Shown here: positions 1-33,053 of the stretch, piece after piece
How positions within the stretch are numbered: position 1 is the first letter of the stretch
Layout of the letters: each line of letters opens with the position of its first letter
Source: Barthelona sp. PAP020
Taxonomy: Eukaryota
Length of the DNA: 33,053 nucleotides
Assembly: GCA_040182905.1 (NCBI GenBank)
Contig: JARQWU010000098.1
Coordinates: forward strand, 1 to 33,053
Direction of reading: 5' to 3'
Made by a program: the position numbers and the translations under genes
Notes under the pieces: generated by a model
Databases searched by the model: none
What the model saw: the letters and a program-made list of their open reading frames with translations, nothing else
Told to the model about the DNA's origin: nothing

Positions 1-470
1 GTGTTTATTTGGTTAAAGGCTTTCGAGGCCCGATTGATCTGTTGAAAAACTTTAGATTTTCTAAGGTAAAGTTCAAACTTTAAAATTTTGCTTTTGCAAA
101 AATACAAAAAAATAGGAATGAAGAATTTCTCCGAAATTCTCCTACTTGATCGTTCAAATTACATTTCAGTCCCTCAATTCCCCTCCTGGGATTTTGACTG
201 AAATTTACTAGAATGAGTTTTCTGAGTTTACTTTCTTTGTAAATAAATATAGTTGTTTCACAACTAGACCAATAAATTCCAAGTTCTTTCAATCAGAACA
301 ATTCAAACTTCATCCACTAAATTTTCCAGTTTTGAAAAATTTGGAAAAGTTTAGCTTTGATCATCAGAAGGCTTCTGAAAAGATAGTTGATTTTGTTTGA
401 CAAGTGGACTAATTGGCACAAAAATTTACAAAATTTTATATTTTGTGGAATTTTTACAAAAGATAAATAT

Positions 471-500
471 AATAAATTAAAATAAATTAAAATAAATTAA
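471..500. repeat. short tandem repeat (AATAAATTAA)x3
   Basis: Three exact 10-nt copies in AT-rich non-coding DNA. Confidence 0.7.
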
Positions 501-1049
501 ATTTGAATTGAATTAAAAAGAAATCATACCAACATTTTTTTTAATCATTTTCAAATCATATGAAATAGGCAAAACAATTAAATAAATAAAAAATTTGATA
601 ATTTTCAAAGTTGTTCAAAATTGAAAAGAAACTGGGATAAAAAGCACTCTATTTGAAGCAATTATAAAATAAAACGAAATTTTTACAAATTGATGAAATT
701 GAATTAAAACCTGAAATTTTGATAAATACACATTGATTTTTTGTTACTTTATTTTATAAAGACATTGATTTTGATAAAATAATTAAAGAAAACAAACATA
801 ACATATTATTTATTTTATTTTATTTAATTTATTTTATTTTATTTTTGACTTTTCCCTTTCTCTTTAATTCTTTGGTTCTTCTCCTTTCTGTTTTCTTTAA
901 TTTTGTAAAAAAAAGCGAATATCAGTAGTTAATAAAATAAAAAACTCAAAGACCTTCATATCTCAATTTTATCGGTTAATTTAGAAAAATGAAGCGAAGA
1001 AGAAATGTGGTGTATTTGATAAATTACAATTTTATTTTTTTATCCTTCA

Positions 1050-4000
1050 TCAAATAATTTGTGACAAATCTTCAAACAAACAAACTTGACGATTCGATTT
1101 TGAATCTGTTTCAATTATTTTGATCAAGTTTTTCAACAGTGGATTTGTTATGAGAGCTTTTGAATTACCAATCAATAAGAGCTTGACTTTTGCTCGTGAC
1201 AATAATACGTTAATACGTCGCCAATCATGAATCAATTGTCCAATTGAATTTCTTTCTGGATTATCCAACAATCCAATTATTATATCACGATCTTGACCTT
1301 GAAAAGAATCTGTTGTTGCGACAGTTATTGAATCAAAAATTGCTGAATTTTCCAATGAACGAGATAACATTTTCTTTATTAGCCTAACGTAGTATGAATA
1401 AAGACATATTACACCAATATCCTTATCTTCTACAGCAGAATAACAATATTTCAATAAGATAAGGATTTTACTCAACAAATCTTCATCATTGGTCACATTT
1501 TTGGTGTCTAACCAAATAATTGGATAGATTGGATTCAGTAGCTTATGAGTCAAATGCTGAATTTTCAACTTCTTTCTTGCAACTTGATTTGAAGCACATT
1601 TGAGTTCTCCACAATAAATAAGTCGGCTAACGAGATTGGAAATTGCTTTGTTCATTCGATATTGCAAATTCAACTTGCAAATAGTAGAGGGAAAATTACG
1701 ACATAACATCTCGAACATCGTAAGATCAACGTGATTTCTATCAGGAGATTGAATACGATTTACTGGTGGTAGTTGATAGGGATCACCAAAAAGAAAAAAT
1801 CGTTTTCCTTTCAATGCTGCAGCAATACACATCGGCAAGGGTAATTGACTGGCTTCATCAATAAACACGTGGGAATAAACTTGGTTTTCAAAAGGCAATT
1901 GGGATAACGATGCTGCAGTTGAGGCAATTACAGAGATATTACCAATAATTTGTCGATAAAATGAGATTTTATCTCCTGTGGAGGGAGGTTGCAGTGAAGA
2001 TAATAAAAAGATGGAATCAGTATCTAACATACTGCTGCAAGAACCATTTCTCCACACATATACATTTAATTCTAATAACTTGTTCACAACTTGATCTAAT
2101 GCCAAATTGGTATGGGATACAAGAAGAACATATCCTTCATTGGAAGCGCTTTTAATTTTACTCTGAACTAAAGCTTTGATAGCATGTGCTAAGGTAGTTG
2201 TCTTTCCACATCCTGCCATACCTAATATCAACAAAACATCTTGCATGGAAAAAGCCTTTGAAATGATTTCTTTTTGACACACGTTCAAGGAAGAAGAAAA
2301 ATAAGAATCTGGCGAAACTCGAAATGATGGAGATGATGGAGATGAAGGAACATTAACGATGAATTCAGGAAGATGCGTCTTCAATAGCAAAGATAGCACT
2401 TTATTCTGTTTTTGAGAAAATAATAAAGCTAAGATGGAATGCCGTTGCATCTTAGAAAACCTCAATTCACCCAAAGAGTTTAGATAGACGTGATCATTTC
2501 CAGTACTAAATTCCTCACGAACATCGATCGAACGAGAACAACCAACAACCAAACGATTTTTAAAAATTGGAACCTCAATGACATGATCATCCACACTCTT
2601 TTCATTTCCATTGGGATGAAAAACATTACAACAATCGAAAATAATTTTATCCCTCAGATCAATCTCTTTCAGATATTTCTTTACAAATTCTTCGGCTTCT
2701 ACGCTTGATGAAGGAACGTTGTTTTCAAAAATCTTGGACATATGTTGACAACTGCGCTTTTGAGGGCAATATTCACAGGACCTTTCATTGTCACATTTTG
2801 CTGGGAATTTTGGTTCAATTTCCAAATCTTCAATATCTGAAGGGGTAAAATCAATTTCTTCATCAATTGCATCATTTCTTTTAAAATCAAGCTCCATACT
2901 TTTTTCATTCCGAATATAGCTCAAATAAAAGCTGATACTGTTCGAACGATGAGAAAACAAGTCCCTTACTTCTGTAAAACTAAAATTTGTCTCATAAATA
3001 TCACCGCTTGTAAAGAACAAGATCGATTTTATTATGTTCGTCGAGCAATTGTATTTTTGACAGAACAAAAACATATATAGTTGCAACTGCATTCTGTAAT
3101 GCTGTATGCTGTAATTGTTAAATTTGCCACTCTTTATATCAACAATACAAATGACTTCATTTGACAGTTTAAAGGCTAAATCAATGGAACTGCTGATACC
3201 TAACTCTTGCGAATGGATACCGATTTCACTCCCAAAGAAAGTTAAAATATTCATATTTTTCAGAAAACTTTTGAAATTATCAACAATATTGCGCAAATAT
3301 AAACTAACACTGACTCTTTCTCTTTTGATATAAGCTAAATCTAAGGCAAAGTGCTCAATTGTATCGTCAATCAACAAATTCTCTTTTGCTTTTGAAACAG
3401 GAAAACACAGTGAACACTCTCTAGCAACCAATTGAAGAAAGTAATGAGCAATTTGACCATCCAATGCTGGCTGATTCGTCGAATCAATAAGCAAATCATC
3501 TTCAATACTGTTGAACAATAATCGATTGTCAAACATCAAATCTAAAAACAAACGGCGTGGACAGTTGACACCATTAACTAAAGAGGTCACAGAAACTGTC
3601 AATTGAGGATATAGACATATGAAAACAGGGGAATCAAACGTGATTACACGTAAATTCATGCAATTTTTACTCTCATAAACGATAGAGAATAAATCACCAC
3701 TCATTATGTTCAAGTCTTTCCAATCGTTGTGAAAACAAAAACTGTCACAAGAATCGGATTGCCCATTCACTGGATTTTGTTCATTCATATTTAAAACATT
3801 AAAAGCCTTAACATATCTGCAGCATCGTCTCTCATCCACAAATGAGTACAAACAAACATAAATTTCGACAGGATAGAATGGTTCATTCACAATAGTTGAC
3901 AATTCCTCATATGAATACAATTTGTGCGATTTTTTTGTTTTGAAACCTTCTTTCTTCACTGAAATTATACTTGGAACTACAATATTTGTGGAATCAACAG

Positions 4001-4535
4001 TCTCAGCAATCACATCATCAAAATCCACAGATGAACAATCAGAACTATCAACATTTTCAAAACTTTCTTTGTTTGCAGTCTCATCATCAGCTTCTTTGAA
4101 TAAACATCCAAAAATTGTTTGATCTTTCAATCCTAAAGTTGGTTTTCTTATCGGTGATGCATATTTATCATTATTTGGTGATTTAAGAGGAGAAGGATTG
4201 CAAATATCAGGTGTATTCAATTCATGATATCCAATATCAACAAAATCATCATCAAAACTACTGTTATTATGCTTTTTTGAATCATATATATTACTTTTGT
4301 CTTTTGACATTAAAGGACTCACAGTGGTATCTGGTTCATTGTCATTATTTGGTGTACTTATGATATTTCCTTCCCATTCATTATTAATAAAAGGATTTCG
4401 CTTTAAAGAAGGATTTTCTTTCTCATTTACAATGGTTTCTTCAACATTTTTGATCTCAGCATCTTTTTTTTGAATAAATTGTGTGAAAATTAGTTGTTTC
4501 CTTCTTTGTTTTGTGTTGTTTCTATTCAACACCAT
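1050..4535 (-). CDS. DNA2: DNA replication ATP-dependent helicase/nuclease Dna2
   Basis: 1161-aa ORF. Disordered N-terminus; Fe-S ligands CPRR and CEYCPQKRSC; PD-(D/E)xK nuclease (EIGIHSQELGISSSIDL...DIKSG); SF1B helicase motifs GMAGCGKTT, DEASQ, GDPYQLPP, QYRMN, DSFQGQDRD, RRINVLLSRAK. Confidence 0.92.
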   Translation of the reverse strand: MVLNRNNTKQRRKQLIFTQFIQKKDAEIKNVEETIVNEKENPSLKRNPFINNEWEGNIISTPNNDNEPDTTVSPLMSKDKSNIYDSKKHNNSSFDDDFVDIGYHELNTPDICNPSPLKSPNNDKYASPIRKPTLGLKDQTIFGCLFKEADDETANKESFENVDSSDCSSVDFDDVIAETVDSTNIVVPSIISVKKEGFKTKKSHKLYSYEELSTIVNEPFYPVEIYVCLYSFVDERRCCRYVKAFNVLNMNEQNPVNGQSDSCDSFCFHNDWKDLNIMSGDLFSIVYESKNCMNLRVITFDSPVFICLYPQLTVSVTSLVNGVNCPRRLFLDLMFDNRLLFNSIEDDLLIDSTNQPALDGQIAHYFLQLVARECSLCFPVSKAKENLLIDDTIEHFALDLAYIKRERVSVSLYLRNIVDNFKSFLKNMNILTFFGSEIGIHSQELGISSSIDLAFKLSNEVICIVDIKSGKFNNYSIQHYRMQLQLYMFLFCQKYNCSTNIIKSILFFTSGDIYETNFSFTEVRDLFSHRSNSISFYLSYIRNEKSMELDFKRNDAIDEEIDFTPSDIEDLEIEPKFPAKCDNERSCEYCPQKRSCQHMSKIFENNVPSSSVEAEEFVKKYLKEIDLRDKIIFDCCNVFHPNGNEKSVDDHVIEVPIFKNRLVVGCSRSIDVREEFSTGNDHVYLNSLGELRFSKMQRHSILALLFSQKQNKVLSLLLKTHLPEFIVNVPSSPSSPSFRVSPDSYFSSSLNVCQKEIISKAFSMQDVLLILGMAGCGKTTTLAHAIKALVQSKIKSASNEGYVLLVSHTNLALDQVVNKLLELNVYVWRNGSCSSMLDTDSIFLLSSLQPPSTGDKISFYRQIIGNISVIASTAASLSQLPFENQVYSHVFIDEASQLPLPMCIAAALKGKRFFLFGDPYQLPPVNRIQSPDRNHVDLTMFEMLCRNFPSTICKLNLQYRMNKAISNLVSRLIYCGELKCASNQVARKKLKIQHLTHKLLNPIYPIIWLDTKNVTNDEDLLSKILILLKYCYSAVEDKDIGVICLYSYYVRLIKKMLSRSLENSAIFDSITVATTDSFQGQDRDIIIGLLDNPERNSIGQLIHDWRRINVLLSRAKVKLLLIGNSKALITNPLLKNLIKIIETDSKSNRQVCLFEDLSQII

Positions 4536-4715
4536 ATCATCATGAAAAATCTAAATTTTCCTTTTCGGACAACAAAATTATTTTTTTATAAGAATAAAAA
4601 AGCTTTTTCATCTTTAGAGTAGCTAAATATCAAAATTTTAAAAGAGGTATGAAAGAATTTGAAATCCTTCCAGATTTTTAATAAATATTTTTTTGTTGTC
4701 TTTCATCAGATTATT

Positions 4716-5381
4716 ATGGCTACAAGAAAAAAATTCTTATTGAAAGTCATCCTTTTAGGTGAACCTGGGTATTTTATTATCAGACATAGAAACTAACTTT
4801 CAAGTGTTGGAAAAACTGCTTTAATGACTCAATTCTGTACGAAACGTTTTTCTGCCCAATATAGAGCCACATTGGGTGCTGAATTTCTTTCTAGAGACAT
4901 TGAAATCGATGATAGAAGAGTAAGTCTTCAAATATGGGATACTGCTGGTCATGAAAGATTCCAATCTTTGGGTTCTGTTTTTTTCCGTGGGGCTGATGCT
5001 TGTATTTTAGTTTTTGATGTAACTAATAAGACATCTTTTGATAAACTTACCAATTGGCATCATCAATTCAGTGTTCAAGCCATTAGTTCTGAACCTGACA
5101 CTTTCCCTTTTATTGTTATTGGTAATAAATGCGATAAAGAAGTCGATGAAAGAACCGTTACTCCACATGAAGCCAAGCGTTGGTGTACACATAATGGTTT
5201 TGAATATTTTGAAACCTCTGCAAAAGAAAATACCAATGTTGAAGAGGCTTTCAGAAACGCTGCTAAAAAGGCACTTCAAAGAAGTATGAACAGTGCTGGT
5301 CAGCAGAGTTTTTCAAATGCCATTCCCACAATGGAAGTTCGCAATACAGAGAGTGATGCTGATACTGGTTGTTCTTGTTAA
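4716..5381 (+). CDS. RAB7: Rab7-family small GTPase; exons 4716-4768 and 4805-5381
   Basis: Removing the 36-nt intron restores MATRKKFLLKVILLGEPGVGKT. Also WDTAGHERFQSLG, FPFIVIGNKCD, YFETSAKE and a C-terminal CSC prenylation motif. Confidence 0.9.
4769..4804 (+). other. 36-nt spliceosomal intron in Rab7
   Basis: GTATTT...ACTAAC-TTTC-AAG. Contains an in-frame TAA; removal restores the P-loop. Confidence 0.92.
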
Positions 5382-5493
5382 GTGATTTATTCTTTAAATT
5401 ACAATGAGTTTTGATAAAATTATGATTGATTGTTTGTTTGTTTGAGAAAGTGAGATTTTTTTTTTTCTTTTTGTTCAAAAATTGGCCCCACAA

Positions 5494-6066
5494 ATGAGTT
5501 CAAACGAAGCAAAAAAGGTAGATGGAGATATTGATGTGATGAATGAAGTTCTAAATAGCATGCCTTTGGATTATTTAATTTCTGCACCTATTGTTGCAGC
5601 TAATCGTGCCAATGAGGAAATGCAAAAAAGTACATTAAATTTTATTGAAGATTTATTGGATGAAAACCGATGTTTCAAAACTGCAACTTTCACTGTTCCT
5701 TCCAACAATCAGTATTCATCTAATGATCTCAGCTTAACTGTGCCCATTGCTTCATTGATTAATCCTCCAAGTATGATTGTTAGAGAAGTTGGAATTGATT
5801 TTTCTATGGAAGTTGGCCATACTGAAGTTGATACTTCATCAACAAATATGAAAGCCAAAGGAGGGGTTGATTTACCTTTATTAAAAAAGCCTATTGTTTC
5901 TGGAAAAGTTTCTTCTTCTCAAAGAAGTGAAAGAACAACAGATAGATCAGCTAAATACAGATTAAAACTTATTGCTACACAAGATGAAGTACCTGAAGGT
6001 TTGGCCAGGTTAAATAATATTCTTTCGCAATCAATATATGCCGTTCCAAAATCTAAAAAATTATAA
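5494..6066 (+). CDS. DUF2589-family protein (bacterial-type)
   Basis: Motifs MPLDYLISAPIVAA, VPIASLINPPSM..IDFSMEV and VSGKVSS...RTTDRSAKY...PEGLARLNNIL match the DUF2589 pattern as I recall it. First ATG at 5494. Confidence 0.78.
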   Translation: MSSNEAKKVDGDIDVMNEVLNSMPLDYLISAPIVAANRANEEMQKSTLNFIEDLLDENRCFKTATFTVPSNNQYSSNDLSLTVPIASLINPPSMIVREVGIDFSMEVGHTEVDTSSTNMKAKGGVDLPLLKKPIVSGKVSSSQRSERTTDRSAKYRLKLIATQDEVPEGLARLNNILSQSIYAVPKSKKL

Positions 6067-6431
6067 AATTGTATTTCATCTTCAATAGTCTTTAACGCAG
6101 CCAAATATTTTTAAATAAGATAAATTAATATGTATCACCTGGTTTTTATTTTTGCATCTGAGTTAATGCATGTTTTTTTTGAGAAGGATAAAATAAAGGA
6201 AGATTGAATTGATGATAAAGTTTTATTCAAAATTTAGAAAAGAATACTATCAATTTCAGTGAATAATGATGTGAGAATGTTCCCTTTTGTTTTTGATAAG
6301 AGTTCATTTTTAGAAATTCTTGTTTTAACCATTTGAGATTAAAACCAATAAATAATGATACTTAAAAATCAGTAAAAAAAAGCCATTATTTTTTTATTTG
6401 TTTCAATTTTCATTCAATTTTTTGAGTTTAG

Positions 6432-8498
6432 ATGAGCACAGACATTCAAAAACCAAGACAATGTTTGTTTATACCACATTCTGGGTCGAATGAATTGAAA
6501 AAGTGGAATTCTGATTCACCTGAATGGCTTATTCCAATACTTGATCAACCAGTTATATTATACACTTTAGAAATGATTGAAGCTTCATCTTTTGATGAAG
6601 TTTTTATAGTAATTTCTGATAATGAGAAAGATTTATTGGAAGATCTGTTAAAGACAACCAAATATTCTTCAGAAGGCAGACTCAGTAAAGTTGTTGTAAC
6701 TTTAGTTTCCATATCCAAAGATTATACCAGTTTTGGTGAAATTTTAAGAGCTTTAATTGATACTCCGTTATTTAAGAATGAATTAGAAAAGCATGTTGTT
6801 GTAATACATGGTTGTGTTATTTCGTCTCTAAATTTGAAATCTTTACTTGAATCTCATAAAGAAGCTTTTGGAAAAGAGGATGGATTGTTGTTTACTATTG
6901 CTGCCCAATCTCTAAAGTTGGGGCATTCAAATCAAACGAAATTGTCCCATTCTATTTTCATGGTTGATGAAAATGATATTATGCTTGACTGTGTTGATAG
7001 AAATGAAATTACAAATGTTTCAATTGAGTGTTTCAGAAAAACAGTTGGTAAGCCTTTTTTGATTCGAAATGATTTGAATCGTACTGGGATTTATGTTTTT
7101 TCATACAAGGGTTTTGAAGCAATGGGGTCACTTCATAATTTTGACATTCATCACATCGATGAGTTTTTGAAGCGTATTCAATGGGTATTGGGACAACGTG
7201 TTCGAATTGAGGTTATTGATGCGTCTAATTTAGCAATGAGGATAGACAATTTTAATTCTATGTTTTTGGCTTCAATCAATTATATGAGACATTTTTTTTA
7301 TCCATTAACTCCTCAAAACTTAAGAAATGTGAGTTTAACAGCGTTTGGTACGTATAGAAATCAATCATCCCAATTGAGTCATGATATCTTGATGAGTTCC
7401 CCTTTATTTATTGGGGAACATTCACATATTGGTTCCAAAACGAAATTACAAAGTTGTGTCATCAGTAAAAACTGTTCCATTGGAAAGGACTGTCATTTGG
7501 AGAATTGTTACATTTTACCTGGTGTTAGAGTTGATAATGACATTTCTCTTTCAAATTGTGTGGTCTTACCGAACGTTACAGTAACTAACAGATTGCCCTT
7601 TCCACAAAGCTCAATTATTCAACTTCCTGAAACTAAATTTGAGCGATTACCTTACGTTCATATTGAAAATTCTACAACTGGTACGGAAGACAATTTCAGT
7701 AAGATTAATAGGTTCATCGCACAAACAAAACAAGCGATTGTGTTAGGCATTATTAAAAAAAGTGATTACACTGATGTTTTTTCAGGTATTAAATCTTCCA
7801 GGTTCTCTTTTCAATTAAAAAATCAAGATCTGATCATGCCTATCATGATTGGGTGCATTGATTGTGCACTATTCAAATGTATAAACGATGCTAAGCCTTT
7901 ACAAAGTTTCTTGAATCATTTGATGCAGGCAAAAGATTATTTAAGTTTGAAACAATTCTTTTCAGATGATTCTGAAGACCCAAAAACATTGATTGAAGAA
8001 ATTGTTGCGTATTTGATTGATTTGAAGGAATTAAAGACTGTTGAAGATTTGGAGGAAAATTTCCAGTTTTATAGACTCAGTAATGATGCCTTTTTAAGAC
8101 AGTTCATTTTTGGAGTTGAAAACGATTATGATTGGGAGCAAATTTTGTTGATATGCCAAGAATTATACAAGACTTTCCCATTCATTATCAAACTTTTGTT
8201 TTCAATGAATGTTTTATCAAGAGATAATCTTATTTACTGGATTCAAGATGTTTGGGATCATGCAGAGGAGGAAGATGATGTAGAAAATGCAGAAAATTTG
8301 GATATTCAATTCACTCAAATGTTAACACCTTTGTTACAACAGACTGAAGAAGAGAGCAGTGATGATGAATCTGATTCAGATTATGAGTCGAGTAGTGATG
8401 ACAGTGGTGATTCTGGTGATGATTCTGAAGAAGAAGAAGAAGAAGAAGAAGAAGAAGAAGAAGAAGATGATGATGATGATAGTCAAGAAAGTAGTTAA
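6432..8498 (+). CDS. translation initiation factor eIF2B epsilon subunit-like
   Basis: Nucleotidyltransferase-like N-terminus (PEWLIPILDQPVILYTLE, IRNDL), hexapeptide beta-helix (IGEHSHIG..VISKNCSIGKDC), W2-like helical C-terminus and acidic tail. Confidence 0.8.
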   Translation: MSTDIQKPRQCLFIPHSGSNELKKWNSDSPEWLIPILDQPVILYTLEMIEASSFDEVFIVISDNEKDLLEDLLKTTKYSSEGRLSKVVVTLVSISKDYTSFGEILRALIDTPLFKNELEKHVVVIHGCVISSLNLKSLLESHKEAFGKEDGLLFTIAAQSLKLGHSNQTKLSHSIFMVDENDIMLDCVDRNEITNVSIECFRKTVGKPFLIRNDLNRTGIYVFSYKGFEAMGSLHNFDIHHIDEFLKRIQWVLGQRVRIEVIDASNLAMRIDNFNSMFLASINYMRHFFYPLTPQNLRNVSLTAFGTYRNQSSQLSHDILMSSPLFIGEHSHIGSKTKLQSCVISKNCSIGKDCHLENCYILPGVRVDNDISLSNCVVLPNVTVTNRLPFPQSSIIQLPETKFERLPYVHIENSTTGTEDNFSKINRFIAQTKQAIVLGIIKKSDYTDVFSGIKSSRFSFQLKNQDLIMPIMIGCIDCALFKCINDAKPLQSFLNHLMQAKDYLSLKQFFSDDSEDPKTLIEEIVAYLIDLKELKTVEDLEENFQFYRLSNDAFLRQFIFGVENDYDWEQILLICQELYKTFPFIIKLLFSMNVLSRDNLIYWIQDVWDHAEEEDDVENAENLDIQFTQMLTPLLQQTEEESSDDESDSDYESSSDDSGDSGDDSEEEEEEEEEEEEEDDDDDSQESS
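8427..8480 (+). repeat. coding (GAA)n/(GAT)n microsatellite, poly-Glu/Asp tail
   Basis: GAA run followed by GAT run, in frame with the eIF2B-epsilon tail. Confidence 0.85.
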
Positions 8499-8678
8499 GA
8501 AGAAAATTTGCAATGAATTTATAAAAGAATTGTTTTTTCATATTTTATTTTGACGGTTTTATTGTATTTTTTAACTTTTTTCTGTTGAACATCAATCTTT
8601 AATTAAAATTCTTTTTTGATATTTAGCACTTGTAAATAAATTTCTTTTCAATAATTTTCTTTGTAACTATCATTTTAT

Positions 8679-9323
8679 ATGAGTGTGTGGACTCCTTTAG
8701 AGGCAGATTGTGAATCTTTAAATACATATATCACCAATTTGGGTTGTGAAAATCTTCAATTGGTTGATTTATATGGTTTTGAACAAATGTTTTATGATAT
8801 GGTACCTCAACCTGTTCACGCTTTAATTTTATTATATCCTTTAAATGATTCAATTGTTGAGTTCGAAAAAAAATCAAATTTTGTAGAAAAACCTGAAAAA
8901 ATTACATATCTAAAACAATATATTGGTAATGCTTGTGGTACAATTGCGTTATTACACAGTATCTTGAATACTCAAACTGCTCAAATTCTTCCTGATTCTA
9001 TTTTAGATAAAATTCAAAAATTCAATGGAACTCCTGAAGAGATTGGTAATTTTTTGATGGATTTTGAGAAATTAGAAAGTGTTCATCAAGAATCTGCTGC
9101 TGAACAACTTACTGAAGTTCCTTCTGATGTTGATTTGCATTTTATTGCTTTTGTTGAAAAAGATGGACAATTGTATGAATTGGATGGTAGAAAAGAAGGT
9201 GTTGTTTCAAGGGGACCAATCCTTGAATCTTTTTTATCATCTTGTGGAAATGTTTGTAATGAATATATTTATAACGCCTCTGGTGATTTTAGATTTAATG
9301 CAATGGCTTTGGTTGATGTGTAA
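8679..9323 (+). CDS. ubiquitin C-terminal hydrolase, peptidase C12 (UCH-L3/Yuh1-like)
   Basis: WTPLE, VPQPVHALILLYP, catalytic QYIGNACGTIALLH, LHFIAFV...LYELDGRK. Confidence 0.93.
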   Translation: MSVWTPLEADCESLNTYITNLGCENLQLVDLYGFEQMFYDMVPQPVHALILLYPLNDSIVEFEKKSNFVEKPEKITYLKQYIGNACGTIALLHSILNTQTAQILPDSILDKIQKFNGTPEEIGNFLMDFEKLESVHQESAAEQLTEVPSDVDLHFIAFVEKDGQLYELDGRKEGVVSRGPILESFLSSCGNVCNEYIYNASGDFRFNAMALVDV

Positions 9324-9486
9324 CCACAAATAACTTAAATGTAAATATTTTGTGAATTTTTGTTTTTATCTTATTTTTGGTTTTAGGAATTCTCAACCTA
9401 AGATCAATAATAATCAAACAAAATTGACAAATTCATAAACCAAGGTATGAATATACACACAATTGGAATGTAAAAAAAAAGAAACC

Positions 9487-11057
9487 TCATTGTTTATCTT
9501 GAAAACTCCAGTTGAAAATATCTTCTTCTGTTCTAAGACCTGTGTACTTCTCAAAAGATCCATCTTCAAAGAATTTAATAAGGGTAGGGAATCCTTCAAT
9601 TCCTAATTCAGCAGGAGGTTCATTTGCATCACATTCAAAACTGCCAACAACAACTTCAGGATGTAATAATTCCAATTTAGCAGCAACATTGGCATAAATA
9701 GGTGCAAGAGCTTTACAATGACCACACCAAGTGGCCCAAAATTCCAAAATCTTAAATTTCTTGTCGGAAGCCTTGAATTGCTCAAAAGAATCACGAACAA
9801 CAATTTTAACAGGTTCATCATTTGTTTCTGGAATAGGAGCTGATTTTGGTTTGTTGACCAAACGACCTTCTTTGAAATCAGTCAGATATTTCACCAAATT
9901 TTCAGAATCAAAGGGCAAACTGTTTGGGAATTTGAAGAACTCGTTTTGATTATCTAAACTAAAGACAACAAGAGTTGGGAATTCAGTGATACCAAGTTGT
10001 TGAGCCAATTGCTGATGATCTTGTGCTTTGGCAAAGAAATATTTGAAATGATTTCCTTCTTCCTCATTTTCGAAATTTTCCATTGCCTTAACGATCTCTT
10101 TACCACGAATATGCATTAAAGAACTGTCACAGAAGTCAACAACGTTTGGTTTTTTATTTTGAGCCAATAGCATTTCCAAACGATCACGAGTTAAAACAGT
10201 CTGAAAGTTAGTTTATGAAAAATATGAAATTTGAAAAAAAACTAAAGATATAGCAACTGGCTTTCTACCTCACTAACACACGCTTAAGTTAGGAGGCCCT
10301 TGAAGTTGCATATAATACAAGAATATATCAATCATACAATTTTTGGTCTGGATAATTTGGAGACAGTGGGAATTACTTGATTCAATTCAGGATTTGCAAA
10401 AAGGTCAAACTTTTTTGGTTTTTCAAAAGCTTTAACAATGAACATTTGAGGTCTGTCTTGCTTAACTTTCAATCTCAATTGTGTCATTATCGATTTTTCA
10501 TAAACAATAGAACAAAATAAATCAGGCTGAAGATCACAAACTTCTCTAAAACGCTGTTCATACTGTTCATTACCAGCGGTAAAACCAACAAGTCGAGTAT
10601 CCATCATTTTCTTAAACTTGACAAGTTCAGATTTATTGTTCAAATCAATATAATTACCACGCATCATATTAATCAATCTTTGAACATTTATTTCAGTACC
10701 AACAGTGCCAATCCAAGGTGTAGCAACACCATGTCTGACAATGATACCAACACTTCTTGGAATAACAGATGGTAAATTTAAAGACTTAGCTAATTCAGTG
10801 TCCTTATTTACGTCAATATATCCAACAGTTAAACCGAACTTTGTGAAAGAATCAGAAGAATCAATAAAACGTCGTTTTATTTCGGCCAATTGTTGAGTTT
10901 CTTTACTATAAGTAAAAATAAATGCGTCTTCTTTGTTTTTAACAGCTTCGTCTAATCTTTCAATGGTGAAACGTTCATTTCCAGTTTTTTTTGAAGTAGC
11001 CTGAATCAATACAAATGAAATCGATAGAATTGCAAAAATATATGTTAATCTGTTCAT
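9487..11057 (-). CDS. protein disulfide isomerase-family protein, 477 aa; exons 11057-10338 and 10200-9487
   Basis: Two ORF-track pieces join in frame across a phase-0 intron. Signal peptide, thioredoxin-like domains, KSAPIPETNDEPVK linker and one WCGHCK site. Confidence 0.85.
10201..10337 (-). other. 137-nt spliceosomal intron in the PDI gene
   Basis: GTATGA...AAACTAAC-TTT-CAG; joins ...RPKI to TVLTRDRLEM in frame. Confidence 0.88.
10246..10314 (-). ncRNA. candidate intron-encoded single-hairpin H/ACA-like guide RNA
   Basis: GC-rich island. Lower stem GCAACU/AGUUGC, internal loop UCAAGG/AGAAAGCC, upper stem GCCUC-CUAAC/GUUAG-U-GAGGU, then AUA (ACA variant) 15 nt from the top of the loop. 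Target not identified. Confidence 0.55.
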
Positions 11058-11126
11058 TTAAAAATGGATAAAAATAAAAATAAAAGAAAAGTTTATTTTT
11101 CAGTGTTCAACAAAGAAACAAATTTT

Positions 11127-12620
11127 TTACCAAACTCTGTAAGCATGATAATGTACACCTTTATCAAAGGAAACTGCTTGTAAAGGCAAGAATCTAGAAT
11201 CAGTGTGTAAATTATCTTTGGCACAATCAGTTAATTTAAATACAAATAATTTATTTTGTAAAGCTAAATAAAATCTAGAAGAATCAGTGGGATGGAATCT
11301 AATCAAAAATGCTTGAGAGTGCTTGTTTCCACCATCCAAGCCCCAGATACGTTCAAACAACATCCATTCTTCAATACCAAAATGAAACAAATTCTTGGTT
11401 TTCTTTTCCACATTATTTCTCTTGAGAACCTTCACTTGTCCTTTAAAAGTACAAACAATTAAATATTTTCCATCAGGAGAATAATCTACAGAGGTTGCAG
11501 CAGTAATATCCAATGGATCAACAAGATGTTGATATGGTGCCATTGATAAATGAATGGGATGATACCAGTGGAATCTTAAAGCACCTTCATATGCGGTTGA
11601 CGCCATTAACATATTATTTTCACCTTGTTCTTCAGAACCATAAGGAGCTGTAGTATTCCAAGGATCAATGGCAAAATCCGTTACCCAATTGTGAGTCTTA
11701 TACCAAGGTGTATTTCCTTGATTGTTAGTAAAACGTTCAAAAAGAACAAAACGATAAATGTCTCTCCTTTCTAAAACATCATGGATAGGATCCAATAATT
11801 TGTCGGCGAAAAATCTAACTCCACTTTCAACAAAGTCTCCACGGTCATTTCTGATTTGCCAAGGAAGAAACCACTGTTCATCTTTTGCCAAATGATACTC
11901 ATAATCTTCGAACAAGGGTTTTCTCAAAGAAAATGAACTTGACAGAGGGATTCTTAATCTGAACGATAAGAAAGACTGATCAGATGAAGCTGCCATCAAA
12001 ACACGTCCATTATCTGTCCAACGAGACCTAACACACCATTTAGAAAATAAATTTGAGGAAAAAATGTGAGTCCAATTTTTTCCGTCCAAAAAATGGAAGA
12101 CTGCTATATTACCACTCTCCCATCCACCAGATGCAACTGCGAATACATCAGGTAATACAGGATTAAATTCAACATTCCAAACGTGTTCATAGAACATCTC
12201 TAAATATCTTTCATCCTTTTTATACTTCTTATGATCAATTAAAGAATAGCTTTGATATGATTTAAAGAGTTTTTCTTCGGAATTAAATCTATATATTTCT
12301 AATAAGAATCTGGTACCGCCAACAATTAACCATGTAGCTGAAGGATCCAAACTAACAGTTAAAACCTCATCGTGCAAAGTAAGTGTTTGGATTTTTTCAT
12401 TCTTATAATAAACATTGACTGTATGATCACGAGACCCAGTGACCATATAATCACCATTCTTGCTCAATGAAAAACCAGTTAAATCAAACTTATGATCATC
12501 TATTTCTCTTTCAACTTTGAAATACTCATTGTGTCGATAAATTGAGTAATCAGTCTTTTCACATTGCACACAATTAATGGCTATTAATACAACAATAAAA
12601 AATATCGAATAATATTGCAT
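11127..12620 (-). CDS. WD40/beta-propeller protein with N-terminal signal peptide
   Basis: Hydrophobic N-terminus; repeats YMVTGSRDHTVNVY, LMAASSDQS, SVDYSPDGKYLIVCTFKGQVKV. Confidence 0.75.
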   Translation of the reverse strand: MQYYSIFFIVVLIAINCVQCEKTDYSIYRHNEYFKVEREIDDHKFDLTGFSLSKNGDYMVTGSRDHTVNVYYKNEKIQTLTLHDEVLTVSLDPSATWLIVGGTRFLLEIYRFNSEEKLFKSYQSYSLIDHKKYKKDERYLEMFYEHVWNVEFNPVLPDVFAVASGGWESGNIAVFHFLDGKNWTHIFSSNLFSKWCVRSRWTDNGRVLMAASSDQSFLSFRLRIPLSSSFSLRKPLFEDYEYHLAKDEQWFLPWQIRNDRGDFVESGVRFFADKLLDPIHDVLERRDIYRFVLFERFTNNQGNTPWYKTHNWVTDFAIDPWNTTAPYGSEEQGENNMLMASTAYEGALRFHWYHPIHLSMAPYQHLVDPLDITAATSVDYSPDGKYLIVCTFKGQVKVLKRNNVEKKTKNLFHFGIEEWMLFERIWGLDGGNKHSQAFLIRFHPTDSSRFYLALQNKLFVFKLTDCAKDNLHTDSRFLPLQAVSFDKGVHYHAYRVW

Positions 12621-12671
12621 TTTGTATCAAAAGTCTTTGAAGAAAAAACTGTTTTATTATTGAATATTTTT

Positions 12672-12983
12672 ATGAATTCACAATCAGTCAAAAATATTGC
12701 TCATTTAAGGTCTTCATGCGATATTCTGCAACAAATGACCAACAATTTAATGAATGAATTGTTGTTGGCACCCAAAACAAAAATAATAGCTAACAATGAT
12801 CCCATTCCTAATATTGAAAAAAAAGTTCAAGATTTTGAAACAGCTTGGACAAATTCTACTTATTTATGTTCAACATTGTGGGATAAAATTGATCAAACTG
12901 AAAATGTTGAACCGGAAGAAGAAAAACCCTCATCTCACCAAAGAAGACAGTTTTACATGGCGAAACAAACTCAAAGAAGATGA
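12672..12983 (+). CDS. hypothetical 103-aa helical protein
   Basis: ATG at 12672, protein-like composition, fills the gap between neighbours. No family recognised. Confidence 0.55.
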   Translation: MNSQSVKNIAHLRSSCDILQQMTNNLMNELLLAPKTKIIANNDPIPNIEKKVQDFETAWTNSTYLCSTLWDKIDQTENVEPEEEKPSSHQRRQFYMAKQTQRR

Positions 12984-13159
12984 TGAAAAAAAAATAACAA
13001 GAATATTTTACTTTTTAACTCAATATTTTCAAAAAGAATATTTTGGTTCACAGCAATCAACAACAGGTATATCATTCACATAACAAAGGTTCATTTTTGT
13101 TGAAATTTAACTTTCAAAAGGAATAATTCAATTACAAATAAAACAAATCACTGTTTTTT

Positions 13160-13423
13160 TTATTTTTTTGACAATCTTTCAAGATCAAAAAATTTCACTG
13201 AAGGATCAGTGGTAATGTGTCTTTCACTATCATAATATGGTAAAGGTTGTAAAATATCGGTCAGCAATATGACAGAACAATCATATTCACTGTTATTGAG
13301 TGGTGTTTGAAGGCTTATCTGTGCAATTTCATCAGGAACAGTGAAGTTATTTTCTTTGATTTGTTTCAATATTCTTTTTTCATCATCCTTAATAAATTCT
13401 TCAGTAATTGTCAAATTATCCAT
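13160..13423 (-). CDS. hypothetical 87-aa protein
   Basis: ATG at 13423 (MDNLTITEEF...), protein-like composition. No family confidently recognised. Confidence 0.5.
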   Translation of the reverse strand: MDNLTITEEFIKDDEKRILKQIKENNFTVPDEIAQISLQTPLNNSEYDCSVILLTDILQPLPYYDSERHITTDPSVKFFDLERLSKK

Positions 13424-13486
13424 TAAAAAAGAAACAATGAAATTGTGAAGAAAAAAGGAAAAACACATTTTTTTTTTGGATTGATA

Positions 13487-14389
13487 ATGCCGAGCAAAAG
13501 TTGTATAGGTATATCTGTTGCTGTTTCCCTTGTTGTTATTATTATCATTTTGATGCAATGCATGGTTTTAATGCCTTTGGGCCATTTTGGAATTACTCGT
13601 AATTCTATTTCAAATCGTGTGTATTATGAAGGTGGTGTCTATCATCCTGGTAGATATTTATTGGGATTTGGTTATTCATTCATTCCTTTTCCTTCTACTT
13701 TGGTTACTGTTGACTTAACAAATGAAGCAGCTCAAGCTCAAGGAGGTTCTGCCATCTATCTTGATGTTAGTTTTCAATACAGATATGTTGCAGAAAATTT
13801 AACGATAATGTACAAAGACTTTAAAGACACTTATCACAAAACCATCAAAAATAGTGCACCAAAAGTTCTTGCTCAAGTAACCACACAGTATGCTTTACCT
13901 GATTTTTTTGAAAAGCGTATTGAAATCGGAGAGATTATGAAAACAAAATTGCAAGAGAATTTTGCAGCGAAAGGATTTGTTACGATTGCTTATTTCCAAT
14001 TGAGAAATGTAGATGTACCTGATGCATATGAAACTCAGGTTGTTGAAACTCAAATTCAAGCCCAAAATGTTCGTAAAGTTACATTTGAACAGGAAGCTAG
14101 AAAGATAATTCTATCTGCTGATGAAGTTGTTTCTCAAGCTGATAAGAATATTACCATTATTGAATCTGAAGCAGACAGAAAAGCACGTAATATCACTGCC
14201 ATTGCTCAATCTGATGCTATTGAAATTGTTAATAATGCCACTGCTAGCGCTTATGAAGGTTTAAGAGATAAATTAGGTTTTTCAGCTGAAGAAATGTTGA
14301 ATTATGTTGAGTTGGAGTTGTTCAGAACTCATACTTCCAGTTATATTATCACTGGAGATGCTGGAAAAACACCTTTCATTTCTGTTTAA
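13487..14389 (+). CDS. SPFH/band-7 (prohibitin-like) membrane protein
   Basis: N-terminal TM helix; PGRYLLG, IYLDVSFQYR, FFEKRIEIG, FQLRNVDVPDAYE; Ala/Glu coiled coil. Confidence 0.85.
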   Translation: MPSKSCIGISVAVSLVVIIIILMQCMVLMPLGHFGITRNSISNRVYYEGGVYHPGRYLLGFGYSFIPFPSTLVTVDLTNEAAQAQGGSAIYLDVSFQYRYVAENLTIMYKDFKDTYHKTIKNSAPKVLAQVTTQYALPDFFEKRIEIGEIMKTKLQENFAAKGFVTIAYFQLRNVDVPDAYETQVVETQIQAQNVRKVTFEQEARKIILSADEVVSQADKNITIIESEADRKARNITAIAQSDAIEIVNNATASAYEGLRDKLGFSAEEMLNYVELELFRTHTSSYIITGDAGKTPFISV

Positions 14390-14533
14390 TTTATAAATTA
14401 GTAAATTGTATGTACTTTTTTTGCCTGCTTTTTTCAAAAGTGAGTTTAGTTTTACATAAAAAAGAAAATTTTCAGGTTTTGTTTTTATTTAATTCTGCAT
14501 AATGTTTTTTATTTTCATAAAAGCGATGTCATT

Positions 14534-14731
14534 TATCCAATTATTCTTCTTCATTAAAATTCTTCCATTGTTTCCAAAAATTGAGGTTTACCTTTTGGAA
14601 ATTGACTAATAATAAACCCTCATCTTAATTTTATCAAATGACACACTTGTCTCAGGATTTGTGTCATTCTTTTGGAGGTACCACAAGCGAGAGAGAAAAT
14701 GGGGAAAAGAAGAATTAGGGAGGATACAATT
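14534..14731. ncRNA. unassigned multi-branch structured RNA candidate
   Basis: Six nested complementary segments in an ORF-free 465-nt convergent spacer (see finding). Confidence 0.4.
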
Positions 14732-14854
14732 GCCAAAATATCAGTTATAAAAGAAAATATCTGAAGTTATATTGGTGATTTTTTGAGGAGAAAAAGAAAA
14801 GTACTTTTTTATTAAAAATAATGTGAAACTACGGGAAAATAATCAAAATAAAAA

Positions 14855-17800
14855 CTAGAACAAACTTAACAAATTTTGACCTGCATCTGATGAAATCTCT
14901 AAAATCCACTTTTCCAAATAAAAATCAAAAATATCTTTTAAACCAACCATATTTTCTCTCAACAATTCTTTAGCCTCTTCAAAACATTCCTCTTCTAACT
15001 TACAAAACATTGGTAAAATGTATTTTTGAACAACAAAATCTCCTCTTTCCTCAGCACTTATCTCATAAATTAAACCATTGGTAAATATCTGTAAAAGATT
15101 CAGTTTGACTTTAAGTGGTTCAATGAGGATACAATTACAAAAGTTTTTGGAAAAAAATTCCACATCTAAAATTTTCAGCAAATTTTCAAAAATTTCCTGG
15201 GATAATATATTTGTTTCAGTATTTAATTCCAGATCAAATATAGTTCCTACATTTTTAAACACATGATTCAAATTCTCTTTTGTGAATAAAAACGATTGAT
15301 TAATTTGACAAAGCCTTTTCATACAAGATAAAGCATGCTTTTGATTTTTTGAGTTTTGATCAAGAACACATCCAATAAGCTTTGAGAGTAAAATGATTTG
15401 CTCTGCCTTGGTAATGACATTTTCAAGAATAATAGCTTCAATTGAAGTGATTCCTAAATAGCGTTTTTGCCAATCTGAAGATTTAATTTGTTTAACGATT
15501 GATAAAGCGTTTTTGGAAAGTTTAGCTTTCATCTTTAATCCATTACTGCCTTCTTTTTTATTTTGTTGAAAAAAATTGTCATTTTGCAATTTTATGCAAC
15601 TTTTTAAAATTTTGTTTGAATTTTCTTTGCATAAATTAATTATTAAAGGTTCAAAATCATCATTTTTATTTTTTTTTAAATATCTATAAATGACAGCAAA
15701 TGCTTTTCTGGAATTGGTTCTTGGAATAGGTGAAGAATCAGTAAATAGTTTGTTTAATGCTAAAATCAAACCATCCAATTTTCCAAATTCATTGATTTGA
15801 TCCGCCATTTCAAGCAAAATACCAACAATATGCTCGGAAATACAGTTGCGTTGTTGGGTTGATTTTGTTCCTGCTGTTTTTATCAAAACATTCAAATATC
15901 TCTCAGAATTCACATTTCCAATCATTATTGCAAAACATTTGTTAGCTTCTTCAATTATAAATGCTGATTGTCCTTCAATCACCTTTCTTAATAACCCATT
16001 GACTAAGATCGATATATAATTGTCTAAATCAAATTTTAAAATAGTTACCATTTCATTGATACAAAACATGGCATTTCTGGGTACTGCTGACCTTAAGTTA
16101 TCTAATTGTTTACATATTGCACTAATAACTTCTTTAAATTGGGTATCTATCAATACATCAGAATGATGTTTTGTAACACGTCTAATACTATCGATACAAT
16201 GATAAATAGCATGCCAATCCGTCTCTCTTGTGGCATTTGTTAATAATTCGATGGAATCTTCAATGATTTGTTGAGGGTTCCTTAAAGGCATCAAATCTTC
16301 AAATCTAGTTTCTTCAATTTCTCCCATTTTGTTGATATTAGTGTTGAAAGTACTAGTAGTTCTAGTTAAATTTGATTTATTTGCTTTAACTTTGATATTC
16401 TTTGTCTTATTAGAATTGCTTTTCTTCAACATATTTTTTAATTTGCCTTTTTCAATGTTTGGAATGTTTTGAATTTTTTGAATTTTTTCCAATTTGAAAT
16501 CATTTTTTGTGTCACCATCATCATTAGCATTATCCCCAGTATCTTCTTCACTATCATCAATATCAGTCACAGTTGCAAGAATGTTTGTTAAATTAACATC
16601 AGTATTGGATCTCATTCTTGAATTAAGTCCAATGGTAGTTGTTGGTCTGGAATTTAAAAAGTTTTCATTGTCAAAAGACATCACTTTCTTCTTCAAATCT
16701 TCATCAATTGCACCAGCAGAAACAGCTTTTCTACTGAGATTCCTTGTGTGTTGTCTAGCAGATAAATTACGAATTTTTTTATTTTCTCTTTGCTTTTTAA
16801 ACGCTAACAATCTGGATGATAAAGAATTTTCATTCACTTGCGAATTAACAATTTCAAAACTGTTGCTGGATCCCCAAACATCTTTGTCATTCAATCTTTC
16901 GTCTATTTGTTGTTCAGTTGTTGGTTGTCCATTAAATTGTTGTTGCTGTTGTTGTTGTTGAATTAGTTTGGGGAAAGTCACATTTTCTAAATGACTTTCG
17001 TCAATCACATCAATTTCTGCCATATCAGTATCAACATTTTTATCTCGAGAAGGTTGTCGAGAATTAACTTTTGATTCAATCAAAAAATTCGGTTCTTCAA
17101 GAGAATTGACAGTCGAAAGGGAAAATAATTCTCGATTAGGTGCAGGTAATAAAGATGCAGAGGAAAGTGATGTGTGTTGAATCTTCATGTTATCATAAGA
17201 AAAAGTTAAATCAGTATTCTTCTTCAAATTTTTCAAATTATCATCGCTAGCAGAACGAAACAATTTTTTATCATCCAAAGAAATCCCATTAGTGAAAAAA
17301 TTAGTGCCACTGGAATGTGTCCTGGCAGTCAACATTTTATAACTGGATATCGATTGTTTCATTGTCAAATTTGTTAATTCTTGTGGACTTAAAGAACCCT
17401 TTATTGGTGAAAGAACAATATTTCCATTATTGAACTTGGATGTTGAGGAATTTTTAATCAATTCAGAACTACCAATGAATTTTTTAAAAGCAATCGTGTC
17501 ATTTTCCTCATTTAATTCCTGAAATTTCACCGTTTCTCCCGAAAAATCAAAATTTAGATCTGTCAAAGGTGATAGCCCAGAAGAGGTGAGTCCATCATGA
17601 ATTTCTGTATTAATATTGACGTTCAAGGAGTCAAGTGAACTATCAGATCCGCATCGAGAGTCAACATTCATCAAAAATTCAGTTTCTGCTATCATATCAA
17701 TATGGTTTTCAATACTAAAACTATCTTTCATTTCTTTATCACTTTGACTGCATTTATCAAGTACAGAATCCAAATCCAATGGGGGAATATTTGATTTTGG

Positions 17801-18832
17801 TTTTTCAACAAATAATTTTTCATCAACAGGCGTAGTTTCAACAATAACATGTCCACTAGGTGGTCGATTATGAAAAACAGGGATTGTGGGCCGAATTGAT
17901 CGGAAACTTGGTTTTGACCCTATCGAACGAATGGATCCTGTGGAGGCCATCCTAAATAATTCCGTTGGATCAATTTCTAGTGTTTCGTCTGTTGTGGAAG
18001 TGTCTTCAGTGTTTTGTGGTGGATAAGGTGGGGGAGGAGGAGGAGAATGAGGTGGGGATGGAACAAAAAATAACTCTTCCGTTTCATCCAATTCATCCTG
18101 ACAAGAACCACTCTCGCTTTTATACATGAGATCTAATATCTCTTCAGCATCATTTTTATTGGTCTCTCCCCTTGTTTTCTTTGTATCTTTGTCAACACTG
18201 TTATTATCAACAACAACCGTATCCTCCTTTTCTCTATCTGCTGTTGGAAGTTCTTCATTTGCATAATTTTGATCCGGATTGACTTCACACTTCCTTTTTG
18301 AAGATAAAGGTTCGGCATCAGAAACATTTTCATTTTCCAAATGACCAACTTCAACATTGTAACCATCATTAACGCTGTTTGAATTCTCATCATCATCATC
18401 TTCTTCATCATCATCATCTTCTTCTTCTTCATCAGCTTCATCTTCCTCTGTATCACCATTATCATCCTCTTCTTCCACATTAAATTCTTCTTCTTCTTCT
18501 TTTTCCACATCATCTTTGTTTTCTATTATTGTTTGACTTAATGTTGAATTATTCTCAGATTCATCATCATCCATTTCTTCATCTGTTGAATTCCAGGAAT
18601 CATAAGTGTCATAAGAGTCATAAAAATCATAAGAATCACAAGAATTAGTTTCATAATCAGTGCTATTATCATCAGAAAATTCATCCGATAGCTCATTACT
18701 ATTATTATTAGAATTAATTTCATTTTCCGGTGTGATATTTGTTTGAAAAGTATCTGTTTCCTTTTTTTCTGTACATTTTTGCTTTTTATTTTCGATTAAA
18801 GCTTCTATATCTTCATTTTTTTCACTTGACAT
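14855..18832 (-). CDS. TOG/CLASP-domain microtubule-binding protein (TOGARAM/crescerin-like)
   Basis: Long acidic/disordered N-terminus then two HEAT/TOG domains (DWHAIYHCIDSIRR..QLDNLRSAVPRNA; SSDWQKRYLGI..DQNSK). Confidence 0.78.
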   Translation of the reverse strand: MSSEKNEDIEALIENKKQKCTEKKETDTFQTNITPENEINSNNNSNELSDEFSDDNSTDYETNSCDSYDFYDSYDTYDSWNSTDEEMDDDESENNSTLSQTIIENKDDVEKEEEEEFNVEEEDDNGDTEEDEADEEEEDDDDEEDDDDENSNSVNDGYNVEVGHLENENVSDAEPLSSKRKCEVNPDQNYANEELPTADREKEDTVVVDNNSVDKDTKKTRGETNKNDAEEILDLMYKSESGSCQDELDETEELFFVPSPPHSPPPPPPYPPQNTEDTSTTDETLEIDPTELFRMASTGSIRSIGSKPSFRSIRPTIPVFHNRPPSGHVIVETTPVDEKLFVEKPKSNIPPLDLDSVLDKCSQSDKEMKDSFSIENHIDMIAETEFLMNVDSRCGSDSSLDSLNVNINTEIHDGLTSSGLSPLTDLNFDFSGETVKFQELNEENDTIAFKKFIGSSELIKNSSTSKFNNGNIVLSPIKGSLSPQELTNLTMKQSISSYKMLTARTHSSGTNFFTNGISLDDKKLFRSASDDNLKNLKKNTDLTFSYDNMKIQHTSLSSASLLPAPNRELFSLSTVNSLEEPNFLIESKVNSRQPSRDKNVDTDMAEIDVIDESHLENVTFPKLIQQQQQQQQFNGQPTTEQQIDERLNDKDVWGSSNSFEIVNSQVNENSLSSRLLAFKKQRENKKIRNLSARQHTRNLSRKAVSAGAIDEDLKKKVMSFDNENFLNSRPTTTIGLNSRMRSNTDVNLTNILATVTDIDDSEEDTGDNANDDGDTKNDFKLEKIQKIQNIPNIEKGKLKNMLKKSNSNKTKNIKVKANKSNLTRTTSTFNTNINKMGEIEETRFEDLMPLRNPQQIIEDSIELLTNATRETDWHAIYHCIDSIRRVTKHHSDVLIDTQFKEVISAICKQLDNLRSAVPRNAMFCINEMVTILKFDLDNYISILVNGLLRKVIEGQSAFIIEEANKCFAIMIGNVNSERYLNVLIKTAGTKSTQQRNCISEHIVGILLEMADQINEFGKLDGLILALNKLFTDSSPIPRTNSRKAFAVIYRYLKKNKNDDFEPLIINLCKENSNKILKSCIKLQNDNFFQQNKKEGSNGLKMKAKLSKNALSIVKQIKSSDWQKRYLGITSIEAIILENVITKAEQIILLSKLIGCVLDQNSKNQKHALSCMKRLCQINQSFLFTKENLNHVFKNVGTIFDLELNTETNILSQEIFENLLKILDVEFFSKNFCNCILIEPLKVKLNLLQIFTNGLIYEISAEERGDFVVQKYILPMFCKLEEECFEEAKELLRENMVGLKDIFDFYLEKWILEISSDAGQNLLSLF

Positions 18833-19198
18833 ATTATTTGGTATTTTGTTGGACTATAAGTTTTTTCTATTCTAATTATACAACCTATCTTATCTATTTT
18901 TTTAATTTAAAAGAACAAATACCTGATAATACATGTTTTTAAAAAAAAAAAAAATTTTTCCCCCTTTTCACACGCATGTTATTTCTTCAAAAAATGGGAA
19001 TTATTTAAAAAGTACACAAAGAAAATAAAGAAATATTAATATTAGGTTTATAACATTGAGAAAACAACCACATCAATTCTAAATTTTCTTTTGCATTGAC
19101 TTGGGATTCTTTTTGGTTTTATCTTTTTAAAGATAATTGAAAAGTAATTCTTATGAAACTGTAATAATCATAAGTTACAAAATAAATGAAAAATGTGT

Positions 19199-20122
19199 TT
19201 ACAATTCCGGTGATCTCTTATTATCAATCATTTCATCAAAAATTTGATCATTGTCATGCTTTTCAGAAAAATTTTCTTCTTTATCAAAATAATTTAATTT
19301 TCTTTTGACAATATCTTCGGTTATTTCACTGTCAACATCACATTCTTTCACAAATTTACGAACAAAATCAACAACATAATTTGCTACTATTCCCACCGTT
19401 TCTTTGTTTCCAAATAATGGTAAATTTAAGGGAAAATTTAGAGTATTGAATTTAAAACGACATGGCTTGGCCGTTTCAGGAAATTCAAAATTTTTGATTT
19501 GATAATTCGCCCTTGCTTCAGTTTTTGAAACAAAATATTCAATTAACAACAGTCTTTCAATGATTTTAACGATAATTCCATGTGAAACTTCATTCATTCG
19601 TAAACTTTGTAAAAATGAGAGTGATCCACCATGATTGGATGTTTGGTCAAAAATACTGTTTTTTGACCTTGTTCGAATGGTGACTAAGCCTTTATTTTGT
19701 GCTCGTTTTTTCAATTTTCTGTATGATTTTGGGGTTAAACATTTTGTAAAGTATATTTTTTGTTGATTTAAATTAAACAAAAACACTTTTATTTGTTTTT
19801 TCAACATTTTCAAAGATATTTTTGTTAAAGAGGGTTCAATTAATAAAATAAGCTCCTCATCTACTTTTTTTCGCAATAATTTCCTTCGAATAAATTTTGA
19901 AACTTCAATTTCCAATAAATATTCAATATTTGTTGTATTATTTGGTTTTAACTTATCAATTGGCCTAGGTTGAACAATTTCACATGACAAATCTTCTTTG
20001 GATTTGAATGATAATGCGGATAAATTCCTAAATATCTCAAAATTACTTGATCGAGACATTGGATAACATGCCATTGTTTCAAAACATATCACACAAAATG
20101 AAAACAAATCCAAACATGGCAT
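19199..20122 (-). CDS. hypothetical protein (start ATG 20122 or 20074)
   Basis: About 300-aa ORF; no family recognised. Confidence 0.6.
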   Translation of the reverse strand: MPCLDLFSFCVICFETMACYPMSRSSNFEIFRNLSALSFKSKEDLSCEIVQPRPIDKLKPNNTTNIEYLLEIEVSKFIRRKLLRKKVDEELILLIEPSLTKISLKMLKKQIKVFLFNLNQQKIYFTKCLTPKSYRKLKKRAQNKGLVTIRTRSKNSIFDQTSNHGGSLSFLQSLRMNEVSHGIIVKIIERLLLIEYFVSKTEARANYQIKNFEFPETAKPCRFKFNTLNFPLNLPLFGNKETVGIVANYVVDFVRKFVKECDVDSEITEDIVKRKLNYFDKEENFSEKHDNDQIFDEMIDNKRSPEL

Positions 20123-20223
20123 ATAAACGGTGCATAGAAAAATAAACAAAAAAAGATGGGAATTATAATAAAATAACTGAAATTTATGATTGAATGAAAA
20201 TAAAAAAAAAACTGAATTAACGA

Positions 20224-20359
20224 CTAATTATGTTAGAAAATGAACAATTGATTCAAAAAAAAAAGCAATCAGAAAGCAATTTCACACCATGAAATACAAA
20301 AGTCTGAAGACCGTTGCGCTTAGGTATCATCATTGCAAGATATAATAACATAAACAAAC
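20224..20359 (-). other. 136-nt snoRNA-hosting intron (intron 2 of the non-coding host)
   Basis: GTTTGT...TTCTAAC-ATAAT-TAG enclosing a C/D snoRNA. Confidence 0.72.
20265..20336 (-). ncRNA. box C/D snoRNA, snR73/U35 (SNORD35) functional homologue
   Basis: Terminal stem GCAA/UUGC, box C AUGAUGA, D' CAGA, D CUGA. D' guide GCAACGGUCU-U pairs with conserved LSU UAGACCGU(C)GUG; the D'+5 base pairs with the first C of AGACC (yeast 25S Cm2959). Confidence 0.85.
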
Positions 20360-20369
20360 TTTTTAAAAA
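20360..20369 (-). other. 10-nt non-coding micro-exon TTTTTAAAAA
   Basis: Flanked by a CTAAC-TTAA-TAG acceptor and a GTTTGT donor, between two snoRNA introns. Confidence 0.65.
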
Positions 20370-20493
20370 CTATTAAGTTAGATTAGTTCATGAATTTGAA
20401 AAATGAAAAAATTCAGATATAAAGTTGTCGTCAGTGAATCAGACATATGCTTGAAAAAAAACATCATCAAAATTATGTCAATATAAAACGTAC
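20370..20493 (-). other. 124-nt snoRNA-hosting intron (intron 1 of the non-coding host)
   Basis: GTACGT...TCTAAC-TTAA-TAG enclosing a C/D snoRNA. Confidence 0.72.
20409..20474 (-). ncRNA. box C/D snoRNA, snR74/U27 (SNORD27) functional homologue
   Basis: Box C UGAUGA (20469-20464), D' CUGA, C' UGACGA, D CUGA (20416-20413). D' guide CAAGCAUAUG is exactly complementary to 18S CAUAUGCUUG; D'+5 selects yeast 18S Am28. Confidence 0.9.
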
Positions 20494-20541
20494 TTTTTTA
20501 AAGGAAAAAAATCATTCTGGGTTTTTTTGAAACATTTCATT

Positions 20542-20589
20542 TTTTTCAAATAATTGGATTATTTTTTATCTTATTTTTCAAATAATTGG
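20542..20589. repeat. 16-nt direct repeat TTTTTCAAATAATTGG x2
   Basis: Copies at 20542-20557 and 20574-20589 in the divergent region between the snoRNA host and the LRR gene. Confidence 0.6.
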
Positions 20590-20666
20590 GGTTAATTTCT
20601 TCACGAATATAAAATTTATGTGAAAATTTGTTTGATTTAATTGTTTTGGTGAAATAATTTTTTTGA

Positions 20667-21272
20667 ATGAACCATTTGTCACGTGGTATTGTGGATTCTT
20701 TATATCAATTAACGATAGATACTAGTGTTGATGCTTCTGCACAAAATTTTACGGAATTGGTTGAACTTGTTGACAAAAATTGTTTTGACAGAGTGAGATT
20801 TTTAGATATTTCAAAGAATTTTATCACAACAATAGAAACTAATTATTTTTTGATGTTTCCAAATTTGATTGAACTTAATTTGACTGCAAATAATTTAACA
20901 AACTTGGATATCAATATACCTAATTCATTGAAAAAACTGTATTTAGGATATAATAGGATGACAAATATTCTCATTGAAGGGGGTAATTGTTTAGAAATAT
21001 TGAATATTTCCATAAATTTTTTGATGGATGTTGAGTTTTTGCAAAACATACAATTGCCACAATTAAAAGTCTTGTCATTGAATCACAATAAACTAATTTT
21101 TGATAAATTTATAAACACAATAAAGGGAATTGATTTCTCTCAACAGTTTCCTAATTTAATTAGGTTTCATTTGATAGATGCTTTTGAACATCCATTAATT
21201 TTGGAAGAACAAATATGTTTGCAAGAAATTTTTGAAAAAAAAGGTGTTATTGTTACATTAAATCTAGAATAA
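20667..21272 (+). CDS. leucine-rich repeat protein
   Basis: LxxLxLxxN repeats: FLDISKN, LIELNLTAN, LKKLYLGYN, LEILNISIN, LKVLSLNHN. Confidence 0.88.
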   Translation: MNHLSRGIVDSLYQLTIDTSVDASAQNFTELVELVDKNCFDRVRFLDISKNFITTIETNYFLMFPNLIELNLTANNLTNLDINIPNSLKKLYLGYNRMTNILIEGGNCLEILNISINFLMDVEFLQNIQLPQLKVLSLNHNKLIFDKFINTIKGIDFSQQFPNLIRFHLIDAFEHPLILEEQICLQEIFEKKGVIVTLNLE

Positions 21273-21285
21273 TCTCATCCGTACT

Positions 21286-22485
21286 CTAGTCTAGTTCTAA
21301 ACTCTCCAATAGTGATATCAACTGAGTTGGAACTTCTATACCATCAGGTAATAATTTGTACAATTGTTCTTTTGTTGGAGGAATGATGTTAGTCTTATTT
21401 TGAATTGTACTGTAGATCCACCCGAGAATTGAAGAGAAAAGTCTGTTAAAATTCTCTTTATCCATCACATCATGCAGAGCTTCTCTAATTTCAGTGAAAT
21501 AATCGATTAGATCATCAGAAAATTGGTTAAAATTGATAATCATTTTTTGGTTCTGTTGTGTAGCAGAATTGTCAGCGAAGAAATTCATTACCTTACCGAC
21601 CAATTTTCTTTCGGCAACAATATTTTCTTCAAGCAAACTAATTGCAAAATGCGTCAATAAATGGTTGAATCTGGTTTGAGATTCTTTGAATTTTTTGTTG
21701 ATGTTGGTCAAAATTTTTTTGTTTTTCTTCAAAATTTCACATTTCTTTGAATACGCTTTAAAACAAAGGTATAAAGCTTCCAAATCCAACGTGATTAAAA
21801 AAAAACTCCGTAAATCTTCTTTTGTGATACGAGTTGGAAATTTATCGGGTAAACAAAGTCTTGAATTGATTAATGAAATTACTTCAGTCAAATTTTCGAA
21901 TCCTGCTTCCATTTCTTCTTCAATAACATCTTGTTCAAAAAATTCTTGTAAAATGTTTATAACATGCACTAATCTTGTATTTACAACCTGTTGTTTGTTT
22001 TTATTTGAGTCAATTGTAATTTCAACTCTTTCAATTTTTAGAACATCCAAGTTTTCGAAAATTTTCAAAATTTTGTCAAATAAAGTTTGATTTTTTAAAT
22101 TTTCTGCTTGCTTTTGACTCTCTATTTGTTTTAATTTGTTGAAATAATAATTATTTATTGAAGACGATTCTCTATGCAGTATTTCTTCTAATAATTCTGA
22201 AATATTTAAAGAATTAATGTCGTCATTTCTTATTGCCTCAGATATATCTTGATAACTCTTGATATACTCAATATCATTATCTATTTTTATGATTTCATCA
22301 TTATATTTAATTATTTGATCATTTAGATTGTTTTTTTTCAAATAATGGTCGTAAAAATCTGCATTAGTCATGATTTTTAAACTATCCAGTTCAATGTTTA
22401 ATTTCCTTATAAATTCTTCTTCAAGCGCCTTCACATTTTCTTCAGTAGCACCTTCTAAGTCGATTTGTTCAATACTCCAAAACAT
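21286..22485 (-). CDS. hypothetical helical/coiled-coil protein
   Basis: 399-aa ORF; no family recognised. Confidence 0.7.
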   Translation of the reverse strand: MFWSIEQIDLEGATEENVKALEEEFIRKLNIELDSLKIMTNADFYDHYLKKNNLNDQIIKYNDEIIKIDNDIEYIKSYQDISEAIRNDDINSLNISELLEEILHRESSSINNYYFNKLKQIESQKQAENLKNQTLFDKILKIFENLDVLKIERVEITIDSNKNKQQVVNTRLVHVINILQEFFEQDVIEEEMEAGFENLTEVISLINSRLCLPDKFPTRITKEDLRSFFLITLDLEALYLCFKAYSKKCEILKKNKKILTNINKKFKESQTRFNHLLTHFAISLLEENIVAERKLVGKVMNFFADNSATQQNQKMIINFNQFSDDLIDYFTEIREALHDVMDKENFNRLFSSILGWIYSTIQNKTNIIPPTKEQLYKLLPDGIEVPTQLISLLESLELD

Positions 22486-22865
22486 TTGTTGAAAAAAAAA
22501 AGAAATTAAGAAAAAAAGCTTTTTATGAGCATATTTTTTTATGGACTCATACTTCTATAAATTTGGAATATGAATGATATTCAAAATTTTATTTTTAAGG
22601 TGATTTAACAAAAATATCCAAATTTTACAATTCTCTTCTTCACACACTATTGCAGCCCAGTCTAAAAATTGAAAAATTTGATTCCTCAATAATTGTTATC
22701 ATACTTTAGTAATTCAATATGAAAAAAGAATTTTATCAAAAAATGTTCATGTCATGACCAAAAAAAAAAGATGATTTTGCTTTTACAAATCATGTAATGT
22801 TTGAAAAAATTTTCTTTGAAAGTGAGACAAAAAAAATGTTTCAAGTCCGTTCATGTACAAATAAA

Positions 22866-23581
22866 TTATTCAACATTCTTTAAATCAATGGGATTGTTTT
22901 CAACCTCTAATTTGGCTTCACCAGCATCAACATCCACAACTTCATATTTTTTGAAAATTTTGAAGGGTCCTCCCATTGGAACAAAAGTTCTGTTGAAATG
23001 AGTATTTAATAAAGTACCAGCAAAACCATAAAAACCAGTTGCAGAAATTACAGTTTCAGAATATGCAGCTAAATGATGAGCCCATTCCCATCCTTTGAGA
23101 ACTTGCAAGGAAAGTCCAAAGAATAAGAAATCAATTTCAACAAAAATTATAAAAAGGTAGGTGTTGGTCTCAGTCGCTCCAATTGTCATAACAACAGAAA
23201 AAATAAGATACCCAACAAAAGCAAAACCAAGTTGATTTGCATCTACTGCAGCTTTAACATCAGCACCATAATAACCAAGAGTCATCATCCAAGTCATGGC
23301 AACAGCAAACCAAAAGAATCCGTAACTATAATATTAGTAAATCATTTGAACGAAAGCAATTACCCAAAAAATGCAGTACCTCCAAAAGTGTTATTGAGAC
23401 GTAAGTCCATATAACCAGCAACAATTTGTGCAAGAGCTCCTAAAAATACACACCAAGGAACAATGGCAGCGGTATTATTGGTAATACCCAATTTTGCAGT
23501 ACAAGCTACACAAGTAACCATAGATAAACCGAATAAACCCAAAGGGGATGGGTTGCCGTAAGGTTTTTGATTGTCAGTCAT
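22866..23581 (-). CDS. GPR1/FUN34/YaaH (SatP/AceTr) acetate-succinate channel, 225 aa; exons 23581-23364 and 23325-22866
   Basis: Signature NPSPLGLFG and GALAQIVAG. Splicing restores NTFGGTAFFGYGFFW. About six hydrophobic helices. Confidence 0.9.
23326..23363 (-). other. 38-nt spliceosomal intron in the SatP gene
   Basis: GTAATT...TACTAAT-ATTA-TAG; removal restores the frame and the conserved motif. Confidence 0.9.
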
Positions 23582-24127
23582 AATTTTAATGAAAAAAAAT
23601 TCAAATATGAAATTTGAGTTTAAAAATAAAACTTCTCTTTTTTTTTCGCACAAAAAAAGAATGGAAGATTATTGTCATAATATGTTTAAAAGCTTATTAA
23701 TTGTTTTTAATACATTTTTCATGATGATGAAAGAGAGCATTTTTGTTCACTCATTCTTTTTTTTTGTCTGCCTTCAAATTGTTATAACAGTTGTGCAATG
23801 AAAATTGTAAATTATATTTCATTGTTTCTTTGCAATGTAAAAGAAAATTTTTTTTTTGGGAATTTGGGGAAACCTTCTTGCTTTACAAAACAAATTCGAA
23901 ATTTTTTTGTTTTCACATTGTTTATTTTTCAATCAGGGCATTAATAGCAACAACGAAAGTTGAAAAACATTGGCAAACTCTTTGTTTTGCTGGGTGTTTT
24001 TTAAAATTAAAAGTCTTTATCGGTTTTTGTTCATTCTTTTTGAAAACTAAATTATCATTATTATTGTTTGTTAATAAATGTTATACTTCAAAAAAAATAA
24101 TAAAATAAACTTTTTATATACTGAAAA

Positions 24128-26569
24128 TCAATGAATATATTCAAATTTCAAATCAGAATCCATTACATTTATACCCAATAAGGTTGGAGAAAAGTCAATG
24201 GTTTCGCTTTCATCAAAAGAAAAGAAATCAGAGTTGACTTCTAATTGAGGAATTATAGATGTTGAATCTCTGTGAAATATTTGTTCTGAAGGACCCAAAT
24301 GCTTAGCTTTAAGTAAATTTTGTGTTACAGCATCAATTGACAATTCTTTTTTCTGAATTGGCAATTGAAAAGCAATTGCAATTGTTTCTAAGATACGTTT
24401 CATGGAAGTAACATCTTCTTCTTCAACTAAATTTTTATCATTTGAAGGCGTTGAAACTTCTTCAGGTGTTTTTGGATTTGACAAACGACTCTTTCGAATT
24501 GGTTTTTTGTCAGGTTTGCCTTTTTTATTTTGTTGACCAATATCAGGTGTTGCTGCATGTCTGTGATCAACTTGACTTTTAACATGACTCAAATCCATTG
24601 GCTTATTAATAATTTTTACCCTGCTTTTCCGAGGTTTTTCTTCCTTTGATTTCTTTTCTTTTTCTTTCATTCTTTGATGACGCTTTTGAGGTTGTTTTGA
24701 ATTATTAGTTTCAAAATCAGAGTCAAAAGAAGTTTCTTCCTCTTCTTCCTCTTCTTCCACGTCATCTTCATTGTCAGTATTATCAATTTGCCAGGGTTTG
24801 GAAGAATCGTCCTTTTTTGACATGGCAGCATGTAGCTTTGCTTTATCTTTTCTTGCAGCATCCAACTTATCTTGCTGTAATTTTTCTCTTTTGGCTTTGG
24901 CTTCTGCTTGTGCCTTCTTTCTTTCAAGAACCTTTTGTCTTTTCCTTTCAATTTCCGCTTGATCTATTTCATCACTTTTTATGTTATTATTGGTATCAGC
25001 CGAATGTTTGTCCAAATGTTTGTCCTCCTTAATTTTAACTTCATCAACTTTCTGAACATCATCTCTTCCAGTTGGTGTGTTATTAATTAATTTTTCAACA
25101 GATATCTCTTTGTTTCCAAAAGCATTCACCAATTTGAATAAATCATTGGATCTTTGTCTTAGTTGAGAAAATAAAGTTTTGAGGAACGACTCTTGATTAT
25201 CCATTTTTTCAGTTTCTTCGATCATTTGTGACAGTTCAACAATTTCCCTTTTCAAAGATATTGATTGGTTCATGTTCAAAATCAATCGAATAATTAAGCC
25301 TCTAGACCACCTTTGAATGACTATGGCATTTGATGAGGATTGTGGATCCTTTGATAAGTTAGAACTCTTATAAATAGGTTCAGGCGTTGTAATTGCATTC
25401 ATTTGGGATTCATTCGTGCGTCTTAATTCAGCTTCTATCATTTCTTCCCAATTGTATGCTTTGGGATCATTTAAAGAAGGCTCCATAGTTTCCTCGAATT
25501 TATTGGGTTGCAATATCTTTTCACTCTGTTCTTGCCTGACTAAGTGTAAATTGAGTTGGGTGTTTTCAACAAAAGTTGGCATTGTTTGAATTTTTGACAT
25601 TTTTTCAATTTTTTGACTCAAAATTCTGTTTATAACACTACCATAAAAAATCTTACCAATTTTTTGAATAAAATTTCTAGCAAAACGTCTTTCTTCATAC
25701 TTTAAAGCATTAATATGCGCTTGTTCCTTTCTAGAATCAAATAATTTCACTAACTCATCGATTTTATCTCGATTAACGATATGGGTAACTTTTTGTTGTT
25801 GGGCAAATAAAAGTGGAGTGATATCAGCAACAGAAGTGCTTATTTTTCTTTCAACGCTATCTTTAAACAAATTCATAGGTATTTCATCTCTTACTTTGTT
25901 TAATATTGAATCGTACATGTACATATTAACATTAGGTACGTTATTAATGGATGAATTTGAAAAAATTCTGTATTTTGATGACATTTCGTGAAAATGTGGA
26001 TTTAATGGTTGAAGAAATTCTTCTTTTTTTTCTTCCTTTACGGTCATAAGATTCAACGGAAGCTTTGTGGGAATAGGTTTCCTAAAAGCTATTGTTTGGG
26101 TTGTGGTCATGGTATTTTGTGAATCAGGCAAACTCATTTCTTCTTGATTCATGTCTCGAGAAAATTCATTTTTTGATACTTCGATTTCCTTGTTTTCATG
26201 ATCAATTTTTTGTTTATCTTCAAAATCATTGCTATCTTCATCTTCATCCTCTTCATAACTGTGATACATTTCAGTGATTTTTAATGAATTGGCATCATCA
26301 TTCAAAAAAGGAGAGTTGGAAGCTTCTTTTCTTGCATCCATTAATCGTTGATAAAAACTATCTTGTTCAGGACTTTCAACAACAGCAGAAGTTAATGGCG
26401 TTGTAGAAAGTACAGTCTTTGGGGTAAAATCTAATGATAAATTCGTGGATATTGTTGATGGTGAAGGTGAATGTTGATTGGCATATTGAGACAATTTAAT
26501 TCGATTAGCTGCATGAACTGCCTTTAATCTTTCTAAAATCTGCTTTCGTGGAGTTTCAGATTCACTCAT
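24128..26569 (-). CDS. large coiled-coil protein with one IQ-like motif
   Basis: 813-aa ORF; AIVIQRWSRGLIIR fits IQxxxRGxxxR; charged coiled coils. Confidence 0.72.
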   Translation of the reverse strand: MSESETPRKQILERLKAVHAANRIKLSQYANQHSPSPSTISTNLSLDFTPKTVLSTTPLTSAVVESPEQDSFYQRLMDARKEASNSPFLNDDANSLKITEMYHSYEEDEDEDSNDFEDKQKIDHENKEIEVSKNEFSRDMNQEEMSLPDSQNTMTTTQTIAFRKPIPTKLPLNLMTVKEEKKEEFLQPLNPHFHEMSSKYRIFSNSSINNVPNVNMYMYDSILNKVRDEIPMNLFKDSVERKISTSVADITPLLFAQQQKVTHIVNRDKIDELVKLFDSRKEQAHINALKYEERRFARNFIQKIGKIFYGSVINRILSQKIEKMSKIQTMPTFVENTQLNLHLVRQEQSEKILQPNKFEETMEPSLNDPKAYNWEEMIEAELRRTNESQMNAITTPEPIYKSSNLSKDPQSSSNAIVIQRWSRGLIIRLILNMNQSISLKREIVELSQMIEETEKMDNQESFLKTLFSQLRQRSNDLFKLVNAFGNKEISVEKLINNTPTGRDDVQKVDEVKIKEDKHLDKHSADTNNNIKSDEIDQAEIERKRQKVLERKKAQAEAKAKREKLQQDKLDAARKDKAKLHAAMSKKDDSSKPWQIDNTDNEDDVEEEEEEEETSFDSDFETNNSKQPQKRHQRMKEKEKKSKEEKPRKSRVKIINKPMDLSHVKSQVDHRHAATPDIGQQNKKGKPDKKPIRKSRLSNPKTPEEVSTPSNDKNLVEEEDVTSMKRILETIAIAFQLPIQKKELSIDAVTQNLLKAKHLGPSEQIFHRDSTSIIPQLEVNSDFFSFDESETIDFSPTLLGINVMDSDLKFEYIH

Positions 26570-26735
26570 TTTTTAAAAACAAAAAAAGCATTGTAAAAAA
26601 ATAACTTTTGAAGTTAAAGGCTTTTTCATTCTTTACAAAATTACACAATAATAGAAAAGAAGAATATTGTTTATGTTTAATAGTTATGATTGAATAAATA
26701 ATAAAAACTGAAAATGACGAAAAGAAATAAAATAA

Positions 26736-26886
26736 CTAAGGTTAGATTTTGTTAATTCAAAGGAAATGAAAGAATCAGTTAAATATGTACGATCCTCATT
26801 GCCCGTTTAAAAATTTGACTATAACGAACAGGCTCAAGCGAGAGGAACATAATTTTAATCATTTAAAAAAGATGAACAAAACATAC
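26736..26886 (-). other. 151-nt non-coding (UTR or host-gene) intron enclosing a hairpin RNA
   Basis: AG|GTATGT donor and TCTAAC-CT-TAG acceptor, outside any CDS. Confidence 0.6.
26783..26851 (-). ncRNA. candidate intron-encoded single-hairpin H/ACA guide RNA
   Basis: Lower stem UCCUC/GAGGA, internal loop, upper stem GCCUGUU/AACGGGC (G-U pair supports the - strand), then ACA-UAU. Confidence 0.62.
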
Positions 26887-26978
26887 CTCTTTAAAAAAGA
26901 AAAAAAAAAACAAGACAAATGAAAAAAAAAATTCAAAAAGTTTTTGAAATAAAACTTTTCTCTTTCAATTTATAAAAC

Positions 26979-28004
26979 TTATAAAACTGGATCTCTTTTC
27001 AAGTTATTTTCTTGAACAGCATTTTCATCATTGTTATCATTTTCAGAAACAATTTGTTCATTTTTTCTGTTTTTTTGCGCGGCCACAATAACATTAAATT
27101 GATGATATTTTTCATAATTTTTAACCAAAAATACAGCAATTGTGTTTCTAACCACTTCAATATTTATGATTAAATCAGCGACCTTCCATGACAATGGAAT
27201 ATTGTGTTTGGCCATTATTTCATGAACTTGTTTGTAAACAACTTCTCTATCTGTTCCACCAGCGGATCTTTTTTTCAGTTTGATGGAATAACTATTTATT
27301 TCAGGATTATTTGACAAGAATTCATCTACATGAGTGCTCATTCTTTTATGGAAAATAGATTCTGAGGCTTCTTCTTCTTCATTATGGGATACTTGTGTAT
27401 TTTCAGTTGATGTGGTTTCAACATATTCAGTTTTTGTTTCAAGGTTGATTTCATCAGTTGGTTCTGTATCGACTGCTCCCTTGACTTCATTTTCTTCTTG
27501 TTTATCTTTCAATTTCCCTTGAACATCATTCACATGACAAGTAAACTCGAAAGGTATTAATTTTTGAATCTGGGTAATTTGAGATTTGCCGTTGGAAATG
27601 ATTTCATCAAATATCTTCTCAGTAAAATCATTGATACTAACTTTCATTTGAGGTATTATCATAGCAACTGTCCCACCAACTCCTGTATCTGTCCAATATA
27701 CCAATTTATTCTCTTTTTCATCAGATTTTTCATCTTTTTCAATTTCAACAGCATCAAAAAAATCAGTCATTGCGTCTAATTCAATTTCATCTGTGCTATT
27801 AGATTGATAAATATTTGGATAGTATTCTTTTAATTTTGTATCTAAAAAAGTTTGAAGTTCAGCTGTAGCTTGTCTTTCTCTTTGTTTTTCAACAGTTGTT
27901 GTCAATAAAAAACCGGTTTGATTTGAATGAAAAGATGGTGCGTTGGGATTCGTTTTTTTGTAATATTGTTTTTTGTTTCTTCTTCTGTTACCTTTTTGTG
28001 ACAT
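26979..28004 (-). CDS. THUMP domain protein, THUMPD1/Tan1-like (tRNA ac4C adaptor)
   Basis: GFLLTT..RERQATAE, TGVGG, QKLIPFEFTC, YSIKLKKR, ADLIINIEVVRN...YEKYHQFNV. Confidence 0.82.
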   Translation of the reverse strand: MSQKGNRRRNKKQYYKKTNPNAPSFHSNQTGFLLTTTVEKQRERQATAELQTFLDTKLKEYYPNIYQSNSTDEIELDAMTDFFDAVEIEKDEKSDEKENKLVYWTDTGVGGTVAMIIPQMKVSINDFTEKIFDEIISNGKSQITQIQKLIPFEFTCHVNDVQGKLKDKQEENEVKGAVDTEPTDEINLETKTEYVETTSTENTQVSHNEEEEASESIFHKRMSTHVDEFLSNNPEINSYSIKLKKRSAGGTDREVVYKQVHEIMAKHNIPLSWKVADLIINIEVVRNTIAVFLVKNYEKYHQFNVIVAAQKNRKNEQIVSENDNNDENAVQENNLKRDPVL

Positions 28005-28057
28005 AATGGTTAAATTAAATTTGAAGCATAAACAAAAAAAAAAATTATTTCTTTACA

Positions 28058-29434
28058 TCAAATACTAGGGCTTCTTTTGTATTTTAATCCAAATTTAAGA
28101 GCATTTCTTGATTGTTGATTCTTTTTACCTTGTTCTAATAAATTTTGTAAAGATGATTGATTCGGAATTTGCAAAAAATGTGAACCATTCTCTTTTAAAT
28201 CAAAAAAATCTTCAGTATTCAATTTAATAATATCTATTTCATCATGATCTGTATCAAGGGATCCATTAAAAATTCTGATTAACGAAGAATCATTACAAGC
28301 CATCACATAACCATCTTTAATTCTTGTAATTCCTATCGAAGGTATTCTAAAGTTTAATAAACGACATTCAACATTGTGTAAAATTGAATTAAATTTAAAA
28401 ACAAAAACTCCCTTAGGAGAAGGACACAAAAATAGTTGTTTGTTTGCAGACCAACAACCTGCAAATTCTGAATTTGGAAGACCCCTTGAAACCTCATGGT
28501 ATTCTCTGTTGAAAAAACCAATTTGATTTTCTATATGATAATTTGTCATTGTAGCAACCCTTTGTCTATAACTATTAGGGTCTCTCCAAGGTTCAGTGAG
28601 CAAATGAAGATCTCGTTCGACAAATGACAAAGTACCATACCGAATATTTTCAGTGACAAAAGCTAATTCATTGTTTGATCGAGGAAAAATATTCTTCACT
28701 TCAAAAGGTAACTCAATCGACTGAACGACCAGAGGCTTTGAACACTTTGAAGAAAGCTTTCGATGATCATGTGTTGAAATAACAGTTTTAGTATGAACTT
28801 TATCTTTATCATCCTTATACTTTGTTTGTGAAATAAGAAAGAAAATATTCGACTTCGACTCGACTTTTGAAATTTTTTTGAAAGAGAAATTTCTTAATTT
28901 ACATTCAAGAAATTTCATTGGTTTTTTGACTGTGGAAGATGAGGACCTTCTATCATATAAATATAAACAGTTATCCGATAATAAATAAATTTCTTTTGAG
29001 TGCACTGCATTTTCAAGGGATCGGAGTTTATCTATTTTAAAAGGCGTACTTAAATGACCAGTATCAATGTTTAAATATCCAAAATTTGGACCAAAATATA
29101 TTTTATTATTATTATCAGTATGAATAAAGGTTGAAAATGGTGGAATTCTGTCATTTTGAAACCAGTTTAAACATGATCCTTGTGTCTCATCAAACAAAGA
29201 ATGAGTGCCATTGTTATGTAATACAAAAAATTTTTCTCCATTCTTTAAGGGTTTCATATCAAATATTGGAGTAATAGAACCAGTTCTTGGATGATAATGA
29301 TTTCCAAACATTAAAGAATAAAAATGGTCATCGCATTTTTTGTTGAAACAATCATATTTCCAATTATTGAATGAATGCAAAACATTTAATTTCTCATAAA
29401 CGAATAAATGTTTAGTTGGGTCGAACAGTGACAT
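28058..29434 (-). CDS. hypothetical protein, possibly a divergent beta-propeller
   Basis: 458-aa beta-rich ORF with LYLYDRR and MACNDSSLIRIF segments reminiscent of WD40 blades. Confidence 0.65.
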   Translation of the reverse strand: MSLFDPTKHLFVYEKLNVLHSFNNWKYDCFNKKCDDHFYSLMFGNHYHPRTGSITPIFDMKPLKNGEKFFVLHNNGTHSLFDETQGSCLNWFQNDRIPPFSTFIHTDNNNKIYFGPNFGYLNIDTGHLSTPFKIDKLRSLENAVHSKEIYLLSDNCLYLYDRRSSSSTVKKPMKFLECKLRNFSFKKISKVESKSNIFFLISQTKYKDDKDKVHTKTVISTHDHRKLSSKCSKPLVVQSIELPFEVKNIFPRSNNELAFVTENIRYGTLSFVERDLHLLTEPWRDPNSYRQRVATMTNYHIENQIGFFNREYHEVSRGLPNSEFAGCWSANKQLFLCPSPKGVFVFKFNSILHNVECRLLNFRIPSIGITRIKDGYVMACNDSSLIRIFNGSLDTDHDEIDIIKLNTEDFFDLKENGSHFLQIPNQSSLQNLLEQGKKNQQSRNALKFGLKYKRSPSI

Positions 29435-29611
29435 AAGTCATTTGTCTAAAATTGCATAATAAAGGTTATGAATAACTAAAATACTTTTTGTTTGCAATGT
29501 AAATATATTGTATTATTCATTTATCTACCTTGACTCCAATATGAATGATATATGTTAAGGAAATGCTTTATCAAAAAAGTGCAAAAGATTTCTTTTTTTG
29601 AATATGAAAAT

Positions 29612-30784
29612 ATGTCGATAATAACTTTACAAATTGGTCAATATGGGAATCAAGTTGGAAGTTCTTTTTTGGAATCCGTGTATAAAGAAGATAATATGAA
29701 TGAACAATTTTTTTACTCAAATAGTAAGAATAATAAACGAATTGCTCGGACTCTTATGATTGATATGGAACCAAAAGTTATAAATTCCTGTATAAATACT
29801 GATTATTCATATTATTTAAAAAGTGAAAATATTATCATGTCACAAAGTGGTTGTTCAAATAATTGGGCTAATGGATATTTAACTAAGCCTAAAATCACTA
29901 ACAGAATAATTGAATCTTTGAGAAAGGAACTGGAATTGACTGATAATACTTGTGGTTTATTGACCTTTCAATCTTTAGCTGGAGGAACTGGGTCTGGTTT
30001 AGGTGCTAAATGTGTTGAAAAAATTAAAGATTCATTTCCAAATCTTCTATTAATGTCACAAGTTGCGTTTCCTTTTGTTAAGTCTGAAATTGCCACACAA
30101 CATTACAATTGTTGTTTATCACTTGCAAGTCTACATGAATCATGCGATTGTTTAATACCATTTGAAAATGATGTAATTTCAGATGTTCTAACAAGAAAAT
30201 TGAATTTGAAGGATCCAAACTTTTCCGACATAAACAAATACATAAATGATAATTTGTTGGGCTGGTTATTACCCTCCATTCCTTCAAAGGGCTATTTATG
30301 GAATCCATTGGATGCTTGCTGTTTTTGTCAAGATTTTTCCCCCCATAAATTGGTGCGATGCAATGTTATTCCCTCTATTATTATTGAACGAAACAAACAA
30401 TTCTCTACATATAGATGGGAATCTTTGGAAAATTATTCCACTGCATTGATCAACACTGGGAATAGTACGGAACATTTCTTGGACTTTTCTTCCAATGAAA
30501 AGATCAATGTTTTTGGTAGCTATCATATTTTTAGAGGGTCGCTTGATGGTTACATACCTCAAGTTGCAAATTATGCTGTTTCCAATAGTTTCCGAGGGAT
30601 GGAAAAATCAATTTGCGTATTGCATTCTTCAGATGCTTGTTTAAATCCTTTAAAACAGATATTGGAATCAGTTAATGTATTGAGGAAATATGGTGCTTAT
30701 TTACATCATTTTCATCGGTTTGGTTTGGAACAAGAAACTATTGATGGTGCAATTGAGTCACTAATATCGTTGATAAACAAATAG
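29612..30784 (+). CDS. TUBD1: delta-tubulin
   Basis: MSIITLQIGQYGNQVG, ARTLMIDMEPKVI, QSGCSNNWANGY, QSLAGGTGSGLG, GAYLHHF. DMEPKVI and QSG-NNWA are delta-type. Confidence 0.87.
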   Translation: MSIITLQIGQYGNQVGSSFLESVYKEDNMNEQFFYSNSKNNKRIARTLMIDMEPKVINSCINTDYSYYLKSENIIMSQSGCSNNWANGYLTKPKITNRIIESLRKELELTDNTCGLLTFQSLAGGTGSGLGAKCVEKIKDSFPNLLLMSQVAFPFVKSEIATQHYNCCLSLASLHESCDCLIPFENDVISDVLTRKLNLKDPNFSDINKYINDNLLGWLLPSIPSKGYLWNPLDACCFCQDFSPHKLVRCNVIPSIIIERNKQFSTYRWESLENYSTALINTGNSTEHFLDFSSNEKINVFGSYHIFRGSLDGYIPQVANYAVSNSFRGMEKSICVLHSSDACLNPLKQILESVNVLRKYGAYLHHFHRFGLEQETIDGAIESLISLINK

Positions 30785-30883
30785 AATAAGTATTTGAATG
30801 ACCAATAATTTATTAAATTTTTTCTGAACAATTGTTTGCAAAATTTGGTGGAGCATTTTTGTCGCTTATTCCTTTCTTTCTTT

Positions 30884-31430
30884 TGGTATTTCATGAGTGA
30901 AATTTTTTTGTTTTCTTCTGCAAAACCCATTGTTTCATTTTTCTTGCCTATCATGAAATATCATTCTGTTTAATGGAAAGTTACCTCTTTGGAAGGCTGT
31001 TGGTATAGCATATGAAGAATGAGGGTTATTTTAAGAGGGGTTGAGCTTTGTTATAAATGTTATAATGTTTAATTTTTCTCTTATTGTTAGCTGCAACATA
31101 AGTTATTCCAAAGAAGATTTATGCTGTAGAAAGAGAAAGGAAACATATCAATTATGGTTTTTCTTGTCAAATCAAATGACACCGCAGACATAGAATGAAA
31201 GAGAAAATTCAATTTCTCTTTTTGCATTCCTTTTTGAATATTTATATATCATAAACATGTTTTACGGCTTAAAATTTTCAGATTAGTAGGGAATTTATTG
31301 CAAAATAATGTTTTTCATTTCCATTCATGCAGTTGTTCCTTCACATTCATATTTTTGGTTTTAACAATTTTTGACATTCTTTACCGAGCTGAAAAGATAC
31401 TATGAACGTGTTGATCACAAGGAATACCAT
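30884..31430 (+). ncRNA. unassigned large structured RNA candidate
   Basis: Series of long stems, with G-U pairs mostly on the + strand, in a 673-nt convergent spacer with no credible ORF (see finding). Confidence 0.42.
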
Positions 31431-31457
31431 TGAAAAAAGAAATTTTTTTTTTTTGAT

Positions 31458-32510
31458 TTACAATTTAACATTGGTATTCGGGGTACCCAACCCAAAATCT
31501 ACATCTGTATCAAGTTTTTGATCTATTTTTGATGACTTATTAACATTTTCCAAAATTTTAAAAACTTTTGCTATGACATCAACTGACAATTTTTTAAACA
31601 TTTTGACATCTTTTTCTAATTGAACAATTTGATCTTTTTTAGAAAGTAATTCTCTTTCTAATTCAAAATTGTTTTTTTTTAACTGAAGAATTTGGTCTTT
31701 ATTTGTTTCTATTTCTTCTGGTTTTTCAATATGGGAAGAAAAATAAATACTAAGATCATTATTGTTAAAAGAAGAGTTTTGAACAATTTTTTCCTCCAAT
31801 TCAACGTTTTTTTTTGTTAATTCATCGATTAAAGCTTGAAACCTTTCGTTTTCGTGTATAATTGTCTCATTTTTCATTATCTCCTGTTGAAATTTCTCTT
31901 CAATCCCCAATTTTTCATTTTCTAATCGTCCTACTACTTTATTAGCTTCATGAAGTTTCTTTTGTTGAATATCAATTTCCTTTTTATAGTTTTGTTGATT
32001 CTTTTGAAGTTGCTCAAACAAATGTTCTTCTTTTTCTTTCACATAATTGATTCTTTCATGTAAATCAACATTGGTTTTCATCAAATTTGTTTTCTCTTCC
32101 GTCAATTTTTTAATTAAAATATTTAAATTTTCAATCACTTTTGCGTTAGAATTTACATTTGATTCCATGGAAGAATCAGTAATATGAATAAGAGTGGGAT
32201 GATTCTGAGATGGTGAAAAAACTCCTGTTGTTGTCGTTTTGGTGGGTGTTGGAGTATTTGAAGGTAAAGAATATGAAACTCCAACATTGGAAATTTCATC
32301 AGAATCAACATCACTCATTTCCCATAAATGCTGTTCATTTGAAATGCTATTTTGATGATATAATGTGCTGTTCATATCAATTTTTGAATCATTTGCAAAT
32401 TCATCACTTAAAAAACCAATCAAAGCGCTTTCTTGTGAATTACCATAAGAAATGATGCTATCAATATCGTCGTCTTCCTCTGACATGTTCACATTTAATT
32501 CAATTGTCAT
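31458..32510 (-). CDS. hypothetical coiled-coil protein
   Basis: 350-aa ORF; Ser/Thr-rich N-terminus followed by long heptad coiled coil. Confidence 0.75.
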   Translation of the reverse strand: MTIELNVNMSEEDDDIDSIISYGNSQESALIGFLSDEFANDSKIDMNSTLYHQNSISNEQHLWEMSDVDSDEISNVGVSYSLPSNTPTPTKTTTTGVFSPSQNHPTLIHITDSSMESNVNSNAKVIENLNILIKKLTEEKTNLMKTNVDLHERINYVKEKEEHLFEQLQKNQQNYKKEIDIQQKKLHEANKVVGRLENEKLGIEEKFQQEIMKNETIIHENERFQALIDELTKKNVELEEKIVQNSSFNNNDLSIYFSSHIEKPEEIETNKDQILQLKKNNFELERELLSKKDQIVQLEKDVKMFKKLSVDVIAKVFKILENVNKSSKIDQKLDTDVDFGLGTPNTNVKL

Positions 32511-32829
32511 ATTACATTATTCATTCAAATGAAACTCAATTATTTTGAAAATAAAATAAAAAAATCTGTTTAGACACACTGAAAAAAAAAGAAGTGTTGA
32601 TTTAATAGCTGCCATAACTTTGGATTTATTTTTATCCTTTTTGTGGAATTCAAAAAGAAATTAATGATAAAGTTTCTCTCAGTTTTTTTTTTTTTTTCGT
32701 CAACTTTTCAATGGCAAATTAGAATTTGAAAGTATTTGAAGAAAAATTACTCTTTTCAAGTGAATAAAAATATAAAATAATGAAAATTGTTGAATAATCA
32801 TTTGTCTTTTTTTTATTTTAATCAAACGT

Positions 32830-33053
32830 ATGGTTGACGAAACCAAAGTTGAAGCAATTGAATCCAAAGATATTGAAACGATAAGAACACTTCTTACAAA
32901 ATACAATATTATTGATATTGTTAATGTAACTGATATTGATTCTATTGATTCTAAACAATTTTTGAATAATAATTTTCTTCGAGAATTAATGAATTATTGT
33001 AACAATAAATCTAATTATTCTTTTGGAGTGAGAACAATTTGTTTAAATATTTT
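32830..33053 (+). CDS. hypothetical protein, 5' part (runs off the window)
   Basis: ATG at 32830, open to the window end: MVDETKVEAIESKDIETIRTLLTKY... Confidence 0.6.
   Translation, partial: MVDETKVEAIESKDIETIRTLLTKYNIIDIVNVTDIDSIDSKQFLNNNFLRELMNYCNNKSNYSFGVRTICLNI

Follow-up and report, generated by a model that had tools for sequence, protein, structure and literature searches.

Long introns of Barthelona sp. PAP020 as probable hosts of single guide RNAs: six introns in a 33-kb window

All four long introns found in a 33,053-nt stretch of the Barthelona sp. PAP020 genome (GenBank assembly GCA_040182905.1, contig JARQWU010000098.1, positions 1 to 33,053; hereafter the window) probably host one guide RNA each, three of the box C/D type and one single-hairpin H/ACA-like RNA, and are long because they consist of that RNA plus 63-72 nt of flanking sequence. 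Splicing would set the RNAs free: the host would be transcribed and spliced, snoRNP proteins would assemble on the intron, the lariat would be debranched and trimmed, and the released RNAs would act as guides for the modification of rRNA, by ribose methylation or by pseudouridylation.

Six introns are present in the window at the lengths given by a first-pass annotation, and each of them shows the signals of a U2-type spliceosomal intron: a GT donor, an AG acceptor and, 6-9 nt upstream of its 3' end, the branch motif CTAA(C/T). Two are tiny and carry no insert, namely intron 1 in codon 18 of Rab7 (4769..4804, forward strand, 36 nt) and intron 5 in the gene for the acetate transporter SatP (23326..23363, 38 nt), which like the remaining four lies on the reverse strand; a length of about 36-38 nt is probably the default here. 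Intron 2 (10201..10337, 137 nt) interrupts a PDI-family gene with a spliced product of 477 aa. Intron 3 (20370..20493, 124 nt; non-coding context), intron 4 (20224..20359, 136 nt; with a weaker GTTTGT donor) and intron 6 (26736..26886, 151 nt; 92 nt past one stop codon and 166 nt ahead of the next start codon) are, as had been conceded from the outset, predicted from splice signals only. Between introns 3 and 4 the sequence predicts a micro-exon of 10 nt (20360..20369, reverse strand), and the splice-site model scores its skipping, i.e. a single 270-nt intron, at least as high as the two-intron arrangement.

When the 6,612 non-coding bases were scanned for the branch-plus-AG pattern, which had been derived from these same six introns, seven matches were obtained against a shuffle mean of 2.4 (at least seven in 13 of 500 shuffles), six of them being the introns and the seventh lying opposite one of these on the other strand; the scan brought up no long empty intron in the non-coding bases of the window. 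The splice-site model is weak in leave-one-out, with true 3' ends ranking 1, 4, 5, 11 and 13 among 85-99 and the SatP intron being missed; the signals of intron 6 have the top score in the window and rank 1 of 96 in leave-one-out.

Splicing is confirmed at the transcript level for intron 1, the only one of the six with such support, as the protein translated from spliced Rab7 has exactly the sequence of P0001, an EukProt entry that derives from a transcript and bears the label Barthelona sp. PAP020. For introns 2 and 5, homology suggests removal from the transcript. A profile of 26 PDIs aligns without a gap over the intron 2 junction with 177.7 bits when spliced, compared with 162.4 bits for exon 2 alone and a maximum of 161.8 bits with shuffled first exons (30 of 30), and this test settled the junction after a single-sequence profile comparison of exon 1 had been uninformative (probability 0.5%). 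The spliced SatP protein shares 58% identity with P0162 over 201 aa, again without a gap. Searches returned no transcript-derived PDI or SatP protein from Barthelona sp. PAP020; exact look-ups in EukProt matched five uninterrupted ORFs among 19 window-derived queries, the 14 misses being uninformative. For the ORF below introns 3 and 4, a search of 1.84 billion representatives brought up no relative. With Rab7 splicing confirmed by a transcript and homology backing the junctions of PDI and SatP, the intron signal model has an anchor.

The long introns share a nearly fixed geometry. In the elements of introns 3, 4 and 6, box C stands close to the 5' end and box D (CTGA) close to the 3' end; the box C positions within these introns are 24, 27 and 25, and the end of box D lies 35, 36 and 33 nt before the branch A, respectively; this constant distance of 33-36 nt would reflect a position-dependent snoRNP assembly coupled to splicing. 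The PDI hairpin RNA extends from intron position 28-29 to a point about 38 nt short of the branch A. The elements of introns 3, 4, 2 and 6 measure 58, 73, 65 and 88 nt, a wider range than the 65-72 nt initially proposed, and have a G + C content of 31-45% versus 17-24% in the flanks. Folding of the elements alone is not significant (z from -1.6 to +0.9), and a terminal stem of 4 bp is seen in intron 4, whereas introns 3 and 6 have only weak external duplexes (-1.8 and -3.2 kcal/mol). Pairs of a C box and CTGA followed within 25-45 nt by the branch signature occur three times, with a shuffle mean of 0.012 and none of 500 shuffles reaching three, for a spacing range chosen after the data were seen. 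C/D-like pairs alone are not enriched (six seen, mean 4.0, 99 of 500 shuffles), and the three non-intronic pairs in the window are at chance level. An Rfam scan of the whole window gave 11 matches at E values up to 10, none at the gathering score.

Possible targets were sought in 5-7 surrogate eukaryotic rRNA units instead of Barthelona's own rRNA. The pattern by which the panel was picked itself contains two of the motifs targeted, and close relatives account for three of the seven members. A motif scan of metagenomes for rRNA yielded 120 loci, mostly archaeal-looking and none identified as barthelonid, while viral contigs gave two short LSU fragments only, among seven loci; a separate search of viral contigs with Rab7 brought up one distant match. 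The D' guides, which adjoin their D' boxes and are directed at conserved positions of the rRNA, coincide with a known guide or form 9-12 pairs with surrogate rRNA, the D guides are weak, and in the aligned-panel test two of seven guides or pockets clearly beat chance, those being the D' guide of intron 4 and the pocket of intron 2.

In intron 4 the predicted box C/D RNA (20265..20337, reverse strand) comprises a C box at 20333-20327, a D' guide at 20318-20308, a D' box at 20306-20303 and a D box at 20272-20269. Its D' guide is predicted to target the LSU near the peptidyl-transferase centre (U35-type), with 9-11 Watson-Crick pairs in all five surrogate units; two of 150 shuffles were as good in the aligned-panel test, for a panel selected for this very motif. 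No target was found for its D guide in the surrogate rRNAs (143 of 150 shuffles as good).

Intron 3 contains a predicted box C/D RNA of the U27 type and probably a dual guide (20413..20470, reverse strand; C 20470-20464, D' guide 20453-20443, D' 20442-20439, C' 20434-20428, D guide 20430-20417, D 20416-20413). The D' guide directly precedes the D' box, as in U27, and is identical over 11 nt to the guides of Rfam SNORD27 and TtnuCD28; according to its annotation, the site targeted by TtnuCD28 (17S 23-37) is conserved among plant, yeast and human. In Rfam the RNA reaches 18.5 bits with SNORD27 (RF00086), below the gathering score of 52, and 21.6 bits of 70 with TtnuCD28 (RF02303), its best E value being 0.003 and under every gathering score; SNORD121A, the top match, was not adopted, its guide being mismatched. 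The RNA is predicted to work like U27 without being fileable as a member of the SNORD27 family. In the aligned-panel test neither guide is above chance (133 of 150 shuffles as good for D', 125 of 150 for D). With one surrogate, L041, the D guide forms an 11-pair duplex by eye, at a site that we take to be apparently Am619/Am668 (U36). The U27 site itself corresponds to 18S Am27 in human and Am28 in yeast and Arabidopsis (table in PMC8583080). TtnuCD28 differs in that it is intergenic and has a D guide assigned to a tRNA, whereas the RNA described here is predicted to be intronic.

The 151-nt intron 6 had been taken for a hairpin/ACA host; however, box C/D fits better, since under the H/ACA reading the ACA lies 12 nt below the pocket and none of four registers gave a target above chance. 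The predicted box C/D RNA (26775..26862, reverse strand) has a degenerate C box (26862-26856), a D' guide (26850-26839) and a D' box (26837-26834), followed by a 7-bp internal stem, a C' box (26799-26793), a D guide (26792-26779) and a D box (26778-26775), the C and D' boxes having one mismatch each. The D' guide is complementary to the sarcin-ricin loop, with 10-12 Watson-Crick pairs in five of five surrogate units (p 0.002-0.03 each), and is marginal in the G-U-tolerant aligned-panel test (11 of 150 shuffles as good); this predicted guide is the item that would surprise a ribosome specialist. The D guide has eight pairs with a site near LSU 320-350, which is not significant (48 of 150), and an 11-nt match that two or three related units show in the 5' region of the LSU was discarded because it falls into the internal stem and not beside a box. 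Complementarity to the sarcin-ricin region is likewise known from the Tetrahymena C/D RNA TtnuCD32 (PMC6315972, in part).

For the PDI intron a predicted single-hairpin H/ACA-like RNA is proposed (10246..10310, reverse strand), with the hairpin at 10309-10253, pocket strands at 10303-10298 and 10266-10259 and a box at 10251-10249 that reads ATA, not ACA as had been annotated. The box lies 15 nt below the pocket top, within the H/ACA spacing of 14-16 nt, and the pocket fits one aligned LSU site, a U in six of seven surrogate rRNAs (3 of 300 shuffled pockets as good). The fold has a z of -1.56 (17 of 300 shuffles equally low), no Rfam match comes near threshold, and instead of two hairpins with an H box and ACA there is one hairpin, ATA and no ANANNA after it. 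A weak match to PsiU1-6 (E 0.49) had suggested U1 as the target, a reading that was dropped, few pairs being seen by eye with the U1 end. In the single-hairpin H/ACA RNAs of trypanosomes the box is AGA. These RNAs share the single hairpin, the pocket and the presence of a box on the 3' side but are clustered and not intronic (PMC4855143), while those of Giardia are described as two-hairpin (PMC11427974, in part).

An alternative reading of this one intron, which we consider unlikely, is that its hairpin, rather than encoding an RNA, is a stem-loop by which the effective length of the intron is reduced, as proposed for long introns of diplomonads and Trichomonas (PMC6679479, in part). The single hairpin, the ATA, the missing H box and the lack of an Rfam match would fit. 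However, 80 nt would remain without the 57-nt hairpin, not 36-38, the flank of 72 nt resembles that of the C/D hosts (63-66 nt), and the pocket geometry, the box 15 nt below it and the fit to a conserved LSU uridine are left unaccounted for. For the three C/D RNAs in non-coding DNA it could in turn be argued that they are real but independently transcribed, as the intergenic snoRNAs of Giardia are (PMC11427974, in part), and that their splice signals are chance matches or relics, the donor of intron 4 being weak and the branch-AG pattern being expected 2.4 times by chance in this non-coding DNA. Yet all three lie 24-27 nt after a GT donor and 33-36 nt before a branch motif, three such links being reached in 0 of 500 shuffles, and the PDI element shows the same geometry inside a homology-supported intron, so that independent transcription appears very improbable next to release from a spliced intron.

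How far the pattern extends beyond the window is a different matter, and six introns are too few to establish a genome-wide rule. That every long intron carries an RNA element holds for the four found here, each with a predicted snoRNA-like element, and only for this window; that the tiny ones are empty holds too, but is uninformative, because 36-38 nt is too short for a snoRNA, the smallest element being 58 nt. The annotation had gone further, to the effect that nearly every intron above about 100 nt hosts a guide RNA genome-wide and that hosting may be a main reason why introns persist. In favour of such a rule are the four of four long introns with an element and the absence of a long empty one, the length half of the pattern as seen in Paramecium (PMC5485702, in part) and the higher conservation in position of RNA-bearing introns (PMC3675471, in part). 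Against it stand the sample of four, the description of longer diplomonad and Trichomonas introns as plain stem-loops (PMC6679479, in part) and the split of Trichomonas introns into 25-26 versus 41-178 nt, in a paper whose available text does not mention snoRNAs (PMC6260720). Moreover, four per 33-kb window would scale to about 1,600 snoRNAs in a 13.2-Mb genome, versus 142 (63 plus 79) reported for Trypanosoma brucei (PMC4855143, in part), and the window is therefore probably enriched, snoRNA hosts probably being a minority class of introns that is over-represented here. Two of the three coding introns are empty, and the SatP intron was probably gained without any snoRNA, as it is empty and the named top matches of its gene are all bacterial; hosting as the main reason for persistence thus lacks support. 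Taken jointly, the two halves of the rule are improbable, while the near-diagnostic value of a length above about 100 nt, taken alone, has a chance somewhat short of even.

A bolder version, which we regard as speculative and unlikely in its entirety, would have Barthelona keep much of its snoRNA set in introns of a fixed template (24-27 nt, RNA, 33-36 nt, branch point) whose length reads out RNA content, including single-hairpin H/ACA guides outside trypanosomes as well as a C/D RNA directing methylation of the G beside the ricin-site A of the sarcin-ricin loop, a loop reported as unmethylated in plants. The fixed spacing offers a simple search template for divergent snoRNAs missed by Rfam, and these introns a compact test system for position-dependent snoRNP assembly.

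Barthelona is a free-living anaerobic flagellate, a metamonad and sister to Giardia's group. For Giardia and Trichomonas, a survey of 2011 rated snoRNAs in introns as "highly unlikely" (PMC3228867, in part), and no report of snoRNA-hosting long introns in metamonads was found in the literature, where some unseen supplements of PMC11603281 and PMC11316075 could hold intron statistics; the readable supplements of the latter contain neither "intron" nor "snoRNA". If true, hosting in Barthelona would suggest that fornicate ancestors already produced snoRNAs from introns, coupled to splicing, and that this mode of production disappeared along with the introns.

The general pattern is not new, the layout being already known from Paramecium, yeasts and animals. 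For the snoRNA-bearing introns of Paramecium the source cited in PMC5485702 is Chen et al. 2009. Paramecium tetraurelia likewise has a tiny default class of 20-30 nt and a handful of clearly longer introns of about 80 nt that contain snoRNAs, in a genome-wide set as opposed to six introns of 36-38 versus 124-151 nt in Barthelona (PMC5485702, in part). Unlike Paramecium, Barthelona is a metamonad poor in introns, and the branch point of these introns adjoins their 3' end. Introns 3 and 4, a tandem around the predicted micro-exon outside reading frames, resemble yeast and UHG-type arrangements, UHG/GAS5-type genes being comparable snoRNA hosts, and the host of the introns in non-coding context may be non-coding, a 5' UTR or, for intron 6, a 3' UTR. 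In budding yeasts, non-coding or de-intronised snoRNA hosts have been described (PMC4202332, in part, citing Mitrovich 2010). In vertebrates, finally, intronic C/D snoRNAs also have a fixed position relative to the branch point, about 50 nt being optimal for an assembly aided by Aquarius/IBP160 (PMC8162545, in part), whereas in Barthelona the distance is 33-36 nt and is accompanied by a fixed 5' spacer of 24-27 nt.

The long introns of the window contain snoRNA-like elements, and it is the geometry of these introns, a point absent from the first-pass annotation, that provides the strongest evidence for hosted RNAs. In the minus-strand introns 3, 4 and 6 (124, 136 and 151 nt), the first base of box C is at intron position 24, 27 and 25, and the branch A lies 35, 36 and 33 nt past the end of box D, respectively; in intron 2 of the PDI gene (137 nt, minus strand), the hairpin RNA begins at position 28-29, and some 38 nt separate its end from the branch A. 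The flanks add up to 66, 63, 63 and 72 nt (introns 3, 4, 6 and 2) and have a G + C content of 17-24%, compared to 31-45% in the elements. Three branch-linked C/D pairs were observed against a shuffle mean of 0.012, with three found in none of 500 shuffles, for a C/D-to-branch spacing window that was picked post hoc, after data inspection. None of the four elements reached the Rfam gathering score or folded significantly better than its shuffles. The proposal of the first-pass annotation that every intron above about 100 nt carries an RNA is borne out in the window for all four of them, and the tiny introns of Rab7 (intron 1, 36 nt, plus strand) and SatP (intron 5, 38 nt, minus strand) are indeed empty, as a consequence of their size.

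With respect to the introns themselves, all six start with GT, end with AG and harbour CTAA(C/T), the branch A of which precedes the 3′ end by 6-9 nt. Intron 1, located after Rab7 coding base 53, presumably also the intron position in human RAB7A, is confirmed by a spliced translation that equals without any difference the transcript-derived EukProt protein P0001, labelled Barthelona sp. PAP020; five further ORFs of the window were matched letter for letter in EukProt (19 window-derived queries), and the source is accordingly this free-living metamonad or a strain almost identical to it. Splicing out intron 2 yields a PDI of 477 aa (9487-11057, minus strand) whose alignment crosses the junction and whose profile score is 177.7 bits, as opposed to 162.4 when exon 2 is scored by itself and no more than 161.8 with a shuffled first exon (30 of 30). 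The CGHC motif of this protein is found in its last thioredoxin domain only, and not in the first. Without intron 5, SatP aligns gap-free over 201 residues with a database protein at 58% identity. No reading frame contains introns 3, 4 or 6, which were predicted from splice signals. The branch-AG signature occurs seven times in 6,612 non-coding bases (the six introns and one opposite-strand echo), compared to 2.4 expected, and 13 of 500 shuffles gave as many. In leave-one-out scoring by weight matrix, the true ends took ranks 1, 4, 5, 11 and 13 out of 85-99, and SatP went undetected; given this weakness, introns with weaker signals could have been overlooked in the window. Upstream of Rab7 (4647-4709, plus strand), a donor-like GTATGA, whose exon-end context resembles that of intron 6, is followed after 26 and 63 nt by AGs lacking a branch motif and is possibly an overlooked 5′ UTR intron of this gene.

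Potential targets were sought in five to seven eukaryotic rRNA units from a metagenome scan, standing in for Barthelona rRNA; as this panel was drawn by a pattern that included the intron-4 and intron-6 target motifs, matches to it show that the sites are widespread and lie beside the boxes, not that they are present in Barthelona rRNA. The 73-nt C/D RNA of intron 4, with a terminal stem of 4 bp, has a D′ guide that forms 9-11 Watson-Crick pairs in all five surrogate LSUs (2 of 150 shuffles) at a site which we take to be Cm2959/Cm4536 (U35); for its D guide no target was found in the panel (143 of 150 shuffles). In the 58-nt C/D RNA of intron 3, the D guide forms, by eye, an 11-pair duplex with the SSU of one unit (L041) just 3′ of the conserved central motif, presumably the Am619/Am668 site, and against the panel it performed no better than shuffles (125 of 150). 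The D′ guide of this RNA has the same sequence for 11 nt as the consensus guides of SNORD27 and the Tetrahymena C/D RNA TtnuCD28, and an annotation gives the target of the latter (17S 23-37) as conserved between plant, yeast and human (PMC3273799); U27 guides Am27/Am28 (PMC8583080). In the single hairpin of intron 2, 15 nt separate the pocket from an ATA box below it, and the best fit of the pocket is to one aligned LSU column, with U in six of seven surrogate units (3 of 300 shuffles).

Intron 6 can be read as an 88-nt C/D RNA with a canonical D box, a C box with one mismatch and a 7-bp stem drawing D′ and C′ together. In all five surrogate units, 10-12 nt of its D′ guide pair with the sarcin-ricin loop (p 0.002-0.03; 11 of 150 shuffles in a looser test); by the fifth-nucleotide rule, the predicted target would be a base that is presumably the G following the ricin-site A. 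Near LSU 320-350, at a conserved site that is probably the human Am398 region, the D guide forms eight pairs, a match without significance (48 of 150 shuffles). Reading intron 6 as H/ACA instead places the ACA 12 nt from the pocket, and none of four registers gave a target above chance. Caution towards the predicted methylation of the loop comes from Tetrahymena TtnuCD32, described as pairing near the sarcin-ricin loop without methylating; in plants the loop is seemingly unmethylated according to a review (PMC11542601), and a guide RNA for the loop itself was not found in the portions of the open-access literature searched. Short eukaryotic LSU rRNA fragments covering this loop also occur on two viral contigs (L003, 1-130; L004, 2360-2500), which we regard as chimeric assembly or captured sequence.

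The window is gene-dense, with about 21 reading frames, a G + C content of 29.8% and genes for Dna2, Rab7, eIF2B-epsilon, ubiquitin hydrolase, a PDI-family protein, a CLASP-domain protein, SatP and tubulin. It also encodes a protein of the mainly bacterial DUF2589 family (5494-6066, plus strand; Pfam E 5e-22). The hosts of introns 3, 4 and 6 may be 5′ UTRs, a 3′ UTR (intron 6) or separate non-coding RNAs: introns 3 and 4 are parted by a predicted 10-nt micro-exon, with a divergent gene at a distance of 173 nt and, 101-164 nt downstream, possible starts of an orphan ORF, for which a search found no relatives, and intron 6 lies 92 nt from the preceding stop codon and 166 nt from the following start codon. 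Just past their acceptors, introns 4 and 6 are followed by stretches of some 45 nt that resemble each other and end in TTCAATCATAA (20223-20180 and 26720-26680, minus strand), a likeness reached by one of 5,096 non-coding window pairs, yet by 39 of 1,000 dinucleotide shuffles; the shared core occurs reversed at 5421-5430 and again at the intron 2 donor, and the stretch could be a promoter or 3′-end element. Outside introns, two convergent genes are separated by a G + C-rich island (14614-14751; up to 46%) that contains a long hairpin, has neither ORF nor Rfam match and is a possible RNA gene; further G + C-rich islands outside called genes lie at 1-423, 23928-24001 and 30939-31060.

Genome-wide, the link between intron length and a hosted RNA is a conjecture drawn from four introns, and the evolutionary claim is unsupported. 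That hosting is a main reason why introns persist is contradicted by arithmetic: four elements per window would scale to about 1,600 RNAs per genome (13.2 Mb, 30.5% G + C, 6,305 proteins; PMC11316075), compared to 142 snoRNAs in T. brucei (PMC4855143), and two of the three coding introns are without insert. At a T. brucei-like density, three loci in one window have a probability of 0.006, i.e., about two windows per genome, and the window is therefore probably enriched in snoRNA loci. SatP (22866-23581, minus strand) is about 58% identical to bacterial proteins, yet has a spliceosomal intron; as all named proteins among its best 120 matches are bacterial, mostly from Clostridia and Bacillus, its sequence suggests a likely horizontal transfer, the intron probably having been gained afterwards.

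Barthelona, whose clade is sister to fornicates, belongs to a lineage that appears to be new for intron-hosted snoRNAs: no report was found for Barthelona, Skoliomonas, metamonads or intron-poor protists in the open-access literature, and introns receive a single mention, in the methods section, in the accessible text of the genome paper (PMC11316075). Giardia snoRNAs are described as intergenic (PMC11427974), and intronic ones in Giardia and Trichomonas were called 'highly unlikely' (PMC3228867). Longer introns of relatives were described as plain stem-loops (PMC6679479), and for Trichomonas a two-class split in intron length was reported, snoRNAs being unmentioned in the accessible part of the source (PMC6260720). 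The same source gives, there without comment, ten intron-like sequences located outside T. vaginalis protein-coding genes, which are possible non-coding snoRNA hosts. The mechanism itself is of an already known kind, as the pattern has been described in Paramecium (PMC5485702) and yeasts have both intron-hosted and de-intronised snoRNAs (PMC4202332). In vertebrates, a set distance to the branch point promotes splicing-coupled snoRNP assembly, aided by Aquarius (PMC8162545), and by analogy the constant C/D-to-branch spacing in Barthelona may result from splicing-coupled assembly following the same logic.

What the first reader, a model, noticed from the sequence alone, without database searches (positions are those of the whole stretch)
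20224..20520. Hidden non-coding snoRNA host transcript: two snoRNA introns separated by a 10-nt micro-exon
Seen (- strand): exon...TTTAAAAAA | intron 20493-20370 (GTACGT...CTAAC-TTAA-TAG) containing a C/D snoRNA | exon TTTTTAAAAA | intron 20359-20224 (GTTTGT...CTAAC-ATAAT-TAG) containing a second C/D snoRNA | U-rich exon. The nearest upstream ATG (20515) gives only MIFFL-stop. The splice signals match the introns validated by reading frame in Rab7, PDI and SatP. Known: 'inside-out' hosts (vertebrate UHG/GAS5, fungal non-coding snoRNA hosts) use exons only as spacers. Inference: this intron-poor protist keeps such a host, or a multi-intron 5' UTR of the 19199-20122 gene, to release snoRNAs by splicing. 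The ORF track does not show it.
Basis: partly seen in the sequence, partly recalled or inferred. Interest (0 to 1): 0.9.

Follow-up and report, generated by a model that had tools for sequence, protein, structure and literature searches.

The report
Two snoRNA introns in a metamonad
In the anaerobic protist Barthelona, two back-to-back intron-like stretches each hold a predicted guide RNA for ribosomal RNA methylation (matching yeast snR74 and, less surely, snR73) and are likely spliced out of a short non-coding host transcript, a layout known from fungi, animals and ciliates.

Summary
The intron-plus-boxes pattern occurs 3 times in the window and once in total in 200 shuffles. The organism is Barthelona sp. 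PAP020, a metamonad: its transcript-derived Rab7 equals the window's spliced Rab7. snoRNA 1 has the U27/snR74 guide for 18S Am28. snoRNA 2 is probably U35/snR73 (LSU Cm2959). Box D ends 35 and 36 nt before the branch A, against 33-39 nt in a fungal-type cluster, which fits splicing-coupled release. No RNA data could be obtained, so splicing is inferred. Non-coding host versus 5' UTR of the 19199-20122 ORF stays open (about 50:35). The layout is known from vertebrate UHG/GAS5, fungi and Oxytricha, and this scan has noted it before in other protists. My searches found no report for a metamonad. The order snR74 then snR73 is that of the fungal snR78-72 cluster; coincidence is more likely than ancient linkage. 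The window also holds a third C/D intron and an H/ACA-like hairpin in the PDI intron. Verdict: new member of a known kind.

The parts
20494..20540 (-). Putative exon 1 (5' end unknown); A/U-rich, ends in a run of A; only short ORFs (ATG 20540, 20535, 20515)
   Evidence: Sequence; spliced translation
20370..20493 (-). Intron 1, 124 nt: donor GTACGT, branch A 20378, acceptor TAG
   Evidence: chance test
20409..20474 (-). C/D snoRNA 1, U27/snR74 type (ends estimated). Box C 20470-20464, D' guide 20453-20443, D' 20442-20439, C' 20433-20428, D 20416-20413. Predicted target 18S Am28
   Evidence: 15 nt of guide plus D' identical to the Rfam SNORD27 consensus (below gathering score) and invariant in 4 of 4 fungal-type snR74 copies; target site from Table 1 of PMC8817022
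20360..20369 (-). 10-nt micro-exon TTTTTAAAAA
20224..20359 (-). Intron 2, 136 nt: donor GTTTGT, branch A 20233, acceptor TAG
   Evidence: chance test
20265..20337 (-). C/D snoRNA 2, probable U35/snR73 type (ends estimated). 4-bp terminal stem, box C 20333-20327, D' guide 20319-20308, D' CAGA 20306-20303, candidate C' 20290-20284, D 20272-20269. Predicted target LSU Cm2959 (yeast numbering)
   Evidence: Best anchored site in a proxy LSU (L002 711-722) puts +5 on the same C as fungal-type snR73; alignment with 4 snR73 copies; no Rfam SNORD35/snR73 hit at E<=10
20123..20223 (-). Putative exon 3 (3' end unknown); U-rich; shares a 12-nt word at 20195-20184 with the exon after the third snoRNA intron; out-of-frame ATG at 20135
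19199..20122 (-). Orphan ORF (307 aa; other starts 20074, 20059), the possible host mRNA under the 5' UTR reading
   Evidence: no Pfam (7), no homologue (49), no Atlas hit (29), uninformative fold (74)
26736..26886 (-). Third C/D snoRNA intron of the same build (151 nt), outside any ORF; internal control for the architecture

Best explanation
This is likely a short non-coding snoRNA host transcript of the UHG/GAS5 type, whose two predicted introns each carry one box C/D guide (U27/snR74, and probably U35/snR73) and whose exons would serve only as spacers. Shown in the sequence: splice signals, boxes, guides, spacing and lack of a long ORF in the joined exons. Inferred steps: (1) Pol II starts in the divergent gap between 20540 and the LRR gene at 20667. 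(2) The spliceosome removes both introns and joins the 10-nt exon. (3) Core C/D proteins load during splicing, which would explain why box D ends 35-36 nt before the branch A. (4) The lariats are debranched and trimmed to RNAs of about 65 and 73 nt. (5) These guide 2'-O-methylation of the bases equivalent to yeast 18S A28 and 25S C2959. (6) The joined exon RNA ends before the 19199-20122 ORF and is degraded. Steps 2-4 follow established intronic snoRNA biology; step 6 is the weakest.
For: Splice signals match a transcript-confirmed intron (Rab7) and a 137-nt coding intron (PDI). The architecture is far above shuffles. The snoRNA 1 guide equals the SNORD27/snR74 guide. The snoRNA 2 guide lands on the snR73 site in the same register. 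Donor-to-box C distance is 24, 27 and 25 nt and box D-to-branch A is 35, 36 and 33 nt in the window's three C/D introns, against 33-39 nt in 5 of 5 introns found in fungal-type locus L011; a position-dependent, splicing-coupled route is described in PMC8162545 (about 50 nt in vertebrates). The joined exons give only ORFs of at most 18 codons before 20122. An out-of-frame ATG at 20135 overlaps the ORF start. L011 has 0-3-nt exons between snoRNA introns, as described for fungal hosts. The two terminal exons share a 12-nt word found nowhere else in the window; alignment score 39 against a maximum of 36 in 342 flank pairs, reached by 45 of 2000 shuffles, which is suggestive only.
Against: No reads or transcript show these junctions or either end of the RNA. 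Both snoRNA loci in the window lie 101 and 166 nt upstream of a same-strand ORF, as 5' UTR introns would. The joined exons have no stop in the frame of the 19199-20122 ORF from 20511 on, though no ATG either. The snoRNA 2 guide has one mismatch and one G-U against the proxy LSU, and 77 of 1000 shuffled guides score as well somewhere in it. snoRNA 1 has no clear terminal stem. Neither RNA reaches an Rfam gathering score.
Confidence: 0.5

Rival explanations
1. The two snoRNA introns are 5' UTR introns of the mRNA for the 19199-20122 ORF. The snoRNAs are released by splicing in the same way, but the spliced product is a coding mRNA.
For: Same strand, 101 nt from the last acceptor to the first ATG. 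The other C/D intron also sits 166 nt upstream of a same-strand ORF whose protein is in the transcriptome-derived set. No 3'-end signal is identified. The PDI intron suggests that coding genes host snoRNA-like units here.
Against: Up to three short upstream ORFs in exon 1, depending on the start site, and an out-of-frame ATG at 20135. The ORF is an orphan with no housekeeping signature, whereas coding hosts tend to be broadly expressed genes (PMC3511168; human data).
Confidence: 0.35
2. One precursor runs through both introns into the downstream ORF and is cut after the last intron, like the ncRNA-plus-ORF dicistronic precursors that Giardia cleaves at a 12-nt motif.
For: Giardia belongs to the sister group and does this (PMC3510501). 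Both terminal exons share a word that overlaps a near-match to that motif.
Against: The Giardia consensus is matched with at most one mismatch 52 times in 6,472 non-coding bases (both strands) and never exactly, so the match carries no weight.
Confidence: 0.1
3. The snoRNAs are independently transcribed, or cut from an unspliced dicistron as in budding yeast, and the splice signals are chance or relics.
For: Giardia snoRNAs come from mono- or dicistronic precursors; S. cerevisiae processes the same cluster unspliced.
Against: All three C/D units carry donor, branch and acceptor at near-constant distances; the intron-only pattern is expected 0.41 times per window and all 3 hits fall on snoRNAs.
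Confidence: 0.05

Closest known systems
Fungal snR78-snR72 polycistronic snoRNA host (cluster I; PMC3596301, PMC2780460, PMC5824354)
   Same: One C/D snoRNA per intron, tiny or absent internal exons, no long ORF; snR74 directly followed by snR73; box D 33-39 nt before the branch A in L011.
   Different: Only two snoRNAs: no snR75-78 upstream and no snR72 downstream. The organism is a metamonad. snoRNA 2 is about 30 nt shorter than snR73, lacks its 3' part and has a changed guide. PMC5824354 dates the cluster to the root of Ascomycota.
Vertebrate UHG (SNHG1) and GAS5 non-coding hosts
   Same: Exons as spacers and one C/D snoRNA per intron. That U27 lies in UHG and U35 elsewhere is recalled, not from a call.
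   Different: Far more compact: 124-136-nt introns, a 10-nt exon, D-to-branch spacing about 35 nt against about 50 nt (PMC8162545).
Oxytricha trifallax intronic C/D arrays (PMC3177221)
   Same: Protist with probable non-coding carriers of intronic C/D snoRNAs (arrays of 12 and 4), inferred from splice sites.
   Different: Ciliate, larger arrays; their snoRNA order could not be seen (supplement unavailable).
U27/SNORD27/snR74 and U35/SNORD35/snR73 guide families
   Same: D' guides at the same place after box C and in the same +5 register.
   Different: Below Rfam gathering scores; the snoRNA 2 guide differs at two positions from fungal-type snR73 within its 10-nt core.
Giardia snoRNA genes (PMC3510501)
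   Same: Closest studied relatives; snoRNAs just upstream of ORFs.
   Different: Released by cleavage at a 12-nt motif from mono- or dicistronic precursors; the passages I saw describe no intronic snoRNA.

Membership tests
Box C/D guide snoRNA | Boxes C and D at the ends, internal D' and C' | tested here: met
   C' of snoRNA 2 is only a candidate
Box C/D guide snoRNA | 10-nt or longer antisense element next to D or D', complementary to rRNA with the +5 rule | tested here: inconclusive
   snoRNA 1 guide identical to known U27/snR74 guides, but no real 18S was obtained to pair it with; snoRNA 2 has 9 Watson-Crick pairs, 1 G-U and 1 mismatch over 11 nt on a proxy LSU. Barthelona rRNA was not available
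Box C/D guide snoRNA | Stable small RNA bound by fibrillarin; target methylated | not testable with these tools
   No RNA run listed
SNORD27/snR74 (RF00086) | Rfam gathering score 52 bits | tested here: not met
   18.5 bits, E 0.62; it works like U27 by its guide but does not reach the model threshold
SNORD35/snR73 (clan CL00056) | Rfam match | tested here: not met
   No hit at E<=10; the assignment rests on guide and register
UHG/GAS5-type non-coding snoRNA host | One snoRNA per spliceosomal intron | tested here: met
   By sequence:
UHG/GAS5-type non-coding snoRNA host | Joined exons without a long ORF | tested here: inconclusive
   At most 18 codons up to 20123, but the 3' end is unknown and a 307-aa ORF follows
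UHG/GAS5-type non-coding snoRNA host | Introns are actually spliced; transcript ends mapped | not testable with these tools
   No reads, no genome
Fungal snR78-72 cluster (orthology) | snR74 followed by snR73 | tested here: met
   subject to the snR73 assignment
Fungal snR78-72 cluster (orthology) | Other members (snR75-78 upstream, snR72 downstream) | tested here: not met
   No further C/D intron near the locus; an LRR gene starts 174 nt upstream on the other strand

The most novel reading that the evidence does not exclude
The snR74-then-snR73 intron pair in Barthelona and the same pair in the fungal snR78-72 cluster descend from one intronic snoRNA host in the last eukaryotic common ancestor, together with a fixed spacing of about 35 nt from box D to the branch point. 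This would be the first positional conservation of snoRNA genes across supergroups, against the finding of none in PMC3511168. It would also mean that this intron-poor metamonad keeps its long introns only to make snoRNAs (4 of 4 introns over 100 nt found in the window hold a snoRNA-like unit; the 2 without are 36-38 nt).
Probability: 0.15. Interest if true: 0.8.

Novelty: new member of a known kind. Interest (0 to 1): 0.42.

Why it matters
It extends splicing-released snoRNAs, and probably non-coding hosts, to Metamonada, next to Giardia, whose snoRNAs are described as cut from unspliced precursors. That suggests the route was present in the ancestor of barthelonids and fornicates, and gives a reason for an intron-poor genome to keep introns. 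The near-identical box D-to-branch spacing in a metamonad and a fungal-type cluster is a simple signature for finding snoRNAs that Rfam misses in divergent protists. The shared snR74-snR73 order makes the question of ancestral snoRNA linkage testable with existing BaSk, Kipferlia, preaxostylan and Anaeramoeba genomes.

Tried and rejected
No whole genome is held. No RNA holder was listed, so no reads were laid; this is no evidence either way. Rfam at gathering score: 0 hits in the window. The best Rfam hit for snoRNA 1, SNORD121A (27.7 bits), was rejected because its guide differs and SNORD27 and TtnuCD28 match the guide better. A scan for the 18S 5' end in viral contigs gave 5 loci, none of them rRNA, so the Am28 duplex was not tested on real 18S. 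A free complementarity scan was dominated by noise and was replaced by a box-anchored test. The D guides of all three snoRNAs found no convincing site in the proxy LSU (609, 168 and 998 of 1000 shuffles did as well). The metagenome scan for a U27 guide followed by a U35 guide within 101-161 nt gave 7 loci: 5 fungal-type snR78-72 clusters (two with the same sequence over the stretch shown) and 2 without snoRNA context; none outside that cluster type. The spacing limit means others could be missed. The absence of the 19199-20122 protein from the protein collection was dropped as evidence, because only 2 of 10 other window ORFs were found by exact look-up. Its fold was uninformative (mean pLDDT 33.6). 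The Giardia 12-nt motif match is not above background. The H/ACA pocket match for the PDI hairpin is not significant (27-149 of 500 shuffles over four registers). The Barthelona PDI protein was not among the best 150 representatives. The sigma-70 scan does not apply to a eukaryote. No look-alike earlier finding by place or sequence.

Full report
Observation. A pattern for donor, 90-150 nt, branch and acceptor hits the window 3 times (20493, 20359, 26886) against a mean of 0.41 in 200 dinucleotide shuffles. With boxes C and D added it hits the same 3 places, against 1 hit in all 200 shuffles. I wrote that pattern after seeing the cases, so it overstates the significance somewhat.

Organism and splice signals. 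A search with Rab7 exon 2 returned a 209-aa protein at 100% identity. It is a Trinity-transcript protein of Barthelona sp. PAP020 in EukProt, and its N-terminus reads through the junction predicted by removing 4769-4804. That names the organism and confirms one intron by transcript. Barthelonids and skoliomonads are the sister group of Fornicata within Metamonada (PMC11316075, passages; the word snoRNA does not occur in its main text). The SatP intron 23363-23326 restores the frame. For PDI, 18 in-frame donors were scored against a profile of 71 homologues; 10337 (GTATGA, 137-nt intron, 477 aa) was best at 197 bits against 191 for the next. So this spliceosome appears to handle introns of 36-38 nt and of about 137 nt with the same signals. 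I found three coding-region introns among about 20 ORFs; my scan may have missed some.

snoRNA 1. Rfam gives no hit at gathering score anywhere in the window. In a narrow search the SNORD27 model aligns with 15 identical bases over guide and D' (18.5 bits, E 0.62), and Tetrahymena TtnuCD28 aligns over nearly the same guide. Those 15 positions are invariant in 4 of 4 snR74 copies from fungal-type clusters. U27/snR74 guides 18S Am27/Am28 (Table 1 of PMC8817022, passages). I could not obtain a real 18S to pair it with.

snoRNA 2. It has a box C, a CAGA D', a box D and a 4-bp terminal stem. Rfam finds neither SNORD35 nor snR73. I tested the 12 nt upstream of D' against L002, a contig holding the 3' third of a eukaryotic LSU. 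The best site of the 1,103 bases is 711-722: 7 straight pairs, a mismatch, then pair, G-U, pair. The +5 rule falls on C714, the base that fungal-type snR73 in L010 reaches in the same register; snR73/U35 guides Cm2959/Cm4506. The score alone is not significant: 77 of 1000 shuffled guides do as well somewhere in L002. The assignment rests on the best site being a known guide's site, in the same register and at a like distance from box C. I put it at about 85%. It predicts a C-to-U change in the Barthelona LSU.

Spacing. In the three C/D introns of the window, donor-to-box C is 24, 27 and 25 nt and the end of box D lies 35, 36 and 33 nt before the branch A. In the five introns my pattern found in fungal-type locus L011 the latter is 39, 33, 36, 35 and 38 nt, with exons of 0, 3 and 0 nt between neighbours; snR74 itself was not in a recognised intron there. 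Position-dependent, splicing-coupled assembly aided by Aquarius/IBP160 is described for vertebrates at about 50 nt (PMC8162545, passages). Whether Barthelona has Aquarius was not tested. The constant spacing is the best indirect evidence that these are functional introns.

Host. The joined exons give ORFs of 17, 7, 5 and 18 codons before the ATG at 20122, so no coding exon links them to the 19199-20122 ORF. Whether the RNA stops before that ORF cannot be read from sequence. For a separate host: the short upstream ORFs, an out-of-frame ATG at 20135, an orphan ORF, and a 12-nt word shared only by the two terminal exons (45 of 2000 shuffles). For a 5' UTR: both loci lie 101 and 166 nt upstream of a same-strand ORF, and the ORF's frame is open through the joined exons. 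The ORF's absence from protein collections means little, since only 2 of 10 other window ORFs were found by exact look-up. A Giardia-like cleavage motif (PMC3510501, passages) is not above background. I put non-coding host at 0.5, 5' UTR at 0.35, cleaved dicistron at 0.1 and no splicing at 0.05.

The snR74-snR73 order. Fungal cluster I runs snR78-77-76-75-74-73-72 and is intronic in many fungi (PMC3596301, section 5 and passages). The three clusters named there hold 10 ordered neighbour pairs. With about 45 C/D families (recalled), a random pair matches one about 0.5% of the time; this is a rough post hoc sum, not from a call, and it grows if animal and plant clusters are counted. Against ancient linkage: PMC5824354 (passages) places the cluster's formation at the root of Ascomycota, with members dispersed at the root of Dikarya, although PMC3596301 treats Rhizopus as having the cluster. 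The Plasmodium equivalents are on chromosomes 11 and 13 (PMC2656528, table passages). The Dictyostelium U35 equivalent CD23 sits between CD16 and CD5, not next to the U27 equivalent CD18. A survey of 44 genomes found no ancestral intronic position (PMC3511168, passages). No other cluster member flanks the Barthelona pair. My metagenome scan for the linked guides gave 7 loci: 5 fungal-type clusters (Rfam snR73 in 4, snR75 plus both guides in the fifth; fungal origin inferred from cluster make-up) and 2 without snoRNA context. I give ancient linkage 15%.

Comparison and novelty. Non-coding hosts are shown by RT-PCR in Neurospora (PMC2780460, passages) and inferred in Oxytricha (PMC3177221, section 27; supplement unavailable, and it may list the order of its arrays). 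Tetrahymena snoRNAs are mostly intergenic (PMC3273799, passages). Earlier notes of this scan report the same layout in a foraminifer and another protist (not checked). For metamonads, searches for Barthelona+intron, snoRNA+intronic+Giardia+Trichomonas+host gene (31), snoRNA+Giardia+Spironucleus+intron (54), metamonad+snoRNA (56), snoRNA+non-coding host+protist+intron (57) and snoRNA with BaSk or Monocercomonoides names (96) listed no paper on intronic snoRNAs in the group. I saw listings for most, and passages of PMC2817412, PMC10711314, PMC5874029 and PMC3510501. The library lacks most subscription papers. PMC3116282 (passages) notes a divergent D' in snR73. The finding is real, of a known kind, new for its lineage as far as I could see, with one low-probability route to a surprising result.

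Noticed in passing
window 26886-26736 (-): Third C/D snoRNA intron outside any ORF, between the 26979-28004 and 24128-26569 genes. Box C ATGATTA 26862-26856, D' TTGA, 7-bp internal stem, C' 26799-26793, D 26778-26775. Its 12-nt D' guide pairs with L002 816-827 (11 Watson-Crick, 1 G-U; 1 of 1000 shuffles). Likeness to the human SNORD91-type site is recalled and untested. No Rfam support.
   Followed up: partly
window 10337-10201 (-), hairpin 10309-10253: The 137-nt PDI intron holds one hairpin with an internal loop and an AUA box 16 nt below the pocket top: a candidate single-hairpin H/ACA-like RNA. Fold z -1.8; target match to the proxy LSU not significant.
   Followed up: partly
window 20195-20184 and 26695-26684 (-): The same 12-nt word follows the last snoRNA intron at both loci and occurs nowhere else in the window; possible 3'-end or initiator element.
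   Followed up: partly
window 4769-4804 (+): The Rab7 intron ends in AAG, a rarer acceptor; confirmed by the transcript-derived protein P0121.
   Followed up: yes
window about 4648-4710 (+): Upstream of Rab7 there is the same exon-end plus donor word as at 26886, followed by a CAG 6 nt before the ATG; possible 5' UTR intron without a canonical branch site.
   Followed up: no
   Followed up: no
window 5494-6066 (+): DUF2589 protein in a eukaryote; recalled as a mostly bacterial family.
   Followed up: no
window 20494-20500 and 20360-20366 (-): Both host exons end in A runs before the donor, which would suit pairing with the U-rich U5 loop (inference).
   Followed up: no
L011 248-1602 (-): Fungal-type snR77-snR72 cluster with zero-length and 3-nt exons between snoRNA introns, as described for the Candida clade.
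   Followed up: partly

What the first reader, a model, noticed from the sequence alone, without database searches (positions are those of the whole stretch)
20265..20474. snR74-like then snR73-like guides in the same order as the yeast snR78-72 polycistron
Seen: upstream guide CAAGCAUAUG-U-CUGA and downstream guide GCAACGGUCU-U-CAGA. Known: the D+5 rule places methylation at 18S A28 (snR74/U27) and 25S C2959 (snR73/U35), yeast numbering. In S. cerevisiae these are adjacent and transcribed snR74 then snR73. Inference: either very deep conserved snoRNA microsynteny, implying an ancient intronic cluster, or coincidence. I found no further C/D members immediately up- or downstream. The second guide predicts the organism's LSU reads AGACCGUUG rather than AGACCGUCG.
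Basis: partly seen in the sequence, partly recalled or inferred. Interest (0 to 1): 0.8.

Follow-up and report, generated by a model that had tools for sequence, protein, structure and literature searches.

The report
Intron-borne rRNA guide pair, yeast order
Two small RNA genes predicted to mark ribosomal RNA sit side by side in a single-celled eukaryote, each likely inside its own intron and in the same order as in a known fungal gene cluster, but five other studied protists keep the two apart, so the shared order is more likely coincidence than ancient inheritance.

Summary
On the minus strand lie two box C/D snoRNA genes: U27/snR74-like (20474-20409), then U35/snR73-like (20337-20265). Each C box + guide + D' pattern occurs once in the window and in 0 of 100 shuffles. 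Their registers match published Plasmodium guides for 18S Am28 and LSU Cm2959.

New here: each gene sits in a predicted spliceosomal intron (124 and 136 nt), split by a 10-nt exon. The branch-point/acceptor signals match this genome's own introns, one of which a transcript-derived protein supports. A fungal locus shows the same layout.

The organism is probably not a fungus; a metamonad is the weak best guess. The synteny claim is poorly supported. The pair is unlinked in Dictyostelium, Plasmodium, Trypanosoma and Leishmania, and Tetrahymena's U27 is unclustered. Among 50 metagenomic U27 loci with enough flank, 2 (both fungal) have U35 next. Two kinetoplastid-like contigs hold both, five to six genes apart. 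A chance match to yeast is about 1-40% per genome under assumed numbers. Native rRNA and splicing were not tested. An earlier scan note found the fungal trio, not this locus.

The parts
20409..20474 (-). Box C/D snoRNA gene 1, U27/snR74-like, predicted to guide 18S Am28 (yeast numbering); ends inferred from a 3-bp A-U terminal stem
   Evidence: same guide and register as Plasmodium PFS4
20464..20470 (-). Box C of gene 1 (TTGATGA)
20444..20453 (-). 10-nt guide CAAGCATATG; fifth base upstream of D' is T20447
20439..20442 (-). Box D' of gene 1 (CTGA)
20428..20434 (-). Candidate box C' of gene 1 (CTGACGA)
   Evidence: read from sequence; inferred
20413..20416 (-). Box D of gene 1 (CTGA)
20265..20337 (-). 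Box C/D snoRNA gene 2, U35/snR73-like, predicted to guide LSU Cm2959 (yeast numbering); terminal stem GCAA/TTGC
   Evidence: same register as Plasmodium PFS17
20327..20333 (-). Box C of gene 2 (ATGATGA)
20308..20318 (-). 11-nt guide CGCAACGGTCT; fifth base upstream of D' is G20311; two changes from the usual guide predict an LSU site reading AGACCGUUG(C/U)G
20303..20306 (-). Box D' of gene 2 (CAGA)
20284..20290 (-). Candidate box C' of gene 2 (ATGGTGT, two mismatches to consensus)
   Evidence: read from sequence; weak
20269..20272 (-). Box D of gene 2 (CTGA)
20370..20493 (-). Predicted intron 1 (124 nt): donor GTACGT, branch CTAAC 20381-20377, acceptor TAG; holds gene 1
   Evidence: GTACGT occurs 3 times on both strands of the window
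20360..20369 (-). Predicted 10-nt exon TTTTTAAAAA between the two introns
   Evidence: inferred
20224..20359 (-). Predicted intron 2 (136 nt): donor GTTTGT (less certain), branch CTAAC 20236-20232, acceptor TAG; holds gene 2
   Evidence: GTTTGT occurs 29 times in the window
19199..20149 (-). Downstream ORF of unknown function on the same strand; the snoRNA introns may lie in its 5' leader
   Evidence: no Pfam family, no usable Atlas hit

Best explanation
Two box C/D guide snoRNA genes (U27/snR74-like, then U35/snR73-like), each predicted to lie in its own spliceosomal intron of one minus-strand host transcript, are predicted to direct 2'-O-methylation of 18S A28 and LSU C2959, and their yeast-like order is likely an independent arrangement rather than shared ancestry. 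Shown: boxes, guides, registers, splice-like signals and their spacing. Inferred: a host RNA starting upstream of 20494 is spliced twice, leaving a 10-nt exon; the spliced exons carry no reading frame into the downstream ORF, so the host is non-coding or a 5' leader. From established C/D biology (not tested here): the lariats are debranched and trimmed to the Snu13/Nop56/Nop58/fibrillarin-bound core, and fibrillarin methylates the rRNA base paired to the fifth nucleotide upstream of box D'. Odds by step: real guides about 0.95; intron-encoded about 0.85; two separate introns rather than one donor with two acceptors about 0.65; order not inherited from a common ancestor with fungi about 0.78.
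For: Guides; registers equal to Plasmodium PFS4 and PFS17; site equivalences across yeast, human, Arabidopsis, Dictyostelium. Introns: two branch+acceptor motifs in the 517-nt intergenic stretch, against 6 of 5000 shuffles with two and 20 such motifs on both strands of the whole window. The branch A lies 35 and 36 nt after each D box and the donors 23 and 26 nt before each C box (arithmetic). Three protein-gene introns have the same signal geometry and restore reading frames; spliced Rab7 is 209 aa, the length and junction of transcript-derived P0106. Independent order: different chromosomes in Dictyostelium (4 vs 5), P. falciparum (11 vs 13), T. brucei (TB8Cs2C1 vs TB9Cs2C1) and Leishmania (LM36 vs LM35/LM22; read from the gene names); Tetrahymena TtnuCD28 listed without a cluster; U35 follows U27 within 280 nt in 2 of 50 loci, both fungal; Hoeppner and Poole found no homologous snoRNAs in any of 22 LECA-age introns; chance match 0.8-41% per genome under assumed numbers.
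Against: No RNA data: splicing, expression and methylation are unshown. Neither gene reaches an Rfam gathering score. The intron 2 donor GTTTGT differs from the three protein-gene donors (GTATTT, GTAATT, GTATGA) and is common in the window. Guide 2 has an A-C mismatch to the usual LSU site (-14.5 vs -20.6 kcal/mol for the variant). Against coincidence: the same pair, order and one-guide-per-intron layout occur in fungal L035 with a 6-nt exon; two kinetoplastid-like contigs hold U27 upstream of U35 in one cluster; given one downstream neighbour, the chance that it is U35 is only 2-5%. The metagenome sample is redundant (24 of 56 matches form one similarity group) and holds no identified relative of this organism.
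Confidence: 0.6

Rival explanations
1. The U27-then-U35 intronic pair is inherited from an ancestor shared with fungi (near LECA) and was broken up in most other lineages.
For: Same pair, order and one-guide-per-intron layout as fungal cluster I. Both families trace to LECA by target site. Kinetoplastid-like L031 and L054 hold U27 upstream of U35 in one cluster, plus a guide whose target overlaps that of snR75. Luo 2013 reports the cluster in Basidiomycota and Rhizopus, so it is older than Ascomycota.
Against: Unlinked in Dictyostelium, Plasmodium, Trypanosoma and Leishmania; unclustered U27 in Tetrahymena. Canzler 2018 dates the cluster to the root of Ascomycota, in conflict with Luo. None of snR72 or snR75-78 is adjacent here. 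The kinetoplastid co-clustering has a 6-18% chance under assumed numbers and is not kept in trypanosomatids. A yeast-like locus L021 lacks snR73 in 1292 nt after snR74, so the link is labile.
Confidence: 0.2
2. One donor (20493) is used with two acceptors (20370, 20224), or splicing is stepwise, so both guides can be released from one 270-nt intron; GTTTGT is a weak or unused donor.
For: GTACGT is rare in the window (3) while GTTTGT is common (29). Stepwise or alternative-acceptor splicing and exon skipping are reported for fungal snoRNA hosts.
Against: GTTTGT sits 26 nt before box C, matching the 23 nt of intron 1, and 10 nt after the first acceptor.
Confidence: 0.2
3. The two guides are an intron-less dicistronic transcript cut by nucleases, as in S. 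cerevisiae or Giardia, and the splice-like signals are chance or relics.
For: AT-rich DNA; Giardia ncRNAs are described as single or dicistronic units; Dictyostelium C/D genes are mostly intergenic clusters.
Against: 6 of 5000 shuffles give two branch+acceptor motifs, and both sit at the same distance after a D box.
Confidence: 0.1
4. Gene 2 is a decayed or retargeted guide: the native LSU keeps AGACCGUCG and the A-C mismatch weakens or abolishes methylation.
For: Published U35-type guides read YACGACGGUCU; the duplex with the usual site is weaker.
Against: All boxes and the terminal stem are intact. Both guide changes fit a real LSU variant, AGACCGTTGCG, seen in 38 of 86 variant loci including eukaryotic L139.
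Confidence: 0.08
5. The pair came from a fungus by lateral transfer or contamination.
For: Only fungi show the adjacent pair among the loci examined.
Against: Guide 2 ends GGTCT-T-CAGA like Plasmodium and kinetoplastid U35, whereas fungal L035 and L036 end GGTCA/GGTCG with other D' boxes. The introns carry this genome's own short branch-to-acceptor spacing. No fungal name appears among the named hits for two window proteins.
Confidence: 0.02

Closest known systems
U27 / snR74 / SNORD27 (Rfam RF00086), with Plasmodium PFS4 and Tetrahymena TtnuCD28
   Same: Guide CAAGCAUAUG directly before N + D' box, 5'-half position, about 66 nt.
   Different: Guide is only 10 nt (preceded by a U run where others extend it by GA); below the Rfam gathering score (18.5 vs 52 bits); weak terminal stem.
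U35 / snR73 / SNORD35 (Rfam clan CL00056), with Plasmodium PFS17 and TB9Cs2C1
   Same: Guide ending CGGUCU + N + D' box in the same register as PFS17.
   Different: Two guide changes (CGCAACGGUCU against CACGACGGUCU); compact 73 nt without the long 3' segment of fungal and trypanosomatid forms; no Rfam snR73/SNORD35 match.
Fungal snoRNA cluster I, snR78-77-76-75-74-73-72, intronic form (PMC3596301, PMC2780460, PMC5824354)
   Same: snR74 then snR73, one guide per intron, very short exon between, host without a long reading frame.
   Different: Only two of seven members; non-fungal host; no sequence likeness beyond boxes and guides was shown; homology of the host locus untested.
UHG/gas5-type non-coding snoRNA host genes
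   Same: Host whose exons have little coding potential and whose introns carry the product (described).
   Different: Introns of 124-136 nt in a genome whose ordinary introns are 36-38 nt; host may be the 5' leader of a protein gene. Human U27 and U35 sit in different hosts (recalled, no call).
Kinetoplastid mixed C/D and H/ACA clusters (L031, L054)
   Same: U27 upstream of U35 on one strand.
   Different: Not adjacent (six and five snoRNA-like units between, 0.84-0.96 kb), intron-less polycistronic type, and unlinked in Trypanosoma and Leishmania.

Membership tests
Box C/D methylation-guide snoRNA | Box C near the 5' end and box D near the 3' end, 60-100 nt apart | tested here: met
   gene 1 box C has U at the R position
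Box C/D methylation-guide snoRNA | Antisense element of 10 nt or more directly upstream of D or D' | tested here: met
   10 and 11 nt before D', judged against conserved sites, not native rRNA
Box C/D methylation-guide snoRNA | Complementarity to the organism's own rRNA | not testable with these tools
   no genome held, no run listed
Box C/D methylation-guide snoRNA | Expressed, bound by fibrillarin, target methylated | not testable with these tools
   needs RNA data and RiboMeth-seq
U27/snR74 (RF00086) | D' guide in register for 18S Am28 | tested here: met
   identical guide and spacing to PFS4 and to the SNORD27 consensus
U27/snR74 (RF00086) | Rfam gathering score | tested here: not met
   18.5 of 52 bits; all 14 SNORD27 matches in other U27-like loci also fell below 52, so the threshold is a poor test here
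U35/snR73 (CL00056) | D' guide in register for LSU Cm2959 | tested here: met
   same register as PFS17; two guide substitutions
U35/snR73 (CL00056) | Match to the Rfam snR73 or SNORD35 model | tested here: not met
   not among 13 matches at E up to 10; assignment is functional (same predicted site), not by model score
Intron-encoded snoRNA host gene | Donor, branch point and acceptor around each snoRNA, matching the genome's own introns | tested here: met
   second donor is the weakest element
Intron-encoded snoRNA host gene | Spliced host transcript observed | not testable with these tools
   no RNA run listed
Fungal cluster I (snR78-72) | snR74 directly followed by snR73 | tested here: met
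Fungal cluster I (snR78-72) | Other members (snR75-78, snR72) in the same transcript | tested here: not met
   no further C..D candidate between the flanking genes
Fungal cluster I (snR78-72) | Descent from the same ancestral locus (pair kept in intervening lineages) | tested here: inconclusive
   unlinked in four protist genera and unclustered in a fifth; co-clustered, non-adjacent in L031 and L054; no relatives of this organism available

The most novel reading that the evidence does not exclude
[quoted passage not shown] It would be a case of snoRNA gene order and intronic position kept across eukaryotic supergroups, which the published survey did not find, and would make the fungal snR78-72 cluster an expansion of an ancient core.
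Probability: 0.2. Interest if true: 0.8.

Novelty: new member of a known kind. Interest (0 to 1): 0.47.

Why it matters
The guides themselves are ordinary, LECA-age families. Two things are worth having. First, an intron-poor protist seems to keep long introns specifically to house snoRNAs, using the same one-guide-per-intron, micro-exon design as fungi; a search for Metamonada + snoRNA + spliceosomal intron + branch point listed 0 papers, though that library is incomplete. Second, the locus gives a cheap test of whether any snoRNA gene arrangement goes back to LECA, which Hoeppner and Poole (PMC3511168) answered in the negative for intron positions. The guide also makes a sharp prediction about a two-base change in a conserved LSU helix.

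Tried and rejected
No whole genome is held for this window, so snR72, snR75-78 and rRNA genes could not be sought. No sequencing run was listed; this is no evidence on expression. A viral-collection scan for 18S rDNA gave 3 loci, none with an Rfam match. Lineage: the UCH-L3 search gave nothing closer than 41-43%. The Rab7 top named hit to a skoliomonad is inflated by a duplicated gene model and was rejected as evidence. The delta-tubulin tree joins the window to a skoliomonad with SH-aLRT 22 on long branches, quick method only, so it is not support. The bacterial promoter scan is not relevant. Folding either snoRNA alone gave no signal (z -1.31, -0.24), as expected for C/D RNAs. Arabidopsis U27/U35 positions could not be read because the supplement was cut when stored. 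Entamoeba has a U27 homologue but the passages showed no U35 homologue. My recollection that TB10Cs1C1 is the trypanosome U35 was wrong; it is TB9Cs2C1. A DOI from memory fetched an unrelated paper. My first U35 pattern missed the fungal snR73 genes and was widened. The downstream ORF found no family; the deep profile search was never run. Pocket search of the PDI-intron hairpin against one LSU fragment gave no convincing target. Look-ups of earlier findings by place, sequence and two word sets showed nothing.

Full report
1. The observation. The stretch 20265-20474 lies in an AT-rich gap between two divergent protein genes: an unknown ORF on the minus strand (19199-20149) and an LRR gene on the plus strand (20667-21272). 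On the minus strand there are two box C/D units. Unit 1 has box C TTGATGA at 20470, guide CAAGCATATG at 20453-20444, one spacer base, D' CTGA, and D CTGA at 20416-20413. Unit 2 has box C ATGATGA at 20333, guide (C)GCAACGGTCT at 20318-20308, one spacer base, D' CAGA, D CTGA at 20272-20269 and a GCAA/TTGC terminal stem. Each C+guide+D' pattern occurs once in the window and in 0 of 100 shuffles. Rfam gives no match at gathering level and only weak local ones (SNORD121A E 0.006, TtnuCD28 E 1.3, SNORD27 E 2.8; no snR73 or SNORD35 among 13). A loose C..D scan listed 23 candidates in the window; only these two fall in this intergenic gap.

2. Targets. Published Plasmodium guides PFS4 (18S Am28) and PFS17 (equivalent of yeast LSU Cm2959) have the same guide-to-D' register as units 1 and 2 (passages and tables of PMC2656528). 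Site equivalences snR74 = U27 = Am28 and snR73 = U35 = Cm2959 are tabulated in PMC8817022 and PMC3511168 (passages). Guide 2 differs from the usual guide at two places. It pairs with the usual site at -14.5 kcal/mol with one mismatch, and with AGACCGUUGCG at -20.6 (11 bp). That LSU variant is real: 86 loci in the genome collection carry AGACCGTTGYG, mostly Asgard archaea and Chloroflexota by title, 38 of 86 with GCG. One, L139, is a divergent eukaryotic LSU fragment (Rfam LSU_rRNA_eukarya, E 4.5e-112). This shows the prediction is feasible; it does not show that this organism has it, since its rRNA was not available.

3. New: both genes sit in predicted introns. A scan for donor..CTAAY..YAG patterns returned 7 hits in the window, two of which bracket the snoRNAs exactly: 20493-20370 (GTACGT..CTAAC TTAATAG) and 20359-20224 (GTTTGT..CTAAC ATAATTAG), leaving a 10-nt exon. 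The genome's own introns look the same. Removing 36 nt from Rab7, 38 nt from a GPR1/FUN34 gene and 137 nt from a PDI-like gene extends their frames from 26 to 209, 73 to 225 and 241 to 477 aa, each with ACTAAY 6-7 nt before the acceptor end. A transcript-derived protein has the 209-aa spliced Rab7. Two branch+acceptor motifs in the 517-nt gap occur in 6 of 5000 shuffles, and the whole window has 20 on both strands. The branch A lies 35 and 36 nt after each D box and the donors 23 and 26 nt before each C box (arithmetic). The motif was chosen after seeing the sequence, so these figures overstate certainty somewhat. The weak point is the second donor (GTTTGT, 29 copies in the window). The spliced exons give no upstream ATG in frame with the downstream ORF, so the host is non-coding or that gene's 5' leader.

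4. The organism. It is a gene-dense, intron-poor eukaryote of about 30% GC with a delta-tubulin. No fungal name appears among the named hits for UCH-L3 (72 hits, best 41-43%) or delta-tubulin (33 hits). The best named delta-tubulin hit is Eukaryota sp. TZLM3-RCL (32%), a skoliomonad of the metamonad BaSk clade (passages of PMC11316075). The tree does not support that join and the Rab7 hit is an artefact. Short branch-to-acceptor spacing is typical of metamonads (recalled). I put non-fungal at about 0.9 and metamonad at about 0.6.

5. Is the order ancient? In fungi snR74 precedes snR73 in cluster I, and in most fungi each member has its own intron in a non-coding host (passages of PMC3596301 and PMC2780460). 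Canzler 2018 dates the cluster to the root of Ascomycota (passages), while Luo 2013 reports it in Basidiomycota and Rhizopus; an unchecked earlier scan note also reports the trio in an early-diverging fungus. Outside fungi: Dictyostelium CD18 on chromosome 4 and CD23 on 5 (supplement rows); P. falciparum chromosomes 11 and 13; T. brucei TB8Cs2C1 and TB9Cs2C1, Leishmania LM36Cs2C1 and LM35Cs3C6/LM22Cs1C1 (supplement rows of PMC13487219; chromosomes read from the names; 7 of its 18 files were not searched); Tetrahymena TtnuCD28 intergenic with no cluster label in an admittedly incomplete library (one supplement file not searched). Arabidopsis could not be read. Human hosts differ (recalled). Hoeppner and Poole found no homologous snoRNAs in any of 22 LECA-age introns (section 8 read; abstract).

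6. Metagenome test. One scan for C box + U27 guide + D' covered 26 of 64 parts of the collection and gave 127 matches in 123 loci. I kept 56 matches in 54 loci as U27-like and dropped 71 that lacked an extended guide, a purine at box C or a downstream D box. Of 50 loci with at least 280 nt downstream, 2 have a U35 guide within that distance; of 30 with at least 400 nt, the same 2. Both (L035, L036) are fungal by their Rfam neighbours (run on 20 chosen loci). L035 shows an snR74 intron, a 6-nt exon and an snR73 intron, the same design as the window (read by eye). L031 and L054, flanked by trypanosomatid H/ACA families, hold U35 959 and 843 nt downstream with six and five snoRNA-like units between. 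Yeast-like L021 ends at snR74. The sample is redundant (24 of 56 matches in one group), most loci have no assigned lineage, and none is a known relative of this organism, so the test is weak for protists.

7. Chance. With 10 ordered adjacent pairs in the three fungal clusters, and assuming 20-60 guide families and 3-20 adjacent pairs per genome, at least one match arises in 0.8-41% of reshuffled genomes. A scan over many genomes will flag such matches. Kinetoplastid co-clustering has a 6-18% chance under similar assumptions. These rest on assumed numbers. Weighing them against the shared design, I give inherited order about 0.2.

8. Mechanism and verdict. Most likely a minus-strand transcript is spliced twice, the lariats are trimmed to two C/D snoRNAs, and these direct fibrillarin to 18S A28 and LSU C2959. 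The boxes, guides and signals are shown; splicing, processing and methylation are inferred from established C/D biology. It works like fungal cluster I and UHG-type hosts but is not filed as a member of cluster I, because five of seven members are absent and common descent is unresolved. It is a new member of a known kind, with a modest chance of being a real exception to the view that snoRNA arrangements do not survive across supergroups. Searches for prior reports: (listings only unless cited above); none of the listings or passages I saw described this pair outside fungi.

Noticed in passing
window 10337-10201 (-), hairpin about 10310-10250: The PDI-like gene's predicted intron is 137 nt, like the snoRNA introns and unlike the 36-38-nt ordinary ones. 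It holds one hairpin with an internal loop followed by an ATA triplet, resembling a single-hairpin H/ACA-like RNA. Fold z -1.86, 11 of 200 shuffles as good; best relevant Rfam hit PsiU1-6 at E 2; no target found in one LSU fragment.
   Followed up: partly
window 20538-20592: A 16-nt segment TTTTTCAAATAATTGG occurs twice, 32 nt apart, between the snoRNA host and the divergent LRR gene; possible promoter element. The 11-nt core also occurs at 1513 and 29856 inside ORFs.
   Followed up: partly
window 5482-6066 (+): DUF2589 protein (Pfam E 4e-22), a family I recall as mainly bacterial; possible lateral transfer.
   Followed up: no
window 22866-23581 (-): GPR1/FUN34/YaaH family gene split by a predicted 38-nt intron; splicing gives 225 aa.
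   Followed up: partly
L031 1-1795 and L054 1-1534: Kinetoplastid-like snoRNA clusters that bring together H/ACA families from different T. brucei clusters (TB11Cs4, TB9Cs4, TB6Cs1) with U27, U35 and a U15/snR13-like guide; L031 looks like a 1.67-kb tandem unit.
   Followed up: partly
L139 1-547: A divergent AT-rich eukaryotic LSU rRNA fragment on a 2-kb contig inside a bacterial genome bin, carrying the LSU variant that guide 2 predicts.
   Followed up: partly
L127-L212: The 23S helix variant AGACCGTTGYGARAC is frequent among Thorarchaeota and Heimdallarchaeota and in Caldilineaceae, by record titles.
   Followed up: no
L078 945-2066: An AT-rich eukaryotic locus with SNORD31, snoR38 and U27 in a row; P. 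falciparum has U27, U31 and snR38 homologues within 5 kb on chromosome 11. A second candidate for conserved U27 neighbours.
   Followed up: no
L021 1320-2077: Yeast-like cluster with snR76, snR75 and snR74 but no snR73 in the next 1292 nt.
   Followed up: no
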